Positions 1 through 64,000 of a DNA stretch of 64,000 nt are shown here, piece by piece (within the stretch, counting starts at the first letter, position 1; every line of letters begins with the position of its first letter). Both the position numbers and the translations under genes were made by a program. The DNA comes from Rariglobus sp. GTDB taxonomy: Bacteria; Verrucomicrobiota; Verrucomicrobiia; Opitutales; Opitutaceae. Under the pieces are notes generated by a model that was not told the DNA's origin, searched no databases, and worked only from the letters and a program-made list of their open reading frames with translations. The DNA lies in contig DATHXF010000083.1 in NCBI GenBank assembly GCA_035459785.1, positions 1 through 64,000 of the forward strand. Direction: 5' to 3'.

Positions 1-567
1 CAGAAAACGGCGCGCGCGCACGTCGTCGATCAGACGGCCATGTTCGTCCACTACATAGATCACGTTGAGCGTCTCGCGGTCGTAGCCGTTTTCACGGATA
101 AAATCCAACGCCTGCGCCACCGACCACTCCGGCCGCACCGCGATGAAATCGAGTGTCATCATGCGGCCGACGCTCTCGGCCGGATACGCCAGCAGATCCT
201 GCGCGACCTTGCGCTCCTCGGGTGAAAGCAACGACAGCATCTGCATCGCCACATCGAGCGGCAGGCTGTCGATGAACACCGTGCGGTCGTCGGGCGGGAG
301 CGCGTTGAGCAGTTCCGCCGCCTGCTGCTGGCTGAGCATGCGCAGGAGTTTTTTCTGCGCATGGACCGGCAGGTAGCCGAACGTCGCCGCCGCCAGATCG
401 CGGTTGCTGCAACGAAACAATGACGCGAGCGCCTCGACCGGCAGTTCGGCCAGCAGCGGCGCGAGGTCCGCCGGATGCCACGGTTCCAGATACTTTTTGA
501 GCGCGACCAGATCCTTGCGACCGATCAACGAAAGGATCGCGTCTTTTACCTCGGGTTGGGGGGACAT
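1..567 (-). CDS. mgtE: Magnesium transporter MgtE, N-terminal part (gene runs off the window start; 3' end missing)
   Basis: Manual reverse-strand translation from ATG at 565-567 gives MSPQPEVKDAILSLIGRKDLVALKKYLEPWHPADLAPLLAELPVEALASLF...LDFIAVRPEWSVAQALDFIREN, i.e. MgtE_N domain architecture. Not in the ORF track because it runs off the edge. Confidence 0.6.
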   Translation of the reverse strand, partial: MSPQPEVKDAILSLIGRKDLVALKKYLEPWHPADLAPLLAELPVEALASLFRCSNRDLAAATFGYLPVHAQKKLLRMLSQQQAAELLNALPPDDRTVFIDSLPLDVAMQMLSLLSPEERKVAQDLLAYPAESVGRMMTLDFIAVRPEWSVAQALDFIRENGYDRETLNVIYVVDEHGRLIDDVRARRFL

Positions 568-603
568 CGGCAAAAGAGCGCGGCGTTTCGGATCGGTCGG
601 TTA

Positions 604-1890
604 TCAGGATTGCGCGGACTTGCCGGCGATCAGTGCACGAGCGGCGCTTGCGCCGAGTTCGAGCGTTTGCGTCGGGAACGCGAACGACAGGCCGCGCGAC
701 TGCACCGCCCGCATCATCGCGAGATTGATGCGCTGCCGCAGCCGCATGTGTTTTTTAAAATCCGCGTCCTTCGCCACGTAAACCAGCCAGATATCCAGCG
801 ACGACGCACTGTAATCGCGGAAGAACACCTGGACCGAATCCGGCTCGACCTCGTCCTCGGCGAGGATGAGCGCGCGGAAATCTTCCACGATGGCCTCCAG
901 CTTTTCCGCCGACGTGTCATAAGTGAGCCCGATGACCTGTTCGACCCGGCGCTCGGTGAACCGCGCCAGATTGGTCACCGCCTCGGCGGCCACGGTCTTG
1001 TTGGGGATGATGATCAGCGACCGGTCCACCGCGCGCAGCTTGGTGGAGCGCAATCCGATGTCCTCGACGGTGCCGGTGAACGCGCCGATCTTCACCGTCT
1101 CCCCGAGTTTGAACGGCTGGTCGATCGCGACCACGACCGAACCGAAAAGATTCGCGATGGTGTCCTGCGCCGCCAAGGCGAAGGCCAGACCGCCGATGCC
1201 GAGACCGGCAAGAAACGCCTTCACGTCCGCGCCGAGGCTCTGCGCGGTCATCAGCGCGCCGAAGATCACGAACACCACGATCAGCGTCTTCTTGATCCAC
1301 GGCATGAACGCCGCCGCGCTCGACTGTTTGGCCCGGGCGATCTCGGCCAGATGGTCAAGGAACGCGCCGAGCGCGCGGGTCAGCGCCCAGAAGAAGGTCA
1401 GCGAAAACGCCACGGTCATCGAGATCTTCACCACCGCGTCGCTGGACAGCGGCAGCTTGAGCACCTTCAACGCGGCGAACAGGCCGATCAACGCGATGAA
1501 CGTCGCCACTGGCGATTCGAGCGCGGGGAACAGTTTGTCGTCGAACGTCGTCTTGGTGCGAGAGGCGAGCTTCTTCAGGAAACCAAAGATCAGGTGGGTG
1601 ACCACGCGGCGCAGCAGGTAGAAGCCCACCAGCAGCAACGACGCGATGGAGTAGTGCTGCCAGGTGTTGCCCGACGAACGCACGTCAAAGAGCGCGAGAA
1701 TGGAGTCGACGAGCTGCTCCAGAAAATCCGGCACGCGCACGTCGGTGTTTTTGCTGCCGACGATGCCCGCGACCTGCGTGGCCTGATCAGCCGCGGGATT
1801 GGCGGCAGGCGCCGACTCGACCGCCGCCTGGGACCAGGCCGACGAGAGACCAAGAAAGAGAACCCAAACCATGACGCTGACACGTTTCAT
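604..1890 (-). CDS. Mechanosensitive ion channel, MscS family, with signal peptide/periplasmic N-domain
   Basis: 428-aa ORF; three TM helices followed by the MscS beta-domain signature ...GETVKIGAFTGTVEDIGLRSTKLRAVDRSLIIIPNKTV...; N-terminal signal peptide MKRVSVMVWVLFLGLSSAWSQA. Confidence 0.85.
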   Translation of the reverse strand: MKRVSVMVWVLFLGLSSAWSQAAVESAPAANPAADQATQVAGIVGSKNTDVRVPDFLEQLVDSILALFDVRSSGNTWQHYSIASLLLVGFYLLRRVVTHLIFGFLKKLASRTKTTFDDKLFPALESPVATFIALIGLFAALKVLKLPLSSDAVVKISMTVAFSLTFFWALTRALGAFLDHLAEIARAKQSSAAAFMPWIKKTLIVVFVIFGALMTAQSLGADVKAFLAGLGIGGLAFALAAQDTIANLFGSVVVAIDQPFKLGETVKIGAFTGTVEDIGLRSTKLRAVDRSLIIIPNKTVAAEAVTNLARFTERRVEQVIGLTYDTSAEKLEAIVEDFRALILAEDEVEPDSVQVFFRDYSASSLDIWLVYVAKDADFKKHMRLRQRINLAMMRAVQSRGLSFAFPTQTLELGASAARALIAGKSAQS

Positions 1891-1946
1891 AGAGGCGGGG
1901 ATTTTTCCGGACGTCCGCGGACACTGTCAATCCCGCCGCCGCACCT

Positions 1947-2672
1947 TCAGCTCATCGACGCCGACACCTCGGCCACATCCGCCAGATCGCACAAGACCGG
2001 CAAGAGCACCTCGTAGCGGGCGCAACGATCAGCCGTAAACGCCCCCTGCTCCTCATAGCGCACCGCCCCGGCCTCCAGCTTGATCTTTCCGCCCTTCATC
2101 GCGCCGGCCAGTGCTGCATCCAGCTTGACCCGCAACTCGGGCATCAACGCCGCGCGAAAAAAGTCCGGCTGGTTCGTCTGGATAAACCAGCGCGCGTCGA
2201 ACGCCGCGTCACCCACCGTGATCTCCTTGGCGCCAAACAATGCGCGCACCTTCGTAACAAAACCCTGCTTGCATAACGCGAACGTCAGCGAACCCGTCGT
2301 GGCGGGCGCCACGCTCACGGCCGACCAATGTTTCTGCGATTTGCCCGAACCGGTCGTGTAGTTGAAAATTTCGACGCGCTTGCCGCGCACGCCGCCGGTG
2401 ATACGCGCATGCCCCGTCCAGCCTTTCGCCGCGACAAACTCCAGCCCGAGGCGTCCGGCTAGGGCCGCCATGCGTTCATGCGCCTTTCGCCGCGCGCGGA
2501 AACCGCTCCAGACGACCAAAACTACTCCCGCAGCAGAGCATCCAAGAATAAGCCAGGGAATGAAATCGTTATCCATAAGGTGAAACGTGTGATGTAACAT
2601 GCGTCCGCAAAACAAAAATCCGCCCTGAAAACGCGCGCCGTCCGGTTGGACGGCGCGCGGACAGACATCCAC
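1947..2672 (-). CDS. Hypothetical membrane protein (one N-terminal TM helix); start may be the internal ATG at 2598-2600 rather than GTG at 2672
   Basis: ORF 1947..2672; GTG at 2670-2672, ATG (MLHHTFHLMDNDFIPWLILGCSAAGVVLVVW) 24 codons in. 20 bp downstream of the flotillin gene on the same strand. No recognisable family. Confidence 0.4.
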   Translation of the reverse strand: MDVCPRAVQPDGARFQGGFLFCGRMLHHTFHLMDNDFIPWLILGCSAAGVVLVVWSGFRARRKAHERMAALAGRLGLEFVAAKGWTGHARITGGVRGKRVEIFNYTTGSGKSQKHWSAVSVAPATTGSLTFALCKQGFVTKVRALFGAKEITVGDAAFDARWFIQTNQPDFFRAALMPELRVKLDAALAGAMKGGKIKLEAGAVRYEEQGAFTADRCARYEVLLPVLCDLADVAEVSASMS

Positions 2673-2692
2673 TCAATCGGCAACACGCCGGA

Positions 2693-4624
2693 TTACGCCG
2701 CCTTGTCGTGGGTTTTCTCTTTGACGAGCAGCGCCAGCATGGAGTCGAGCAACCCCTGCCCGCCCTGCGAGCCGGTCACCGACACATCCGGCACGATGCG
2801 CACGCCGCGCTCGCCGACCGTCTGCATGAGCTGCATGACGGTGTAGCTTTGCGCGCCGAGCGACTCGACGCCCGCGCGGTAGGCTTCGGCCTTGGCGTTA
2901 CCGGTGGCGCGGATGGCATCGGCTTCACCCACCGCGCGCAGCTTGGTGGACTCGGCCTCACCCGAAGCTTTCTTGATTGCCGACTGCGCGTGCAGTTCGG
3001 CGATGTGCACGCCCTGGTCGGCTCCGACCATCTGCTGCTGGATGTCCGCCAGCGCGGTGGCGCGCACGAGTTCCTGACGCTGGCGCTGCGCGGCCTCCTG
3101 CGTTTCGTAGGTCTTCTTTTCCTCCTCGGCGATTTTACGGTCGGTCTGGGTTTTCATCAGCTCGGCCGGCGGCGTGATGTCGCCGATGAGCGTGTCGATC
3201 GCCTGCACGTCGTAGGCAGCGAGCGCCGTGCGGATGTGCTCGGCCGCCTCGACCTGGCGATCACTGCGCGCGTTGAGGAAATCCAGCACCGTGTGGTGTT
3301 GCGCCGAGTTGCGGAAATAATTGCCGACAATCGGCTGGAGCGCGTGATCGACGAGATTCTGCATAGAGCCGATGCGCGAGATGACCTTGGGGGCGTCGAG
3401 CGCGCCGACGTGGATGATCTGGGAAACATCGAGGTTGAAAGCGAAGCCGTCTTTCGAGCGGACGGTGATCGAGTTGAGCTTCGCGTCGTAGTGGTGCGCC
3501 TCGGTGCGGTTGGCCCAGTTGAGCACGATGTTCGTCGTGGGCACGAGCTCCACGCGCATGATACGGGTGTTTACAGGGTGCTTGCCGGGATTGAGCGGCG
3601 TGACCCACACGCCCTTGTGGCCGACGTTGACGAGATCGCCGTGTTTAAACTCCACGCCGCTCACGTCCTCGTGGGCGAGACCGACGAAGGAAATCACCAC
3701 GCCGACGCTGCCGATGGGAATGCTCAACATCGGCACCTGCTCGACCTGCACGAACCACGGGTTGAGGTTCCACGAACCCGAGAGCAACACCTGCTCTTGC
3801 AGGCCGCGACGGCCGCCGCTCTCAAGGAACGCCTGGGAGTTTTGGAAGTTATCGTGTCCGGCGATCACCTGGCCGGCGATCTCGCCGCCCTCGATGGGAC
3901 GTCCGTCCAGGGCGGTGACGATGCCGACCATGTCAGACTCCACCTGATAGACGCGCATGGCGTCAGGATTCATGCCGTAGTGCTCCGCGTTGTGCGCGGT
4001 CACGACTTGGAACAACGCAGGGTTGATTCGATACGCACCGGCGGTGAGCACGCACAACTGGCGGCCCTTCTCGCCGCCGCCCGTGAGGAACCGGCGCGCG
4101 TCCTGGAAGTTGTCGCACGCGACGACCCGTCCGAGCATGCGCTCGGAGGAAATCGGAGCGCCGGCGGCGGCGACCACGAGGGCGATTTCACTGGGAGGCA
4201 CCACGATCACCGGAGATTTCGCGATGGTGTATTGCCAGAAGCCATACCCGAAATACACGCCGGGCGGCAGGGTGTCGGCCTGGTAGCCGGCCTCGCCATT
4301 GAGCGCGATGATCTCGCCCGCCGGCAGATTGCGGGAGGCGAATTTTTTAATGACTACGCCCACCTGATCCTCGCGGATGATCACCATGCCCATGAGCAAC
4401 GGGGCGATCAACAGGATGAACACGCCGAGTCCGGCCTGTTCCATCCACGTTTCGGCGAGCACGAACGGCGTGACCAGCAAAACCACGGCGCAGGCACCGG
4501 CGACCAGCCGGGCGGTGAACCGCGCCTTGAGGGCGATACCCGCGAGCACAAGGCCCGCGCCGACGAAAAGCAGATGGGCGAGCACGCTCGCGACACCGGA
4601 CGAAGAAACCATCAATGAGTTCAT
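2693..4624 (-). CDS. Flotillin / SPFH (band-7) family protein, YqiK-like
   Basis: ORF 2693..4810 trimmed to ATG at 4622-4624 (MNSLMVSS..., GGAGA-like RBS upstream on the coding strand). N-terminal TM helices, SPFH domain, then flotillin-type Ala/Glu-rich coiled region (...TQTDRKIAEEEKKTYETQEAAQRQRQELVRATALADIQ...) and internal duplicated CDNFQDARRFLTGGG / GHDNFQNSQAFLESGG segments typical of YqiK. Confidence 0.8.
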   Translation of the reverse strand: MNSLMVSSSGVASVLAHLLFVGAGLVLAGIALKARFTARLVAGACAVVLLVTPFVLAETWMEQAGLGVFILLIAPLLMGMVIIREDQVGVVIKKFASRNLPAGEIIALNGEAGYQADTLPPGVYFGYGFWQYTIAKSPVIVVPPSEIALVVAAAGAPISSERMLGRVVACDNFQDARRFLTGGGEKGRQLCVLTAGAYRINPALFQVVTAHNAEHYGMNPDAMRVYQVESDMVGIVTALDGRPIEGGEIAGQVIAGHDNFQNSQAFLESGGRRGLQEQVLLSGSWNLNPWFVQVEQVPMLSIPIGSVGVVISFVGLAHEDVSGVEFKHGDLVNVGHKGVWVTPLNPGKHPVNTRIMRVELVPTTNIVLNWANRTEAHHYDAKLNSITVRSKDGFAFNLDVSQIIHVGALDAPKVISRIGSMQNLVDHALQPIVGNYFRNSAQHHTVLDFLNARSDRQVEAAEHIRTALAAYDVQAIDTLIGDITPPAELMKTQTDRKIAEEEKKTYETQEAAQRQRQELVRATALADIQQQMVGADQGVHIAELHAQSAIKKASGEAESTKLRAVGEADAIRATGNAKAEAYRAGVESLGAQSYTVMQLMQTVGERGVRIVPDVSVTGSQGGQGLLDSMLALLVKEKTHDKAA

Positions 4625-5100
4625 AGACTGTCTCCAAACATGCACCTGCCGCGACGCCGGTCTTCCCGGACGCCGCGAGCAGACGCGGTGAGATGAGGGA
4701 GACCGTGGAGACACCGCACTCGCGGGCCCTAGGGGATCACCCTTCCAATTGCCGACGAGGTTAGCTGACGGGCTTGGTGCTGGAAGGTCACCTTGGCCGT
4801 GGTTGCCCATGGCCGTGCGCCCCGTCCGCAGCGAGAGAGCGCTGCGGAGATTGGGTCCCCCGCGCCGGCACCGAGGAAGCGATGCCGGCTTAGGCTGAGA
4901 TACCGAAAAAGAACGACGCGATTATATCACCGTTTGGACACATCCGATTCGGAGCGATGGAGTCCCGTGCGCCAGAGTGAGATATAAATATTATCGTCCG
5001 ACCGCAGAGCCTGGCGAGCGCCACCCCGGCACCGCCGGGCGAGCAGTGTGTTTGAAAGTTTACCGTTAACTGATCAGGCAGTTGGTCCTTTCTGAGGCGA

Positions 5101-5116
5101 GCGTGTAGCTACACGC
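5101..5116. promoter_or_regulatory. Perfect 16-bp palindrome GCGTGTAGCTACACGC 40 bp upstream of the GH116 start; candidate operator
   Basis: Read directly in sequence at 5101-5116. No loop, so more consistent with a dimeric DNA-binding-protein site than a terminator hairpin. Confidence 0.3.
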
Positions 5117-5155
5117 GCCTCGAAGCCATGTTTGGGCCGATGCACCCCTAATATT

Positions 5156-7597
5156 ATGAAAGTATCTGCGGCGATTTCTGGCACCTATCGCAAAGAGCAC
5201 CTGAACAAGGTTGCCTTCCCACTTGGAGGCATCGGGACCGGCATGGTTTGCATCGAAGGAACGGGCTCTTTCACGTCCGTGTCCCTTCGCCATCAACCGA
5301 ACATTTACAACGAACCGTATCTGTTTGCGGCGCTTGCCATCAAAGGCCGGCCGGACGCCCCCTGTGTTCCCCGCGTGCTGGCCGGACCGGTGCCGGGCGG
5401 GCGGATCATGTTTCCTTGGGGAGAGGGCTTTGACTCGTCCGGGAATGGAGGAACCGGGCGTATCTTCGGGTTGCCCCATTTTGAAGAGGCTCACTTCAGC
5501 GCACGGTTCCCGTTTGCGAAGGTCGGCCTGTCCGACCCGAAAATTCCGCTCCAGGTCGAAATCACGGCGTGGAATCCGTTTATTCCAAACGAAGCGGACA
5601 ACTCCAGTCTGCCGGTCGCCGGCGTGGAATACCGGTTCTCGAACCCCACGGCGGAGCCAATTGAGGCGGTCTTCTCGTTTCACGCGTCCAATTTCATGGC
5701 GACCAGCAAAGCCGATTCGGATGCCCGCGTGACGCGCACGGCGAACGGCTTCGTTTTTGAGCAGCCGGGCCACACGGAGAAGCCTTGGGACGAGGGGCAT
5801 TTCACCGCCTGGATCGACGATGAAGCGGTGGCGGTGAACCCGGCCTGGTTTCGCGGGGGTTGGTATGATGCGATCACCCTGGTTTGGAAATCCATCAAAG
5901 ACGCGGAGTGCATCGACCGACCCGCGGTCGATGGGTCACCGAGTGGCGGCGGCAGCCTCTACCTGCCGGTCAGTCTGGCGCCGGGACAGGAAAAAACGGT
6001 CGTCGTGAAATGGGCGTGGCATGTGCCTATTTCGCACCTACGATGGAATTCACCGGAGGGACTTTACCACCGCCCGTGGTATGCCACGGCGTTTGGCGAC
6101 ATCGGCGCGGTTGAACGTTTCTGGCGGCAAAACTACATCGGCCTGCGGGCAAAATCGCTGGGCTTCAGCGAAGCCTTTTACGATTCCACGCTGCCGCCGG
6201 AGGTGGTGGACGCGGTCGCCGCCAATCTCACCATTTTGAAATCCCCCACCGTCTTGCGCCAGCACGACGGGCGGATATGGGCGTGGGAAGGTTGCCATGA
6301 CACGTGGGGATCGTGCCACGGGAATTGCTCCCACGTGTGGAACTACGCCCAGGCCTTGCCGCATCTTTTCGCGGGTCTGGAGCGCGGGATGCGGGAGACC
6401 GAGTTCGTCGAGTGCCAGAACGACGAAGGGCACCAAAACTTCCGCGCCACCCTGCCGATCACGCAGCGCAAGGAGACGACCTATGACTGGCATGCCGCCG
6501 CCGACGGCCAATTGGGAGGCATCATCAAGGCGTATCGTGACTGGCGGATCAGTGGAGACCTGTCGTGGCTAAAGAAACTGTGGCCCCAGATCCGGCGAAG
6601 CCTGGATTATGGCATCCGCACGTGGGACCCGACTCACCAGGGGCTGCCCTCGGAGCCGCAGCACAACACCTACGACATCGAGTTCTGGGGTGAAAACGGA
6701 ATGTGCGGCAGTGTTTACCTCGGCGCGCTGACCGCCGCCATCGAGATGGGCAAGGCCTTGGGCGAAACCACTCCGCTTTACGCCAAGCTCCTTGCCGCCG
6801 GCCGCGCTCGACTCGAGGAGGGATTATTCAACGGCGAATACTTCTACCAAAAAATCCGCTGGACCGGTCTGCAAGCCAAGGACCCGACCCTGTCGAACGG
6901 CCTGTGCAACAACACCGGCTACTCGCCCGAGGCACTGGCGCTGCTCGAAGCCGAGGGACCGAAATACCAATACGGCGAAGGTTGTCTGTCGGACGGCGTC
7001 ATTGGCGCGTGGTTCGGCTGGGCGGCGGGGCTTCCGCCCTTCATGGACGACGGAAAAACGGGCCGGCATTTGGATTCAGTTTTCAACTACAACTTTAAGG
7101 TGGACCTCTCCGAGCATGCCAACCCGCAGCGTTGCAGTTATGCACTGGGACATGAGGCGGGACTGCTTCTCTGCACGTGGCCGCGCGGCAACCGCCTGTC
7201 GCTGCCGCTACCCTACTCGGAGGAAGCCTGGACAGGCATCGAATACCAGGTGGCGTCGCACCTCATCGCGCTGGGGCGCGTGGAAGAAGGTCTGCGGATC
7301 GTGCGGGCGGTGCGTGCGCGCTACGACGGACGCGTGCGCAATCCTTTCAACGAATACGAGTGCGGCCATTGGTATGCGCGCGCGATGGCGTCCTACGCGC
7401 TGCTCCAGGCGTTGACCGGCGCCCGGTATGACGCAGTGGAGAAAACGCTGTATCTCGATCCGCGCATCGATGGGGATTTTCGCAGCTTCCTCTGCACGGC
7501 GACGGGTTTTGGCACCGTCAGCGTAAAGGATGGACGTCCCTTCATCGAAACGAAGTCGGGCCAGATCGACGTCCGGAAGATTGAGTTTCGCCGGTGA
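5156..7597 (+). CDS. Glycoside hydrolase family 116 (beta-glucosidase / non-lysosomal glucosylceramidase-like)
   Basis: ORF 5132..7597 (TTG) trimmed to ATG 5156. N-terminal PLGGIGTGMVCIEGTG motif characteristic of GH116 N-domain; about 810 aa with (alpha/alpha)6 catalytic-domain-sized C-terminus. No signal peptide. Confidence 0.8.
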   Translation: MKVSAAISGTYRKEHLNKVAFPLGGIGTGMVCIEGTGSFTSVSLRHQPNIYNEPYLFAALAIKGRPDAPCVPRVLAGPVPGGRIMFPWGEGFDSSGNGGTGRIFGLPHFEEAHFSARFPFAKVGLSDPKIPLQVEITAWNPFIPNEADNSSLPVAGVEYRFSNPTAEPIEAVFSFHASNFMATSKADSDARVTRTANGFVFEQPGHTEKPWDEGHFTAWIDDEAVAVNPAWFRGGWYDAITLVWKSIKDAECIDRPAVDGSPSGGGSLYLPVSLAPGQEKTVVVKWAWHVPISHLRWNSPEGLYHRPWYATAFGDIGAVERFWRQNYIGLRAKSLGFSEAFYDSTLPPEVVDAVAANLTILKSPTVLRQHDGRIWAWEGCHDTWGSCHGNCSHVWNYAQALPHLFAGLERGMRETEFVECQNDEGHQNFRATLPITQRKETTYDWHAAADGQLGGIIKAYRDWRISGDLSWLKKLWPQIRRSLDYGIRTWDPTHQGLPSEPQHNTYDIEFWGENGMCGSVYLGALTAAIEMGKALGETTPLYAKLLAAGRARLEEGLFNGEYFYQKIRWTGLQAKDPTLSNGLCNNTGYSPEALALLEAEGPKYQYGEGCLSDGVIGAWFGWAAGLPPFMDDGKTGRHLDSVFNYNFKVDLSEHANPQRCSYALGHEAGLLLCTWPRGNRLSLPLPYSEEAWTGIEYQVASHLIALGRVEEGLRIVRAVRARYDGRVRNPFNEYECGHWYARAMASYALLQALTGARYDAVEKTLYLDPRIDGDFRSFLCTATGFGTVSVKDGRPFIETKSGQIDVRKIEFRR

Positions 7598-7637
7598 TTT
7601 CCTCCCTGCCGCCAGGTCGGGGCGACGCACGGGGGAA

Positions 7638-8960
7638 TCAGAATATAAACGTGTTGAGCGATTGGGCGGACACCTCCAGCCGGTGTGGCAGACCGTCGAT
7701 CCCGACCTCCACCCTCACCGGCGTGTTACAACGATTGGCCATGATGAGCACGCGGGAGCCGTCCGTGTTTAGAAACAACAGGGACAAGGCGGCTTGATCT
7801 CCACGCAGCGGAAGATGGCGGGCCCCCGGACGCACAAAATGCGCGAGGTGCTTCATCACATAGAACTCGGGATTGTAAGTCACCGCACCCGTCGAACTCT
7901 CCACGGTGATCATGGCGTTCTGTTTCCAACCCCAGGTGCTTTCGCCCCCGGGGGCCAGAATCATGTTCCAATAAACATAGGCGGAACAGCCGCCGTTAAA
8001 GTGGTGCCACATGAGATCGAACACATAGAACGCATACGGCCAGGAGTTGAGCCCGTTGCCGCATTCGTTCTCGGTTTGAATCAGCGGGACGTCCGGCCAG
8101 TTGGCCCGGGTCTGCGCCAGAGCGCCCTTGCCGTTCCACTGGTAGCCGACGCCCTTCACATGGCGGCGGGCGTCGGGATCCGACAGAATCGTGTGGGCCC
8201 AGTTATGGTAGCAGTCTCCCTCCAGACTCTCCGGTTGCCAGCCCAGGAGCGCCCCGCGTTCAATGGTGCCGGCCCAGATCTCGCAGGTTTCGCCCGCCGC
8301 CTCGAAACGCGGTCCCAGGTGGTCGCGAATAAAATCACGCATGGTGGCGCCAGTCCATAGACAGGAGGGAAACTTCTGGTCGGAGTTGGGCTCGTTCTGC
8401 ACGTGCAACTGGGCGATCTCCACGCCTTCGGCCCGGTAGGCCCGCACAAATCTCAACAGATAATCGGCGTAAGTCGCGTAAACCCGGGACTCCGCCCGAA
8501 TCCGGCTGCCGTTGTAGCGATCATGCTCCTTCAGCCACGCCGGAGGACTCCAAGGCGATGCGAAGAAAGCCAGCCCGGGCCGGACTTCCTGCGCCGCGCG
8601 AATGTAAGGCAGCAGCCAGGAGCGGTCGCGTTCGATGGAAAAATGCTCCAGCGCGTAATCACCGGGGGTGTCGGCGTGGCTATACCAACCGAGCGCGTAA
8701 TCGCTGGCCCCGATGGGCAGCCGGCAAAAGTTGAAGGCGCATCCCTCGTCCCCGAACAGCGCGGCCAGCACTTCCTGCCTGTGCGCATGATCCAGCGACA
8801 AAAGTTCGCGGGCGCCGAGTTCGTTGAAACACCCGCCAAAGCCCAGAAGCGCGGGCCCGGCGGAGCCCTCGACATGCAACGCGTTGACTCCCGTGCCCGT
8901 GGCGGTTGCCGGAGAGGTTTCACGCCAAGCAGCGTGAGGAGTGGTGGTGAAGCATTTCAT
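7638..8960 (-). CDS. Glycoside hydrolase family 30 (glucosylceramidase / beta-glucosidase-like)
   Basis: 440 aa; GFGGCFNELG, FFASPWSPPAWLK, HVQNEPN, IQTENECG motifs typical of GH30. Convergent with the GH116 gene (40-bp gap). Confidence 0.8.
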   Translation of the reverse strand: MKCFTTTPHAAWRETSPATATGTGVNALHVEGSAGPALLGFGGCFNELGARELLSLDHAHRQEVLAALFGDEGCAFNFCRLPIGASDYALGWYSHADTPGDYALEHFSIERDRSWLLPYIRAAQEVRPGLAFFASPWSPPAWLKEHDRYNGSRIRAESRVYATYADYLLRFVRAYRAEGVEIAQLHVQNEPNSDQKFPSCLWTGATMRDFIRDHLGPRFEAAGETCEIWAGTIERGALLGWQPESLEGDCYHNWAHTILSDPDARRHVKGVGYQWNGKGALAQTRANWPDVPLIQTENECGNGLNSWPYAFYVFDLMWHHFNGGCSAYVYWNMILAPGGESTWGWKQNAMITVESSTGAVTYNPEFYVMKHLAHFVRPGARHLPLRGDQAALSLLFLNTDGSRVLIMANRCNTPVRVEVGIDGLPHRLEVSAQSLNTFIF

Positions 8961-8981
8961 AGGAGTCGGAGTTTGCTACCC

Positions 8982-11360
8982 TCACAGGGTGGTGATCGTC
9001 GATGGCGCGACGCCCTCGGCCAGCGACCAATTGTTCGCAGCGGTCCCCCAGATCGGCTGGACGGCCATGATATTTGCCGGGCCGGCGTTCACATAAAGAA
9101 GGTTGTCCATCCCGACACCCACGAGGTTGGCGCCCGCACTGCCGGGTCGTCCGTAAGCGTAACGCAGTTTCAACGCGCCTGACGGCAGCGAGGCCGGCGT
9201 GAGCCGGATCGTGGTGCCGTCGATCAGCACGGCCGCTGAGATCGGAATCTCCGTGACGAAGTTGTCGGCCGACAACGTGAAGCCCGAAATAGCCGCCGCC
9301 GGATTCTTCAGGCTCAAAGCGGTCCCGCCGTAGAGTTTGACCTGAACGATGAGATTCGCGCCCGAACGATAAAAATTCGTGATCTCACCCGCACGCGGAT
9401 CGACGTGGTTTTTAGGATCGCGCAGGAAGGCGGCCGCATTTCCCCAGCGAGGCCCGATCCGGCAGTAGGCCGCGGAATCCGGATGCACGCCGTCGTAGGT
9501 GTCGTGGTCGATAAAAACACCCGCGAAGGATGCGTTCCGCGGGTTGTCCTGCACCCAGCGCCGGCAGGCATCCCGCAGCACGTGCAACCGCTCCGGCCGC
9601 ACCTCGTTGGAATAGATGACCGGCACCGGCGCGAGCAACAGGTGCCAGGTTCCCGCAGTGAAATCTTTATCGAGCAGCGCCTTGAAATCGTTGAGGTTGG
9701 CGTAGAAATCCTCGCCCGCCTTGGCGCTCGCCAGGTTGCCCACCCAGGTGAAGAGGCCGGGCTTGTTGAGACCGCCGTTGGCCATGCAAAATTTCTTTGC
9801 CAGATCATAACGGGTCGGGCTCGCGGCCGCACCTTCCGTCCACGCGGAGAGACGGGTCGCCCCCGCCCAATAGACCATAAATCCGACGCAGCAGTGCGAC
9901 GCGTCCGACAACCCGTTGGCCAGTTCGGCTTCGCCCTGCGATCCCCCGCCCTCGCCTCCCGCCCGAAGCAAATTCCACATTCCTGAAGAAAGCGGATTCT
10001 TATCTCCGGCCAGAGTGGACACCGAGCTCGTGGGATACTTGGCGGTAAACCCATTTGGTGCGACAATGTCGTCCCGTCCGGCTGCTTGAAGGTGTCCCTG
10101 AATACTGTCTCCCCATATCGCCACGACTTCTCCCACCGCCCACCTCGACCACGTGCGATTGGGCCGGCTGCTGTCGCCTGATCCTCCAGCCGAATTAACC
10201 CGCCGCACTTCGATGGTTTTCCAATAACCCTTCGGCACCGGAATGGTTGACCGAATCGCCGCGCCTCCGCCCGCTGAGCGGGTCGCGAGCGCCTGCCAGG
10301 CAGTGGATGTTGCATGCTCCACATCCAGGAAGCGGATTTCGATGTCGGCCGCACCCGCGCCATAATCGAAGCCCGTAAACTGAACGTTGGCCGAACCATT
10401 CAAATGCCGGATGACTTGAAACGGTTGAAAGCTCGTGAGAGCGACCACGTTGGTCGGCTCGGTCACTTGACCGGGCGTGTTGTTTTCCGCAATCGCCCCC
10501 CGCAGCATCGGACCATCGGCAAAGTGGGTCGCCGGACCTTTTCGATTTAAGCCCACTGCAGTTGCGCCGCCTTGGTTGGTCAGCAGCAAGGGATTCGAAA
10601 CGTCCGCCAATTGAGCGGTCTCCAACGGAAAGTAGAGTGCGAGTTTCCCCGAAAGACTCGAAACACTCGACGGCTTGCAGCCGGCCGCCATGAGCGCGAT
10701 GTCCGCGTCGCCAACCGATGCCGTGGCAATGAAGAAGCCCTCCAGATCGGAATCATACAAGCCCGCTGAACCGTTTACATTGGCGAGCGCCCAACCGCCC
10801 GCAGTCGCCCCGAACGGCCGGGTCTCGCTGCACACAAGCACGGGCGCATGCCCCGCCTCGGCCACCAGATATTCGCTCTTCCCGGCGTTGCGGCGGATGA
10901 TGTGCAACCGCGGCGTAAACTTGCCGGTGGCGCGTCCGGGATAGCCGGCCGGCAAGATGCCATCGATCACGTCCTTCATTGCCTTGCCGCCACTGCCAAA
11001 CAGGTTTCCGGCGGCATCTTTGCCACCCACCACAAAGCGGCCCTGCATCGGATACGACTGGCCCAGGGGAACATAAGCCAGAGTGATCGCTCCGCTGATG
11101 AGCACGCCGCCATCGCCTTGAAAATTATTGTCCCAGATACCGATGGTCCAATCACCGTCGGGCAGGGCGTAATTTGCGTTGGTCCCAAAAGTGGTGCGGC
11201 CCGCAAACGGATTGATCCCCGACGACATGCGGACGGATGCCGACAGCGTCGGCGCAAGCACCGAGGTGCCGATTAAACAACCGGCGCAGAAAGCGCGCAA
11301 AAATTTTGATCTCAGGCCAACCGGCCGGATCGTGAAACGGGAAATGGCGGGGAGTTTCAT
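8982..11360 (-). CDS. Large secreted protein with C-terminal SGNH/GDSL hydrolase-like domain (carbohydrate esterase candidate)
   Basis: 792 aa; N-terminal hydrophobic leader; GDS(L) block VVAIWGDSIQG and downstream DGVHP (DxxH catalytic dyad motif) in the C-terminal 300 aa. N-terminal 450 aa unassigned. Confidence 0.5.
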   Translation of the reverse strand: MKLPAISRFTIRPVGLRSKFLRAFCAGCLIGTSVLAPTLSASVRMSSGINPFAGRTTFGTNANYALPDGDWTIGIWDNNFQGDGGVLISGAITLAYVPLGQSYPMQGRFVVGGKDAAGNLFGSGGKAMKDVIDGILPAGYPGRATGKFTPRLHIIRRNAGKSEYLVAEAGHAPVLVCSETRPFGATAGGWALANVNGSAGLYDSDLEGFFIATASVGDADIALMAAGCKPSSVSSLSGKLALYFPLETAQLADVSNPLLLTNQGGATAVGLNRKGPATHFADGPMLRGAIAENNTPGQVTEPTNVVALTSFQPFQVIRHLNGSANVQFTGFDYGAGAADIEIRFLDVEHATSTAWQALATRSAGGGAAIRSTIPVPKGYWKTIEVRRVNSAGGSGDSSRPNRTWSRWAVGEVVAIWGDSIQGHLQAAGRDDIVAPNGFTAKYPTSSVSTLAGDKNPLSSGMWNLLRAGGEGGGSQGEAELANGLSDASHCCVGFMVYWAGATRLSAWTEGAAASPTRYDLAKKFCMANGGLNKPGLFTWVGNLASAKAGEDFYANLNDFKALLDKDFTAGTWHLLLAPVPVIYSNEVRPERLHVLRDACRRWVQDNPRNASFAGVFIDHDTYDGVHPDSAAYCRIGPRWGNAAAFLRDPKNHVDPRAGEITNFYRSGANLIVQVKLYGGTALSLKNPAAAISGFTLSADNFVTEIPISAAVLIDGTTIRLTPASLPSGALKLRYAYGRPGSAGANLVGVGMDNLLYVNAGPANIMAVQPIWGTAANNWSLAEGVAPSTITTL

Positions 11361-11445
11361 GACGGAAAGAAAGACGGTCCGTCCGGGAATCCGGACAGGC
11401 GCGAGCGGAGAGTCTGCGACCCCCTTAAGGCCGCCACGTTATCGA

Positions 11446-14415
11446 TCAGCCGTTCGACGGCGTTGAGATGTTCACGTTCGCCGGAGCGCCGGGCGTTCCT
11501 GTCGCCGGCGTCGAGCCCGCAGGCGCGGCGGCCGGCGCAACCCAAGGTTCGATCGCCTCGTCCTTGCCCGGCGCTTTGTATTTGTTCACCGGGCCCGGGA
11601 TATCTGACGGCGCGGGCGGAATCGCTTCCTCCAACGTGCCGGAGTAAGCCCGGAAATAATCGATCTCCATCACGTTCGGCATGTCCGCGCGGATTTGCTC
11701 GCGCGTCGGATTCTTTTTGCCCGGACCGCGCCCCCAACCGTTGCCGGTGATGGCGACGTTGAAGATAAAGTATTCGGGGACATCGGGCACATTTTTCGGA
11801 TCCTTCACGCGATACACCGGCTTGCCGTCCACATAGTAGATGAGCCGCTCCGGCGACCAGTAGAGGCCGTAGGTGTGAAACTTCGTATCAAGCGCGGGGA
11901 AGTAAATCTCGGCCGGCCCCCAGCCGTCGTTGTCCTTGGCGTAGGCACCGTAGCCGTGCGGCGCCGGATCTTTTTCGGATACGGGCGCATAACTCCAGAT
12001 GCAGCCGACGTGGAGCGGGAACGTGCCGTCCGCGCGTTTCCACCAGGGCTGGAATTCGAAGATGTCGATCTCGATGCCCTGCCCGTGATTTTTCGTGCGG
12101 TAGCTGCTGCGGATCTTCGCCGGATAATCGCGTCCGCGATCAGGCAGCATCCAAAACGCGGGCCAGAGACCGGCCGCGCGGGCTTTCGGCATCTTCAGGC
12201 GCGCCTCGAAATAGCCGTAGGTCTGGGTGAACTTGTCGTAACTCGTGAACGCGCCCGAGGCGAATTTCTGGGCGCCACCCAGTCGTCCCGTGCGGTCGGT
12301 GTTCCGGCAGTCGCGCTCCTCGATCTTGATCGTGCAAAGTCCGTTGGCGACCGTGACGTTTTCCGGAACGTAACCCTGCAGCTCGTTGTTTATGACGTCG
12401 GGAAACGTGTAGCCCGGCGTCCAGATTTTCGGGTCAAGTTTGTCGCCGTCGAAATTCTCGTTGAGCGTGAGCGTCCAATCACCCGGAGGTGGTCCGGCCA
12501 GGGCGAAGGCGAGCTCTTCGATGAAGACCGGCTGCACACCGGTCACCGTTCCCTGGACGCGAATCGTGACCGAGGAAATCCCCTTGTCGGTGTCGTCGAT
12601 CACCCCGACGAACGTTTTCTTGTCCGCGGCAATGAGGCCATCGGCAGTGCCTGGCGTGACGACGGTGCCATCGGCCAGCGTATAGGACAGCGACCGGGTT
12701 TTCGCATCGGCGGGCGAGCGATAGGTCACGCCGAAGGACCAGACCGGTTTATCAAACGCAAAGGTCTGCTCGGCCCATGCACCTTTTTCAAGGTTGCCCA
12801 GACCGCCGAGCACGGGATACGGCAGCGACTCTTCGTTTTTCAACGTGGTCCGGGTGAGCCGGGCGTTGTTTGCGGAATTCACCGCCGTGACCGTCACCTT
12901 CCGGTCGACAGTGCCCTTCCCTCTCAGATCAAAGGCGAACGTGCCCGGGCCGGCTCCCAAATCGGGATTTTTTTGAGGCCAGGTATCGAAGCGATAAACG
13001 TAGCGGCGATTGCCGGCGATGAACCGGAAGTCGGCGAGCGAAGCCAGATCCGGCGACGCGGGCGCGAGTGTCGCGGCGATGGTTTCAGGCGAAGCGAAAT
13101 CACAACTGCCCTTGAGATTGATGACCGGCGCGAACGCGGGCTTGGGCTGGGTGACGACCGCCAGGTGGCTGAAGCTGATGCTTTGCGCGACGCTGCCGGC
13201 GAGCCCCTTGAGCATGTAGGAAACCGAGACGATGCCGGTGCCCGACCGATCAATGACTCCGATGAAGGAATCGGTTCCGGCCTTGAGGAGCGCGCCCCGC
13301 AGCTCTCGCCGCCCCACTTGGATGACGGTGCCATCAGCCAAGGTGTAAGACAAAGGATAGCCGTTCAGGTCGTTGGCCGATGCCCAGAAAAACCGCCGCA
13401 GCTCCATGTCACCCGAAGAATTCAAGACCACTCCGAAAGCCAGCACGGGTTTGTTAAATTTGAAGACGTGGTCGGCCTTGCCGCTCCAGCTCAGATTCCC
13501 GAAGCCCGTGAGAATCGTTTTCCCGGAGACCGGATCTTTCGCGCGGGCCAGGTTGAACTTGCTGCCGGCACCGCCGCCGTTGGGCAGAAACGCGACCTTC
13601 AGATTGGTGTCGCCCGTGGTGCCGAGGAGGAAGTTGAAGCTGTAGGTTTTCTGATCGAGGGCATCCTTCTCGCCGGGCCACGGATCGAATGAGTAAACGT
13701 GGCGGTCCGTCGCCGGCAGCGCGTTGAATTCGGCGAGCGAGCACAGGCCCTTGAGCTGCGTGGCGGCATCGTCCAGCGCCTGCGTATCGGGAAAGTTGTG
13801 TTTGCCGGTGATGTCGATCACGGGCGTGGGCAGAAAGGTCGGCGGGCCCGGAGGCGGCGGAGGCTCCACGGCCACGAGCGGCGTCTCCAATGACACCGTC
13901 GCCAACTTGAACCCCTTCAGGTTGGCCAGCAGCACGGTGAACGGCGCCTTGGGGGGATTCGGGAAGAGCTTGATGGCGGTGACGTGCGCCTTATCCAGCG
14001 GGAAACCGTCTGCGCCATACGACTGCCCGAAGCGAAGTTTCAGCGTCTCGGTCTTGCCCGGCTTGATTCGAAACACCTGCACGCTCCATGGTGACTTGCT
14101 CCGATCCCCGGCGTTGTCCGCCCTCATGGTCATGACGATTTCCGTCGTGCCGGGATTGGTCAGGTCAACCTGCACTCCGTCGTAAGCGGAGAAATCCCAA
14201 CCGCCTTCGGGCGCCGTAACGGTGAGGCCCGGGTAACCGCTGCTGACGGGGAGATCGAGCGTCACTTCGGACGCCCCGTCACGATCGACGACTGCCAACG
14301 TGGCGCCGTTGTCGGCTCGCGCAGCCTTGAGATCCGGCAAGGTTTCTCCACGCACGGACGTCGCGGCGATCCACAGCAGCATGACGACGCCGGCGCAGGC
14401 AGGATGGAATTTCAT
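11446..14415 (-). CDS. Multi-domain secreted glycoside hydrolase family 16 (beta-glucanase/laminarinase-like) with duplicated N-terminal beta-sandwich domains
   Basis: 989 aa; signal peptide; GH16 catalytic ExDxxE motif GIEIDIFEF, PAFWML motif; two internal repeats (...SLSYTLADGTVIQVG... / ...SLSYTLADGTVVTPG...). Confidence 0.8.
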   Translation of the reverse strand: MKFHPACAGVVMLLWIAATSVRGETLPDLKAARADNGATLAVVDRDGASEVTLDLPVSSGYPGLTVTAPEGGWDFSAYDGVQVDLTNPGTTEIVMTMRADNAGDRSKSPWSVQVFRIKPGKTETLKLRFGQSYGADGFPLDKAHVTAIKLFPNPPKAPFTVLLANLKGFKLATVSLETPLVAVEPPPPPGPPTFLPTPVIDITGKHNFPDTQALDDAATQLKGLCSLAEFNALPATDRHVYSFDPWPGEKDALDQKTYSFNFLLGTTGDTNLKVAFLPNGGGAGSKFNLARAKDPVSGKTILTGFGNLSWSGKADHVFKFNKPVLAFGVVLNSSGDMELRRFFWASANDLNGYPLSYTLADGTVIQVGRRELRGALLKAGTDSFIGVIDRSGTGIVSVSYMLKGLAGSVAQSISFSHLAVVTQPKPAFAPVINLKGSCDFASPETIAATLAPASPDLASLADFRFIAGNRRYVYRFDTWPQKNPDLGAGPGTFAFDLRGKGTVDRKVTVTAVNSANNARLTRTTLKNEESLPYPVLGGLGNLEKGAWAEQTFAFDKPVWSFGVTYRSPADAKTRSLSYTLADGTVVTPGTADGLIAADKKTFVGVIDDTDKGISSVTIRVQGTVTGVQPVFIEELAFALAGPPPGDWTLTLNENFDGDKLDPKIWTPGYTFPDVINNELQGYVPENVTVANGLCTIKIEERDCRNTDRTGRLGGAQKFASGAFTSYDKFTQTYGYFEARLKMPKARAAGLWPAFWMLPDRGRDYPAKIRSSYRTKNHGQGIEIDIFEFQPWWKRADGTFPLHVGCIWSYAPVSEKDPAPHGYGAYAKDNDGWGPAEIYFPALDTKFHTYGLYWSPERLIYYVDGKPVYRVKDPKNVPDVPEYFIFNVAITGNGWGRGPGKKNPTREQIRADMPNVMEIDYFRAYSGTLEEAIPPAPSDIPGPVNKYKAPGKDEAIEPWVAPAAAPAGSTPATGTPGAPANVNISTPSNG

Positions 14416-14469
14416 TCTGATTAAGAACCGACAACCACGGAGGCATCCAGGGCCGCCTCTGTTTTTTTG

Positions 14470-15213
14470 TTACAAATGCAGGGAGTTCAAGACGGGGGTG
14501 AGACGCTCCGCCCATTGTGCATAACCGGGAGCGGCCAGATGGATCATGTCCTCGCGGAAGTATTCGGGCTTCGGAGCCCCCTCGGGCGTGGCCAGTGCGG
14601 AAAAGAGATCGAGGATGACGACGTTTTTCCGGCCCTCGGCCAGTTTGACGATGAGCGTGTTCAGCTCCGAAACGACACCGGGACGCTTGAGAGGGGACTT
14701 GGGGGCGGCACGCGGAGGCACGGTGCAGAGAATGACGGGCATGTCCGGATTTTGGATATGCGCCTGCTCCAAAAGAAGCGCGATGTTAGCCGCGATGACC
14801 GGCGGCTCCATGTGGGTGCTCAGGTCGTTGGTGCCGATGCACAGCACGATGGCGCGCGGATTGAGATCCAGGACGTCTTCCTTGAACCGGAACAGCAAAC
14901 CACGGGTGACATCGCCACCGATGCCCCGGTTGGCCACTTTGCGTTTGGGAAACGCCGCGGCGAGTTCCGGGAGTTTCCACCCGCCGGTGAGCGAATCGCC
15001 CACAAAGACCACCGCCCCCTGATCCTGGGCACGCTTCGTCCAGAAAGATGCGCGGTTCTGTTTCATCCAGTCAAAGCAGCGAATCGAACCCCGTCCCGGC
15101 CAAGCCGCGTCATTCTTGGGATCGGGATAGGGCGTGGGGGCATCCTGCGCGTGCAGGAATCCGAAAGAGAGCAGCGCAAAAAAACACAATGCCGCTTTAA
15201 AACATGTTTTCAT
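14470..15213 (-). CDS. SGNH/GDSL hydrolase (secreted esterase), paralog of 62463..63230
   Basis: ORF 14470..15294 trimmed to ATG 15211-15213 (MKTCFKAALCFFALLSFGFLHA signal peptide). Blocks VVFVGDSLTGGW, GIGGD, IGTNDL; strongly similar to the 62463..63230 product. Confidence 0.75.
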   Translation of the reverse strand: MKTCFKAALCFFALLSFGFLHAQDAPTPYPDPKNDAAWPGRGSIRCFDWMKQNRASFWTKRAQDQGAVVFVGDSLTGGWKLPELAAAFPKRKVANRGIGGDVTRGLLFRFKEDVLDLNPRAIVLCIGTNDLSTHMEPPVIAANIALLLEQAHIQNPDMPVILCTVPPRAAPKSPLKRPGVVSELNTLIVKLAEGRKNVVILDLFSALATPEGAPKPEYFREDMIHLAAPGYAQWAERLTPVLNSLHL

Positions 15214-15244
15214 GATCACGGTGAATGCGGGAACATGTGAAGAC

Positions 15245-16528
15245 TCAGCCCCGGCGGCGACGGATGACGGTGGCACCCAACGCAAGCGCGCCAAAAATCA
15301 CCGCATAGGTCGAGGGCTCGGGAACCGCGGAAATCGTCAGTGAACCGGTGCCGGCAAACACGGAACTGCTGAAGAACGTATTCAGCTGACTCGAGGTGTA
15401 GGTGCCGGCGGCCAGATAAGTCGCCGAAATGGAATCGTAGACCGCACCGATGGTATCAGAGCCCGTGAAACTCAGGTTGATGCTGGATGCCGTCGAGGTG
15501 CTGGAAAAAGTCAGTGAGGCCTGATCGGCAAACGACGCGGCGTTGCCCGCTGTCAGAAATGCTCCCGTGGCGACGGTGACGCCGCCCGTGCCAAAGGTTC
15601 CGGTCGTCGAAGTGGCCAGCGTGCCGGAGTTCACCGTAGATCCGCCTGCATAGGTATTCGCACCGGTAAGAATAAGGGAACTGTTGGCGGTGCCCGTGTT
15701 TGAAATCGCGAGCCCTCCGTTGGAAATCACTCCGCCGACCGTGGTGTTGCGGTTGGAGGTATTGGTGCTAAGGGTCACCGTGCGGGTGCCGCCGTTCAGA
15801 TTCACGGCGGACGTGCCCAGGTTCAAACTGCCGCTTGTCGTGGAGGTGGTAAAATTCCCGGCCCAGATTTGACTGCCAACATTCACCGTGCCGGCTGCGG
15901 CGGTTTGAATGCCTGCTCCGGTGTTGAGGGTCAGACTTCCCGTCCCCAGATAAGATCCGCCTGCCACCACGGACAACGTGCCACCACTTTCAATCGTCAC
16001 ACCTCCGCTGAAATCGTTGGCGCTATTGTTAAGCTGCAATTTCCCGACGCTATTCTTGATCGTGATGGCGCCGCTTCCGCTCGTTTTTCCACTCAGAATC
16101 AAAATCCTCGTGCTGGTCGTCGCTCCGACCGTGACATCAAGGGAACTCGTCAGGGTGACCGGGGCCGAAATCGTATTGCTGCCGTTCACCGTCGCCATGG
16201 TGAGCGTCGCGTTGCCCACACTGGAATTGAAAATAAGGCTGCCTCCGCTGGACGATGAAAGAGTAACGGTAGTCGCATTACCAATCTGCAAGGAACCGAC
16301 CGTTCTGGACGTGCCACCGAGATCCACCATCGCACCGGCGACCGTGATCGCAGCGCTGGCATCCTGGGCGTCCGGCGGACTCCCATCGCTCCAGGTATTG
16401 TCGCTCCAATTGCCCGTCGTCCCCGTCCAACTATTGACGGCCGACTTGGCCGTGGTGGCAAATCCGGTAAAAAGCAGGGCGGTAACAAGCAACGAACGAT
16501 CTAATGCGGGGAAGCAGTGTGTTTTCAT
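15245..16528 (-). CDS. PEP-CTERM-anchored surface protein with autotransporter-like beta-strand repeats
   Basis: 427 aa; signal peptide; Gly/Thr/Ser-rich repeats (GGTLSVVAGGSYLGTGSLTLNTGAGI...); C-terminus AVPEPSTYAVIFGALALGATVIRRRRG is the PEP-CTERM sorting signal (PEP, TM helix, basic tail). Confidence 0.75.
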   Translation of the reverse strand: MKTHCFPALDRSLLVTALLFTGFATTAKSAVNSWTGTTGNWSDNTWSDGSPPDAQDASAAITVAGAMVDLGGTSRTVGSLQIGNATTVTLSSSSGGSLIFNSSVGNATLTMATVNGSNTISAPVTLTSSLDVTVGATTSTRILILSGKTSGSGAITIKNSVGKLQLNNSANDFSGGVTIESGGTLSVVAGGSYLGTGSLTLNTGAGIQTAAAGTVNVGSQIWAGNFTTSTTSGSLNLGTSAVNLNGGTRTVTLSTNTSNRNTTVGGVISNGGLAISNTGTANSSLILTGANTYAGGSTVNSGTLATSTTGTFGTGGVTVATGAFLTAGNAASFADQASLTFSSTSTASSINLSFTGSDTIGAVYDSISATYLAAGTYTSSQLNTFFSSSVFAGTGSLTISAVPEPSTYAVIFGALALGATVIRRRRG

Positions 16529-16639
16529 GGGCGCAGATGGGGTGAGAAGGTAAACCGAACTTCACCCACCATCTCCGTCCGGCTAATTCCGGCCAGTATC
16601 GTGATAGTTTACAGATAACCGGACCGATTCCCCGCCGCA

Positions 16640-17662
16640 CTACTCCATCCGACTCTTCAGCGTCACGCCATCGCACCACACACCTTCGACATTCACGGTT
16701 TTTGGCACGGCGGGCAGGCCGAGTTCGTTGTTTTGCAATTGCTCGACCACGAGGTCCACGGTCTTGGCCCCGATCTCGCCTCGCCGCAGGTCGATCCCCG
16801 CGCACGTGTCGATCGAAGGCAGGCAATCCAAGCTCGAGAAGCCGATGTCGCGCGGCACCCGCAGTCCGATTTTACCGAGCAAATCGAGCACTTGGTGCAT
16901 GTTGCTCACCACGACCTGGACCTTGTGGCGGTCGATCCATTCGGCGAGGCGCTTTTGATCCCAATCGTGGGTGAGCAACGGGGGAATGATGTCATGAGGC
17001 TTCACCCGATATTGATAGCCCATGTAGGCCGACATCCACGTGTTGCTGTTCATGTCGTCCTGCTCGAAGACGTTGACGTAGCCGACGCGGGTGTAGCCGA
17101 AACGCTTCAATTTTCGAAGCGTCAGCACCATGGCCTGGAAATAAGCGTGGGACGCGCGATGCAGACCGGGCTTCAGAATGGTTGCGCCCGAAGCGGCCGG
17201 GGAAAAATGCCGCCAGTCGAAGGAAACGTGGCCGCGCGCCTTCGGTATCGAGGTGAGGATGAGGCCGCGGATGCCCCGCGCATGGAGAATGTGGCACAGC
17301 CGGGTGTTCGTCATGCGCGGGGCACGCGCCCAAAACTCTTCTATTTCATAGCCGAGATGGCGGGCGCGCGCATGCATGCCCTCGTGCAGGGCGAGGCCGC
17401 GCGGATTCTGGGGGCCGGGCTTGTCCCACCAGGTGAGCATCGCGAGTTTCTCGACCGTCCGGGTCTTGCGGGAGGAGCGCAGCTGGGTCATCAGCGACGA
17501 TACCAGCGGATCGCGCGTGTAACCGGTCCTCTTGGCGATCGCCAGGATGCGGTCGCGCGTGACGAGGGAGATGCGGGGATGGTTGCGCAACGCCAGTGAC
17601 ACCGCGGTCTGGGAGCAGCCGGCGAGCGCCGCGAGTTCGCGCATGGTGGGAGGGGTAGCCAT
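16640..17662 (-). CDS. LacI-family transcriptional regulator
   Basis: ORF trimmed to ATG 17660-17662 (MATPPTMRELAALAGCSQTAVSLALRNHPRIS..., LacI HTH) followed by periplasmic-binding-fold sugar-binding domain. Confidence 0.8.
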   Translation of the reverse strand: MATPPTMRELAALAGCSQTAVSLALRNHPRISLVTRDRILAIAKRTGYTRDPLVSSLMTQLRSSRKTRTVEKLAMLTWWDKPGPQNPRGLALHEGMHARARHLGYEIEEFWARAPRMTNTRLCHILHARGIRGLILTSIPKARGHVSFDWRHFSPAASGATILKPGLHRASHAYFQAMVLTLRKLKRFGYTRVGYVNVFEQDDMNSNTWMSAYMGYQYRVKPHDIIPPLLTHDWDQKRLAEWIDRHKVQVVVSNMHQVLDLLGKIGLRVPRDIGFSSLDCLPSIDTCAGIDLRRGEIGAKTVDLVVEQLQNNELGLPAVPKTVNVEGVWCDGVTLKSRME

Positions 17663-17716
17663 GCAATGTAATTTTAAAGTGAATACACCAAGGGACGGAG
17701 GAACCGCCCGCACCTG

Positions 17717-19534
17717 TCAGTCTTTAGACTTCGCGGGCGGAGTGTCGAGCGCGGCTTGGATTTCGAGGCGGAAGTCGGCACCCGCGGAGGCAACCGCAAA
17801 CTCCAGACGCTTGATCCGCGGCGAAGGCGTGTCGTTGGGACCAAGCAACGCGGCCTGATCCAGGACCCGCACCGCCACGGGCTGCGCACAGTCCGCCGTG
17901 ATTTTAAGCCGGCGGCCTTCCTGCGAAAGCACCACCGCCCCGGCCTCCGTGCGAATATCGGCCGTCGTCACCCAAGTGAATCGATAGATGCGGCCGGCCG
18001 CCAGCCCGCCAATCTCATCTCTTAACCGGACCAGTCCGGAGGGGCCGGAGGAAATCGTGCGATGAAGCCGGGTGACCACGCCCGGATAAAGGGCGGTGAG
18101 ATCAAACGCGACCGAAGGATGAAGGCCGGCGGACCAATGGATGCGCGGGCAGGCGCCGTCCGGCGACGGAGCCACGCCGTCGATACGCGGAATGGAATGT
18201 CCCTCGGGGCCGAGACGGAAAAGGCTCCAGCGCTCCGTATGCCAGAGATCCACCCCCATGGCCTCGAGACGGTGGTATTCCTCCATGCCGGGATCGATCG
18301 CCCAGCGCACGCCTCCGGCCTCGAGCACGAACGAACCGGCGTCCATGTGTCCATGACTGAGCGTCGCGCGACCTCCTTTGGCGCCCACCCAGACGGCATC
18401 GGGCGTCCATGCCGTGCGCCAGAACGAGACCGGGTTGGGCCCATCCCCTCCCCACGCCAGCGGCATCGGCATTTGATCCGCGAGGTGCTCGGGCTTCAAC
18501 CAGAGCAGGGAAAGCGCAAAGCAACGGGTCTCCGAATCGAGCACTGCATCAGGGGAGCGCTGAAGGACCCTCCGCAGGTTTTCGATCTCCGCGCGAGTGG
18601 CCGAAAAATCGTCGTAATGACGCCCAAACCAAAAGAGGGCAGGCAACGCAATGCGATCGTCGCGTGAATCAAAATATGAATAAAATTTTCCGGACGGACC
18701 GGTGATATGCGCCATATAAGCGGCGCTCTCCCGGAAACCCGGCAACAGATCAAGACGGTGCGCCGAGCCCGTTGCGCGGAGCAGACTCTCGACTGCCAGC
18801 ACATGATAGGTCGTCCCGTAGGACCAATAGGTCGGTCCTTCGATAAACGCCCCCTCCGGCGCGTAATTGGCACCGTGCAAGGGAAGCTGATCGATGCACC
18901 GGCGGATGAGTTTGTCTGCAAGCGAAGGACAACGGTGCCGCACGGCGAGCGCGCCCATCGCCAGACCTCCGTTGCACACGGCGTTCCAGTTGTTGGTGAT
19001 CGTGATGAAGACGGCCTTCGGGTTGACGAGGCCGGGCTCCAGCCCGAGCCGGATGAGCGCATCCTCCAACTCAAGTCGCTCTGCGTGGGTCAACTCGTCG
19101 TGCAACCAGTCCAGCCCCAGGGAAAACGCGCAACACATCTCCGCAACATCGAGAAAATGAGACGGATTCCAGTCCGTGAACGAAGCGGCGGCCTGAAGAT
19201 CGAGAATGGCGCGGCGTGCATGGCGCTTGTCCCCGCCAATCCGGTAAGCGATTCCACAGTTGATGACGCGGCGCAGCACGAGGCGGGAAATATGCAACAA
19301 CCGGAAACCTTCCATTTCCCGGACGGCCACCGGTTCGCTCAGCTCGTGATCGGCCAGCCGGCACACGAAATCGGCCAGATCACGCAGAATCCCCGGCTGC
19401 CGGATGGCTTCGCGGATGATGGCAAACTCCTTTTCACCCGCAAGAAGTCCCGGCGGGGAAAAAGATGAGGCAGGCGTCAACGGGACAGCCTGACCGTTCC
19501 CGAAGATCGCGGAGCCGCCAACGTTGGAAATCAT
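17717..19534 (-). CDS. Heparinase II/III-like polysaccharide lyase family protein
   Basis: 605 aa; (alpha/alpha) toroid N-half and C-terminal ...ATLSHGHMDAGSFVLEAGG... (GHxHxDxxSF) signature of the heparinase II/III-like family. Confidence 0.7.
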   Translation of the reverse strand: MISNVGGSAIFGNGQAVPLTPASSFSPPGLLAGEKEFAIIREAIRQPGILRDLADFVCRLADHELSEPVAVREMEGFRLLHISRLVLRRVINCGIAYRIGGDKRHARRAILDLQAAASFTDWNPSHFLDVAEMCCAFSLGLDWLHDELTHAERLELEDALIRLGLEPGLVNPKAVFITITNNWNAVCNGGLAMGALAVRHRCPSLADKLIRRCIDQLPLHGANYAPEGAFIEGPTYWSYGTTYHVLAVESLLRATGSAHRLDLLPGFRESAAYMAHITGPSGKFYSYFDSRDDRIALPALFWFGRHYDDFSATRAEIENLRRVLQRSPDAVLDSETRCFALSLLWLKPEHLADQMPMPLAWGGDGPNPVSFWRTAWTPDAVWVGAKGGRATLSHGHMDAGSFVLEAGGVRWAIDPGMEEYHRLEAMGVDLWHTERWSLFRLGPEGHSIPRIDGVAPSPDGACPRIHWSAGLHPSVAFDLTALYPGVVTRLHRTISSGPSGLVRLRDEIGGLAAGRIYRFTWVTTADIRTEAGAVVLSQEGRRLKITADCAQPVAVRVLDQAALLGPNDTPSPRIKRLEFAVASAGADFRLEIQAALDTPPAKSKD

Positions 19535-19624
19535 GAAAACGGAGGTTAGGATCGAAAGTCCCGTCCGCTAGCGCCGGAATGGTTAACCGTAAACCAAACC
19601 GGTCATCGCGGACCCGGGCTCCGC

Positions 19625-20662
19625 ATGGTTTTGCTCGTCGTCTATCGAATGACCGCATCGCAACCCATTGCGCCGAACGACACGCGACTGGCCTGGCCGG
19701 GCAGCATCTCGCTCGAAACCACGCCCGACGGTCACGTCGTGCCATGGCGTCTGCCGCATACGCAGCTTTCATTGTTCCCCTCTTATGAATCGTGGGGTGA
19801 TCTGTCTTACGTGTCCGCTCTTGTGACAGGTGTGCGGATCGCATTCACGAGCGATACCCGCGCGATTGCGGTGCGTCAGGTCGTCACCGAGTTCGCCCGC
19901 CCCCTTGATCTGTGTTGCGACGGCCGCCTCTTCGCCTCGGTCAAGCCGGACTCCGAAGGCTGGTTTCGTTGCGACCATCTGCCCCGGGGAGAGAAACGCA
20001 TCGAGCTGTGGCTGCCGCAGGCCGCACGCTTTGAATTGTGCGAATTGCTCCTCTCGGACGGAGCGAGCTTGAAGCCATCCGTCGACACGCGACGCCGTTG
20101 GTTTACCTATGGAAGCTCGATCACGCAGGCGGGCGGAGCGGCCTCACCCACACAAACCTGGGCTGCGATCGTCTCGCGCGAGAACGACGTGAACCTGACC
20201 AACCTCGGCTTCACGGGACACTGCCAGCTCGAGCCGATGGTGGCGCGCCTCATCCGCGACCGGCCGGTGGACGCGCTCTCCATCTGCGCCGGAGCCAACG
20301 TTTACACAGGCGCGCTCACCTTGCGCACCTTTCGATCGGCGATCATCGGCTTCGTGAAAATCGTGCGGGAAAAACATCCGTCCATTCCCATCGCGCTGAT
20401 CTCGCCGATCATCTCGCCACCGAGCGAAACCACGCCCAATGCCGCCGGCTGGACCTTCCCTCTTCTACGCGACGAAGTCGCTTCGGCCGCGCTCGCGCTG
20501 CAGGAGCATGGCGACAAACACCTGTTTTATGTGAACGGCACAGAGCTGCTCGGCACGGCCGACTTGGCAACGCTGCCCGACCAAGTGCATCCCGATGCGG
20601 AGGGCTACCGGCTCCTTGGCGCGCGTTTCAACGCAATCGTGGCTCAGCGTCTTTTCGGTTGA
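19625..20662 (+). CDS. SGNH-hydrolase-type esterase
   Basis: 345 aa; FTYGSSITQAGGA (GDS-like block I), C-terminal LPDQVHPDAEGY (DxxH). Alternative ATG at 19649. Confidence 0.55.
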   Translation: MVLLVVYRMTASQPIAPNDTRLAWPGSISLETTPDGHVVPWRLPHTQLSLFPSYESWGDLSYVSALVTGVRIAFTSDTRAIAVRQVVTEFARPLDLCCDGRLFASVKPDSEGWFRCDHLPRGEKRIELWLPQAARFELCELLLSDGASLKPSVDTRRRWFTYGSSITQAGGAASPTQTWAAIVSRENDVNLTNLGFTGHCQLEPMVARLIRDRPVDALSICAGANVYTGALTLRTFRSAIIGFVKIVREKHPSIPIALISPIISPPSETTPNAAGWTFPLLRDEVASAALALQEHGDKHLFYVNGTELLGTADLATLPDQVHPDAEGYRLLGARFNAIVAQRLFG

Positions 20663-20735
20663 CGGGCACCCGTGGAGGACATTCCAAAACAGACCGCATC
20701 CCTCACGCGCGAAGCAAGCGCGCATCTGCGCTGAT

Positions 20736-22100
20736 TCAGTTCTGATCGCCGGGCTCCGGATGCTTTTCTATCCAGGAAATCGCCGAGCCCTCGATCCGCT
20801 GTTCGCGAATGGTCTTGTCCGAAATGGTCTTCGCCCACTCGAACGAAGCCACGGGATCCGCCCCTTCCAGCGCGGCGCAATAGGCGGCGACGGCCACATC
20901 CCGCGAACGCGTATCCGGCAGGCTTTTCAACCATTCGCCGGCCGCGCCCGTGCTGCGAGTCGCCCAGGTCGCCACCAATTGTTCCAATGCCAATTCGCGC
21001 ACGGTTCCCTCGGGAAACTGCTCCACCCACTTCGCTGCCGCAGCCGGATCCGCGTTCGTCCACACCGCGCCGACCGCAAGCTCCGCCTGGGTTTTGGCGT
21101 CCGGCGTCGATAATCCGCCCACATAACCCGCGGCCGCTTTCGGATCTTTCTGCGCCCAGGTCGCCGCCGCGCTGACCAGCGCGGCGTTGCGCTCCGCGCC
21201 CGCGGGCAATGCGTTCGCCCACGCACTCGCCTGCCGGGGATCGAGCTCCGCCCATCGGGCGACAACCGTGTTGAGCAGGCCTGGTGCATTTTGAACGCTG
21301 GCATACATCGCGGCGGCATGCGGATCACTCTGCACCCAACGTTCGCTCAGTTGCACGAGCGCCCGTGATTTATCCGGTCCGTCCGGCAAAGCCTGGGTCC
21401 ACGCCACCGCACTTTTGATATCCGCACCGGCCCATTGCGCGATCACTTGCCCGAGCAGATCGGACCACACCGGCGTTTCCGGCGACGCCTCCGCCAATTG
21501 CCGCAACTTGGCCGCCGCCTCCGCAGGATCGGTCGCCGTCCATTGCCGGAAATACGAGCCGTAAAGCTCCTGGCGAACAGACTCCGGCAGCGATTTTTCC
21601 ATCCAGGTAAATCCGACGGCAGGCCCCCGCCCGACCAAGGCGCGTGCCAATAACTCGCGAGCCTCCTGGTGCATTTCATCGGCGGCGGCGCGCGTTCCAA
21701 ACCAACCGGCCATGCCCGCCAAATCGCGCCGGCTCCAACTGGTCAGCACCGCCTGGCGAACCTCGGCGCGATTGTCCGCGTCCGTCATGGATTCGATGTT
21801 CGCGAGAAACTCCGCGAGTGTGCCGACGGCCAGCGAGTCGGCCCATCGACGAAACAACTCGCGACGTCGTGCCGGATCGGTTTCCGCCAACGCCGCGTGA
21901 AGACCGGATTCGGACACGCGCGTGGATTCCCGCTCCACCGCCAACGCGTGCGGACGGTCGCCCGGCTGAGATTTCACTGAATCGAGAACACCTGTTTCCT
22001 CGGGCGCCGCATGGTGTTTGCCGACATGAAGGAAGAGCGCGCCCAACACACCTGCGGCCAGAAGGCCGGCGAAGGGACGGAGATAGGATTTGGGGTTCAT
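20736..22100 (-). CDS. Membrane-anchored repeat protein with ~33-aa W-x2-DP-x-AA-x-W repeats (HEAT-like solenoid candidate)
   Basis: 454 aa; N-terminal TM/signal; about 9 tandem repeats e.g. WAQKDPKAAAGYVGGLSTPD..., WTNADPAAAAKWVEQFPEG..., WAELDPRQASAWANALPAG..., WVQSDPHAAAMY.... Confidence 0.5.
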   Translation of the reverse strand: MNPKSYLRPFAGLLAAGVLGALFLHVGKHHAAPEETGVLDSVKSQPGDRPHALAVERESTRVSESGLHAALAETDPARRRELFRRWADSLAVGTLAEFLANIESMTDADNRAEVRQAVLTSWSRRDLAGMAGWFGTRAAADEMHQEARELLARALVGRGPAVGFTWMEKSLPESVRQELYGSYFRQWTATDPAEAAAKLRQLAEASPETPVWSDLLGQVIAQWAGADIKSAVAWTQALPDGPDKSRALVQLSERWVQSDPHAAAMYASVQNAPGLLNTVVARWAELDPRQASAWANALPAGAERNAALVSAAATWAQKDPKAAAGYVGGLSTPDAKTQAELAVGAVWTNADPAAAAKWVEQFPEGTVRELALEQLVATWATRSTGAAGEWLKSLPDTRSRDVAVAAYCAALEGADPVASFEWAKTISDKTIREQRIEGSAISWIEKHPEPGDQN

Positions 22101-22195
22101 GAGATTTCCAGGCCCGGTAAAACGGAAAGAGGGCGGGGCTTTCGCCCCGCCCGTTTCACGTTTTCACGCAGGTTGATTCCGCCGGTTTCTTTCGC

Positions 22196-24127
22196 TCAAG
22201 GCGTGGCCGTCACATTATCGAACGTGGCGGTGCCGAGCGTGGTGTTCACCCGGCTGTTTTTGGCCAGGCCGATATAAACCGTGGTTCCCATCGGAATGGT
22301 CGTCGTCGTCACCGTGGTCCACGTGACATTGTCGGAGGACCGGGCGGCCGTGAACGTGTTGCCGACGCGCGTCACGCGCACCCAGTAAGGCGCGGTGCCG
22401 GCTCCCGAAGACACGGCGGTGGTGGCTCCACCGGCAGTCGTCCGATATTGATAATACAAGCCGAAGGAAGGCGACACCTCCATGAACATATTGGGGGAAT
22501 CCGCGGCCAGCGTTTCACGGATCATGACACCGGCCTTGGCACCGTTGTGGGTGTTGGTCTGCGACGCCACGCGGGCCGTGATGCTGCAATCACCGCTCGC
22601 CGCCTGATAGGCGTATTGGAAGGAATCGGCGGTGCCTTGGATGTCCGTGCCGGAGCCATTGACCGTGAAGGTGCCGCTTGCATAGGTCGTGCTGCCCGCC
22701 ACGCCCACCGAACCGACATCCTGGTTTACCCAAGGCGAAGGCAGGGCGGCGGCCACCGGGGTCAACTTGATGTAATCAAAGTTCAGATTATAGCCGGCGC
22801 TCGAGGCATTCTTGCCCGTGACCGTGAACTTGAACGCCTTGTTGCCCGCCGTGCCGAACGTGACGTTGCCCAGGTCAACCTCGACAAAAATGCCGCTGCC
22901 ATACTGATCCTGAACAGACCCTTGATTGACGCCGTCAACCGACAGTTGGAACTGGCCGCGGTTTGATGTCGAAAGCGCCGCGCGCTTGAAGCGGACCTTG
23001 ACGTTATAGGTCCCCGTCTGCGCCACGGGCACCTGGTAGGTGATGTAATCGCCGACCGCATTGGCCTCGACTCCTTCGAACGCCCCGTTGCTGGCGGCGG
23101 TGTCATACGCGACCGACTGGGCGTCGGACGCAGTCGCCTGGACAATGGCCTCGGTTTCATAAATGCCGTTCACGATCGCGACCGGAGCCGGAGTGCCCGA
23201 ATAGGCCCGCACGCTGTCGATCACCATCGGAGACCCCGGGAGGCCCGCGTCGATGTCCGCGATCGGCACCGTGTTGAAAAAGTCCCACTGGGCGATCGCA
23301 CAGTTGAGGATCAGGTAGTGAGGGCAGCTGCCGATACTCGTGCGGCCATACTTGGTGCCGACCAGATCGCCATCGATGTAGAACTCCAGCTTGGCCGGAC
23401 TCCAGGCGACGCCGTAGGTGTGAAACTGGGTGTCGGGATTGGCGAGTTGGTTGACCTTCGTATACACGCCCGAGGCGAGATTCGGGTTGTATTGCCAGAA
23501 GTAGCCCGACTTGGCCTTCGCCATGCCCGTGGTCTGATTCTTCCACGTGCCCATGTATTCAAAAATGTCGATCTCGTTGCCGAACGCGACCGCACCGCCG
23601 CGGTCGCCAATGCCGACGCGGTTGTCGAGCGGTGTGACCGAAGCGCCACGGTCGGGCATCAACCAGAACGCCGGCCAGGTGCCGGGGCTGCTGGCCATTT
23701 TCACCCGCGCCTCAAAATAGCCGTAGGCCTGGGTCCAGGTGTTGTAGGTGCCGAACGCGCCGGAGGCGTAGGCCTCCGTGGATGACGTGTGACCGCCGTA
23801 ACCGATGTTCACGGCGGTGCGTTTTTCGGGTTTGATGATGCACACTCCGGCGGCTGCATCGACGATCACATTGTCAGGAGTATAGGCCTGCAGTTCTTCG
23901 TTGATCACGCCGACCCAGCGCATGCCCATCTGCCACTTGGCGGGGTTGAGGCCGGTCGTTCCATAAAAGGTCGTGAACTCTTCTTCGAAGGTAAGGGTCC
24001 AGTTGCCGGCAGGAGGTGCGGCCTTGACGGAACCGGCGGATAGAAAAAACAGGCTCAGAAGAACCAGGGACAATGGGCGCGCGGATGACGTGCGCCGATG
24101 CGAGGGGTGGGGATTGGAGTAGTTCAT
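22196..24127 (-). CDS. Secreted glycoside hydrolase family 16 with C-terminal carbohydrate-binding-module-like domains
   Basis: ORF 22196..24139 (GTG) trimmed to ATG 24125-24127 (MNYSNP... signal peptide). GH16 motifs WPAFWLMPD and GNEIDIFEY; C-terminal about 300 aa beta-sandwich/CBM-like. Confidence 0.8.
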   Translation of the reverse strand: MNYSNPHPSHRRTSSARPLSLVLLSLFFLSAGSVKAAPPAGNWTLTFEEEFTTFYGTTGLNPAKWQMGMRWVGVINEELQAYTPDNVIVDAAAGVCIIKPEKRTAVNIGYGGHTSSTEAYASGAFGTYNTWTQAYGYFEARVKMASSPGTWPAFWLMPDRGASVTPLDNRVGIGDRGGAVAFGNEIDIFEYMGTWKNQTTGMAKAKSGYFWQYNPNLASGVYTKVNQLANPDTQFHTYGVAWSPAKLEFYIDGDLVGTKYGRTSIGSCPHYLILNCAIAQWDFFNTVPIADIDAGLPGSPMVIDSVRAYSGTPAPVAIVNGIYETEAIVQATASDAQSVAYDTAASNGAFEGVEANAVGDYITYQVPVAQTGTYNVKVRFKRAALSTSNRGQFQLSVDGVNQGSVQDQYGSGIFVEVDLGNVTFGTAGNKAFKFTVTGKNASSAGYNLNFDYIKLTPVAAALPSPWVNQDVGSVGVAGSTTYASGTFTVNGSGTDIQGTADSFQYAYQAASGDCSITARVASQTNTHNGAKAGVMIRETLAADSPNMFMEVSPSFGLYYQYRTTAGGATTAVSSGAGTAPYWVRVTRVGNTFTAARSSDNVTWTTVTTTTIPMGTTVYIGLAKNSRVNTTLGTATFDNVTATP

Positions 24128-24327
24128 AAGAAACGCCACGTGTGATCATCCCGGATCAAAACCTCGGCAACGGCCGCTTCAGTTAAGGGTAAACCGATTG
24201 CCACAACCTCTTCGCGAAATGCAAAACGCCTCGCGCGAGAGGGAGAACCCGCCTAAAAAAGGCGCCGGTTTACTCTCAACCAACTGCCTGCTGGCGAAAG
24301 GCGCCCGCCCGCCTCCTGCATCCCTGC

Positions 24328-25383
24328 ATGCATCTTTCCACCCCTGCCTCCCTCGCTCATTTTAAAGGACGACTGCTCTTCGTCTCCGCATCCATCGGAC
24401 TACTGCTGCCCTGCGTTCCGTCGTGGGCGAGCCCAGCCGAAAAATCCTCCGTCGGCGGCGGCACCCTTGACGCACCCGGCGTCGGCCCCGCGCCCGCTTA
24501 CAACATCGGCGGCACCGGATTCACTCTCGTGAAAAACTGGGACTTCGGAACCAACGGCACCATCAAGACGATCACCGATCTCAACACGCATTTCCAATAT
24601 CACGACCAGTTCAAGCAGATCTCCAATCCCAACTATGGCGCGGTGATCGTCGCGCCGGACGACGCCACCAAGGTCGGCAGCCAGCCCGTCGAAGGCGTGA
24701 ACACCGTCACGAAGGTCCGCGAATTTTTCGCCGACTCGATGAAGACCTACCTCGTGCCCATCGACGGAGCCAAGATCATCACGAGCAAGCCACGCAACTC
24801 CGGCAGCGGTTCCTTCATGGCCAAATGGCGCCTGCCCAACGGCGGCTCGCTCCTCAATCAGGACCTCGTGTGGGAAACCCGCGTCCGCTATGTCACTCCG
24901 CCCTACTTCTGGTTTGCCCTCTGGACCGCCGGCAACGCCTGGAACCACGGCGCCGAGATGGATCTCATCGAAAGCTTCGGCTACGACAACGGCGGCGGCT
25001 CCACCAACTACGACGGGCGCAACTGGCACTCCGACGTCGTCGGCGGCACGTCCACCACCCATTACCACAGCAACTGGTCCAAGGGCATGAAGTCGCGCGG
25101 CATCGCCAAGTATGACGCCACGCAGTGGCACGTCTGGACCTGGCTCTACCGCAAGGACAACACCTTCGTCGCCTACGTGGACGGCATCCCCGTCCAGGAA
25201 GGAACCCTGCACTGGACCTACGGCGCCAAGGAGGACGGCAAGCCGGTGGACATGTGTTTCCTCTTCGACGGCACTTGGGGCAGCCCCAATGTCTCCGGTA
25301 TCAAGGGCAACACTCTCCCTGCCTCCGCCCTCACCGGCAAATACTACGAATGGGACTACAGCCGCGTGTATCTGAAAAACTGA
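24328..25383 (+). CDS. Secreted concanavalin-like (GH16-like) protein, immediately upstream of giant pseudopilin-like gene copy 1
   Basis: 351 aa; signal peptide; WFALWTAG and GAEMDLIESFG (ExDxxE-like). Assignment to GH16 is tentative. Confidence 0.5.
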   Translation: MHLSTPASLAHFKGRLLFVSASIGLLLPCVPSWASPAEKSSVGGGTLDAPGVGPAPAYNIGGTGFTLVKNWDFGTNGTIKTITDLNTHFQYHDQFKQISNPNYGAVIVAPDDATKVGSQPVEGVNTVTKVREFFADSMKTYLVPIDGAKIITSKPRNSGSGSFMAKWRLPNGGSLLNQDLVWETRVRYVTPPYFWFALWTAGNAWNHGAEMDLIESFGYDNGGGSTNYDGRNWHSDVVGGTSTTHYHSNWSKGMKSRGIAKYDATQWHVWTWLYRKDNTFVAYVDGIPVQEGTLHWTYGAKEDGKPVDMCFLFDGTWGSPNVSGIKGNTLPASALTGKYYEWDYSRVYLKN

Positions 25384-25459
25384 TTTCCGGGTCGGTTAAC
25401 TGTAAACAAGGCGCGCACTGGTGAAGGACTCGGCGCGACACCTAGCTTGCCGATACCCC

Positions 25460-28400
25460 ATGCCTCTCCCGCGTCCGCCTACTCAGGATCGCCGATCCGG
25501 CTTTGCGTTGCTCATCACGATCACACTGCTGGCCTTTTTGGTGCTTCTGCTCGTTTCCCTCGCCGCACTCACGCGCGTGGAAACCCAGGTTGCGTCCAAC
25601 AATCAGCAACTGGCGCAGGCCAGGCAAAACGCCCTCATGGGGCTCAACATCGCCCTGGGCCGCCTGCAATCGCTGGCCGGCCCCGACCGGCGCATCACCG
25701 CCACCGCCGACTTGATCGCCGGCGTCCACGACACCAAGCGCAGATGGACCGGCGTCTGGAACACCACCGCAGCCACCCCTGTTCCGGAGTGGCTCGTATC
25801 GACCGCCGTTCCCGCCTCGGCCCAAGGCAGCGCCAGCGTCGCCACGACGATTCCTTCGACGGGCACGGTGGGGCTCGTGGGTAGTAATTCGGTGGATACA
25901 AGCGTCCCTGGCAATGCCGTCACGGTTGAAACCCAGCCGATCACCTCCGCCGCCGTCCCCGGCATCTCCGGGACACAGACTGTCGGAAACTTCGCCTACT
26001 GGGTCGGCGACGAAGGCGTGAAGGCCAAGGTGAATCTGACCGACCCCGGCACCGCACCCACGGCCACCGTTGCCGAGAAAATCTACCGCTTCGTCAACGC
26101 ACACCGTTTCGGCATCGAAGGCGTGGACTCCGGCGCCGCCGGAACTCCGCTCTCCACCGGCTACCCGGCCAACGCGGCCGACCTGCCCAAGGTTCTCGAC
26201 CTCAAACAGCTCTCCCTGCTCGGCACCGGCGGACAAGCCGCGCTCACCACCGCCGCAAAAAACCGTTTCCACGACCTCACGGCTGCGTCCTTCTCCGTCC
26301 TCGCCGACGTCGCCAAAGGCGGCCTCAAAAAAGACCTCACCGCCTGGATCGCCGATCCCGCCGCACCCTCCAACCCGGTTTCGTCAAACGCCTCCGACGA
26401 CTACATAACGCCCGGCGATCCGGCCGACACCGGCAAATACGGCCTGCCCAAGTGGGCGCTGATTCGCAGTTACGCGACCACGTATAACACCGGCTCCGCC
26501 CTCGCCCCGCGCCCCCAGACCGCCACGCAGCAAGGCGTCTCGCCCGTGATCACCTACGCTCGCATGGGCTATAACCTGACCCGGCCCAACGCGGCTTCCG
26601 GTTACTATCGCATCAACATCATGCCGGTCGTCGCGCTGTGGAATCCCTACAACGTGCCTCTCCAAAAAAGCACTGGCGACGCCGACACCTACGAATTCTG
26701 CGTCAAATACAAGCCCACCGTCTTCGTCCGCCCCGGTGGCATCGTCACCACGGACGGCGTCCGGCTCAGAGTGGTTTTCACCTCGACCGTCACCCCCCAG
26801 AATGACCCGGACTCGTTCCACCTCGGCACCGTCCAGTTGCAAAGCGGTGCGGCGGGTCCGCTCGGCCCGGCGGGCACCTTCGCCTCTTATGCCGCGGGAA
26901 ACACGGCCCAGATATCCACATCCGCGACCGCCACGCCCGTATTCTGGCGTTTCAAGCTGAAGCTTTCCAAGGATCTCGCTCCCGGCGAAAGCCGCCTGTT
27001 CACCATCAGCGATGCTTCCGATGAAAGCCAGTATGTTGCCGGCCAATCCGAACTCAGTGACGCCGTGCTCGGCTCGAACAACGGCGTTTATCTGCCGAGC
27101 AACACCCCGCTGAACGCGAGCCAGATGGCCGAATCTCCTCCGGCCAGCGCCGCCCGCATTTTTTGGAACACCGAACCCAACATTGGCGGCAGCGATTTCT
27201 CGATTTATCCGGACGCGGCCATGATGGATTTCCGTCTCACCAAGCCGGTGCCGGCGGGCGAAACGAATCTCGCCGCCATCGACGCGTTCCTCGTCAACCC
27301 CGACAACACCTACCAGGCCATTCTGGGCAACGCCTTCATCTGGCGCGCGGACACCAATCCGCAGATGGGCCTGTCCGAGATGTTCCCGCCGCAGAACAAC
27401 GGCCGTCTGCTGACCTACCAGCGGATCGAACTGCTCATGTCCTCGAACTACGATCGTTTCGTCAGTGGTTCAGGTTCGCCGGGCACGCCCCGCTGGCTCG
27501 CCCAGCTCAACCCCCAGGCGGCCGTCACGCTGCGAAAATCCAGCGCGCCCACCAGCGTCAATACTCCGGCCGACGAAGCCAAGATCACGCCCTCCTACGA
27601 GAACCAGTTTTACATCAAGCGGGAAGCGGCCTCCCCCGCCGACTACCCCTACATTCTCATCCCCGACGCCAACGGCACCAACGTCTCGGCCGGCACCCAG
27701 GTCGCCACCCCTGGCACCCCGCAAAACGCCGTGCTGCGCGAGTTTCAACCCGACGCCATCACGCTGCTCTCCCTCGGCCAGTTGCAGCATGCCAACGCCT
27801 CGTTGATAAACATCAACCCGGCGCACCCCATCGGCAACTCACTGGCCAACCTCCATGTTCCGCGCACCGCCACGCAATCGGGCCTCCTTTCTCAGGACGC
27901 CTACAACACCTACCACCCGAACAACACCTATCCCGGCTTTCCCGGCAGCAGCCAGTTCCAGCACATCTACGACCTGTCCTACCTTCTCAACAAGGCGCTG
28001 TGGGATGGATATTTTTTCTCCACCGTGCCACCCACCCTGGCCGCCGCCGATATCCTCGCCCCCGGTTACCGGCTGCCCAACGCCCGGCACCAGTTCCATT
28101 GGAACAGCGGCTCCGCCAACGCCGCGGAACTTGCAGAATTGAAAGCCACCGCCACCGCAGCCGCGCACTTGGTCGTCAACGGCGGCTTCAACGTCAACTC
28201 CACCTCGGAACAGGCGTGGCGCGCCCTTCTCTACAGCCACAACGGCGTGACCACCCCGGCCGACACTTCCAAAAATCCCTATTCACGCTTCACCGCGGCC
28301 GCCGATTCCACGCAGACGTGGCTGGCGGCGCCCAACGATACCTGGCTCGGCTACCGCGTTCTCTCCAATCCCCAGCTTGACGCACTGGCCAAAGCCATCG

Positions 28401-28984
28401 TCACGGAAGTCCGCACCCGCGGCCCCTTCCTCTCCCTCGCGGATTTCATCAACCGCCGGTTGATCGGCGATGACACCGGTCTCAAGGGGCCCTTGCAGGC
28501 GGCGATCGATGCCACCACCGCCATCAATGGAGCCGCGCCCTTCATCGACAGCGACACACGCATGACCGTTTACCCGCCGAGCATCACCACCGATAACGAA
28601 CAAAAATCCATCTACAAAGGCGCCGCCACTACTTCGCTTCCCTCCACTGCGGCCTCGGCGTCGCGCGCCATCTTCGCTCCTGGTTACCTCACCCAAGCCG
28701 ATCTCCTCAACGCGCTCGGACCGTCGCTGACCGCCCGCTCCGATACATTCCGCATCCGTGCCTACGGCGATGTGGTCAACCCGGCCACCGGTTCCACGAC
28801 GCCCGATTCCCGCGCTTGGTGCGAAGCCATTGTCCAGCGCCTCCCCGACTACGTGGACACCTCCCTTCCCCCTGAAACCGATTTGGCCGCCGTCCCGGCC
28901 TCGGCCGCAAAAACCACCAACCAGGCCTTCGGACGCCGCTTCAAAATCGTCTCCTTCCGCTGGCTCTCTTCCCATGATATTTAA
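25460..28984 (+). CDS. Giant (1175 aa) protein with GspK/PilX-like minor-pseudopilin N-terminus; Verru_Chthon cassette protein A-like family, copy 1
   Basis: ORF 25421..28984 trimmed to ATG 25460. N-terminus MPLPRPPTQDRRSGFALLITITLLAFLVLLLVSLAALTRVETQVASNNQQLAQARQNALMGLNIALGRLQ (basic stretch, hydrophobic helix without Glu+5, then Q/A/N-rich helix as in GspK). Conserved GNFAYWVGDEGVKAKVNL block and conserved C-terminus ...SRAWCEAIVQRLPDYVD...FGRRFKIVSFRWLSSHDI shared with copies at 49355..53218 and 63311..64000. Confidence 0.7.
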   Translation: MPLPRPPTQDRRSGFALLITITLLAFLVLLLVSLAALTRVETQVASNNQQLAQARQNALMGLNIALGRLQSLAGPDRRITATADLIAGVHDTKRRWTGVWNTTAATPVPEWLVSTAVPASAQGSASVATTIPSTGTVGLVGSNSVDTSVPGNAVTVETQPITSAAVPGISGTQTVGNFAYWVGDEGVKAKVNLTDPGTAPTATVAEKIYRFVNAHRFGIEGVDSGAAGTPLSTGYPANAADLPKVLDLKQLSLLGTGGQAALTTAAKNRFHDLTAASFSVLADVAKGGLKKDLTAWIADPAAPSNPVSSNASDDYITPGDPADTGKYGLPKWALIRSYATTYNTGSALAPRPQTATQQGVSPVITYARMGYNLTRPNAASGYYRINIMPVVALWNPYNVPLQKSTGDADTYEFCVKYKPTVFVRPGGIVTTDGVRLRVVFTSTVTPQNDPDSFHLGTVQLQSGAAGPLGPAGTFASYAAGNTAQISTSATATPVFWRFKLKLSKDLAPGESRLFTISDASDESQYVAGQSELSDAVLGSNNGVYLPSNTPLNASQMAESPPASAARIFWNTEPNIGGSDFSIYPDAAMMDFRLTKPVPAGETNLAAIDAFLVNPDNTYQAILGNAFIWRADTNPQMGLSEMFPPQNNGRLLTYQRIELLMSSNYDRFVSGSGSPGTPRWLAQLNPQAAVTLRKSSAPTSVNTPADEAKITPSYENQFYIKREAASPADYPYILIPDANGTNVSAGTQVATPGTPQNAVLREFQPDAITLLSLGQLQHANASLININPAHPIGNSLANLHVPRTATQSGLLSQDAYNTYHPNNTYPGFPGSSQFQHIYDLSYLLNKALWDGYFFSTVPPTLAAADILAPGYRLPNARHQFHWNSGSANAAELAELKATATAAAHLVVNGGFNVNSTSEQAWRALLYSHNGVTTPADTSKNPYSRFTAAADSTQTWLAAPNDTWLGYRVLSNPQLDALAKAIVTEVRTRGPFLSLADFINRRLIGDDTGLKGPLQAAIDATTAINGAAPFIDSDTRMTVYPPSITTDNEQKSIYKGAATTSLPSTAASASRAIFAPGYLTQADLLNALGPSLTARSDTFRIRAYGDVVNPATGSTTPDSRAWCEAIVQRLPDYVDTSLPPETDLAAVPASAAKTTNQAFGRRFKIVSFRWLSSHDI

Positions 28985-29759
28985 TCGCATCCCCTCGTGG
29001 CCGGTCATCGCCTTTGGCCTGCTCGCCTGCGCGCTTCCCGCGCACGCCGTCCAATTCCGTCTGCTCGGCTGGGCCGCGCAGGATCTCAACCTTCAGTTCG
29101 ACGCCAACCGCAAGGCCAACGAGACCTACATCTCCACCGACACCTTTTCACCCGTCTACGAGTTCAAAGGCGAAGGCCCGATCATCTTCTACAAACGCGT
29201 CGAGCACGAGGGAGTGGTCCGGAAACAGATCGCCTGCACCGTCGTCATCCCTCCCGGCATGGAGCAGGGCCTTTTGCTGCTCATCCCCGGCGACGACTCC
29301 CTTGCCGTGGATCGCAAGGTGCTGCCCGACAGCCAGGGATTCGTCTCCGAAACCGCGCCGTTGATTTACGACTACGTCTGGTTCGACGACTCCCTGGCCG
29401 CGCGTCCCGCCGGCACGATCGAGTTTCGCAACCTGTCCCGCGTGCCCATCGCATTTCAGATCGAGCAGCACCAACTCGTGCTCGCTCCGCAGGGCAAAAC
29501 CCAGGTCCCGCTCACCCCCGGCGCGAAACGCATGGCTTTCCGCGCCGCCGCCCAGATCGACGGAAAATGGAAAGTCTTCACGAGCAATCCGCTCCCGACG
29601 CGCGGCCCCGAACGCATGATCGTCCTCCTGCGCGACACCGTCGCCGCCGGAAACGGCACCTCCTCCGGCCATGCCCCCGGCATCACGATGATCCCGCTCT
29701 ACGACTGGCCCGCGCCGCCCAAGTCGGCCGCCGCCGACTTGGTATCCGCCAACCCATGA
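28974..29759 (+). CDS. Secreted ~260-aa partner protein of giant copy 1 (start overlaps the giant gene stop by 11 nt)
   Basis: ATG at 28974 inside ...tcccATGATATTTAAtcgc... where TAA (28982-84) ends the giant gene; product MIFNRIPSWPVIAFGLLACALPAHA signal peptide. Similar size and position to 48630..49379. Confidence 0.55.
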   Translation: MIFNRIPSWPVIAFGLLACALPAHAVQFRLLGWAAQDLNLQFDANRKANETYISTDTFSPVYEFKGEGPIIFYKRVEHEGVVRKQIACTVVIPPGMEQGLLLLIPGDDSLAVDRKVLPDSQGFVSETAPLIYDYVWFDDSLAARPAGTIEFRNLSRVPIAFQIEQHQLVLAPQGKTQVPLTPGAKRMAFRAAAQIDGKWKVFTSNPLPTRGPERMIVLLRDTVAAGNGTSSGHAPGITMIPLYDWPAPPKSAAADLVSANP

Positions 29760-29793
29760 CGAGCCCGACTTTCTTGTTCCTCAATCTCCGTTG

Positions 29794-31257
29794 ATGAGCC
29801 TGTCCTCCGCCCCGGCCCCCACCGCCGCACCGTCCGATCCCGCAGACTCGATTCGCTATAAAGTCGGCACGCTCGCCTACACCAAGGCTGGCCTGATCAC
29901 AGTCTTCCTGTTCCTGCTGTGGGGCGACTTTTGCTTCACGCTCATGGAGATCGTGGTGCCCAGCATCCTGCCGCTTAAGTTCAACGCCATCGGCGCACCC
30001 AACTGGGCTCTCGGTTTGGTCATGGCGACGATCCCCAACATCATGACGGCGCTGATCAATCCGGTGATCAGCGTGCGCAGCGACCGCTTCCGCAGCAAAT
30101 GGGGACGTCGCATCCCTTTTCTCGCCGGCGCGACTCCGTTCCTCGTCTTCTTCCTCATTCTCCTCGGCTACTCCACGCCGATCGGCCGCTGGGTTCAGAC
30201 CGCGCTGCTGGGAGGCCGGTTCTCGGAGATGACCGTCATGCTCGTCGTCATCGGCGTCTTCATGATCTGCTTCCAGTTTTTCAATCTCTTCATCACCTCC
30301 GTCTATTACTACCTCTTCAACGACGTGGTGCCCGCCGTCTTCCTCGCGCGTTTCATGGCTTTGTTCAGGGTGGTCGGCGGCTGTGCCGGCGCCGGCTACA
30401 ATTTCTTCGTCTTGAAGTATGCGAAGACCCACATGCAGGAAATCTTCCTCGTCGCGGGGCTGCTCTACCTCGTCGCCTTTGTCATGATGTGCTGGAAAGT
30501 CAGGGAGGGCGACTACCCGCCGCCACCGCCCTACACCGGAGCCAAAACCGGATTCCGTGCGGCGCTGCAGACCTACGCCACCGAGTGCTTCAGCCATCGT
30601 TTCTACTGGTTCTTTTTTTTGGCCAACTCCTGCGTCGCCATGACCTGGGCCTCCGCCTCCTACCAGTTGATCTACCAAACCCAATACCTGGGACTGGATC
30701 TGTCCTTCATCGGCCAAGTCGCCGGCACGTGCGGCGTGGTCGGCATTCTTTTGCTCTACCCCGCCGGCATCCTTGCCGATCGCACGCACCCGCTCCGGAC
30801 GCTGCTGCTCGCCACCGGTCTCCAAGTCGTTTTGGGCCCGCTGCAGATCGCGTTCGCTATGACGAAACCGCTGCTCTCGACCCAGTGGGTCAGCTGGGCG
30901 TTTCTTGGGTTAAGCATCATCACCCTGCCCGTCGCCACGCTGTATTCGGCGGCCGAGTTTCCTACCATGATGAAGCTCTTTCCCAATAGCCGTTACGGAC
31001 AGTTTTGCTCGGCCAACGCACTCGTGAGATCGCTCGCGCTGATCGTCGGCGGAGTCGCCTGCGGACTGTTTCTCGACTTGGTGAAAAGACTGAATCCGGC
31101 CCCCGAATATTGCTACCGATTCCTGCCCGTCTGGAATCTGACGTTTCAAGCCGCCGCCTTCTGCTTTCTCCTTTTGCTCTACCGCGAGTGGAAAAAATTG
31201 GGCGGGAAACACCACTTCTCTCCACCCTTGGCGGCGCCTGAAACGAAAACTGTTTGA
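29794..31257 (+). CDS. MFS transporter, glycoside-pentoside-hexuronide (GPH) cation symporter family
   Basis: 487 aa; 12 predicted TM helices; loop motif ISVRSDRFRSKWGRRIPF (GPH/MelB signature D-R-x-G-R-R-x-P). Paralog of 38381..39799. Confidence 0.75.
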   Translation: MSLSSAPAPTAAPSDPADSIRYKVGTLAYTKAGLITVFLFLLWGDFCFTLMEIVVPSILPLKFNAIGAPNWALGLVMATIPNIMTALINPVISVRSDRFRSKWGRRIPFLAGATPFLVFFLILLGYSTPIGRWVQTALLGGRFSEMTVMLVVIGVFMICFQFFNLFITSVYYYLFNDVVPAVFLARFMALFRVVGGCAGAGYNFFVLKYAKTHMQEIFLVAGLLYLVAFVMMCWKVREGDYPPPPPYTGAKTGFRAALQTYATECFSHRFYWFFFLANSCVAMTWASASYQLIYQTQYLGLDLSFIGQVAGTCGVVGILLLYPAGILADRTHPLRTLLLATGLQVVLGPLQIAFAMTKPLLSTQWVSWAFLGLSIITLPVATLYSAAEFPTMMKLFPNSRYGQFCSANALVRSLALIVGGVACGLFLDLVKRLNPAPEYCYRFLPVWNLTFQAAAFCFLLLLYREWKKLGGKHHFSPPLAAPETKTV

Positions 31258-31566
31258 GCAATGGTGCGTGACAGATAGTTTTTCGACTAATTGACGCTAA
31301 GATTGGCCAACGCGCAGTCCTACACGTCTTCCTTTATGCCCAAAATCCGGTGTTTTTGGAACCCTCTGACAAAAAGAACGGCCAAGTTTTTTCACTGACG
31401 AAAAGAACGGCCAATCCCAAACGAGAGTATATCTACTTCAAAATGATCATGAAGCCAGAGACCAGAATTCCGTTCGTCAGCAACCAAGATCTTGTCCTCA
31501 TTTCCGAGATTCCGTCCCGTCTCGAATCGAACAAGGGGTGAAGCTTGGTTGAAACTTAGTTTGGCA

Positions 31567-32832
31567 CTATGCCGATTGCGGTTGTTCGCACCCAAAAGTG
31601 CTCAGATCGAGGCTTCTTACGGATGCTGTCTCGATGCGATTACCCGGGCGGGTCCATTTTATGCCACAAGCACCCAAGGGGCATGCGTTGGCGAGCACCT
31701 GTTGCACGGCGAAGGGCAAGTTGGGAACTACCGCAACGTAGTCATGCTCCTCACCGCATCTCTCGACGGCATCAGCAGGAACCGGATGAATGCCTCCGGA
31801 CGACACCATCGCCGTATTGACCGTCCTAATATAGCCCTCGGTATCACGCAGTGAACAAACAGGGTGCTCACGCAAGCCGGACGCCCACAAGCAGGTCTCA
31901 TCATAGTGATCGGACGCCGCACGGTCCCTAACCAAAGGGTCGTAGCCTGCCGGCAGATCAAGATCCGACTCGAGTCTCACACCGTCCTCGTCCAGCCATG
32001 CATTCCCAATTTCGCCATGCACGCGAATTTCGTAGGGAAACTTCTCGACCGCGCAATGGCCGAGGACTCCTGCGAAAACAAGACCGCTGGCAAATTCACC
32101 GTGCAAGCAGGCGAGGTCGTAACTCTCTATATCTTCACGCGCGCGGTAAAACTCGCCGCCCACCTTGACGGGCGTGGCACAGTTTTCCCCCGTCTCAGCC
32201 CCGGCGAGAAACATGACGTTGTTAATGATATGAGACAGGGCGTTCGTGGCCGGACCGTCGAACACCGGCTCGCCATTGAGCTGGAGCTTGCCAGCCCACT
32301 CCGACCTTTGGAAATAGGTGGAACTGCGAGGCCATAGTCCGCCGAAAGAGATGGCCCGTATCCGTCCAAGATGCCCGGCTTTCATCCACCCGCGCAGAGT
32401 GCGCAGATGCTGCATGGCCAACATTTGGAAGCCAACGGCTATGCGCCCGTCACGGTCGAGTTCCACAAGGCGCGTCCATTGCTGTATGGTGGGGACGGGA
32501 GGCTTTTCGAGATAGATGCGCGCACCGCTTTTCAACGCAGCCACCACCATTTCTTCATGCGCCGGAATGGGAGCCACGATAACGACGAGATCCAACGCGG
32601 GATGATTCGAAAATAACGCGCGATAATCCGGATAGCAGGTCACCCCGGCAGCCACGAGCTCAGCGCGAACGGCGGCGAGTCCGGGCTTATCGAGAAACGG
32701 ATCGGCCACGGCCACGAGGCGCAGGCATCCATCGGCTTCCAGCCGACGCAGATCACGCAGATGAACACTGCCGTAACCTCCTACGCCGATCAACGCAGTG
32801 GCTAGAGGTTTTATGGATGACTGAGGACGCAT
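31567..32832 (-). CDS. Gfo/Idh/MocA-family NAD(P)-dependent oxidoreductase
   Basis: 421 aa; N-terminal Rossmann LIGVGGYGSVHL, EKP motif (IYLEKPPV), C-terminal alpha/beta GFO domain. Confidence 0.75.
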   Translation of the reverse strand: MRPQSSIKPLATALIGVGGYGSVHLRDLRRLEADGCLRLVAVADPFLDKPGLAAVRAELVAAGVTCYPDYRALFSNHPALDLVVIVAPIPAHEEMVVAALKSGARIYLEKPPVPTIQQWTRLVELDRDGRIAVGFQMLAMQHLRTLRGWMKAGHLGRIRAISFGGLWPRSSTYFQRSEWAGKLQLNGEPVFDGPATNALSHIINNVMFLAGAETGENCATPVKVGGEFYRAREDIESYDLACLHGEFASGLVFAGVLGHCAVEKFPYEIRVHGEIGNAWLDEDGVRLESDLDLPAGYDPLVRDRAASDHYDETCLWASGLREHPVCSLRDTEGYIRTVNTAMVSSGGIHPVPADAVERCGEEHDYVAVVPNLPFAVQQVLANACPLGACGIKWTRPGNRIETASVRSLDLSTFGCEQPQSA

Positions 32833-32955
32833 GAGAATTTGGCCGATGAAAAGGATGTCGCCGGACGGGCGAAACTACTTCCGATAAAAAGCCCCCCGAT
32901 CTTTGAATGCGATGCAGAACCTTGCTTCACGTCGCAGCCCGCACGGCGCCGATTT

Positions 32956-33993
32956 TCATCTCGGGGTGCCCGACTTCGCAGACGGAGCCTTCAGCACATC
33001 GATCACATATTTATCCAGCCGTGGATGCTGCACGTCCGGCGCACCCGGATAAACGAGTTCGCAGGCGACCCCCAGTTCCTTGCAGTGCTCCTGTAGCTTC
33101 ACTCCGAAGTTGGAAGTGTGCGTGGGGTCCGGCTGATTCTCACCCAATCCTGGTGGACGGCTGTAGAAGAGATACACCGGCGGATCGTCGGCAGTGACGA
33201 GCACATACGGCGAATACTCGGCGATCCATGGCAGGACCTTGTCGCGGTTCGAAAGAAACTCGGCGAACGCCGTGGTCTTTCGCGCGCCGCTTGCCTTGAA
33301 GCCAAAGGCATGGCCGCCGTAGCCGCTGTTCGGGGTCCATTCTTTCATCTGTTTTGGATCGAGACTGGTCTGTGCATTCAGGACCGCCACACACCAGAGA
33401 CGCGTGGACTCGCGCGCGATCAGGTCTGTGCTTTTTGGATCCGCAAGGTCGTCGTGAAAAGCGAGCCAGAGCGCGGTGCACGCGCCGGCGGAACTGCCGC
33501 TCGCACAGATGCGCTGTTTATCGAGGTTCCATTCCTTCGCCTTGCTACGGACGAACTGCAATGCGCGGGCCGCATCGTAAAGCGGTGCCTTTACCGGCGG
33601 AGTCACATCGCCAGCCTGGGCAATATAGCGATAGTTGATCGAGACAACCGAGATGCCGGCGGCGAGATAACTCTTCAGCATGGGAAGTGTGTGCTTGTCG
33701 CCCATGGTCCAACCACCGCCGTGCATGTAGAGCACCAGCGGCGTCGGCCGGTCCGACTTCGCCTGATAGAAATCGAGAACATTGCGCTCGTGCGGACCGT
33801 AGCGAACATCGGCCTCCGTGGGTGGCATCGGTGCAGCTTTGGGCTTTGCCTCTGCCGGCGTTTCGAGGGTGGCGGGCGACGTGTCGGCGGGAGGTTGCGT
33901 GTCAGTGGCGAACGCAGGCGTCGCCACCAGAGCGGACAGCACGAGCGCATGCAAAGTGGCCTTGAGGCGCAACGACTGGGGTATTGTGTTCAT
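32956..33993 (-). CDS. Secreted alpha/beta-hydrolase esterase (carbohydrate esterase-like)
   Basis: 345 aa; signal peptide; HGGGW oxyanion motif and GSSAG nucleophile elbow. Confidence 0.7.
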   Translation of the reverse strand: MNTIPQSLRLKATLHALVLSALVATPAFATDTQPPADTSPATLETPAEAKPKAAPMPPTEADVRYGPHERNVLDFYQAKSDRPTPLVLYMHGGGWTMGDKHTLPMLKSYLAAGISVVSINYRYIAQAGDVTPPVKAPLYDAARALQFVRSKAKEWNLDKQRICASGSSAGACTALWLAFHDDLADPKSTDLIARESTRLWCVAVLNAQTSLDPKQMKEWTPNSGYGGHAFGFKASGARKTTAFAEFLSNRDKVLPWIAEYSPYVLVTADDPPVYLFYSRPPGLGENQPDPTHTSNFGVKLQEHCKELGVACELVYPGAPDVQHPRLDKYVIDVLKAPSAKSGTPR

Positions 33994-34014
33994 GAGAATA
34001 GAAAATTTTGAGTC

Positions 34015-36162
34015 CTAGTTGAGTCGGTGCAGAAACAACGCGTAACCCCTGAAGACATTGCCCCGCGGCAAGTGTATCGTGCCTTCGCTTAAGAAGGGAG
34101 CCGCAGTCGTCTCATCGGTCAAAACGGATGCGATGCGCCATGAATGCGCTCCGAGGATCTTGATCTCCAAAGGCGCCCGCGTCGGTTCTTCGAACAAGTG
34201 AACGACAAGCAGGGCTTGGTCGCCCGCGAAGTTTTCCCGCCAGATTCCCTGCCAGCCGGTGGGATTATTCCAGTTGAAGGGAGTCTCGCCTAGGAACGTG
34301 GTGCGACCCTCGCGGATGATCGGTGCAACTTTCGCATAGAGGTCGGTTGCCCGGCGAACGACGACCATCTGCGCATCGTTTAAGTCGTGCACCGGACCGG
34401 AGAGACACATGCGCCCATAGAAGGTGGCGGTGAGAGAAAAGACAAAACGCTCCGGTGTATCGTCCGAATAAAGCACCGCCCAAATCTGGGACTGACGCGG
34501 CGGCACCAAGTGGTGCAATTGGCGGGCGATGATTGGCAAGTTCAACGACTCGTGCGCATCGGAGAACGAGCTCATGGACGTAAGCGCCATCATGGCAGGT
34601 TCCAGCCGGTGTCCGCCGGAAGAACAGTTCTCGATCACCAAGTCGGGGATCTGCTCCCGCAGTCGCTTGAAGGAACCGTGGATTCCCGTCACCTGCCGGC
34701 GAAGACCTTCACCGACGGATTCCGTATGGTCGCAACCAAGACCGATTGTGTCGTTGTAATCGACCTTGAGATAGCCGAAGCCGTTTTCCTTAAGAAAGCC
34801 GATCAGCTTTTGATCGAGGTAGGCGATCACCCACGGGTCGTTGAGATTCCAGAAACGTCGCGAACCGATGCGCAGCGGACGACCGTCGCGCTGAAGGTGA
34901 TGCGTGTCCTCGCTCCAGGCTTTTGAACCGGGGTTGCACACTTCGAATTCAAACCAGATGCCCGGGATAAATCCCATGCGCCGGAGTTCGTCGCAGAGAG
35001 GTTTCATGCCATGCGGAAACTTATCGCGGTCCACGATCCAGTCGCCGTTGGACTGCATGGTCGCGGCCGCCGGGCGCACCGCCCAGCCGTCGTCAATCAC
35101 CAGGTATTTGACTCCACAGCCCTGGAGACGTCGGGCCAACGCGAGGGTCTTGTCGTGACTGGGCGAACCCCAGTTCGTGCACCATTCGTTGAAAATGATC
35201 GGGAGGTCTTTTTCCGCTTCCGGCAGGCTGGCGAGGAGCGACTCCTGGAGTTGGACGAACTTATGGGTGAGGTCCGCCAAAGAGCCGGCGACACAGGCGA
35301 GGTGCGCGGTGGGTGTCGTGAAGGTTTCCCTGGGTTGAAGCGTTTTTCGCCAGTGCCCAAATTCGAAATCGGCGAGACCTCCGGAGATCGAAACGCAGTC
35401 GCCGCGGCGAGTGATTTCCATCTGCCAGGAGCCGGACCAAGCAAGTTGCGCGCCCCAGAAGACGCCCGCCTCGACGTCCTCAATCGCGACGAACGGGAAG
35501 AACTTGCGCACAGGCATGGTGCCGACTTGCCCGAAACGCTCGGTGGCGGTTTTGCATCCTTCCCAGTCGCGCTCCAGATTTAGCTCTTCGAGGAACTGAC
35601 ACTGATGACGACCTTCATTGCTCCACCAAGAGCGGAAACGATGCACGCGCAGCCGGCGCGGAGCGTCGTCGGCGGCGAAGGCCGTCATGCCTGCCAACAC
35701 AAAGCTGCTAAAATTCTCCAAGGTGACGGGATGTGTGCCGGTGTTGGTGATTTCCGTCCGGGAGAGCAACGTGCCGTCGACCGTGGTAGACTCTAGTTGA
35801 TGTTTTAATCGCAGGCTGCCGGAAGCGTTTTCAAGAACAGTGACAATACAGCCCTCCGTGCCTGCTGCTTTGTCAGCAGACTTTCGAAGGCCTTGAACGG
35901 TGCCACCGTCGCGCATCGTCGTGCCGGCGACAAAACCGCCGGAGCCGTCGTCCTCAGCCAGCTTGACCTGCACGATGCTGTCAAAGGTGACCGCGTTGCG
36001 GTTGCCATGCCGGCACTCCGGTCGGCCGCCAACATGCGGACGATGAGGAACACGCTTGGACTCCAGCGCCACCGGGCAGAGACGGAGTTCGGTAATGCCG
36101 TTGGGATCGGTGACGCGGTCAACTATCAGACCGTTGAGCCGGGCGGTATCCAAGCTGTTCAT
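34015..36162 (-). CDS. Glycoside hydrolase family 36 alpha-galactosidase
   Basis: 715 aa; KYLVIDDGW, GYLKVDYN, ENCSSGG motifs of GH36. Confidence 0.8.
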   Translation of the reverse strand: MNSLDTARLNGLIVDRVTDPNGITELRLCPVALESKRVPHRPHVGGRPECRHGNRNAVTFDSIVQVKLAEDDGSGGFVAGTTMRDGGTVQGLRKSADKAAGTEGCIVTVLENASGSLRLKHQLESTTVDGTLLSRTEITNTGTHPVTLENFSSFVLAGMTAFAADDAPRRLRVHRFRSWWSNEGRHQCQFLEELNLERDWEGCKTATERFGQVGTMPVRKFFPFVAIEDVEAGVFWGAQLAWSGSWQMEITRRGDCVSISGGLADFEFGHWRKTLQPRETFTTPTAHLACVAGSLADLTHKFVQLQESLLASLPEAEKDLPIIFNEWCTNWGSPSHDKTLALARRLQGCGVKYLVIDDGWAVRPAAATMQSNGDWIVDRDKFPHGMKPLCDELRRMGFIPGIWFEFEVCNPGSKAWSEDTHHLQRDGRPLRIGSRRFWNLNDPWVIAYLDQKLIGFLKENGFGYLKVDYNDTIGLGCDHTESVGEGLRRQVTGIHGSFKRLREQIPDLVIENCSSGGHRLEPAMMALTSMSSFSDAHESLNLPIIARQLHHLVPPRQSQIWAVLYSDDTPERFVFSLTATFYGRMCLSGPVHDLNDAQMVVVRRATDLYAKVAPIIREGRTTFLGETPFNWNNPTGWQGIWRENFAGDQALLVVHLFEEPTRAPLEIKILGAHSWRIASVLTDETTAAPFLSEGTIHLPRGNVFRGYALFLHRLN

Positions 36163-36186
36163 GGGGCGACGGAGCGGAGGACGGTT

Positions 36187-37500
36187 TTATGAGACCGGCA
36201 GGAGATCGCGAACGTTCACCGGCAGGCCCGTGGCCATGGAGCGGTTGGCTGCAATACCCGTCATAATGGAAAGCGCGCCAGCCTCGTGGCCGGCGGCGCG
36301 GGCAAGCGGATCATGCGCCGGATTCGCACCAAAAATATCTTCCAGCATGACGGTGTCGGCGCCTCCATGTCCGCCGTGGTTGGTCTCGGGGATTTCGATT
36401 TTTTGCGGCGGTCCCCAGTGCGGACGGAACAGCAGCGTGGTGGGCTCGACAATTTCGTGCGCCGAACTTCCGCGTATATTCTTCGCGAGATTGTGATCGC
36501 TTTCGCCTCCGCTGACGTAGGCTTTTTCCGTGACCTCGAATTCCAACCGTCCCTTGGTTCCGGTGAAATACACGCGATAACCTTCCCATGGAGCAAACGC
36601 ACACAGGTGATAGGTCATGACCACGCGGTTCTGATAACGCACCATCACGCCGATGTCGTCCTCGATGGAGATGCCGTCGCCAAAGACGTTCTGGTCACGC
36701 ATGTAGCCATCGGCTGATTCGCAGTCGAAATACAGGCGCTTGAGGTCAGCCTCCTTATTCATATCCAGCGCGAAGAGGTCGCCGGCCACGCGGATGTCGT
36801 CAGTGCCGCGCACATAGGCCCGTGACTCACCGCGATTTTCCGCGTTCTCTCGCCCGTAAAAGCGAAGATCTCCCATGGCCATGACGGTTTCTGGACGGCT
36901 GGAGAGCCACCAGTTAACGAGGTCGAAATGGTGGGTGGATTTGTGCACCATGAGGCCGCCGCTGTTGCGTTTGTCGCGATGCCAGCGACGGAAATAATCG
37001 GCTCCGTGCTGCGTATCCAGCACCCACTCGAAATGCACCGAGGTCACCGTGCCGATCAAACCGGATTGAAGCACTTCTTTGACCTTCGAGTTTCTCGGCG
37101 CATAGCGGTAATTAAACGTAACGGTGAGCTTTTTGCCCGTGCGTTTTTGCGTCTCCAAAATCTGGCTGCACTTTTCTATGTCCACCGTCATCGGCTTTTC
37201 GGTGATCACATCACAGCCTGCCTCCATTGCGCGGCAGAGATACTCATGATGGGTGCGATCAATCGTCGTCACAATGACCGTATCGATTCGGTTTTCCCGA
37301 ATCATCTTTTCGAAATCCGCCGGCGCATAGGAAGGCAACGACGTGCCGATATCTTCCTGCCAGACGGTCATGCGAAGCGGATTTAGATCGCAAAGAGCGA
37401 CCAGTTCGCAGGTTTCGAAATACGTTTTTATGATGGAATCACGGAACATCCGGGAGCGGCTGCCGGTTCCAACCAAGGCGTAGCGTTTTCTGGGGGTCAT
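36187..37500 (-). CDS. Gfo/Idh/MocA-family oxidoreductase
   Basis: 437 aa; LVGTGSRS Rossmann start, ITEKP motif, GFO C-domain. Confidence 0.8.
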   Translation of the reverse strand: MTPRKRYALVGTGSRSRMFRDSIIKTYFETCELVALCDLNPLRMTVWQEDIGTSLPSYAPADFEKMIRENRIDTVIVTTIDRTHHEYLCRAMEAGCDVITEKPMTVDIEKCSQILETQKRTGKKLTVTFNYRYAPRNSKVKEVLQSGLIGTVTSVHFEWVLDTQHGADYFRRWHRDKRNSGGLMVHKSTHHFDLVNWWLSSRPETVMAMGDLRFYGRENAENRGESRAYVRGTDDIRVAGDLFALDMNKEADLKRLYFDCESADGYMRDQNVFGDGISIEDDIGVMVRYQNRVVMTYHLCAFAPWEGYRVYFTGTKGRLEFEVTEKAYVSGGESDHNLAKNIRGSSAHEIVEPTTLLFRPHWGPPQKIEIPETNHGGHGGADTVMLEDIFGANPAHDPLARAAGHEAGALSIMTGIAANRSMATGLPVNVRDLLPVS

Positions 37501-37574
37501 GCTGCCTCGTATCCTAACAAGAAGACCGTTATTCCGACATTGCAGAACCGCACGGATGATTGACAGAATCGCAC

Positions 37575-38399
37575 ATGATCAGCGGCGTTAAAAACCTGAT
37601 GTATCTCTCCAAGGGCATGCGCACCTATGGGACGAAGCCCGTGCTGGCGCGGGCCCGTGGTTATTGGGAATTCGAATTCGTCTTCACCGGACGCGCACGT
37701 CCCACGGGGGTTGATTGCCCTCCTCCACCGCTGGAAAAACCACGGCTTTATATTTCCCATCCCAACTCTCCCCACGGATGGACCGATGATGCCGACGGTG
37801 TTTCGGAAATCTTCGTGATCCAGTTCCAATCGGTCCCCGAAGAGCTTGCGGAAATCGTAACACCCGCTGGCCCGCTTCAGATCGAACTTCACGACTCCGA
37901 CCGGCATGGACTGAAATTGCGGCTTCAAGACGCTTGGAATGCTTCATCCGATAAAGACGCCCACGCTTCCCTAAAGCTCCATCAACTCCTGTTCGACATA
38001 GCCGCTTTGGCGATCAGTCGGCTTAAACAAAAAGAGTGGCGGATCGAACCGGCGGATAAAATCAACCGGACGCTCCACTGGTTTGAGGAAAACCTGGGCG
38101 AAAACCCCACGGTGGAAGAGGCCGCCCGCGAAATCGGGGTTTCGACGGCCCATTTGCGGCGGCTATTTTCTGACGCGGGTCGTCCGTCACCAAGGGCGGA
38201 ACTCGCGCGGTTAAAAACCGAGGCCGCGCAACGCTGCTTGTGCGCGGGCTGGACGCAGGAAGCCATCGCTCAATTTCTGGGGTTTAGTGAAGCGAGTTCT
38301 TTTGCACGGGCATTTTATAATGTGTGCGGCCGGTATCCCGGCGAGTGGCTGAAGAAAACCCAATCGAACAAAGGTAAACGTCACACCGGAGCGACGTAG
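37575..38399 (+). CDS. AraC-family transcriptional regulator (cupin sensor + HTH)
   Basis: ORF 37560 (TTG) trimmed to ATG 37575; C-terminal AraC HTH ...IGVSTAHLRRLFSDAGRPSPRAELARLKTEAAQRCL...AIAQFLGFSEASSFARAF.... Divergent from the 36187..37500 operon. Confidence 0.75.
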   Translation: MISGVKNLMYLSKGMRTYGTKPVLARARGYWEFEFVFTGRARPTGVDCPPPPLEKPRLYISHPNSPHGWTDDADGVSEIFVIQFQSVPEELAEIVTPAGPLQIELHDSDRHGLKLRLQDAWNASSDKDAHASLKLHQLLFDIAALAISRLKQKEWRIEPADKINRTLHWFEENLGENPTVEEAAREIGVSTAHLRRLFSDAGRPSPRAELARLKTEAAQRCLCAGWTQEAIAQFLGFSEASSFARAFYNVCGRYPGEWLKKTQSNKGKRHTGAT

Positions 38400-39799
38400 T
38401 TTTTGGGTCCTCCCAGACGCATGAACTGTCCGTGGACGTAGCAGGCGGAAACAAGCGAGAGCACGGCCAGCACGCAGCCGGCGACAAACGTGTAGCGATA
38501 GATATCCCCGGCCCGGTCGATAATGATGCCCATCAACGGGGCCACCGACATCTGAGCCGGCGCGGCGACAATACTGGCGGCCGCATAAAACTGGGCGAAT
38601 TTCGACTGGGGAAACAGTCGGGCCGTCAGCGAAGCGGAGCTGGTATAGTAGCAGCCCGAAAGAACTCCATGCAGGACCCAGGCGATCAGAAAAGTCTGGG
38701 AGGTGGTCGCATAACAGCTCCCCCAGATGGCTACGATCAGGTAGCCCGACATGGTTACGATCACCATGCGGAGAGGATGGAAATAATCCGCCAGCCACCC
38801 GATGAAATACGACAGACAGAGGGAAATGAGATAGGTCAGGGCCAGATACTTCCCGTAGACATCCATGCTCAGACCCAGACTGCGCGCATAAGGAATCGAA
38901 AATACATTGATCGGAACGAAGGCCACAACCGCCGCCATGAGCATGACGAAAATCGACAGATAATACGGTTTCGAAAAACACTCCCGGTAATACATTTTAA
39001 GACCGTCCCAAAAACCCTTCCGCCAGCCTTGGCGCGCCGGGTCCGCTGGAGGAAGCGGCGGGTAGCTTCCTTCTTTCACCTTGAAGCACACCCACGTGAA
39101 GGCCGCTCCGTAAAAAATGCCGACTCCGCCCATGATGAGGGTGAAATGCTCGGGGATTTTACCCGTAAGCCAGAAGTTGAAAATCATCCCGTCGATCAGA
39201 CTGACCGCGCGGAACATTCCATAAAAACGCCCGATCAGTTGCTTCGGCACCACGTCGTTGATCAGTCCGCCAAACACCGCGCCGCTGGCGACGGTCGCCG
39301 CCTCAAAGGCGGCCCAGAACAGTCCGAAGCAGATGACTGAAACCACCATCTCGCTTTCATTCGGGAAAAAACCATGCACCCACCGCGCTATGAACGGAGT
39401 CACCGCCAAACCGATCATGCCGAAGCCGGCCAGCGGAGTCGTCACCAGGAGAAAAGGAATGCGCCGGCCCCATTTGCTGCGATAGCGGTCCGATTTGACA
39501 CTGATGACCGGGCCGAGAATCAGCCCCATGAACGCCGGGAACGTGCTTATGAGCAGCCCAAAGAGAAGATTGGGAACCCCCAAGTGATTCAGATACCAAG
39601 ACGAGGTCGGCCCGATCGAACGGTCTCGCATCGACCAGGCAAAGTCTCCCATCAGCAGCCAGGCAAACAGCACGATCAACCCGCTCGAGGTGTAGGTCAG
39701 CGTGCCTGCCGTCCACGTTTTCTTGGCGGCATCGCGCGATGCCGGAAGATTTGCCGCGGGCTCGGCCACGGACGCATTATTGGTGGGAATAGGTGTCAT
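38381..39799 (-). CDS. MFS transporter, GPH cation symporter family (paralog of 29794..31257)
   Basis: ORF 38381..39946 trimmed to ATG 39797-39799 (MTPIPTNN...); ISVKSDRYRSKWGRRIPF motif; 12 TM. 3' end overlaps the convergent AraC gene by 19 nt. Confidence 0.75.
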   Translation of the reverse strand: MTPIPTNNASVAEPAANLPASRDAAKKTWTAGTLTYTSSGLIVLFAWLLMGDFAWSMRDRSIGPTSSWYLNHLGVPNLLFGLLISTFPAFMGLILGPVISVKSDRYRSKWGRRIPFLLVTTPLAGFGMIGLAVTPFIARWVHGFFPNESEMVVSVICFGLFWAAFEAATVASGAVFGGLINDVVPKQLIGRFYGMFRAVSLIDGMIFNFWLTGKIPEHFTLIMGGVGIFYGAAFTWVCFKVKEGSYPPLPPADPARQGWRKGFWDGLKMYYRECFSKPYYLSIFVMLMAAVVAFVPINVFSIPYARSLGLSMDVYGKYLALTYLISLCLSYFIGWLADYFHPLRMVIVTMSGYLIVAIWGSCYATTSQTFLIAWVLHGVLSGCYYTSSASLTARLFPQSKFAQFYAAASIVAAPAQMSVAPLMGIIIDRAGDIYRYTFVAGCVLAVLSLVSACYVHGQFMRLGGPKNYVAPV

Positions 39800-39803
39800 C
39801 TTC

Positions 39804-40556
39804 TTAACGGGCCGCCGGATCAAAACGCACCGCTGCCGCCAACCGTGGATCGACTCGCGCCAAATCGGTCGCCACCAGACGCGCGATTTCACGTGCCCCG
39901 GCCTCGGTAAAGTGCGTGCGGTCGCCCTTGCCCGGACGATCCGCATTGTCGGCTTGATTCAACGTAAACGCATCCGAGCCCTGTTCACCCAGCCGCTCGT
40001 ATAACGCACCGCTCGTCGCATGCAGATCGATGACCGGCACCGTCAACTCCGCGGCGACAGCCTTCATCGCTTCAACATACGGGGCGAGTTCGGTCGAAAG
40101 CTTCCCGTCCTTGCCGAAGATCCGCCGCCTCACCGGCGTCACGAGCACAGGCACGGCGCCCGCTTCTCTCGCCTCGCGCACAAAGCGCCGCAGGTTTTCC
40201 CGATAATCGGTGGCTGCATCGGTGGACTCGGGCTTTCCCTTGTCGTGGGAATCGTTGTGCCCGAATTGAATCAGAATAAAGTCCGGCTTGGAGGTGAGCA
40301 CCCGCTGCCAGAGATCGCTGGCAAAGGTCTTGGTGCTGCGTCCCGGCTTGGCTTCGTTGATAACAACCACCCCTGGTTGCAAAAACTCCGGCAACAGCTG
40401 TCCCCAGCCCCGCGTGCGCAGGGACTCCTTGTAATTCGACACGGTGGAGTCGCCGATAATGCCGATCTTCAAGGGCGCAGGTGCAACGTTAGCTGTGTCG
40501 GCCAAGGCCATCGACAGCAGACTAAGAGAGGCAAGAAGCAGGATGATTTTTTTCAT
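39804..40556 (-). CDS. SGNH hydrolase, rhamnogalacturonan acetylesterase-like (CE12-like)
   Basis: 250 aa; signal peptide; IGDSTV (block I), GHNDS (block III), DRTHF (block V). Confidence 0.75.
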   Translation of the reverse strand: MKKIILLLASLSLLSMALADTANVAPAPLKIGIIGDSTVSNYKESLRTRGWGQLLPEFLQPGVVVINEAKPGRSTKTFASDLWQRVLTSKPDFILIQFGHNDSHDKGKPESTDAATDYRENLRRFVREAREAGAVPVLVTPVRRRIFGKDGKLSTELAPYVEAMKAVAAELTVPVIDLHATSGALYERLGEQGSDAFTLNQADNADRPGKGDRTHFTEAGAREIARLVATDLARVDPRLAAAVRFDPAAR

Positions 40557-42598
40557 GGAATACTCAGTTCAAAGGGACCGGCCGGAAATCCGGCTCCGTT
40601 GTAGAGATTGCCGTTCGGGTTGCCCGACCAGGCGTAACGCACCGCCGCCGGTGCCTTCACCTGCGGACAGCTGACGATCACCGCTTCGCCCTCGATATGC
40701 GCCTCGGCCCAGAACCACTGGCCGTCCGGGCTGCGGACCGCGAAACCTTCCAGCTGGCTGTCCGGGCTGTTTCTCACCAAGGGCTTGGTCACCCGCTTGG
40801 GACGACTGGCATCCAGATACTCCGCCGGAACCGGACGCGCCTCCAAGCCGCCCGTTGTGTTCGAAAAGCGGATACGAATGGAATTTCCATCCAGAGATTT
40901 TCCGGTGCACACGGGCCCCGAATATTCGCCGTCGCGCCCGTAGTCTTTCACGAGAGCGATGGCCGCCAGACGCTCGCCCGGATCGCGCTTGTTGACGGGG
41001 TGGATGTCCGACGCCTCGCCCACATCGATGATCACCGCCTGTCCGGTGTGCGGCAGCGATAAGGCCTGCGATTGGGCGTCCCGCAGGCCCACCCAACCGT
41101 TGACCGCATCCGGCTTGCTCGTCGTGGAGCCGTAATTGGGCAGCTGACACCAATAGAACGGGAGCTCGGGAGCATTCCAAAGGGAGCGCCAGTCCGTGAT
41201 CAACAGGGGAAAATTGACCCGATAGAGTTCAGGCCTGCTGGTGTTGTGTTCGCCCTGATACCAGATCACCCCGCGAAGGCCGTAGGGTGCCAGTCCGGCG
41301 ATCATTCCGTTGTAAAGCGAAGCGGGCAAATTGCCCGGGCGTAGCGGCGCCTGCAACGCGGCCGGCCGGGCGGTCTGCGCCTCGGACGACAAGGCGGGAA
41401 ACGAGACCTCGGTCTTCAATTTCCATTCTCCTCCCATATACTGAGACCCTGCGGAAAAATAACCGCCGTTGAGCGCCGCGCCCCCCCAAGGCGCGTAGAT
41501 GCGAATCGCCACCGTATGCGACCCGGCGGTCACCTGCGCGGCCGGGATTTTATACTGACGACGCACGCCCTCACGTCCTGCTCCCTCGCCCGGATAGTTG
41601 TCCAGAGTGCGTGCACCCACGGCATGCCCGTCCCAGTAAATCGTTTCGATGCCGACAATCTCGTTGATATCGAGAACCAGTTCACGGCCCACATCGGCGC
41701 CCGCGACGTTCACTTCACGCCTGACCCACTGAATCCCGCTACCGGGAAGCGCGCCCGGCAGACGCACACTGCGCCACTCGGAACCGGACTCGGGAGGGCC
41801 CGCCGCAAACTCGCGCAGTTGGGCGTCTGACGTCGGACGATCTTCGCGCCCGTTGCGCGTGGCCCATGCGGCCATGTCGGCGCGCCACGCGGCCTGCTTG
41901 CTTGGAAAATCCCGACTCTGTGCAAGATCGGCTCTCCCGAGCTCTCCGAGTGCGGGGATGCTTTCGAGCGCCTCAAGCCGGGTCCAAGCCTCGATGGGAG
42001 TTCCTCCAACCGAGGAACTGACAATAGCCACAGGGGTGCCTAATTCTCGACGAAGCTTGCGCGCGAAAAACCACGCGGTGGCGGAAAACGCGGGACTCGT
42101 TTTCGGAGAGGCGATCACCCAGCGCCCATACACGTCGCGCTGCGGCGTCTCGACCGCCTTGTAGGAAACCTGAAAAAAACGAAGCTGGTCGTCGGTCGAT
42201 GCGGCGATCTCATCGGTCAGCTTAAAATCGCCCAACGAACGCTGCATGTTCGATTGTCCGCCGGCCAGCCAGACTTCGCCGACCAGCACATCGGAGATCG
42301 AGCGCGTGTTGTTGCCACGAACATCCATCCGGTGCGGTCCCGCCGCGAGCTTCGTCAGATCCAGCTGCAGCCGCCACTTTCCGTCCGCGTCGGCGGTCGC
42401 CTCTCCGAGCGCTTCGGCCAAGGTGACTTTCACGTGTTCACCGGAGGCAGCCCGGCCCCAAACCGGCGTGCTGGCGGAGCGTTGAAGCACCATGTGATCG
42501 GAAAACACGGGCGGCAACGTGACATCGGAAAACGCGACCGTGGTCGCTCCGCCGAACAGCACCGCCAGGGAACTGAAACGCGCAAACATGGAAATCAA
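40553..42598 (-). CDS. Sialate O-acetylesterase-like (SASA/DUF303) carbohydrate esterase, tandem-domain
   Basis: 681 aa; signal peptide; HMVLQR...PVWG and GEVWLAGGQSNM motifs of the SASA family. ATGA overlap with the downstream CE12 gene. Confidence 0.7.
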   Translation of the reverse strand: MISMFARFSSLAVLFGGATTVAFSDVTLPPVFSDHMVLQRSASTPVWGRAASGEHVKVTLAEALGEATADADGKWRLQLDLTKLAAGPHRMDVRGNNTRSISDVLVGEVWLAGGQSNMQRSLGDFKLTDEIAASTDDQLRFFQVSYKAVETPQRDVYGRWVIASPKTSPAFSATAWFFARKLRRELGTPVAIVSSSVGGTPIEAWTRLEALESIPALGELGRADLAQSRDFPSKQAAWRADMAAWATRNGREDRPTSDAQLREFAAGPPESGSEWRSVRLPGALPGSGIQWVRREVNVAGADVGRELVLDINEIVGIETIYWDGHAVGARTLDNYPGEGAGREGVRRQYKIPAAQVTAGSHTVAIRIYAPWGGAALNGGYFSAGSQYMGGEWKLKTEVSFPALSSEAQTARPAALQAPLRPGNLPASLYNGMIAGLAPYGLRGVIWYQGEHNTSRPELYRVNFPLLITDWRSLWNAPELPFYWCQLPNYGSTTSKPDAVNGWVGLRDAQSQALSLPHTGQAVIIDVGEASDIHPVNKRDPGERLAAIALVKDYGRDGEYSGPVCTGKSLDGNSIRIRFSNTTGGLEARPVPAEYLDASRPKRVTKPLVRNSPDSQLEGFAVRSPDGQWFWAEAHIEGEAVIVSCPQVKAPAAVRYAWSGNPNGNLYNGAGFPAGPFELSIP

Positions 42599-45171
42599 GG
42601 CCTAGGATTGTTAAGCTGCCATTCGAAGATCGAAGGAACCGCAGGCTGCGGGCGCGCCGGCATCGCGGCCCGGCTCGTCGGAATCGGCGAGATCGTGTTG
42701 TCGGAAAGTTTACCGAATCGGCCCTGGTTTCCGGTAAAGCCTGCAAGCTCACGCACAGGACCATAGAAGGCGTTGCCGGTGAGTTCGATGCCGGTGCAAT
42801 CCGACGACTCGAACAACACGACCGGCGAAGCGGGTTTGGTCATGATGAAGACGTTGTTCCGAATCGTGTGATCGAAACTCTTCTCCTTGCCGTAAACCGC
42901 ATACTCGCCATCCAGGCGAAAACGATTGTGCAAGATCAGCCATCCCTCGTTACCACCGACCATGTGGAGGCCGTTCTTCGGGGCGACGATGTCATTGTTG
43001 TAAACGACGTTTCGCGGCCCCTGTGGACCGTGATAAGGACTGCTCGGCCCAGAAGCGTAGAGGCCGTGGCCGTAGCTCCCGTTGGCCATGTCGGCGAGCG
43101 TCTGCTCGATGACATTGTTTTCGAAAAGATTTTCATGCGTCCACCCCGCATGCCACTGGCCGTCGCTGCCGGTGAAGTGACCGTTGCGAATCACATTGCC
43201 GGCAGAGCCCCATTGCACGTCGGGCGCGTGGCGCATGCCCTCCGTGACGGCGCCATCCATGATGCAATCGAACGAGCGCTCAATACCCACGTAACCCGTG
43301 CCGCCACCGCCTTTGAAGAGCGCACCGCGCGCCTCCAGCCCGATGAGTTCGCAGTGCTTCGAGCGGGTGATATAGAGCGGATTACGACCGGCGTTGATCA
43401 CGCCCACGTCCTTCAGCCAGCAACCCCAGCCGTAGCAGATGGTGACGCCGTCGGTCCACAGATCTTCCATCGGATACCAGCCGGTCAGCTCATTTTTAGG
43501 TCCCTTCAACTCGGTGGTGATGACCTTTTGCTCGATCGTGAGTCCTTCGATACCCGAACGCTCCACCACGCCGATGCGCTGCACGTAGGAGCCATCCTCG
43601 AGCGGGAAATCGATGCGAAAAGCTCCATCAACGGTGACGCCTTCTTTGGTCACGGCGGTTACTTTGTAGTGATTTGTCCGGTATATTCCCCAGCTGGTGA
43701 TTTTTCCGGTGAGCTTGTCCCAGCGAGGAGTCGCCGGCGCCTCGATCATGAGACGATCACCCACGGCGAAGCCATGTCCGGGAGCCAGCGCCAGACGGTT
43801 GTCGCCTCGTTGCGCGGTGGCGGTCAGCAAGAACTTTGGACCGGTAATTCCCGGTCCCGAGATCAGCAGCGCGGCGGCTTCGTCGGCCCACGTGTCTCCG
43901 CGTTGGGGCGTGGCGGAGACTTCAACGTCAAACGATTCGGTGAACCGGTCGCCGTTTGCGTAACTTACCTCTGCGTCGATACGGTGCCGACCCGGGCCGA
44001 GTTTTTGCAGCAGCAGCGAGCCCTTCATCCGCAGGTAAAACCGATTGCCCCAGTGCTTGGCGAGACTCTGCTCGGCCATTGTTTTTCCGTCCGAAGTCGC
44101 ACGCAACAAAACCAGATTTTTCGGGTTGGCTTGAATTTCGAAGAAACTGTCCGGGCCAATTTTGCCTGACGGGTTCCAAGACCAGGAGCGCACCGTGCCG
44201 TAGGGGATGTGGTCCGTGTAAAGAAGGTGGGTTTTATTCTTCCCCGCGCCCCGGATCACCACGCCCGAATCCCGAATGACAATCGAATGACCAAGCAGGA
44301 ATCGACCGGCCGGCAGCTCAACGACTCCGCCTCCTTTGGCGGCAGTCTTTTCCACGGATCGCTGCAGGAGATCCGCGATGTCGCGACCTTCTTGACCGGC
44401 GAAGACTTCCTTGCCGACAACCACGGGCAGTGACCCCGCAGCCGGTATACCTCCGGGCACGCCGGCGTGACGCCAGTTTGGATATACCAAGCCGTCGGGA
44501 CCGACCACGTCGGACGCGGTCAATCGCGCCCGCTCGTCCGCCTGGGTCAGATCGAATTTGTAGGTCGGTTGCCAAGGAGGAGTCATGCCGGGCAAAAACG
44601 CCTCGACCTCCAGATCGTCGAGATCGGCGACGACCTTGGAGCCGTCGAACGAATGGATACGCACATCGAACGTCGCGGCCCCTTCGGACGGAACGGCGGT
44701 CACGGTGTATTGCCGCCAAAGCTGACTCTCGACCGTCTGCTGGTCGCTGTATTTAGGCGAAGGATTCAGCTGCTTTCCGTTCGCGCCGAAAAAGCGCAGA
44801 TACACCGCGATGCCCTTCCCCGATACGCACCGGGCCCAGAGTGAAACGCGATAGGCACGACCAGACTCGACCGCCAACGGCTCCGTGTGCACCGAGGATC
44901 CTGCATGCGTCGAGTCATCGACAACGCGCAACCCGCGTCCTCCCGTATGAGCCGCCTCCGACATCACCCGGCTCATCGGCGCCGATTCGTCTGCCACCCA
45001 TCCCGCCAAACCGGTTTCGAAGCCGGGATTGGCGAAGGTGAGCGGTTTGACGGCCGTCTCCGCCGCGCCCGCATGCGCAACGCCGACGGCGAGCATGGAC
45101 AGCAAGGTCCAACGCGCGGCGCAGCGGAACACCACAGGCAACAGAGAAGATGTCGGACAATCGGAGATCAT
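42595..45171 (-). CDS. Secreted pectin-lyase-fold (right-handed beta-helix) protein with N-terminal CBM4/9-like module; glycosidase/lyase of unassigned family
   Basis: 858 aa; N-terminal FANPGFETGLAGWV... CBM-like module; beta-helix region shares ...HAGWTHENLFENNVIEQT...GSYGHGLYASGPSSPYHGPQGPRNVVYNNDI...HNRF... with the next gene; PxPAVPSIFEWQ C-terminal motif. Confidence 0.6.
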   Translation of the reverse strand: MISDCPTSSLLPVVFRCAARWTLLSMLAVGVAHAGAAETAVKPLTFANPGFETGLAGWVADESAPMSRVMSEAAHTGGRGLRVVDDSTHAGSSVHTEPLAVESGRAYRVSLWARCVSGKGIAVYLRFFGANGKQLNPSPKYSDQQTVESQLWRQYTVTAVPSEGAATFDVRIHSFDGSKVVADLDDLEVEAFLPGMTPPWQPTYKFDLTQADERARLTASDVVGPDGLVYPNWRHAGVPGGIPAAGSLPVVVGKEVFAGQEGRDIADLLQRSVEKTAAKGGGVVELPAGRFLLGHSIVIRDSGVVIRGAGKNKTHLLYTDHIPYGTVRSWSWNPSGKIGPDSFFEIQANPKNLVLLRATSDGKTMAEQSLAKHWGNRFYLRMKGSLLLQKLGPGRHRIDAEVSYANGDRFTESFDVEVSATPQRGDTWADEAAALLISGPGITGPKFLLTATAQRGDNRLALAPGHGFAVGDRLMIEAPATPRWDKLTGKITSWGIYRTNHYKVTAVTKEGVTVDGAFRIDFPLEDGSYVQRIGVVERSGIEGLTIEQKVITTELKGPKNELTGWYPMEDLWTDGVTICYGWGCWLKDVGVINAGRNPLYITRSKHCELIGLEARGALFKGGGGTGYVGIERSFDCIMDGAVTEGMRHAPDVQWGSAGNVIRNGHFTGSDGQWHAGWTHENLFENNVIEQTLADMANGSYGHGLYASGPSSPYHGPQGPRNVVYNNDIVAPKNGLHMVGGNEGWLILHNRFRLDGEYAVYGKEKSFDHTIRNNVFIMTKPASPVVLFESSDCTGIELTGNAFYGPVRELAGFTGNQGRFGKLSDNTISPIPTSRAAMPARPQPAVPSIFEWQLNNPRP

Positions 45172-45199
45172 AGGCGGGCGGATTTAAGAACACGTTTCA

Positions 45200-48100
45200 T
45201 CAAGGAAGGATCGTGCTGAACTTAAGGTCATCCAAGTCGGCGGTGACGATGCTGGTGCTGAAGGAGTGGATACGGACATATGCATACGCCGCGTTGACCG
45301 GCGCCACGAAGGTGCCGCTGCGCGAGGTCCACGACGTGTCCGTGGACTGAAGGTTAACGAGGTTGGTTCCAGAGATGGAGTTTTGGTTGGCGTCCAAAAA
45401 AACCAGATACACGCCGATGCCGCTGCCAGAGATGACCCGATCCCAGAAGGAAACGGTGTAGCTGACACCGGGCAGCACGAGAAACGTCTGCGACTGCAAG
45501 CTGGAGCTCAGCGTAGTCGAGTTATCGATCACTCGAACGCCGTAGGTGCCGGTGTGCGCAGCGGAGGTGGTGACTGCGCTCATGCCGTTGTCTCCGGTGT
45601 TGCTCCAACCGGTGATGTTACCCGACTCGAACCCTGCGTTCGGCTGGGGGAAAGCAGGATTGCGCTGCCAATCAAAAATGGACGGCACGGACGGCACCGG
45701 CCTGGGCGGCAAATCCAGGACAACGATGTTGTCGAGATGCGCCTCCACTGCGGCTCCTGTGTAGGAATGAATGCGGATGTTGGCCTTGGCCGTGCCGGCG
45801 GGCGCAACCGCACGAAGCGTGAATTGCTTCATGGCACCATCGGGAGGCGGTGTGACGTTCTCGGCAGGATAAAGGCTGGGCTCGGATGGCAGATCCAGCG
45901 TCTGGCTCGCGATCAGAGCGGACGACGCATCGTAGAAATTAAGATCAATGCCGATCCCGCTTCCCGAAAGGGTCTTCGCGTCACAACGGATCTGATAGGT
46001 ATCCCCCGGCGTGGCGTTGAACTGCTGGGACGCCAGCGACGAAGTGCCGCCCGAGCCGGTGGAAAGAACCTTGAGGACATGATTGGTCGCAAAACCGGTC
46101 AGCGCATTCGCGATGATGGTGCTCTGTCCGCTGTCGCCGGTCGCATCCCAACCCACCCACTGGCCGCCCTCGAAGCCGGCGTCAAAAGCGAGGGCGCTGA
46201 ACGCGAGATAACCCACTTCACCGAATTCGAAATCATCGAACTGGGACACGGAAGTCGCCCCGCTGTAGCTGTGCACATAGATTCGCGCATAGGCTGCTCC
46301 CACCGGCGCAGCGTATTGGACCATGTCCGGCTGCCAGGTGGACGCCTCCGCCACATCCGTCTGCGCACCCGACAACAAGACATAGCTGGAATTATAGAAC
46401 CGCAGATAAACACTCATGCCCTTGCCCGTGTTCGTATAGAAAAAACGTGTGGCATAGACATGGCCCGGCGAAACGGGAAGGTAAGCCGAGTAAAGCGAGG
46501 AGCCGGCGGTTGTGCTGCTATCGGTGACCTTGAGACAATTGCTGCCGAGATGCGGACTCGTGGTTACGACCACGCTCATGCCGCCATCGCCCGTGTTAAC
46601 CCAGCCCGTCAGGTTGCCGGACTCAAAACCGCTGTTCGCGAACGCTTGGGGGATGAGGTGATCCGTGGCGATATTTCCGGCGAGGAACGCGGAAGAACTG
46701 CCGGCGAGAAACGCGGTAGACGGATTAAAAACACCATCAAAGTCACTGTCGGTAAAATCGCTTCCGGTCGAAGCGGTATCGGACAGATTAATCGCGGAGG
46801 CGGAAGATTGCAGGACGGCGATGTTGTTATGGAAAACGTGACCGCTGCTGCCCGCTTTCGCGTAGAAGAGTTCTCCCGAATCAACCGCGAAACGATTGTG
46901 GACGAAGATCCAGTCCTTGTTCGACCCTCCCAGCCACGTTCCAAGTTCAGGTGAAGAAATGTCGCAGTTATAAACCACGTTACGCGGACCATTGGGTCCG
47001 TGTTGAACATCATTCGGAGCGGATGAAAAAAGCCCGTTGCCGTAGGACCCGTTGCCCAGATTGGCGATGATGGTGTTGTTCTCGAACAAATTTTCATTCG
47101 TCCAGCCCGCATGCCAGTGCGCTTCTGAATCGATGAAGGTGCTGTTGCGAATGACGTTTCCGGCGGCGGAATTCTGGACCAGCGGACCGTGCCGGAGCTT
47201 GGTCGTGACCACATTGTCCATCAGACAGTCGAAGGCCATTTCGAAGCCGCAGTAGGCCGTGCCGCCGCCGCCATGAGCCCAGGCGTCGTTAAAGGTGGAG
47301 TCCTCGATCTGGCACCACTTCGCGTCGGTCAGATAAACCGGATGACGCCCCGCCTTGTTGACGGTGACGTTTTGTATCCAGGATTTCCATGCGTAGGAAA
47401 ACTGAATGCCGCAGGTCCAGAGGTTGTTCGTCTGGGTCAGCACAAGGTCCTCGACACCGCAGTTCTGGAGCACACCCAGTTTCTTGATGAACGGAGCGGG
47501 ATTGGTTCCCTCGATCGGATAATCGATGCGCAAGGGCTGGTTCAACGTGATCGTGGTGCCGCTGATTCCGGTGATCTTATACTGATAGTAGCGGAAGATA
47601 TTGCTCGTGCAGAGATTTCCCACCTGCGCATCCCAGATGGCGTTGCGCGGCGCGCTGAGGACAATGGGGTCTCCGGTGGCGAATCCGCTGCTGCTCGTCA
47701 TTTGAAGCGTCGTGGCACCCCGGACGGCGGAGGCGGTGATCCTCGTGCCGCTCGTAGTTAACTCGCCTTTTCCGACGAAGTTGATCGCCGCCAGATAATT
47801 GGGCCGCGGGAACGCGTTGGCATCGGTGCTGTTCACGATGTTGTAGGTCCGCGCAGTCGTATAAATGGTGCTGGTGACCGTCATCACTTTCGTCACCGGA
47901 TCCCAGGTTCCGTATTTGGCGCAGCCCACCACAATTTTTGAGCCGGTGCCCACGACGCCGCGAACTTTGGAACCGATGCAGGCCCTCGAAAATGTGCTGC
48001 CCCAACCACCGTTGGAGCTCTTCACGTCGACCCCGTCCACCTTGGTCAAACTTGCGTTCGGCGTGCCGGGAGCGCCCGCCAGAATATCGATGCCCACCAA

Positions 48101-48595
48101 CCCCACGGGATCGGCGTGGAACTCAACCCAGGTGTTGTTGTAGAGCGAGCTGGCGGCGGCGTCGGGCTGATAAAACGCAATGGTTCCCGCGGGCGCCTGA
48201 TAGGTGAAGTTAAGAAAAGTTCCGCCGACGCCGTTGCCCGCGCCGCGCAAAACGATCCCGTCTTTTCCGATCAGAACCGGACGCGTCAGACTGTAGGTTC
48301 CTGACGGCAGCGCGATGACACCCGGGACTGTGGCGCTCGCCACGGCGCTTTCAATCGCACCCGCCAAATCGCTTGTCGCCTGTCCGCTGGTGATGGTGGC
48401 GAGAACGTTGGTCACGTTGGGGATGCCGCCGGGCACGCCCGCCTGCCTGAAATCAGGATAATACAAACCATCCGGGCCGGGAATATCCACGCCGGCCACC
48501 TGTGCATGCGCGAAGCCGGCCAGCGTAAAGAGCGAAAACAAAAGTCCGTTCTTTAGACGGCCGATGATAACTTGGGGGGATTGGGGTATTTTCAT
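45200..48595 (-). CDS. Secreted pectin-lyase-fold protein (paralog of 42595..45171) with three C-terminal CBM4/9-like modules
   Basis: 1131 aa; signal peptide; beta-helix N-half (HAGWTNENLFENNTII...GSYGNGLFSSAPNDVQHGPNGPRNVVYNCDI...HNRF); three tandem modules starting FANSGFESGNLTGW, FDAGFEGGQWVGW, PNAGFESGNITGW. Confidence 0.6.
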   Translation of the reverse strand: MKIPQSPQVIIGRLKNGLLFSLFTLAGFAHAQVAGVDIPGPDGLYYPDFRQAGVPGGIPNVTNVLATITSGQATSDLAGAIESAVASATVPGVIALPSGTYSLTRPVLIGKDGIVLRGAGNGVGGTFLNFTYQAPAGTIAFYQPDAAASSLYNNTWVEFHADPVGLVGIDILAGAPGTPNASLTKVDGVDVKSSNGGWGSTFSRACIGSKVRGVVGTGSKIVVGCAKYGTWDPVTKVMTVTSTIYTTARTYNIVNSTDANAFPRPNYLAAINFVGKGELTTSGTRITASAVRGATTLQMTSSSGFATGDPIVLSAPRNAIWDAQVGNLCTSNIFRYYQYKITGISGTTITLNQPLRIDYPIEGTNPAPFIKKLGVLQNCGVEDLVLTQTNNLWTCGIQFSYAWKSWIQNVTVNKAGRHPVYLTDAKWCQIEDSTFNDAWAHGGGGTAYCGFEMAFDCLMDNVVTTKLRHGPLVQNSAAGNVIRNSTFIDSEAHWHAGWTNENLFENNTIIANLGNGSYGNGLFSSAPNDVQHGPNGPRNVVYNCDISSPELGTWLGGSNKDWIFVHNRFAVDSGELFYAKAGSSGHVFHNNIAVLQSSASAINLSDTASTGSDFTDSDFDGVFNPSTAFLAGSSSAFLAGNIATDHLIPQAFANSGFESGNLTGWVNTGDGGMSVVVTTSPHLGSNCLKVTDSSTTAGSSLYSAYLPVSPGHVYATRFFYTNTGKGMSVYLRFYNSSYVLLSGAQTDVAEASTWQPDMVQYAAPVGAAYARIYVHSYSGATSVSQFDDFEFGEVGYLAFSALAFDAGFEGGQWVGWDATGDSGQSTIIANALTGFATNHVLKVLSTGSGGTSSLASQQFNATPGDTYQIRCDAKTLSGSGIGIDLNFYDASSALIASQTLDLPSEPSLYPAENVTPPPDGAMKQFTLRAVAPAGTAKANIRIHSYTGAAVEAHLDNIVVLDLPPRPVPSVPSIFDWQRNPAFPQPNAGFESGNITGWSNTGDNGMSAVTTSAAHTGTYGVRVIDNSTTLSSSLQSQTFLVLPGVSYTVSFWDRVISGSGIGVYLVFLDANQNSISGTNLVNLQSTDTSWTSRSGTFVAPVNAAYAYVRIHSFSTSIVTADLDDLKFSTILP

Positions 48596-48629
48596 GGGGT
48601 TGAAAGCGGTGAGGTCGCTCGACGGTTTT

Positions 48630-49379
48630 TTATTGGGATGCGTCGGGTTGCTTGGGCGGCATGGGCACGTCGTTGACGACCACGGTGCGCAAATTCCTGA
48701 ACTCTTTTGAATCGGGGAAAACGAAGAGGAGCATGCGGGCGCTCGCGGGCTTGGGCAGGCCGGTCCGCATCTTCAGCTCCCAATCGCCGCCCGGCGGACG
48801 GCAGGCGATTTTTATCGGAAGAAACTCGCGCCCGGCTCCGATCACAAAATCGGCGCGCTGGTTTATCTCCACCACCTCCTGAACATCCGCCAACTTCACG
48901 CCCAGCGCGGCCGGGCAAAAATTGTAGAGTCGCACACTGTTCTCCGACATATCCTCGCCCCAATATTCGATGGGCGTGAAGCGGTATGGAAACGAACGCT
49001 GGCTTTTGTCGTGGGTGACCAAAAAGAGGACGCCGCGCCAGGAGGCGGGAAACTCAAGCTTGGCCAGAGGGCGGCTCTCCGTTTTCCCTTCGACCACCAC
49101 GCTGCGAAACAAGGTGATCACGCCAGGGCCGCGATACTCGATGGTGTCGGACAAGCCGCCCGGCACGATCGTCAGATCGTGGACCACCTTGCCGCTGGCA
49201 AGTTTGGCGATCATGTCGGGTTCGGTCGTCTCGTTTCCGCGGATGTAGGCAAACCTCACCATCACGGGCGGCGGTTGCTTGGGCTCCGCCGGCAACGTGG
49301 TTTGGGCGCGAAGCGGCCCGGACCACCCCAAGGCGCCCAGCAAAAACAGGGAGATCAAATATCGGAGGAGCTGAGCCAT
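48630..49379 (-). CDS. Secreted ~250-aa partner protein of giant copy 2 (start lies 25 nt inside the 3' end of the giant gene)
   Basis: ATG at 49377-49379; MAQLLRYLISLFLLGALGWSGPLRAQ signal peptide. Same size, position and strand relationship as 28974..29759. Confidence 0.5.
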   Translation of the reverse strand: MAQLLRYLISLFLLGALGWSGPLRAQTTLPAEPKQPPPVMVRFAYIRGNETTEPDMIAKLASGKVVHDLTIVPGGLSDTIEYRGPGVITLFRSVVVEGKTESRPLAKLEFPASWRGVLFLVTHDKSQRSFPYRFTPIEYWGEDMSENSVRLYNFCPAALGVKLADVQEVVEINQRADFVIGAGREFLPIKIACRPPGGDWELKMRTGLPKPASARMLLFVFPDSKEFRNLRTVVVNDVPMPPKQPDASQ

Positions 49380-52300
49380 TTGAAGGAGATGATTTTAAAG
49401 CGCCGGCCAAACGTTTGGTTGACGGGATGAGCCGCAGACGGGAGCTCCCAGGCGTCTTGCGTGGAATCCACATACTCGGGCAGGCGCTGGACAACGGCCT
49501 CGCACCAAGCGCGGGATTGCACGTAGTCGGGATCGGTGGAAACACCGAGCGGGTTGACCGTGTCTCCATAGACACGGATGACAAACGTGTCGGAGCGGGC
49601 GGAGAGCACGGGGCCGAGCGGTTGCAACAGGTCGGCTTGCGTGATGAATCCAGGCGCACCCGTGGTGACCAATGTCGTGGTCGTGGTTGCGGATCCGTCT
49701 GAATTGGCACCCGGCATTTTTGATGCACCGACACCCAGCGCAGGAATGGTTTCAACCAGCGTCGTGCCGAACCCTCCATTAGGCTGTTTGACGGACGTGG
49801 ATTCTTGCACCGTCTGCAACGCGCGCGCCAGTGTTCCCATGGTGCGTTCGTCAAAGCCCGGGCTATAGCCATCCGCTACGTTGACCAGCGAACGGTTCAC
49901 AAAGTCGGCGAGCGAAAGAAAGGGGCCGCGGTTTTTAACCTCGGTCACGATGGCCGTGGCGAGGGAGTCGATCTGATCCCGGGTCAGAAAGCGGTAACCG
50001 CGGTAGGCGTTGTAGTCATGCGAAGCATCGGAGGACGCCGTCATCACAAAGGAATCATCGGCCGGATAAAGGAGACGCGGGACCGGTGCTTCATCCGTGC
50101 GGCTGGTTCCTCCCACCGGAATGTTGAGAGTCGCGGCCAGCACGGCGCGCCACGCCTCCACCGAGGTGGAGTTGATGTTGAAGGCGCCGGTAGTCAGCAG
50201 ACCGGCTGCGGCGCGATCAGTGTTGTGAAGGTCGGCCGGGCTGAACGAATTGGCGGCCGCGACCAGACGCGAATTACGGGTATTAAGCGATCCGTCCGCG
50301 TTTGTGGCCGCAGCGCTCGCGGAAATTCCCGAGAAGAAATACGCATCCCAGAGGCTGCGATTAAGAAGGTAGGAGTGATCAAAGAAAACCGCCGCCGTCG
50401 TGCCGGTGATTTTATTGGAGCCGGCATTGATCGAGCCGGCCGGGGCCGCCAGCGGAACACGCATGTCGGCCCACGAGTTTCCGACCGGATATGCCGGCGC
50501 AAAGTTGCTCGCGAGGCGGTAGGGATTGGTCGCTGATTCCGGCAGGGTGCGGTAGAGGCTGGCATGCTGAAGCGCGCCCAAGGACAGGAGCGAACTGCCG
50601 GATTGAGGCACATCGAACAGGACGACAGGACGGCTGCCGGCGGAATAGTTGTAGCCGAAATCCGCATTGCCGCTGATGACATCGGTGGACGACGAGAAGT
50701 TCGCGTCGTCCGCGTTGATCGTGTAGTTGGTTGTGCCGGAAGCCGTCCCCGTCCGGTTGATGTCGGGACGCACCGCTGCGTAAGAAGGATTGTTTTTCTG
50801 GTAGCCATCTCCGCCGTTGCCCTGGATTTCGTAGGCGGAGCGATACGACTGGTAGGCACGCGGATTGTAGCCCGAAAGCCAGCGGACGGGCGGCATGAGA
50901 ACCGTGGTGGGAAGCGGGGACTGATCCGTCACCTGCAAGGCAACTTTCCAGGAAAAACACATTTGGGGAAGCACGGGGGTCGGAATGTTGGGTCGGACCT
51001 CCTGATTTCCCTTTGACGTGGGCGTCGGCCATGTCGTGACCTGCGCGTTGAAACTGGAGTTGTTACCCGACACCTGCTGGACGAGTGCTCCGGTGGAGCT
51101 GCCCATGCGCAGGAATACATAGTCGATGGGCGGAACCCCAGGAAGCGAGGGAGTGCCCGGAGCCGGGACCGGAGCCTGGTCCCAGGCAGGCATCGTGGTG
51201 ATGCCCGGTTCGGAAGCCGCGCCCGTGGTGCCGTGACCGGTTCCGCCTGTGAAGAAAATCAACCGGTAGGTATTGGGTGCAGAAATCACAGGCAGTGTGA
51301 ACGAGCCCGAGGTCACCAATACGCCGCGGCCATTGGAAGGCCCCGCGCCCCAGCCGCGCACGAGTGCCGGAACCGGGCTGGGGATGCTCGTGGGCGTGGC
51401 GGCAAGGTCGGTCGCCATCGTATAAACGTAAGCGGTGCCGGGCGCCATCGCTCCGCTCTCCAGAGTGAAGGTGAAGTTCACCGGTGCCGCGGTGCCGTTA
51501 TTGCCAGCCGAGTCATAGAAATACGGACTGGAAACCTGCGCGTTCGCATTGATGGCCGGATCGGTGTAGCTCACGGCCGCGGTGTTCACCACGCGGGCAT
51601 AGAAGATCGATTTCTCCAGGGAAATCGTGACGTGATAGGTCTGCGACCGGAGCGTCACGCCATAGGGATTCCACAAGGTGATGGCCGGCACATGGCGCAT
51701 CTCGAGCTGGTAGCTTCCTCCACCCAGGGCGACCACCTTGGTGTCTATGAAAAGCTGGTAGTTCACCATCACGGGAGCGACGCCATGTTGTTGCGCGGTC
51801 CCGGCGGAATCGTCGGTTTGCGCGACGGGATTCATGGTCGCACTGGAGCCGGTTCCGCTGAACGCGGCCGCAGGATTTTCGGGCAGTTGATAATAGGAAC
51901 GCAGCATCTGCCAAAGCGGGCCCTTGCCGTCGTAACCATTGTTGGTCGCCATGGGCGTCGATATCCATGCGGCGGCACTGCCATCGATGACCGCGGGGTT
52001 GGCGCTTGGCGGGGTCTTGGTGGCCAAAGACAAATCCCAGATCGGATCGGACCACAGGATGTTGCCGGCCCGGCTCAGATAAGTGGCGTTGGAGCCGTAG
52101 CCGGATGCGACGAGCGACGTGTTGTCACTGGAAAGCGTGGAGGCCAGTGCGGCCGTGAGGTCTTTTTTAATACCGCCGCGCAACGAATCGCTGACCACAC
52201 CGAGGCTGTAGGTGGTGACATCGTGGAACCGGAGTTTTTGAGCGTTCTGAAGCGTGGTCTGATTGGCGACGGTGCTGCCGAGCAAGGTGACTTGTTCGCT

Positions 52301-53218
52301 CGAGAGCACGGAGGGCACGGTGGCGGCGTTGACCGGGAAGGCGGTTTTGAGATTGGTCCCGTTGGCGGCAAAGCTGGTGTTGTCGTCGTCGATCATCTCG
52401 GTGGCTGCACGCTGAGCCAGCTGATAGCCGGAGCGCGGGTTTACCGAGGTGTAGGGATTGTTAAGATTGATGCGGGCCTTGATGCCTTCGTCTCCCACCC
52501 AATAGGCGTAGCGCCCGATGGCCGGGCTGCCGCTCACGCCGGGCACATTGCTGCTGGTAATGTTCACCAGCGGGGCGACGACATATTGGTCCGCGCCTGC
52601 GGTTGTGCCGACGGTCTTTGCCCCGACCAGCAGTTGGTAGGCGGTCGTGCCAACGGTCAGCGGAGTGGTCGCGGTCGTCGCAGGGCTCAGCGCCAGCGAA
52701 CCGAGGCCGTCTGGTTTGTAAGTGATGGCACCGGCTCCGGAGGCGGGAGGGGTGGCCGTGATCTGCCCAAAGGTTGCGGCGCTGGTTGACGGGGTGAACG
52801 AGGCGCCTTCGTTGCCGCTCACCAGCCAGTTCAGCACCGCGGGCGTCTGCCTGAACGCCGCAGCGGAAGCCGCCGTGTTTCCGATGGCGGCCGTCCATTG
52901 TCTGGCACCGTTGACTGCAATGGGCAGGGTGTTGCCGGAAGCGCCGTTGCCGAAATCAGCGCGAACCGTGGTGCGTTGGTCCGGCCCGGTCGCTTTTTGC
53001 AATTGGGCGAGGGCGATATTGAGCGCCATCAAAGCGTTCTGCCGGGCCTGATCCAGCCTCTGGCTGTTCCCGGCCACCTGTGTTTCCACCCGCGTGAGCG
53101 ACGCCAGACTTACCAACAACAGGACAAGAAACGCCAGCAACGTGACCGTGATCAGCAGTGCGAAGCCACGCCGGTCCCCTTTCAGGATACCTGTGGTGGA
53201 TGTGATCACGGTGTTCAT
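49355..53218 (-). CDS. Giant (1287 aa) GspK/PilX-like N-terminus protein; Verru_Chthon cassette protein A-like family, copy 2
   Basis: ORF 49355..53269 trimmed to ATG 53216-53218 (MNTVITSTTGILKGDRRGFALLITVTLLAFLVLLLVSLASLTRVETQVAGNSQRLDQARQNALMALNIALAQLQ); GRYAYWVGDEGIKARINL; C-terminus ...SRAWCEAVVQRLPEYVD...FGRRFKIISFKWLSSSDI. Confidence 0.7.
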   Translation of the reverse strand: MNTVITSTTGILKGDRRGFALLITVTLLAFLVLLLVSLASLTRVETQVAGNSQRLDQARQNALMALNIALAQLQKATGPDQRTTVRADFGNGASGNTLPIAVNGARQWTAAIGNTAASAAAFRQTPAVLNWLVSGNEGASFTPSTSAATFGQITATPPASGAGAITYKPDGLGSLALSPATTATTPLTVGTTAYQLLVGAKTVGTTAGADQYVVAPLVNITSSNVPGVSGSPAIGRYAYWVGDEGIKARINLNNPYTSVNPRSGYQLAQRAATEMIDDDNTSFAANGTNLKTAFPVNAATVPSVLSSEQVTLLGSTVANQTTLQNAQKLRFHDVTTYSLGVVSDSLRGGIKKDLTAALASTLSSDNTSLVASGYGSNATYLSRAGNILWSDPIWDLSLATKTPPSANPAVIDGSAAAWISTPMATNNGYDGKGPLWQMLRSYYQLPENPAAAFSGTGSSATMNPVAQTDDSAGTAQQHGVAPVMVNYQLFIDTKVVALGGGSYQLEMRHVPAITLWNPYGVTLRSQTYHVTISLEKSIFYARVVNTAAVSYTDPAINANAQVSSPYFYDSAGNNGTAAPVNFTFTLESGAMAPGTAYVYTMATDLAATPTSIPSPVPALVRGWGAGPSNGRGVLVTSGSFTLPVISAPNTYRLIFFTGGTGHGTTGAASEPGITTMPAWDQAPVPAPGTPSLPGVPPIDYVFLRMGSSTGALVQQVSGNNSSFNAQVTTWPTPTSKGNQEVRPNIPTPVLPQMCFSWKVALQVTDQSPLPTTVLMPPVRWLSGYNPRAYQSYRSAYEIQGNGGDGYQKNNPSYAAVRPDINRTGTASGTTNYTINADDANFSSSTDVISGNADFGYNYSAGSRPVVLFDVPQSGSSLLSLGALQHASLYRTLPESATNPYRLASNFAPAYPVGNSWADMRVPLAAPAGSINAGSNKITGTTAAVFFDHSYLLNRSLWDAYFFSGISASAAATNADGSLNTRNSRLVAAANSFSPADLHNTDRAAAGLLTTGAFNINSTSVEAWRAVLAATLNIPVGGTSRTDEAPVPRLLYPADDSFVMTASSDASHDYNAYRGYRFLTRDQIDSLATAIVTEVKNRGPFLSLADFVNRSLVNVADGYSPGFDERTMGTLARALQTVQESTSVKQPNGGFGTTLVETIPALGVGASKMPGANSDGSATTTTTLVTTGAPGFITQADLLQPLGPVLSARSDTFVIRVYGDTVNPLGVSTDPDYVQSRAWCEAVVQRLPEYVDSTQDAWELPSAAHPVNQTFGRRFKIISFKWLSSSDI

Positions 53219-53501
53219 GCAATTAAGCGCGCGCCAGCAGCAAGCACTGCGGGGAGAAATCTTCAGCAACAGTCATCGCAAAAGCAGAAGCGGATGCGGT
53301 GTTCATTGATACGCAGCGGCGAAAGCGGGTCAGTGGAGACGGGGTCCGGCGCACGGCGCAGGTGGGCAATACAGAGAGCATGGGAAGCCTGAACAGGCGG
53401 AGGTCACGGACCTTCTCGTCTGCCGCAGAAAATAAGGTTTATCGGAGACGCTTTTGCGGAGCACTAAATCAACGTGTGCTCCGAAAAGCGACGTATGGGG
53501 A

Positions 53502-54671
53502 TCAGGTTGAGATGCGGCGGCGATAGGCCGCGAAACCTAGAATCATCATGCCAGCGAAAGCGGCATAGGTGGAGGGCTCGGGGACGGCTGCGAACGTTAC
53601 GAAACCGCTGGCATCAAGCGAAGCCGTGTAGCCCGCCAACGAGATCGAATTCAATTGAGCAAGCGTGAGTGCCGAGATGGACGAACCGAACTTCAACGTA
53701 TCAGTGCCGATGTCGAAATTTAGCAACGTCAGCGTGCCGCTCCATGCAATGGAATGACTGTCGGCAAATACCAGCGCGGAGGTCAACGAACCCATGTCGA
53801 TGGTTGAGTTGGCCGAGAGCGTGAGGGTGCCCAGAGTCTCGTTAAAGCCGCCCGTGGCGAAAGTGCCGCCCGCCATGACCAGATTACTGGTGTTGGCGAT
53901 GCGATCTGCCGCGCCCAGAGCCAGCGTTCCATCCGAAACCGTCGTCGTGCCCGTGTAGGTGTTGTTCCCGGAAAGCGTCCACAAGCCGGTTCCGCTCTTG
54001 GCCAGACTCAACGTATTGCCGGTTCCATTGGAGATGACCCCGCGCACTAGACTGGAAAAGGAGCTGTTATTGTTTGTCCCATCCAACGTAAGTGTAAGCC
54101 CCCCCGTGCCACTGACACCAGAAATGGCCGTTGTTGTGCCTGTATTAAAAGCGCTGGCGCTGAGGTTGGTGCTATTATTCGTCCACGTCTGGCTGGCAGA
54201 AAGCTGCATCGAACTAAGGCTCGATGCCGTAAGCAATCGCCCCGTGCCGCCGACTGCCATACCGCCTGCGCCAATCGTCAGCACAGGTGTAGAAGCCCCC
54301 GACAAAGTCACGGAACCTTCCTCAATCGTGATGCTATTCGCAGAAATGGAACCGGTGACCACTACCGCCGAGCTACCGGTCACGTCGGTGGAAGCAGAAA
54401 AAAACGCATCAGAGCCTCCAACATAAGTGGTGTTGGAGCCAGAACCGTCGGAATTAACGTTCCAACTGGCCGTTGATGCGTCCCAATTTCCAGGAGCGTT
54501 TGTAGAGGTGCTTCCTCCGATGTTTCCGTCATCGATATCCCAATAAAGCGAAGCTGCTTGAGCGGAAGGAATGGCAACCGCGCCGAACATGGCGGCGAAG
54601 GCAATCGCCACCAGCTTGGGGAACGGGCGGTTTGTTTGGTTGGAGGCGGAGATGAGGGTATGGGGTGTCAT
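53502..54671 (-). CDS. PEP-CTERM-anchored surface protein with beta-strand repeats
   Basis: 389 aa; signal peptide; C-terminus AAVPEPSTYAAFAGMMILGFAAYRRRIST (PEP-CTERM). Confidence 0.7.
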   Translation of the reverse strand: MTPHTLISASNQTNRPFPKLVAIAFAAMFGAVAIPSAQAASLYWDIDDGNIGGSTSTNAPGNWDASTASWNVNSDGSGSNTTYVGGSDAFFSASTDVTGSSAVVVTGSISANSITIEEGSVTLSGASTPVLTIGAGGMAVGGTGRLLTASSLSSMQLSASQTWTNNSTNLSASAFNTGTTTAISGVSGTGGLTLTLDGTNNNSSFSSLVRGVISNGTGNTLSLAKSGTGLWTLSGNNTYTGTTTVSDGTLALGAADRIANTSNLVMAGGTFATGGFNETLGTLTLSANSTIDMGSLTSALVFADSHSIAWSGTLTLLNFDIGTDTLKFGSSISALTLAQLNSISLAGYTASLDASGFVTFAAVPEPSTYAAFAGMMILGFAAYRRRIST

Positions 54672-54773
54672 AATAAGAGGGCTTTATCGTGAATAATTAC
54701 GGGCAGATTGGTGATTCAGAAAGAGAGAGGACTCGCAGGTGCGGCCCACGTGCAGGAGGATTATTTGAGCATC

Positions 54774-55673
54774 CTACGAGGTATCGGCCCGGCGGATTGC
54801 CTCGAGCTCGGCCTGATTAAGAACGGCCTCCGAACTGGCTGCATCGGCCCAAATGCGGATATTATCAATCACGCCGTCGAACGGCCGGTCTCCGGCCGGC
54901 ATATTTCCAATGATCACGGGAACATCCGGCAAAACGGTCTTGAGCGCTCCCGCAGCTAGAGAGGCTTCCGTGACGACTTGAACCGGCCCGTTTACGGAGC
55001 CGGCGTAAAAAACGACATTTTTATATTCTCCCGCGCCGTCATACGTGATCGCAAAAAAGACCCACTGATCAGCCACACGAAAAACAGGGCTCGGACTAAG
55101 TGCAGACCCCCGATCAGTCGAGAGAACCAACCCCTTTCCGTCCGGACCGTCAAAGACCACCGACAGTCTCTGGCTGCTGATCAATCGGGCATAGTTGGAA
55201 GGGATTTGAACTCCATCCGACTTATACCAGCCCTGCACCGTAAATGACATTGCCCGGTCAAAGCTGGTTGCGCCCCCGCTGATGACGGCTTTGCCACCTT
55301 GGCCAGGCGTCTTACCCGACCCGCCCATTGCCAGGGAGACCGTATTATCAAATGCCCGATCCTTCGGTTTGTGCGATACCCCACCCCCCGGCGCCGTGCG
55401 CAAGTCAGCTTTTGCGCCATCGAATATCGTCATCAATGCAGGTGGATTCTTGGCTGCTGAATCCTTCACTACTTCGCCAGGGGCATCATTGAACCTCAGC
55501 TCAAGCACCAGTTCGCTTCTATGGGGAAGATCACTGGCCCGCCCCTCTGTTCCCGCCAAGCAAACCAACGCAAGCCATCCACCAACAAGCGGGCCGCATG
55601 CAGCTACAACCAAGCGAGGCACGGCAAAACCGCCAAACTTGGAAGCATAAGAAAGTATACAATCTTGGGGCAT
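54774..55673 (-). CDS. Secreted concanavalin/LamG-like domain protein
   Basis: ORF 54774..55730 trimmed to ATG 55671-73; TM/signal then beta-sandwich with C-terminal FDGVIDNIRIW (LamG-type D-x-[IV]-R-I-[WY] motif). Tentative. Confidence 0.45.
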   Translation of the reverse strand: MPQDCILSYASKFGGFAVPRLVVAACGPLVGGWLALVCLAGTEGRASDLPHRSELVLELRFNDAPGEVVKDSAAKNPPALMTIFDGAKADLRTAPGGGVSHKPKDRAFDNTVSLAMGGSGKTPGQGGKAVISGGATSFDRAMSFTVQGWYKSDGVQIPSNYARLISSQRLSVVFDGPDGKGLVLSTDRGSALSPSPVFRVADQWVFFAITYDGAGEYKNVVFYAGSVNGPVQVVTEASLAAGALKTVLPDVPVIIGNMPAGDRPFDGVIDNIRIWADAASSEAVLNQAELEAIRRADTS

Positions 55674-55743
55674 GGAATGAGGGGGGCGGCTCCTCGGGGA
55701 AGCAGCCCCCGAGCAGCGGAAATGTCTCATCCTGCCTGATAGA

Positions 55744-55775
55744 TTACGTTAATAAGTCAATACATCTAACGTTAA
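55744..55775. promoter_or_regulatory. Two AACGTT-core palindromic half/full sites (TTACGTTAAT, TAACGTTAA) in the divergent LacI / minus-strand-operon promoter region; candidate LacI-family operators
   Basis: Read in sequence at 55744-55753 and 55767-55775 within an AT-rich 200-bp intergenic region. Confidence 0.35.
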
Positions 55776-55901
55776 AATTCATTCAATTTCAGCAACCAGT
55801 AATCACCCTCCGCCTAAAATCCACGCGTGCTCCCCGCTGGTAACTCACCACCAAATCAATTGATCAACGAGTTACGCATGCAGCCAAACTTTGCGATTGA
55901 A

Positions 55902-55911
55902 TTAACGTTAA
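55902..55911. promoter_or_regulatory. Perfect palindrome TTAACGTTAA 20 bp upstream of the LacI gene start (candidate autoregulatory operator)
   Basis: Read in sequence at 55902-55911; CG-centred palindromes are typical LacI-family operators. Confidence 0.4.
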
Positions 55912-55930
55912 TTTTTAAGTTCATGACAGA

Positions 55931-56932
55931 ATGCAAGTGAGCCAAAAAACAATCGCGAATGCCCTTAATGTATCGATCGTCACCGTTTCCCGAGCCCTTC
56001 GCAACCGACCCGACCTGGCGGAGGACACCAAGCATCGCATTCTGCAAAAAGCGCAGGAACTCGGTTACAAAAAAAACTCCGCGAAAGCCGCCGCAGCCAA
56101 GCCAGGCAAAGATACCCAAGTCCGGCGTGTGGGCATCCTGTTTTATGAGAACGAAGGCACCCCCCACATCGATATGCTCAAGTCCGAGGCCCTTCGGCTC
56201 ATTTTCCGCTCGATCCAAAAAGAATGCCAGCGCCTCGAAGTCGAAACCCTGATCGAAACACCCTCTACAGATCACTCCGTTACTCCGCTGATCCTCAAAA
56301 ATCGAGCCGTGGACGGCGTGTTCCTGCTCGGTCGCTACTCGGCCAAAACCGTTGAGATGATTGGCGATACTCCTGTTTTGGCAGTCAGCAGCTTCATTGA
56401 GTGCCCGAAACTGCCGCGCATTGTCGCCGACAATTTCCACGGCATGCGAAAAGCGACCGACCACCTTATCCAGCTAGGCCATAAAAAAATCCTTTTTATC
56501 GGGGACATTCAACAAGGCACACAGCTCTTTCGCGAGCGCTCGTATGGGTATATGGCAGCCATGCATGAACAAGGACTCGCGCCATCCGTCCACTTTTTCG
56601 AAAGCAGCAACAAACCGGTCCCTCTTGAGGAAATCTCCCGGCACACAGCCGTCGCCTGCAGCAATGACACGATTGCCTACCTCATCCAAAGAAAACTTCT
56701 CGCGGTCGGGAAGAAACTGCCTGAGGACTGCAGCTTGGTTTCGTTCGACAACCTCGCACCGCTGGATCACCCAAACCCGATCACCTCCTACGGACCCGAT
56801 TGGGAACTGATGGGGAAAATGGCCGCCGACCTACTTCTGTCCACACCACTCGATATCCGCGGAAAAAACGTCGTAGTAACAATCCCAGGCACGCTCTTCG
56901 TCCACAAATCCACCTGCCCCATTGCTGGGTGA
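55931..56932 (+). CDS. LacI-family transcriptional regulator
   Basis: 333 aa; MQVSQKTIANALNVSIVTVSRALRNRPDLAEDTKHRILQKAQELGY HTH plus sugar-binding domain. Confidence 0.8.
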   Translation: MQVSQKTIANALNVSIVTVSRALRNRPDLAEDTKHRILQKAQELGYKKNSAKAAAAKPGKDTQVRRVGILFYENEGTPHIDMLKSEALRLIFRSIQKECQRLEVETLIETPSTDHSVTPLILKNRAVDGVFLLGRYSAKTVEMIGDTPVLAVSSFIECPKLPRIVADNFHGMRKATDHLIQLGHKKILFIGDIQQGTQLFRERSYGYMAAMHEQGLAPSVHFFESSNKPVPLEEISRHTAVACSNDTIAYLIQRKLLAVGKKLPEDCSLVSFDNLAPLDHPNPITSYGPDWELMGKMAADLLLSTPLDIRGKNVVVTIPGTLFVHKSTCPIAG

Positions 56933-57342
56933 GCTAAACTCCGCCACCCCTTCAGCAAGCAGAGTGGATTGAGCGGCCATGATTTGGATCTGAGTTTTTA
57001 TGAGCTTAGAGTTCATAGCTCAAGATGGCGACCACCCCAATACGCCACCCATGGCCGCCAAGTCGTGATCGTGGGAAGTGATCGGATAGTTGAGCTTTTC
57101 CTGCACACGGAGATATTCCCGCATACTCAGCCGTGCGCAAACGCAGTGCTTCGCTGCGAAGCTCAGGATTCTCGGCGTTAGTGCTCACGAAAAAAACAGC
57201 ACCCAGAAGCGAGCAAAAGGCGAGATTCGGTCTGCCTACCGAGAGCTAAAAACACGCCGCCGAAACCAGTGACATAAAGATCGGCCAATTCAGGCCAGGC
57301 TTTCTGTCACGAACCAAAGCAACTAAATCCGCTGCGCGAAGT

Positions 57343-57418
<76 letters not shown>

Positions 57419-57502
57419 GCTCGCACCGCTGATCCGGCGCACAGCAACGTGAAACACGGACGCGCGGCCAAGGTAAAGCCCGCATCTTGCCACCGCGCCC
57501 AA

Positions 57503-59059
57503 TCAGCGCTGCTTCGCGTAGATCATCTTGTCCGCAACCGACGCCCATAGCCGGTTGATGCCGTCGGAGCCTTCCTTCGTGTGGTGCACGCCGTCCTTGG
57601 CGAGCGCCGTCGCGTGGTTTTCACGGGTGTAGGTCCAGTAATCCGCATAGGGCATCTGCGTTTTCGGATCGCACGCGTAGGGAGCGTGCGTGCGCGCAAA
57701 CACATCCACGCCGGCCAGGTTCACCGCGAGGGTGTTGTAGAAGACGTTATATTTATTCGGCTCCAGCGTCTCCTTGTTCAGGTAGCCGTTGGAATACTCG
57801 ATGCGCACGGGCACCAAAAATATGCCGTGACTCTTACAGAGCTCCTGCGCCTCGGTGAGGCTCTGGATAAACTTCGGCCCCATCCAGAGGCCGCCGCCCA
57901 CCCCGATGTCATTGAAGCCGGTTTCGAGGCAAAGAATCGTTCCCGTCGGCACGGCGGTCCCGTTGGGCGCGGCCTGCACCGGCAGTGAGTTTTTCAATCG
58001 CGCGAGCGTGTTGGCGATCACCTCGCCGCCCTGCGAGGAATTCACGACCATCGGATAACGGTCAGGATGTTGCTGCCGCACCAAATCGGCAAACTTCACG
58101 CCCTGCCCGTCGGGCGACCCGCCGGAGATATCCTGCACGATCAGGCTGTCGCCGGCGAAGATCCAGTAGTCGTTACGAAAGCCGGCGGGCGCGGCGCGGA
58201 ACACGTCCAGACGGCACAATTGAAAGCTGCCGGAGTTCCGCACGCCGATCCACTTCGGTTTGTTGTTCGGAATGACAACCACACCGTCGAGATACTTGTT
58301 CGACCCGCTCGCGATCTCTTTCCACGTGCCGTCGCTACCGTCGGTCGAATCGTGGCTCTCGGTGATCACGTAGTCCTTCAGCGCGCGCCAGTTGATGTTG
58401 TAGGCATGACCCTTGCCCGAGTTGTCCGAGCGGAAATTCAACATCAGGTAGGCCGCATCGCCGATGGGTGTCGTGGTGTTGAGTTTGATCTTCACTTCGG
58501 TCGCACCCTCGATCCCGCAACTGGTGGCATCCGAACCGTCCACCAGGTCGGACAGTTTTCCGACTTTCGGCACCGAACTGCTCACAAGGGTCGCGCCCAG
58601 GCTGACGCACATGTTCCTGGCGATGCGCACCGGAAAATCCGCGCCCGCCACCGGCGTGATCGTGAAGCCCTGCACCGCGGGCGACTGCGCACTCACGCCA
58701 TGGGCGTAGGCTGCGGCCACCTTGAAATAATACGTGGTGCCGGGAGAAAGTTTTTTGATCGTCGAGGTGCGTTCGGTGACGTCGGCGACTCGGGTAAACG
58801 TGCCGTCCTTGGTCGCACTGGAATATACGGTGTAAACCTTCGCGTCATTGTTGGGCGCGCGATACCAGGCGAGCGTGATGCTGTCGGCGGAATTGGCTAC
58901 CATCGCCACGCCAAGCGGCACGGCGGGAACGGGCGGAGCCGACGGTGCGCCTGGTGTCGCGGATGCCGCCGGTGCCGGAGTTCCGGTCTGGGAAAACGCG
59001 GTGGCCGCAACCACACCGGCCAATAAAAACGCCGTCACTGCTTTGGTTCTTAAAATCAT
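57503..59059 (-). CDS. Secreted fibronectin-III-like + SGNH hydrolase fusion (esterase)
   Basis: ORF trimmed to ATG 59057-59059; signal peptide, Pro/Ala-rich linker, FN3-like (TYYFKV), then IFAGDSLIV (block I) and DGVHHTKEG (DxxH). Confidence 0.65.
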   Translation of the reverse strand: MILRTKAVTAFLLAGVVAATAFSQTGTPAPAASATPGAPSAPPVPAVPLGVAMVANSADSITLAWYRAPNNDAKVYTVYSSATKDGTFTRVADVTERTSTIKKLSPGTTYYFKVAAAYAHGVSAQSPAVQGFTITPVAGADFPVRIARNMCVSLGATLVSSSVPKVGKLSDLVDGSDATSCGIEGATEVKIKLNTTTPIGDAAYLMLNFRSDNSGKGHAYNINWRALKDYVITESHDSTDGSDGTWKEIASGSNKYLDGVVVIPNNKPKWIGVRNSGSFQLCRLDVFRAAPAGFRNDYWIFAGDSLIVQDISGGSPDGQGVKFADLVRQQHPDRYPMVVNSSQGGEVIANTLARLKNSLPVQAAPNGTAVPTGTILCLETGFNDIGVGGGLWMGPKFIQSLTEAQELCKSHGIFLVPVRIEYSNGYLNKETLEPNKYNVFYNTLAVNLAGVDVFARTHAPYACDPKTQMPYADYWTYTRENHATALAKDGVHHTKEGSDGINRLWASVADKMIYAKQR

Positions 59060-59190
59060 GAACGAGGGGTATCCTGCAGCGGGATTAAAATGCGCAGGGA
59101 ATGCGTGCATGAACATCCGGCCGCCCGTGCCGCGTCAACGAACGCACCGCTAAACTGTTGAGCGGCGGCAGCGGCGGGGTTGCCCACACC

Positions 59191-60282
59191 TTACGAAATC
59201 TGCCGGTCCGGTCTCGGCAGCACATCAGGCATGAGTCCGCCCTGCTCGGAAATGAACCGCGCGATGGGCTTCGAGAGCGTGCCGCCGGCCTGCCAGAATT
59301 CGTCCACGAGCCAGGAACGCGGACGCGAGGGCAGCCCGATTTCTCCGCTCTCCAGCAGCAGCGAAAGCATCTCCACCGCCGAGCGGCCCAGCCCCGGATA
59401 ATCGCGCACCATGCCCGACATGTTCGGGTCACGCGTGTCGCTCGCGTTCACGCAAAACAGCGAGACGTCGCCCGGCCACGTCACTTTCATTTTTTTCAAC
59501 CACCCGCAAATTTCCGCCGCATGGTGGATGAACAGCACATCCGGCTGGTAACGATTGAACCAGGCGCGAAAGGTCGCCTCCGTCCACGGCCCCGTCGCGG
59601 CCACCACGGGGATGCGTTGCGCCTCCGGCTGGCGCAGTTGCGAGACAAGATACGCCGCGTAATACGTGCCGCGCTGGTGCTGGTTCTGCATCGGCTCGAT
59701 CGCCATGCCGATGCGCTTGTAGCCGGCTTTCTTCAACAGATGGATGCCCTCGATCACCTTGTTGTAATCCGAGGTCTCGACGTGGTGCAGGTTTCGCGGA
59801 TTCCACAAGGTCCGGCCGATCTCCACCGCGGCCAGCTCCGACCAATCGAGATGCAGCCGCGGCTGCAAATGTTCCAACCGCGGAATGATGATGACACCGC
59901 GAATGCCGCGCGCCTTCAGCACGCGCTTGAGCCGGCGGTGGTCCGCCGGTTTGTCGCTCAACACAAACGCCTCCAGCTTGAGCCCCATCGATTCCGCGCG
60001 CTGCGCCGCCGCCCGATGCATCTCCTTTTGGTATTCGGGCCCCGTCTCGGTGGCGTATTCGAGGATGAACCCGATGGTCTCGCGGTAACGCTCGCCCGGC
60101 GCCTGCCTCGCCAGCGACAGCGCCTTCGCCAGAATCGGGTTGGGCTCGTAGCCCAATTCCTTGGCCACGCGGAGGATGTTGGCGCGCGTTTCGGCCGAGA
60201 GACGCCCCGCCCCGCGCATGGCCAGTGAAACGGCGGCGGGACTGACGCCCGCGAGGTGCGCAACGATGCGGATGGACGACAT
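59191..60282 (-). CDS. LacI-family transcriptional regulator
   Basis: 363 aa; MSSIRIVAHLAGVSPAAVSLAMRGAGRLSAETRANILRVAKELGY HTH plus sugar-binding domain. Confidence 0.8.
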   Translation of the reverse strand: MSSIRIVAHLAGVSPAAVSLAMRGAGRLSAETRANILRVAKELGYEPNPILAKALSLARQAPGERYRETIGFILEYATETGPEYQKEMHRAAAQRAESMGLKLEAFVLSDKPADHRRLKRVLKARGIRGVIIIPRLEHLQPRLHLDWSELAAVEIGRTLWNPRNLHHVETSDYNKVIEGIHLLKKAGYKRIGMAIEPMQNQHQRGTYYAAYLVSQLRQPEAQRIPVVAATGPWTEATFRAWFNRYQPDVLFIHHAAEICGWLKKMKVTWPGDVSLFCVNASDTRDPNMSGMVRDYPGLGRSAVEMLSLLLESGEIGLPSRPRSWLVDEFWQAGGTLSKPIARFISEQGGLMPDVLPRPDRQIS

Positions 60283-60293
60283 GCGAACACGGA

Positions 60294-60308
60294 TTGATCA
60301 GTGATCAA
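60294..60308. promoter_or_regulatory. 15-bp perfect palindrome TTGATCAgTGATCAA 12 bp upstream of the LacI start in the divergent LacI/(alpha/alpha)6-protein promoter region; candidate operator
   Basis: Read in sequence at 60294-60308. Confidence 0.35.
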
Positions 60309-60354
60309 CAGTTTAGCAAGGCAATCATTGTTCGGACCGGCGAACGCTGGCTCG

Positions 60355-62466
60355 ATGAGCCCCGTAAACCACCCCGAGCCCCGCCCCTACTTACCGTCAG
60401 ATCCTTTTTCGATGAGCACACACGAATCGCTGCATTACGGCACCTGGACACACGACGATGCGGGACTTCCCTGCTTCGACGGCCGCTTCGAGGGCGCGGT
60501 GGCGATCGACCGGCCGTTCATGCACGGGATTTCCAGCGGACGCATCCAGGCGCTGATCAACCGTCACGGCCTCGTGCACCTGTTCACCACCGAAGGCGGC
60601 TACACCGATCTTTCCGCCAACACGTTCTGCGGACGCAGCGGCCTCTATCTCGAACTCGAAATCGGTGCCGACCGTTATTCGCTTATCCACACCGATCTCT
60701 CCGAAAGCCTCTCGGTGCGCTACGGCATCGGCTACGCGAAGTTCACCGGCATCTGGCGCGACGGCCAGGGTGGCGTGCTTGAGGTGGAGCAGGAATTCTA
60801 CGTCGTGCCCGACCGCCAGGCCCGCGTGCTCGGACGTTTTCATCTGCGCAACACCGGCGCCCGCGCCGTCGAAGGCCGCCTGCGCGTGCGTGCCGATATC
60901 GAGCCGAACCGCAAGAGCGGTCCCTCCCCGCGCGAACTCGCCGGCGCCCCCGGCGGCGTGCAATGGCGCAACTTTCACAAGGGCCTCGGTGCTTTCCAAC
61001 TCGTCGCCGAACCCGACTTCTCCTCGTGTCCGCAGGAAGGCGTCGCGCTCCTGCTCGCCGCACCGCTGCACCTCGCGCCGCGCGCCAGCCGCACGCTGAC
61101 CGCACAGGTTGGCCACGGCGTGCAGCCGCTTCCGCCCGCAGTCGAGCCCGACATCTCGCGTCAGGCGTGGGCGCAGCGTTTGTCGGCTCTCGATTTCTCC
61201 GGCCACCAGGGCTGGATGCACGACGAGGCGGTCTGGAGCGCCGGCCAGTTGTATGGTTACGAGGCGTGGGATTCTTCGGTCGGCGAACACTACCTAAACC
61301 TCGGCGGCTACGGCTGGATCGGCTTCGGCGTCCGCGAAGTGCCCGAGACCGCGATCGCCGTCGTCGCGCATGATCCCGACCTCGCGTTCACCTGCCTGCG
61401 CTGGACCGCCAAGGTCCAATACACAAACGGCGACCTCCCCCATTGCCACGCCTTCCGCCGCCCCGAGGCCGGCGAAACGCTCGCCACCGGCCACCGCGAA
61501 AGCGACAACGAGATCTGGTTCGTCCTCGCCTGCGCCGAGGTCGTCCACGCCACGGGCAACACGGCGTTCCTCGACGAAACCCTGCCGTTTTGGGAAGGCG
61601 AATCCGCCACGGTGTGGGAACACCTTCGCCGCGCCGTCGACTGGATTTTCTCCGGCGTGGGACTCGGTTCGCACGGACTCATCCGCATCGCCGAGGGAGA
61701 CTGGAACGACTACCTCTCGCACGTCGGTGCGCGCGGCTTCGGCGAATCGATGATGAACACCGGCATGGCCTGCCGCGCACTCGACCGGCTCATCCCGCTC
61801 GCCGAGACGCGCGACCCGGTCTTTGCCAAAGCCTGCTCCGTCCGCCTCGCCGCGTTGCGCGCCGCCGCGACCGCCGCGTTTGACGGCCGCTGGTTTGTGC
61901 GCGGCTACACCGACGACGGCGCGCCGTTCGGCACCGTCGCCGAAAACCGCGTATTTTTGAACGCCCAGAGCTGGTGCGTGCTCGGCGGCTGCGGCACCCC
62001 TGCCATGCGCGAGAGCGCCATGCGCGCGGTGCTCGAAAAATGTCACAACGAGATCGGCCTCACCCTCATGAGCCGGCCCTACCCCTGTCCTCCTCCGCCC
62101 GACATGTCCACGTGTCCGATTCCCGCCGGTGAAGGCGAGAACTCCGGCATCTGGCCGCAGACCGTGCACTGGACGATCTGGGCGCTGACCGAGCTCGGCT
62201 GGACGCAGGAGGCGCTCGATGTGTGGCGCCGCATCAGCCTGCGCAACCACTCCCGTCTTCATCCCGAGGTTCCCTACGGCATTTTCAACGGACCCGATTG
62301 CTACTCCTCCCATCACGCCGGTGAACGCGAAGGCTGGACCCAGGTCGAGATGCTCGACCGCGCCAAATTCCCTCCGATGAACCCGATGGTCGCCTGGCAG
62401 GCCTTCGGCCTGAATCGCATTTCTCAAACATCGTCCGTCAAAACTCCCCATCTCGTCACCACATGA
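60355..62466 (+). CDS. Cytoplasmic six-hairpin (alpha/alpha)6-barrel glycosidase/phosphorylase-like protein, family unassigned
   Basis: about 700 aa without signal peptide; beta-sandwich N-half, C-half with helical-barrel-like composition (...IRIAEGDWNDYLSHVG...IWPQTVHWTIWALTELGW...). Start ambiguous (ATG 60355 or 60412). Low-confidence family call. Confidence 0.4.
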   Translation: MSPVNHPEPRPYLPSDPFSMSTHESLHYGTWTHDDAGLPCFDGRFEGAVAIDRPFMHGISSGRIQALINRHGLVHLFTTEGGYTDLSANTFCGRSGLYLELEIGADRYSLIHTDLSESLSVRYGIGYAKFTGIWRDGQGGVLEVEQEFYVVPDRQARVLGRFHLRNTGARAVEGRLRVRADIEPNRKSGPSPRELAGAPGGVQWRNFHKGLGAFQLVAEPDFSSCPQEGVALLLAAPLHLAPRASRTLTAQVGHGVQPLPPAVEPDISRQAWAQRLSALDFSGHQGWMHDEAVWSAGQLYGYEAWDSSVGEHYLNLGGYGWIGFGVREVPETAIAVVAHDPDLAFTCLRWTAKVQYTNGDLPHCHAFRRPEAGETLATGHRESDNEIWFVLACAEVVHATGNTAFLDETLPFWEGESATVWEHLRRAVDWIFSGVGLGSHGLIRIAEGDWNDYLSHVGARGFGESMMNTGMACRALDRLIPLAETRDPVFAKACSVRLAALRAAATAAFDGRWFVRGYTDDGAPFGTVAENRVFLNAQSWCVLGGCGTPAMRESAMRAVLEKCHNEIGLTLMSRPYPCPPPPDMSTCPIPAGEGENSGIWPQTVHWTIWALTELGWTQEALDVWRRISLRNHSRLHPEVPYGIFNGPDCYSSHHAGEREGWTQVEMLDRAKFPPMNPMVAWQAFGLNRISQTSSVKTPHLVTT

Positions 62467-63230
62467 AATTTACCCCGCTCGCCCGCACCGCGTTTCTCGC
62501 GTCCGTCCTTTCGCTCACCAGCGCCCTCTTCGCCGCCGGCAACGGCCCCACGCCCTACCCGGCCCAGTCCGACGAAGCCGCCTGGCCCGGCGTGGGCCCG
62601 ATCCGCGTCGGCGCATGGATGAACGACAATCGCGTTTACTCCTGGACCCTCCGCGAAAAAGACCAGGGAGCCGTCGTCTTCGTCGGTGACTCCCTCGTCG
62701 GCGGATGGAAAGGCCTCGGGAAAGCATTCCCCGGCATCAAGGTCGCCAATCGCGGCGTCGGCGGCGATGTGAGCCGCGGCGTCCTTTTCCGCTTCCAGGA
62801 AGACGTCCTCGATCTTCATCCCCGTGCCATCGTGTTCTGCGTCGGCAGCAACGACCTCAGCGCCCACGGCAAGACCGACCACACGATCGCAAACCTCGCC
62901 ACTCTGGTGCAACACGCTCACGAGGCCAACCCCGCGACGCCGCTCATTTTCTGCACGATTCCTCCGCGCAACGCGCCCAACGCCCCGATCGTCCCCGGCT
63001 CGCTCGACGCCCTCAACCTTCGCCTGAAAGCCTTCGCGCAGGGCAAACCCAACATCGTGGTCGTCGATCTCTTCACCGCCCTCGCAAACGCCGACGGCAC
63101 GCCCAACCCCGACTTCATCGGCAAGGACGGCATCCACATCACCCCCGCCGGCTATGAAAAATGGACCTCCCTGCTCCGTCCGGTGTTCACCTCGCTGGGC
63201 ATTGTCGCCGAAACCCCCGTCGCCAAATAA
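62463..63230 (+). CDS. SGNH/GDSL hydrolase (secreted esterase), paralog of 14470..15213
   Basis: 255 aa; signal peptide; VVFVGDSLVGGW, GVGGD, VGSNDL, DGIHITPAGY. ATGA start/stop overlap with the upstream gene. Confidence 0.75.
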   Translation: MKFTPLARTAFLASVLSLTSALFAAGNGPTPYPAQSDEAAWPGVGPIRVGAWMNDNRVYSWTLREKDQGAVVFVGDSLVGGWKGLGKAFPGIKVANRGVGGDVSRGVLFRFQEDVLDLHPRAIVFCVGSNDLSAHGKTDHTIANLATLVQHAHEANPATPLIFCTIPPRNAPNAPIVPGSLDALNLRLKAFAQGKPNIVVVDLFTALANADGTPNPDFIGKDGIHITPAGYEKWTSLLRPVFTSLGIVAETPVAK

Positions 63231-63238
63231 TTTATCCG

Positions 63239-63280
63239 CAGCCGCGGCGTGATTGTCACGCCGCGGCTACTCGGTTTTTC
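63239..63280 (+). terminator. Rho-independent terminator candidate: 13-14-bp perfect stem (CAGCCGCGGCGTGA / TCACGCCGCGGCTG) with 3-nt loop, followed by TCGGTTTTTCTT
   Basis: Read in sequence 9 bp after the TAA stop (63228-63230) of the SGNH gene. Confidence 0.55.
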
Positions 63281-63310
63281 TTGGATCACCCCACCGCTTA
63301 GTCACCCCAC

Positions 63311-64000
63311 ATGAAGCCCCCCGCCCCAGCCCCTCGGCGGCGTCAGGCCGGATTTGCCCTGCTGATCACCATCACGCTGCTGGCTTTTCTCGTCCTGCTG
63401 CTGGTCTCGCTCTCCGCGCTCACCCGCGTCGAGACACAGGTGGCCGGCAACAACCAAAAGCTCACCCAAGCCCGTCAAAACGCCCTCATGGCGATGAATG
63501 TCGCCCTCGGTCGTCTGCAGGCTTCCGCCGGTCCCGATACCCGCGCCACCGCCACCGCCGATCTCGTTTCCGGCCGCCACATCGACAAAAAAAACTGGAC
63601 CGGCGTCTGGAACGCCTCCGCCGCCGGCGCCGACAAAAACATCGCCTGGCTGGTCTCGGGCACCGCCCCCGCCGGCTCGGCCGGTGTAACCGGCGCGCTG
63701 GCCGCCGCCAGCGGCAACTCCCTCGTCGAACTCGTCGGCGCGGGCAGCACCGACATCGCCAACCAAGCCGCCACGGGCAACCGCGTGCAGGTCGAAACCC
63801 AACCGATCACTTCCGACGCGGTGCCCGGCCTGACCGGCATCCAGACCGTCGGCAACTTCGCCTACTGGGTCGGCGACGAAGGCGTGAAGTCCAAGGTCTC
63901 GCTCGCCGACCCTTGGGACAATCCCGCGTCCGCGACTCTCAACGCCACGATTCCGCCCACCACGCCGGCGCAGGCGCAGTCCTACCGCTTCATCAACGCC
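63311..64000 (+). CDS. Giant GspK/PilX-like N-terminus protein, copy 3 (5' 690 nt only; runs off the window end)
   Basis: ATG 63311; MKPPAPAPRRRQAGFALLITITLLAFLVLLLVSLSALTRVETQVAGNNQKLTQARQNALMAMNVALGRLQ...GNFAYWVGDEGVKSKVSL..., near-identical N-terminal 70 aa to copies 1 and 2. Not in the ORF track because it is open at the edge. Confidence 0.65.
   Translation, partial: MKPPAPAPRRRQAGFALLITITLLAFLVLLLVSLSALTRVETQVAGNNQKLTQARQNALMAMNVALGRLQASAGPDTRATATADLVSGRHIDKKNWTGVWNASAAGADKNIAWLVSGTAPAGSAGVTGALAAASGNSLVELVGAGSTDIANQAATGNRVQVETQPITSDAVPGLTGIQTVGNFAYWVGDEGVKSKVSLADPWDNPASATLNATIPPTTPAQAQSYRFINA

Follow-up and report, generated by a model that had tools for sequence, protein, structure and literature searches.

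The window analyzed here, a stretch of 64 000 nucleotides from Rariglobus sp. (Opitutaceae, Verrucomicrobiota), encodes three giant paralogs (copies A, B and C) that have the N-terminus and the predicted fold of GspK, the K subunit at the tip of the type II secretion system (T2SS) pseudopilus. Two observations on these proteins are new. The giants belong to a very large family that existing models do not cover, and a secreted partner protein, encoded downstream of the giant in nearly all of about 80 related loci, co-diverges with it. We consider it probable that giant and partner make up a two-gene unit in which the giant serves as a modular K-class tip pseudopilin specific to its operon. The three giant open reading frames lie where the first-pass annotation of this DNA had placed them (Table 1). 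An in-frame GTG at 25421 is a possible alternative start of copy A; the ATG is favored because a database protein (P0001) is identical to the 1174-aa product.

Table 1. Giant genes, subdivisions of copy A, and neighboring genes in the window
Feature	Position	Strand	Description
Copy A	25460..28984	+	Candidate giant GspK-class modular pseudopilin, 1174 aa; coordinates include stop
Copy A, residues 1-73	25460..25678	+	Basic leader (1-13), predicted prepilin-peptidase site G14/F15, hydrophobic alpha1N, amphipathic alpha1C helix
Copy A, residues ~74-200	25679..26059	+	First beta-strands of pilin-like body, to the invariant W-x2-D-E-x2-K...N-L block; ~200 boundary inferred from secondary structure
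Copy A, residues ~201-895	26060..28144	+	~700-residue mostly beta region, apparently inserted into GspK scaffold
Copy A, variable core, residues ~420-750	26717-27709	+	Within the ~700-residue region
Copy A, residues ~896-1174	28145..28981	+	Conserved helical part (GGFNVNSTS..AWRALL; RGPFLSLADFVNR) and C-terminal beta-strands
Partner A	28974..29759	+	261-aa Sec-exported tandem beta-sandwich protein; start overlaps copy A end by 11 nt
Partner B	48630..49379	-	249-aa secreted protein; overlaps copy B end by 25 nt
Copy B	49355..53218 (start 53218)	-	Candidate giant GspK-class modular pseudopilin, 1287 aa
PATR-repeat protein	53502..54671	-	Pfam PATR, PEP-CTERM-like C-terminus; directly upstream of copy B
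Copy C	63311..>64000	+	Third paralog, first 229 residues; cut by window end

All three copies start with a class III (prepilin) signal, consisting of a short basic leader, Gly at -1 and a hydrophobic alpha1N (A, 'RRSG/FALLITITLLAFLVLLL'; B, 'DRRG/FALLITVTLL...'; C, 'RRQAG/FALLITITLL...'; the slash marks the predicted cleavage site). A hallmark of K subunits is that mature position +5 is not Glu, as in E. coli GspK, which reads G/VALLIV. In the giants this position is Ile19, and in an alignment of 78 family sequences it is at least 90% conserved, as is each of the other residues from G14 to T20 (F15, A16, L17 and L18). The GspK/PilX-class N-terminus that the first-pass annotation proposed is borne out by the basic leader, the near-invariant Gly-1/Phe+1, the Ile at +5 and the long alpha1 helix, and prepilin peptidase probably cleaves after Gly14. 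The same annotation described the first 70 aa as nearly identical among the copies. This holds between the Gly-Phe site and approximately residue 70 (about 85% identity). The leader residues that precede the Gly lack conservation.

Paralogy with conserved ends and a divergent core, also suggested earlier, agrees with both BLASTP and column conservation. Copies A and B align with 34% identity over residues 10-517 (E 2e-54) and with 37% identity over residues 678-1174 (E 7e-70), with no BLASTP alignment across residues ~520-680; copies A and C are 59% identical over 229 aa (E 6e-65). Conserved columns of the family alignment fall at 1-90, 270-300, 750-810, 840-1020 and 1080-1174, and columns 420-750 form a gap-rich variable core. 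The previously described blocks AYWVGDEG[VI]K and SRAWCEA[IV]VQRLP...FGRRFKI[VI]SF[RK]WLS were both found, and the residues invariant across the 78 sequences are W181, D184, E185, K188, E1122, R1127, G1158, R1159, F1166, W1168 and L1169.

The AlphaFold2 model of copy A (pLDDT 87.2, pTM 0.89) has the N-terminal pilin helix (residues 15-73) and the large folded body that had been anticipated. Predicted strands at 78-82, 97-101, 136-140, 154-163 and 173-184 follow the helix, and the C-terminal part contributes further beta-strands (SDTFRIRAYGD; RAWCEAIVQR; FGRRFKIVSFRWL). By eye, the W181-K188 block resembles E. coli GspK 'WQLRDAQHCFNLN'. In this model copy A combines a pilin fold with a helical domain, as GspK does, in a scaffold of about 220-230 residues, and the other ~700 residues are confidently folded and mostly beta. 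A pilin moiety and an extra folded module thus share one polypeptide, as in modular pilins. We infer that the module was inserted rather than appended, because both the N- and C-terminal parts of the protein are conserved. Neither a carbohydrate-binding module (CBM) nor a lectin family was detected in it using Pfam, and its structural matches are to generic beta-sandwiches only.

No sequence model backs GspK membership past the first ~60 residues. The NF037980 GspK model scores 17-27 bits against a cut-off of 130 and aligns over its first ~66 positions only, and hhalign against one GspK sequence aligned 21 N-terminal residues with a probability of 3.5%. The T2SSK match expected by the first-pass annotation did not appear: Pfam T2SSK_1st (PF21687) and T2SSK (PF03934) match neither the full-length proteins nor constructs with the insertion deleted in silico, while E. 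coli GspK as positive control scores 108.7 and 49.2 bits. In comparison with GspK/XcpX (the K subunit of the HIJK tip; PDB 3CI0, 5VTM), the giants are 3.5-4 times longer due to the ~700-residue region, fail these three models, have many paralogs per genome and a non-pilin secreted partner, and are encoded in catabolic operons rather than with gspH/I/J. None is found in a gspH-I-J-K operon, and only 8 of 79 loci have canonical Glu+5 prepilins no more than 8 kb away. Modular pilins of Streptococcus sanguinis (PilB with a vWA module, PilC with a lectin module) carry modules of recognizable families at the C-terminus, whereas the module of the giants, which has no match among known families, is apparently enclosed by a K-type scaffold, in a diderm host and with genes in catabolic operons instead of a pil locus.

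Since sequence models detect the N-terminal helix only, and since neither H/I/J-type pilins nor assembly genes accompany the giant genes, the giants might not be filament subunits at all. The helix would then be the uncleaved anchor of a bitopic inner-membrane/periplasmic protein and the GspK-like scaffold an evolutionary relic, with the giant acting in oligosaccharide handling or sensing alongside the operon's MFS transporter and a partner in the periplasm, MFS proteins being the sole transporters in the window's operons. We find this very improbable: 'RR-G-F-A-L-L-I-T-I-T-L-L-A-F-L' is near-invariant in a family with a mean identity of about 37%, the conserved Gly-1/Phe+1 is typical of pilin alpha1N and unneeded for a generic anchor, the entire GspK scaffold is conserved including its C-terminal strands, and MFS genes are close to the giant-partner module in few loci only.

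The giants had also been tentatively equated with 'Verru_Chthon cassette protein A' (TIGR02600), which belongs to a four-gene cassette whose B, C and D proteins have prepilin-type N-termini. Partial matches to TIGR02600 were obtained for ten family proteins (all three window copies, two of four close homologs, P0022 and P0101, and five of seven distant members) at 17-34 bits against a cut-off of 332.3, covering profile positions 1 to 59..79 of 1296 only; four family proteins tested had no match. We therefore do not assign the giant family to TIGR02600, as the model matches the first ~60 residues alone and falls far under its cut-off. That the giants are nonetheless ordinary catalogued members of TIGR02600, and hence nothing new, is extremely unlikely. 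The size is comparable (~1100-1300 aa against 1296 model positions), the phylum and kind of N-terminus are the same, with the first ~60 residues matching the same pilin-like helix of a giant (~1300 aa) Verrucomicrobial protein, and UniRef names two Rariglobus hedericola homologs Verru_Chthon cassette protein A. Yet past this helix the two are dissimilar, and the giants have their own conserved non-pilin partner in place of B/C/D prepilin genes. A six-frame search of the window found no prepilin-like ORF besides the giants, in line with the earlier remark that no small B/C/D-type pilins flank them, and we found no mention of the Verru_Chthon cassette in the literature.

Overlooked in the first-pass annotation, a gene for a secreted protein of ~250-260 aa overlaps the end of both complete giants. 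Direct similarity between partners A and B is weak (18% identity, E 8e-4), but partner B matches a partner-family HMM built from related loci with an E-value of 3.7e-56. Across these loci the partner has 225-280 aa and a signal peptide, and starts between -82 and +69 nt (mostly -24 to +20) from the giant's stop codon. It is the next same-strand gene in 56 of 71 related loci, and a homolog is recognizable by iterated HMM in 64 of the 71. Pairwise identities of giants and partners are correlated (Pearson 0.86; 0 of 999 Mantel permutations reach the observed value), and we expect the two proteins to bind each other physically. The conserved neighbor of the giants is a Sec-type, non-pilin protein. 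Tip pilins with non-pilin partners are known in ComZ (Thermus), in the type IVb systems CofB-CofJ and TcpB-TcpF, and in the type IVa minor pilins with PilY1, which function in DNA uptake or host adhesion. Structural similarity of the giants to these systems is weak and generic, and their partner is a tandem beta-sandwich in contrast to the beta-propeller of PilY1.

The multiplication of paralogs and their setting in glycan-degradation operons, noted before in the window, hold in about 80 related loci. Genes for CAZymes, esterases, LacI regulators and MFS transporters flank the window copies, which sit in LacI-associated clusters with GH16, GH94, GDSL and SASA esterases and beta-helix/CBM4_9 proteins; no TonB/SusCD-type gene is present in the 64 kb. 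Related loci encode GH1, GH16, GH30, GH36, GH43, GH94, GH95 and heparinase-like enzymes together with LacI, AraC or NarL regulators. The PATR-repeat protein upstream of copy B ends in 'VPEPSTY...RRR', and same-strand members of its cluster precede the giant by one to three genes in 14 related loci, a recurrent association that is not universal.

At 50% identity the giant family comprises 5303 clusters (E<=1e-3), or 3372 at E<=1e-30, with no Pfam or NCBIfam model covering it. All 76 loci kept from a genome scan are Verrucomicrobiota records, and single metagenome-assembled genomes (MAGs) carry at least 6-10 giant paralogs. T2SS assembly genes, which the first-pass annotation expected elsewhere in such genomes, are present as secretin, ATPase and platform protein in at least one related Opitutaceae genome. 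In this MAG, GspD-GspE-GspF lie 5-10 kb from a giant-partner module on the same contig and the opposite strand, the one locus where they are near a module. Its GspE is 45.5% identical to that of E. coli and 72-91% identical across Opitutaceae.

The tip-pseudopilin reading that we prefer would work as follows. The operon's LacI-type regulator would induce giant and partner along with the catabolic genes. The giant, with its prepilin-type N-terminus, GspK pilin-plus-helical scaffold and apparently inserted ~700-residue, mostly beta module, would enter the inner membrane and be cut by prepilin peptidase after Gly14. It would then prime and cap a T2SS-type pseudopilus or type IV filament built by the genome's single GspD/E/F machine, so that the tip displays the variable module, to which the partner would attach as co-tip subunit or chaperone. 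Incorporation at the filament tip and capture of glycans by the module are both predictions of this reading. The tip module would recognize its own operon's polysaccharide and tether it beside secreted or PEP-CTERM-anchored enzymes, and separate operons would provide distinct, exchangeable tips. In known systems the HIJK tip complex has the K subunit as its bulky cap, and a modular minor pilin that carries a lectin module attaches to glycans from its place at a pilus tip (PMC9934059). Pili-like fibres of Planctomycetes bind dextran (PMC5394234). In an Opitutales alginate operon, a PulG-like pseudopilin that has 67 paralogs is strongly induced on alginate, with the T2SS encoded elsewhere in the genome (PMC13274419). 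Such PVC PulG-like pseudopilins (N_methyl plus DUF1559/SBP_bac_10) are multiplied to dozens in a genome, lie dispersed among polysaccharide operons at a distance from the T2SS locus, and are induced by the substrate (PMC13274419), a pattern that the giants would share. In some loci they occur near a giant-partner module. They differ in being G-type proteins of ~230-260 aa with Glu+5, whereas the giants are K-type proteins of >1000 aa that lack Glu+5 and have a partner.

Giant and partner could instead cap the T2SS pseudopilus as a secretion-specificity adaptor that selects or pushes the operon's exo-enzymes through the secretin and binds no glycan. The tip would then recognize the enzymes of its own operon, and each operon would thereby bring its own cargo selector. 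Contacts between T2SS tip pseudopilins and substrates have been reported, the fold and N-terminus fit this account as they fit our preferred explanation, the operons encode many enzymes with signal peptides, and the lineage has a T2SS. Export of the alginate lyases of the pseudopilin-bearing operon by the T2SS has also been suggested (PMC13274419). We still think this account unlikely, as the enzymes adjacent to the module vary widely in family and number while the variable core co-diverges with one dedicated partner, and having one selector handle many unrelated folded cargos in each operon is not the most parsimonious view.

Extending the exchangeable-tip explanation, one T2SS/type IV filament machine, fitted interchangeably with dozens of giant K-type tips that the operons encode, could serve Verrucomicrobiota, whose polysaccharide operons in this window have no SusC/SusD or TonB-dependent receptors, in both capture and uptake of glycans, a proposal that we regard as quite doubtful. 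Each tip with its co-evolving partner may fish for a specific polysaccharide, retraction of the filament might pull this up to the secretin, or across it into the periplasm, by analogy with competence pili and DNA, and the tandem beta-sandwich partner may act as a periplasmic glycan-binding ratchet. If true, this would be a previously unrecognized functional counterpart of the Bacteroidota Sus paradigm.

Verrucomicrobiota and related PVC phyla play a major part in degrading algal and plant glycans, and the giants may bear on how such bacteria take hold of polysaccharides and bring them in when SusC/D-type systems are absent. The giants would give modular pilins a new architecture, with the module apparently inside the K scaffold and a partner at its side, and a family model made from the present alignment would replace thousands of 'hypothetical protein' labels. 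Exchangeable filament tips, if true, would link type II secretion/type IV filament machinery directly to polysaccharide recognition, an idea testable in a cultured host, Rariglobus hedericola.

The three giant reading frames of the window (copies A, B and C, the last a fragment at its end) are paralogs with shared termini and a divergent middle, as ORF calls, BLASTP and a family alignment of 78 sequences bear out. The first-pass annotation of these copies is accurate, and their similarity is far above chance. By BLASTP, copies A and B align over residues 10-517 (34% identity, E 2e-54) and 678-1174 (37%, E 7e-70), with no alignment for the residues between 517 and 678, and copies A and C are 59% identical (E 6e-65). 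Across the 78 sequences, conservation reaches at least 90% at most positions from the Gly-Phe site to the end of the first helix, and a W181-x2-D184-E185-x2-K188 block, several internal blocks and the final ~100 residues are likewise conserved; residues ~420-750 are gap-rich and variable by column conservation. No common regulatory motif was found in the upstream DNA of the three copies.

Features of the window and of two related loci, L082 and L084
Feature	Sequence	Coordinates	Strand	Description
Giant copy A	window	25460..28984	+	1174 aa
Partner A	window	28974..29759	+	~250-260 aa, Sec signal peptide, 11-nt overlap with copy A
Giant copy B	window	53218..49355	-	1287 aa
Partner B	window	49379..48630	-	~250-260 aa, Sec signal peptide, 25-nt overlap with copy B
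Giant copy C	window	63311 to window end	+	229 codons before the cut
Secreted protein directly 5' of copy A	window	24328-25383	+	351 aa; no Pfam match; 'EMDLIE' fits GH16 motif ExDxxE
PATR-repeat proteins, PEP-CTERM-type C-terminus	window	53502-54671 and 15245-16528	-	
LamG/ConA-like gene	window	54774..55730	-	
Secreted/membrane protein	window	8982-11360	-	792 aa; no Pfam family
Secreted/membrane protein	window	20736-22100	-	454 aa; no Pfam family
tRNA gene	window	57346-57418	-	Rfam RF00005, 73 bits
fn3/GDSL-like gene	window	57503..59116	-	
LacI gene	window	55931..56932	+	
c-di-AMP riboswitch (ydaO/yuaA type)	window	4735-4906	-	58.3 bits, Rfam gathering score 38
Band_7/SPFH-domain membrane protein	window	2693..4810	-	~640 aa
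PulG-like gene	L082	14162-14854	+	directly 3' of partner, two genes 3' of giant; faint DUF1559/SBP_bac_10 match
gspD-gspE-gspF cluster	L084	18618-23555	-	Opitutaceae MAG GCA_041662485.1, contig JBAZSJ010000008.1

Copies A and B are each directly followed by a gene for a small secreted protein, here termed the partner. The two window partners are barely similar (18% identity, E 8e-4), and a Rariglobus sp. MAG (Opitutaceae) encodes a protein 100% identical to the window partner. For comparison, we kept 76 distinct related loci from species-representative genomes, together with contig look-ups, and used the 71 loci with a callable ORF immediately 3' of the giant as the denominator for partner counts. 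This ORF encodes 225-280 aa in nearly all 71 loci and starts between -82 and +69 nt from the stop of the giant, mostly between -24 and +20. A hidden Markov model iterated from partner A recognizes 64 of the 71 downstream proteins (partner B with E 3.7e-56), and several seeming exceptions proved to be miscalled ORFs. When all locus genes were clustered by BLAST, just two proved near-universal, the giant in 81 loci and the partner in 59. The partner evolves faster, with a mean identity of 22% versus 37% for the giant, and pairwise identities of the two are correlated (Pearson 0.86, a value reached by 0 of 999 Mantel permutations). This correlation and the near-universal pairing indicate that both genes duplicate and diverge as a single unit.

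The next commonest neighbors are PATR/PEP-CTERM genes (23 of ~80 loci, including L025, L040, L061 and L065) and LacI genes (15 loci), and all others vary. The PATR/PEP-CTERM genes usually lie one to three genes 5' of the unit and share its strand; a LamG/ConA-like gene sometimes intervenes, and in some loci PATR, LamG, giant and partner may constitute an extended four-gene module. A second pair of long and short genes in one related locus, L001 (1126 aa and 243 aa), is unrelated to the giant-partner unit.

The family is large. A word-indexed search returned more than 1085 relatives, none with a Pfam domain. They bear the name 'hypothetical protein' or, in occasional cases, 'Tfp pilus assembly protein PilX', and UniRef labels two of them 'Verru_Chthon cassette protein A'. 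When 1.84 billion cluster representatives were searched exhaustively with the family profile, 5303 clusters matched at E<=1e-3 and 3372 still did so at E<=1e-30, and at least 561 stretches in species-representative genomes encode relatives. All 76 kept loci come from records labeled Verrucomicrobiota (Opitutaceae, Rariglobus, Akkermansiaceae, Roseibacillus, Thalassobacterium, Verrucomicrobiaceae), and single MAGs contribute 6-10 paralogs within the best 80 alone.

The suggestion that these proteins resemble GspK, the subunit capping the HIJK tip complex of type II secretion systems (T2SS), was upheld by the N-terminus and by a predicted structural likeness. In the giants, Gly-1 and Phe+1 come after a basic leader, position +5 is Ile instead of Glu, and a 59-residue helix follows; E. 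coli GspK reads G|VALLIV at the equivalent position, and the N-terminus of the giant thus matches a K subunit. Short E. coli GspK motifs, three in all (W-x4-D-x5-NLN, 'INLN' plus helix, and the terminal strands), can be matched by eye to conserved blocks of this family. With the family alignment as input, AlphaFold2 gave a confident model of copy A (mean pLDDT 87.2, pTM 0.89). Secondary structure and conservation suggest a scaffold at roughly residues 1-200 and 896-1174 that encloses a module of ~700 residues, mostly beta. Foldseek against PDB gave nothing significant (best match 3ci0_K, E 0.21), probably because the large insertion splits the matching parts, which is still a caveat. The expected T2SSK family match is absent: Pfam has no match on full-length giants, and insertion-deleted constructs have no T2SSK match in a search that the E. 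coli GspK positive control passes. A search of PDB sequences with the family profile (hmmsearch) found nothing relevant, and hhalign paired the family with a single E. coli GspK sequence over only 21 residues, at 3.5% probability. Since T2SSK models fail even on insertion-deleted constructs, kinship with GspK appears to be structural and N-terminal, beyond the reach of current sequence models; the giant is predicted to fold, and would work, like a GspK-class pseudopilin, but sequence models and gene context both set it apart from the GspK family. A rival reading would retain the N-terminal helix as a membrane anchor and make the giant a periplasmic protein with no filament role.

Another proposal, that the giants are plain members of the NCBIfam family TIGR02600 ('Verru_Chthon cassette protein A'), was tested and rejected. 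The window copies score 21-34 bits against a cut-off of 332 with this model, and 17-22 bits against 130 with the NCBIfam GspK model NF037980, in both cases over the first ~60 residues only; close and distant family members likewise give sub-threshold NCBIfam matches confined to the N-terminal helix. The gene cassette is missing as well. As noted in the first pass, no small B/C/D-type pilins lie beside the giants in the window, where a motif scan of all six frames revealed no further prepilin-like N-termini, and a cassette with small pilins is also excluded for most related loci. TIGR02600 membership thus fails on both sequence model and gene cassette. Our literature search found no paper mentioning a Verru_Chthon cassette and no relevant link between GspK and Verrucomicrobia.

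The glycan-degradation context noted earlier holds in the window clusters and in related loci. The window is a continuous run of carbohydrate-utilization clusters of ~60 kb, encoding GH116, GH30, three GH16 or GH16-like, GH94, GH36 and heparinase-like enzymes, GDSL and SASA esterases, two beta-helix/CBM4_9 proteins, a LamG protein, PATR/PEP-CTERM proteins, four LacI and one AraC-like regulators and two MFS transporters; no TonB-dependent receptor, SusC/D-type gene or ABC sugar importer is present among the genes of these 64 kb. Copy A has a GH16-like gene upstream, and partner A is followed by an MFS gene. LamG and PATR genes precede copy B, and two beta-helix/CBM genes, two esterases and an MFS gene follow partner B. 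Upstream of copy C are GH94 and GDSL genes and, farther off, a divergent LacI gene. In L084 a GH16_XgeA-type gene is immediately 5' of the giant, and in L003 GH16 genes lie two and three genes 5' of it. Related loci contain GH1, GH16, GH30, GH36, GH43, GH94, GH95, heparinase-like, sulfatase-like and esterase genes with LacI, AraC or NarL regulators, a diversity expected for an accessory unit common to many different polysaccharide operons. P0022, a giant of R. hedericola, also has GH94 and GDSL genes upstream and was considered as an ortholog of copy C, but the two are only 47% identical, less than C and A, over 229 residues, so that a paralog-to-substrate mapping is not established.

Several other features were seen in the window. 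The 792-aa and 454-aa proteins lie within CAZyme clusters, and the former has homologs in two related loci. The tRNA gene is located between the fn3/GDSL-like and LacI genes, and the riboswitch is directly 5' of, and partly overlaps, the Band_7/SPFH reading frame, whose real start is probably 3' of the riboswitch.

Of 79 loci, 8 have Glu+5 PulG-like prepilins (~230-260 aa, GFTLVELL N-terminus) no more than 8 kb from the module. Such prepilins form part of the extensive pseudopilin expansion of the PVC group and might serve as filament subunits for the proposed giant tips. In the L084 gsp cluster, the secretin carries a GspD N0 domain, the ATPase GspE shares 45.5% identity with its E. coli counterpart, and GspF is the platform protein; the cluster documents the machinery in a family-bearing genome. 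It is 5-10 kb 3' of the unit on the opposite strand, with GH20 and small genes between, and this proximity, seen in one locus only, is probably coincidental. Proteins sharing 72-91% identity with its GspE occur in Opitutus terrae, Termitidicoccus, Horticoccus, Nibricoccus and many Opitutaceae MAGs, so the lineage has a conserved T2SS-type machine, known from relatives of the window's genome. In a rival to the filament-tip reading below, giant and partner would be a cargo-selecting secretion adaptor.

The best-supported reading is that the giant is a modular K-type minor pseudopilin which, with its partner, would form a filament tip specific to its own operon. The modeled partner (pLDDT 83.9) has a signal peptide and two beta-sandwich domains, a fold that is neither a PapD-like chaperone nor a PilY1-like propeller. 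Structurally it comes closest to generic tandem beta-sandwiches, namely the PepT2 extracellular domain, domain 4 of pneumolysin and the AlgF C-domain, and the predicted fold would be compatible with, and not diagnostic of, a protein- or carbohydrate-binding module. Since the core is variable, giant and partner co-diverge and the operons around them are substrate-specific, we infer that the tip may recognize the operon's polysaccharide for capture or tethering; no lectin or CBM signature was found in the giant.

The unit does not amount to a novel type of machine. Precedents are CofB-CofJ, TcpB-TcpF and the minor pilins with PilY1, in each of which a tip pilin has its own non-pilin partner. The giant is best described as a modular K pseudopilin of very large size, apparently of the insertion type, with an obligate partner, and it is massively expanded in polysaccharide operons of Verrucomicrobiota; no paper was found describing this family, which is covered by neither Pfam nor NCBIfam models. 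In the HIJK complex, which primes type 4 filaments, the K subunit forms the bulky cap, and PilC of S. sanguinis is a glycan-binding modular pilin at a tip (PMC9934059). An Opitutales alginate operon holds a strongly alginate-induced PulG-like pseudopilin with 67 paralogs, the T2SS lying elsewhere in the genome (PMC13274419), and in Planctomycetes pili-like fibers bind gold-labeled dextran (PMC5394234). This large unannotated family could account for the handling of polysaccharides by these bacteria in the absence of Sus-like systems, which is testable in cultured Rariglobus.

Follow-up and report, generated by a model that had tools for sequence, protein, structure and literature searches.

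Why should a gene for a giant pilin-like protein lie among genes for carbohydrate esterases, carbohydrate-binding proteins and a sugar-type transporter? The question is raised by the second of three giant genes in a 64,000-nucleotide stretch of a Rariglobus sp. contig (the window). An initial annotation had described an 11-gene operon controlled from a divergent LacI promoter, and had taken the giant protein to act in glycan capture at the cell surface rather than in classical secretion. The observation was partly confirmed and the interpretation partly supported, as described below; the features are collected in Table 1.

Table 1. Features of the giant copy 2 run, its control region and the other giant genes of the window
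Feature	Position	Strand	Basis or remark
Exported 351-aa protein upstream of copy 1	24328-25383		Precedes giant copy 1
Giant copy 1, 1,174 aa	25460..28984	+	Paralogue of copy 2
Partner of copy 1	28974..29759	+	11-nt overlap with giant copy 1 end
MFS paralogue after copy 1	29791..31257	+	30% identity to MFS of copy 2 operon
MFS sugar-type symporter	38381..39799	-	MFS_1 73 bits; MFS_2 36.7 bits vs gathering score 27
Exported SGNH/GDSL esterase, 250 aa	39804..40556	-	Lipase_GDSL_2 79 bits, signal peptide
Exported SASA-type carbohydrate esterase, 681 aa	40553..42598	-	PF03629 54.6 bits, signal peptide
Exported CBM_4_9 + beta-helix protein, 858 aa	42595..45171	-	Pfam, signal peptide
Exported beta-helix protein with two CBM_4_9 modules, 1,131 aa	45200..48595	-	Pfam, signal peptide
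Partner, 249 aa	48630..49379	-	Sec signal peptide, two beta-sandwich domains
Giant copy 2, 1,287 aa	49355..53218	-	GspK-type pseudopilin N-terminus
Spacer, 283 bp, 57% GC	53219..53501	-	Between PEP-CTERM gene and giant
Stem-loop, 15 pairs, one bulge	53447..53492	-	About 10 nt past PEP-CTERM stop; no adjacent U-tract
PEP-CTERM-anchored protein, PATR repeat, signal peptide	53502..54671	-	PATR 38.9 bits; TIGR02595 19.6 bits vs cutoff 16
LamG-like protein, N-terminal signal or anchor	54774..55673	-	Laminin_G_3, 44 bits (Pfam)
Divergent control region, 257 bp, 46% GC	55674..55930		Three T[AT]ACGTTAA operator-like sites
LacI-family regulator, divergent from run	55931..56932	+	LacI HTH PF00356 37 bits; Peripla_BP_3 PF13377 80 bits
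Giant copy 3, cut by window end	63311..64000	+	Full length 1,179 aa on source contig

The run extends without a break on the minus strand from 55673 (or 55730) to 38381, as first described, and contains nine genes rather than 11; the earlier gene list itself counts nine, and the sole candidate for an additional gene is an unsupported 52-codon ORF (53223-53381) in the spacer before the giant gene. Read 5' to 3', the products are a LamG protein, a PEP-CTERM/PATR protein, the giant, its partner, two beta-helix/CBM4_9 proteins, SASA and SGNH/GDSL esterases and an MFS protein, an order on which the Pfam and NCBIfam identities agree with the initial annotation, and the run is closed by a convergent AraC gene (37560-38399, plus strand). 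The 283-bp spacer is exact, and the claim that all other gaps are at most 100 bp fails at the LamG/PEP-CTERM junction (102 bp). The giant and partner genes overlap by 25 nt, 34 bp separate the partner from the first beta-helix gene and 28 bp the two beta-helix genes, the second beta-helix gene/SASA and SASA/SGNH junctions are 4-nt overlaps, and the SGNH/MFS junction is about 4 bp when the MFS start is taken as the ATG at 39799 (its longest ORF begins at 39946).

A signal peptide is present on each of the operon's four enzymes. The LamG gene has an alternative start at 55730 that yields 318 aa; in public gene calls its length is either 299 or 318 aa. The PEP-CTERM protein reaches the TIGR02595 cutoff and ends in VPEPSTY...RRR, with the PEP motif, TM helix and basic tail (VPEPSTYAAFAGMMILGFAAYRRR). 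For the SGNH esterase, labelled CE12 in the initial annotation, the Pfam hits were all of the SGNH/GDSL type, and the pectin acetylesterase PaeY model was matched partially, at 57.9 bits, far below the cutoff of 1000. The GPH label given earlier to the symporter stands on its MFS_2 score, although MFS_1 is the stronger match; against solved structures it gave weak SLC45A4 matches and no others. No SusC-like TonB-dependent transporter or SusD-like protein was matched by Pfam or NCBIfam among the nine proteins. Beyond the run, CAZyme genes make an island of the window from roughly 5 kb up to its right-hand end.

The pilin-like character of the giant, proposed in the initial annotation, was borne out at the N-terminus and appears to extend to the core. 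The N-terminus reads RRG followed by FALLITVTLLAFLVLLLVSL, with Gly at -1, a hydrophobic alpha1 and no Glu at +5; among 67 homologues, G-1 and F+1 are at least 90% conserved and Glu is likewise missing at +5. GspK itself also lacks Glu5. About 60 N-terminal residues are shared with the NF037980 and TIGR02600 models: residues 18-83 align with positions 2-67 of the former (N-terminus only, 21.6 bits vs a cutoff of 130), and positions 1-63 only of the latter are matched (34.5 bits vs 332.3). Copy 2 had no Pfam match, T2SSK domains included, and a profile search of PDB sequences found nothing. The best structural matches, with the fold evidence drawn from paralogue copy 1, were GspK/XcpX (PDB 3ci0_K, 5vtm_X), with which the giant appears to share a long alpha1 helix and a pilin core split by the insertion of a domain that has helix-hairpin-helix-like elements; about 1,000 residues form a fold without a match. 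No lectin or CBM domain was recognisable (none by Pfam, nothing significant by Foldseek against the PDB). The N- and C-terminal regions are conserved, and the middle (about residues 360-880) is variable. Taken together, these features suggest that the giant is a pilin-like protein built on a GspK tip-pilin core.

The giants nevertheless differ from GspK and XcpX in being about four times larger (1,170-1,290 vs about 300 aa), in scoring below the curated NF037980 cutoff, in having many paralogues per genome, in being paired with a non-pilin beta-sandwich protein, and in lying mostly away from T2SS genes, within CAZyme operons; gsp or GspH/I/J-like neighbours were found only in loci L056 and L078. 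The 64-kb window contains no pseudopilin or T2SS genes besides the giants. Another candidate was Verru_Chthon cassette protein A (TIGR02600), one of the four proteins, A to D, of a gene cassette defined in TIGRFAMs. It resembles the giants in phylum, length and the first 60 or so residues, and UniRef gives its name to some homologues. However, six of eight family members, copy 1 included, scored 21-37 bits against the cutoff of 332, with N-terminal matches only, and two did not match. Copy 2 is flanked by LamG/PEP-CTERM genes upstream and a non-pilin partner downstream, and a D-B-C-giant order occurs in L056 only, with weak matches. The score of copy 2 and the absence of B, C and D genes from the window tell against this assignment. 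To our knowledge, the cassette as defined includes no such additional partner gene, and we found no use of the cassette name in the literature searched.

At least 580 giant/partner loci were found in total, and the counts given here cover subsets of 61-80 loci, depending on the count. The pairing itself is a constant feature: a partner-sized ORF follows the giant in 75 of 79 loci, 67 of these 75 belonging to one family. The partner ATG in copy 2 lies 25 nt inside the giant 3' end, at conserved K-W codons, and such overlaps occur in about a third of loci. One further match, PepT-like, is to a generic beta-sandwich pair.

The surroundings also recur. Each of the three giant copies from this genome belongs to a CAZyme operon, and in two cases a divergent LacI gene stands at the operon's head; on the source contig, a 268-aa partner and a 1,025-aa PATR protein come after copy 3. 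The five Pfam-labelled loci from other genomes (L001, L081, L085, L086, L087) are likewise all CAZyme clusters and carry LacI, AraC or ROK regulators, so the reported association of the giant with carbohydrate esterases, binding modules and a sugar-type MFS extends beyond this operon. Across 77 loci, the commonest neighbour clusters by raw count were PEP-CTERM, LacI, GH16, GH5, GH29 and heparinase-like proteins.

How far the run is transcribed as one unit depends on its two non-coding regions. The LacI-LamG intergenic region is poorer in GC than its flanks (46% vs about 60%). Sites of the TAACGTTAA or T[AT]ACGTTAA type occur at 55744-55752, 55767-55775 and 55903-55911 and are absent from the rest of the window; the last lies within a 14-bp palindrome with a central CG, AATTAACGTTAATT (55900-55913), 17 nt 5' of the lacI ATG, to which the other two sites are half-related. 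With one mismatch permitted, TTAACGTTAA matches three times across the window, twice within this region, and none of 100 shuffles gave three matches in the operator-like site search. These observations agree with the AT-rich, palindromic region first described. An identical LacI protein is present on five public contigs. The LacI-type HTH and periplasmic-binding-protein fold, together with the central-CG palindrome, make the region a candidate LacI operator region, where LacI may repress the divergent promoter of the LamG and PEP-CTERM genes.

The spacer before the giant contains neither a LacI-type palindrome nor an Rfam match. It does contain a strong hairpin (dG -24 kcal/mol, z -4.1; none of 200 shuffles equally stable) with no adjacent U-tract. 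This hairpin may act as a weak terminator, as an attenuator or in RNA stability. Downstream, every junction from giant to MFS is at most 34 bp, and these seven genes almost certainly form a single unit. Whether the promoter opposite lacI drives all nine genes from LamG to MFS, with the hairpin as a stabiliser or partial pause, appears nearly balanced. Such a transcript is favoured by the shared strand of all nine genes, by the operator-like palindromes that precede the LamG ATG by 71-102 nt, by LamG or PATR genes that lie 5' of the giant in L085 and in 15 of 77 loci, and by the spacer itself, in which no consensus sigma-70 promoter was found and whose hairpin, unlike the clear terminators of the same genome (such as those following 22196-24139 and preceding giant 3), has no U-tract. 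It is opposed by the 283-bp gap, which far exceeds the other junctions, by the strength of the hairpin, by the canonical terminator-like hairpin upstream of giant 3, and by the 35 of 64 related loci in which the giant opens its same-strand run. From these features, the chance that a transcript from the LacI promoter continues past the hairpin into the giant gene seems about even. The earlier proposal of LacI control is thus supported for the divergent lacI and its operator-like sites, and is not supported for control of the whole run, since the sites lie only between LacI and LamG, and the hairpin and the related loci argue against it.

What the giant does in this setting can be given a tentative answer, which we hold at somewhat below an even chance: copy 2 may be an operon-specific GspK-type tip pseudopilin that, with its partner, captures glycan at the cell surface. 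The filament would be of the type II secretion type, its machinery encoded elsewhere, with copy 2 as a minor (tip) pseudopilin and the partner as an exported two-beta-sandwich protein translationally coupled to it. The conserved terminal parts would form the pilin core docking on shared GspH/I/J-like subunits, and substrate specificity would come from the variable middle and the partner; the variability of the middle fits a specificity set locus by locus. Most likely, the tip would bind the target glycan at the surface and present it to the exported enzymes, the MFS protein would import the degradation products, and the seven-gene unit as a whole would thereby degrade and import one acetylated glycan. 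Weighing against this reading are the missing lectin or CBM domain, the scores below the GspK and TIGR02600 cutoffs, the lack of pseudopilin or T2SS genes in the window, the small number of loci (4 of 80) with a canonical prepilin gene no more than 10 kb away, the 16 of 64 giant/partner pairs that stand alone, and the housekeeping genes beside some pairs.

The dismissal of classical secretion in the initial annotation was not justified. In L078, a giant homologue lies directly 5' of gspG (111 bits, above cutoff), gspH, gspI and gspK, with gspE and gspF nearby, and in L056 giant and partner lie downstream of GspH/I/J-like pseudopilins (cassette D/B/C-like, weak matches). These two loci make a T2SS role a live rival, and the gene link would fit secretion as readily as capture. 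Giant and partner would then be an operon-specific pseudopilus tip or adaptor that selects the operon's own large exported enzymes within the periplasm and propels them out via the secretin, with paralogues widening the cargo of a single T2SS. Pseudopilins at the T2SS tip make contact with substrates, and pullulanase, cellulases and pectinases are among the proteins that T2SSs export; the apparent GspK-like core fits such a role, as do the Sec signal peptides on all the operon enzymes, which must cross the outer membrane to meet a polymer. We nonetheless judge it somewhat less likely than capture. We know of no cargo-specific GspK paralogue, one adaptor would have to suit four unrelated enzyme folds, 16 of 64 giant/partner pairs have no same-strand neighbours, L078 retains an ordinary GspK, and the diversity per locus points more to substrate-binding components than to secretion parts.

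If the N-terminal helix were only a signal anchor, with no filament, giant and periplasmic partner might instead form an inner-membrane scaffold that binds oligosaccharides and feeds the transporter, or senses them. This is improbable: G-1 and F+1 hardly vary across the family, which is what a prepilin-peptidase site would require, the missing Glu5 is shared with GspK, L056 and L078 tie the family to pseudopilin genes, the PepT-like match is generic, and no more than 2 of the 77 other loci have an MFS homologue. Least probable is a coincidental neighbourhood, in which the pairs would serve adhesion or biofilm formation on their own and would lie near CAZymes only through the CAZyme density of these genomes and of the 64-kb island. 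Neighbours are indeed very diverse (582 clusters from 889 proteins), and some pairs adjoin housekeeping genes (hisG, gyrA, rpsL). Against this stand the short distances (0-34 bp) that separate the pair from the enzyme genes downstream, the presence in 46 of 61 loci of a same-strand gene after the partner (median gap 43 bp), the CAZyme setting of every labelled foreign locus and of all three copies here, and an operon gene order kept in relatives (L083, L084) at partner identities of 73% and 93%.

A glycan-binding filament tip, as tentatively preferred here, has parallels in other bacteria. In Streptococcus sanguinis, a lectin-bearing minor-pilin tip complex (PilA-PilC) binds glycans (PMC9934059); it belongs to the type IV pilus of a monoderm, has a defined lectin module and is present once per genome, whereas the giants lack a recognisable lectin domain and are set in catabolic operons. 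Pili-like fibres of Planctomycetes bind dextran (PMC5394234). In the Opitutales isolate Verruconatronum alginivorum, a PulG-like pseudopilin is encoded inside an alginate-induced gene cluster, and a pseudopilin gene is among those over-expressed on alginate (PMC13274419). Type IV filament-type genes in a polysaccharide cluster and massive paralogy (67 copies) are common ground (PMC13274419), but those proteins are small PulG-like major-type pseudopilins, whereas the giants are GspK-like and have a partner. The run also resembles a Bacteroidota PUL in its co-localised exported CAZymes, local sugar regulator, transporter and locus-specific variable non-enzymatic pair, and the giant/partner pair recurs between loci like SusC/D. 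It differs in lacking a TonB-dependent transporter and SusD, in uptake by MFS (ABC elsewhere) and in a marker pair that is pilin-derived. The recurrence of giant and partner beside polysaccharide genes in many Verrucomicrobiota genomes suggests an undescribed filament-tip module for glycan use.

The run that carries the second copy of the giant, a GspK-type pseudopilin-like protein, consists of nine minus-strand genes rather than the 11 counted in the initial annotation, whose gene labels agree with the Pfam and NCBIfam identities (see the table). Going from LamG to MFS, gaps of 102 and 283 bp are followed by an overlap of 25 nt at the giant/partner junction, gaps of 34 and 28 bp, two overlaps of 4 nt each and a last gap of about 4 bp, and the end of the run is closed by a convergent AraC gene. 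At the other end, a divergent LacI gene (55931-56932) is separated from the run by 257 bp with 46% GC, and the AT-rich, palindrome-bearing region described there earlier was borne out: three T[AT]ACGTTAA sites were found, at 55744, 55767 and 55903, the last within AATTAACGTTAATT, 17 nt ahead of the lacI ATG. With up to one mismatch, TTAACGTTAA has three matches in the window, two of them in this intergenic region, and three matches were reached in 0 of 100 shuffles. In GCA_041287535.1, a second public contig with an identical LacI protein, adh_short and ABM genes occupy the side on which our contig has tRNA-Met, and this side may therefore be a strain-level rearrangement point.

Features of the copy-2 run and other elements of the window
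Feature	Coordinates	Strand	Basis or remark
LamG-like, Laminin_G_3	54774-55673 (or 55730)	-	Pfam, NCBIfam
PEP-CTERM protein with PATR repeat	53502-54671	-	Pfam, NCBIfam
Giant copy 2, 1,287 aa	49355-53218	-	no Pfam match
Partner of copy 2, 249 aa	48630-49379	-	no Pfam match
Start-in-tail overlap, partner/giant copy 2	49355-49379	-	[RK]-W codons
Beta_helix + CBM_4_9 protein	45200-48595	-	Pfam
CBM_4_9 + Beta_helix protein	42595-45171	-	Pfam
SASA esterase	40553-42598	-	Pfam
GDSL/SGNH esterase	39804-40556	-	Pfam
MFS transporter	38381-39799	-	Pfam
Terminator-like hairpin, perfect 13-pair GC then GGUUUUUCUU	63236-63280	+	dG -32 kcal/mol, z -4.6
c-di-AMP riboswitch RF00379	4735-4906	-	Rfam, 58 bits vs gathering score 38
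tRNA-Met (CAT)	57343-57418	-	between LacI and fn3 protein

Because the junctions from the giant to MFS are so tight, co-transcription of these seven genes is very likely, and read-through from the LacI-side promoter into giant copy 2 is about as probable as its absence. The spacer ahead of the giant (53219-53501) has 57% GC and is not AT-rich; it contains no LacI-type palindrome with up to one mismatch, no known RNA element matching Rfam at E<=1 and no consensus promoter. About 10 nt past the PEP-CTERM stop, it harbors a 15-pair hairpin (dG -24 kcal/mol, z -4.1). Clear terminators of this genome, such as those after the GH16 gene and ahead of copy 3, carry U-tracts and the spacer hairpin does not; it could thus act as a weak terminator, an attenuator or a stabiliser. 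A consensus promoter/terminator scan of the run, which missed this hairpin because of its 11-nt loop and missing U-tract, returned sites no commoner than in shuffled sequence and, within the intergenic gaps, sites at the MFS end only. The GGUUUUUCUU hairpin falls in the 80 bp that separate a GDSL gene from giant copy 3 and has the look of a canonical terminator placed immediately ahead of a giant gene. Hairpins were rejected as a general feature ahead of giants: z was below -2.5 in 6 of 25 such gaps versus 7 of 60 other same-strand gaps, numbers too small to establish an enrichment. The regions ahead of the window's three giants yielded no common motif. Much of the copy-2 spacer is filled by a 52-codon ORF (53223-53381, minus strand) ending 5 nt before the giant's ATG, a candidate only, which could encode a leader peptide. 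Among related loci, the giant is the first gene of its own same-strand run in 35 of 64, and solitary pairs of giant and partner, with no same-strand neighbors, account for 16 of 64; the partner is followed by a same-strand gene in 46 of 61, at a median gap of 43 bp.

The N-terminus of copy 2, RRG/FALLITVTLLAFLVLLLVSL...TRVETQVA, fits the first ~60 positions of NF037980 (GspK) and TIGR02600 (Verru_Chthon cassette protein A), scoring 21.6 bits against a cutoff of 130 and 34.5 bits against a cutoff of 332, respectively. Six of eight other family members score only 21-37 bits with TIGR02600, and two have no match. Since the scores are about one tenth of the cutoffs and come from the N-terminus only, membership of the giant in either curated family was ruled out. 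G-1 and F+1 are nearly invariant among 67 giant homologues, which have no Glu at +5, a residue also missing in GspK. The protein is conserved at residues ~1-360 (N-terminal) and ~880-1287 (C-terminal), on either side of a variable middle. No matching solved structure was found for the giant by sequence or by Foldseek, the structure model being that of copy 1.

A word-indexed search with the giant yielded 914 matches, mostly from Opitutaceae and Rariglobus and several per genome, and an exhaustive profile search returned 5,449 representatives (50%-identity clusters) at E<=1e-3 and 3,407 at E<=1e-30. In species-representative genomes, at least 580 confirmed stretches span Opitutaceae, Akkermansiaceae, Verrucomicrobiaceae, Cerasicoccus, Ruficoccus and Thalassobacterium; among the best 80 of them, several MAGs contribute five to seven loci each. 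The window itself holds three copies: copy 1 at 25460-28984, copy 2, and copy 3, which begins at 63311 (plus strand), runs past the window end and shares 42% identity with copy 2 over 229 aa. The full-length copy 3 on the source contig (L091, 10849-18446) has 1,179 aa, and behind it come a partner of 268 aa and a PATR protein of 1,025 aa. With the GH94 and GDSL genes upstream and a divergent LacI gene (59191-60282), the arrangement completed past the window reads LacI / GH94, GDSL, giant, partner, PATR. The short LacI-GH94 gap contains a perfect palindrome, TTGATCAGTGATCAA (60290-60310, plus strand), which differs from the copy-2 palindrome and may serve the third LacI paralogue as its own operator.

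The partner is a small two-beta-sandwich protein. A same-strand ORF, mostly of 230-300 aa, directly follows the giant in 75 of 79 loci, and one divergent family comprises 67 of those 75 ORFs and both window partners. The partner starts within the giant's 3' end in about a third of the loci; in 12 of 67, as in copy 2, the conserved [RK]-W codons contain the partner's start codon, 24 nt ahead of the point where the stop codon ends, so that the conserved tail and the coupled start share one stretch of DNA.

The neighbors of the giant loci are very diverse (889 proteins in 582 clusters). The largest recurring clusters are PEP-CTERM/PATR proteins and LacI, at 15 loci each, and other large ones comprise further PEP-CTERM proteins, GH16, SDR, FAD_oxidored, GH29, heparinase-like proteins and GH5. 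CAZyme-type Pfam domains occur in at least 17 of 68 genes just upstream of the giant and at least 12 of 73 just downstream of the partner, both lower bounds tallied from top-25 family lists. All five Pfam-labelled loci of other genomes are CAZyme clusters, encoding LacI and two GH5 proteins (L001), an XylR/AraC-type regulator, GH43 and GH97 (L081), LamG and CBM9 (L085), GH18, GH20 and ROK (L086), or GH1, GH16, GH5 and an ABC binding protein (L087). The order of giant, partner and beta-helix/CBM genes is kept only among close relatives, whose partners are 73% and 93% identical. Conserved synteny with L002, whose giant (44% identity) is the closest homologue among the genomes of the collection, was rejected, as the pair there is flanked by opposite-strand genes. 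HisG is also among the recurring neighbors: in four loci (L028, L034, L038 and L043) hisG lies directly upstream of the giant on the opposite strand, a conserved housekeeping neighborhood that misfits the CAZyme pattern. Giant loci 1 and 2 each have an MFS gene (29791-31257, plus strand, for locus 1), and the two are paralogous over their full length (30% identity, E 1e-63); a general giant-MFS association was rejected, with MFS homologues near the giant in only 2 of 77 other loci.

The window, a CAZyme island, encodes three LacI regulators and one of the AraC type. A PEP-CTERM/PATR protein (15245-16528) heads a second minus-strand CAZyme run, within 7638-17713, with GDSL, a 989-aa GH16 protein, a 792-aa unknown protein and GH30; a LacI gene (16640-17713) lies just upstream of the PATR gene, and the "PATR first" layout recurs here without a giant. 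An SPFH/Band-7 ORF (2693-4810) has the riboswitch at its 5' end.

No prepilin-type genes were found throughout the window, and only 4 of 80 loci have them within 10 kb of the giant. In L056, three small genes with weak N-terminal matches to GspH/I/J and cassette D/B/C precede the giant and partner. In L078 (Opitutaceae MAG, 3465-15208), a giant-family gene with no partner gene in the locus lies directly upstream of gspG (111 bits, above the cutoff), gspH, gspI, an unassigned gene (296 aa) and then a gspK of the ordinary kind; gspF and gspE are convergent to these genes. Through the gene content of these two loci, the giant family is tied to type II secretion-type filaments.

We tentatively favor the reading that the giant would be an operon-specific tip pseudopilin, the variable middle of which, with the partner, would bind the target glycan of its locus, because locus-by-locus diversity is expected of substrate-binding parts and because surface LamG and PEP-CTERM/PATR proteins accompany the pair. 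Precedents support such a tip: glycans are bound by a minor-pilin tip complex with a lectin module in Streptococcus sanguinis (PMC9934059), dextran is bound by Planctomycete fibres (PMC5394234), and in an Opitutales isolate an alginate-induced cluster contains a PulG-like pseudopilin gene, and the genes over-expressed on alginate include one for a pseudopilin (PMC13274419). The main rival, which we hold to be possible but doubtful, is that the giant and partner form a cargo adaptor for secretion of the operon's enzymes, each of which has a signal peptide. Since the link to type II secretion supports this adaptor as much as capture, the initial annotation's preference for glycan capture "rather than" secretion was unjustified. 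Less likely are a membrane-anchored periplasmic scaffold, which we judge improbable, and a coincidental neighborhood of giants and CAZymes, which seems very improbable. A speculative and rather unlikely model takes the pair as the Verrucomicrobiota equivalent of a PUL marker pair, with a family of thousands of substrate-specific tips fitting one shared T2SS-type filament; as a retractable "fishing rod", this filament would catch a particular polysaccharide and hand it over to the enzymes and transporter of the same locus.

The type IV filament minor pilin, the LacI-controlled catabolic operon and the PEP-CTERM protein are all known kinds. The giant GspK-derived family, its obligate partner and their systematic placement in CAZyme operons appear to be undescribed in the literature searched, which contained no paper with "Verru_Chthon" or linking GspK-like proteins to glycan use by Verrucomicrobiota. 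Verrucomicrobiota play a major part in the breakdown of complex glycans in soil, in water and in the gut; to our knowledge, they are without the SusC/SusD systems around which polysaccharide use in Bacteroidota is organised, and their polymer binding and uptake are, as far as we know, poorly understood. The giant family, large and unannotated, recurs with its fixed partner in CAZyme operons and offers a concrete candidate, open to testing, for the capture or export component that these bacteria would need, and the pair would be a practical marker of utilisation loci in Verrucomicrobiota. If true, the "fishing rod" model would explain polymer capture by these SusC/D-less bacteria and perhaps also the dextran-binding fibres of their PVC relatives. 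With the giant family, the type IV filament superfamily would gain a catabolic, locus-specific role. Should the role turn out to be cargo-specific secretion, GspK paralogues dedicated to single operons would still be a novelty in type II secretion.
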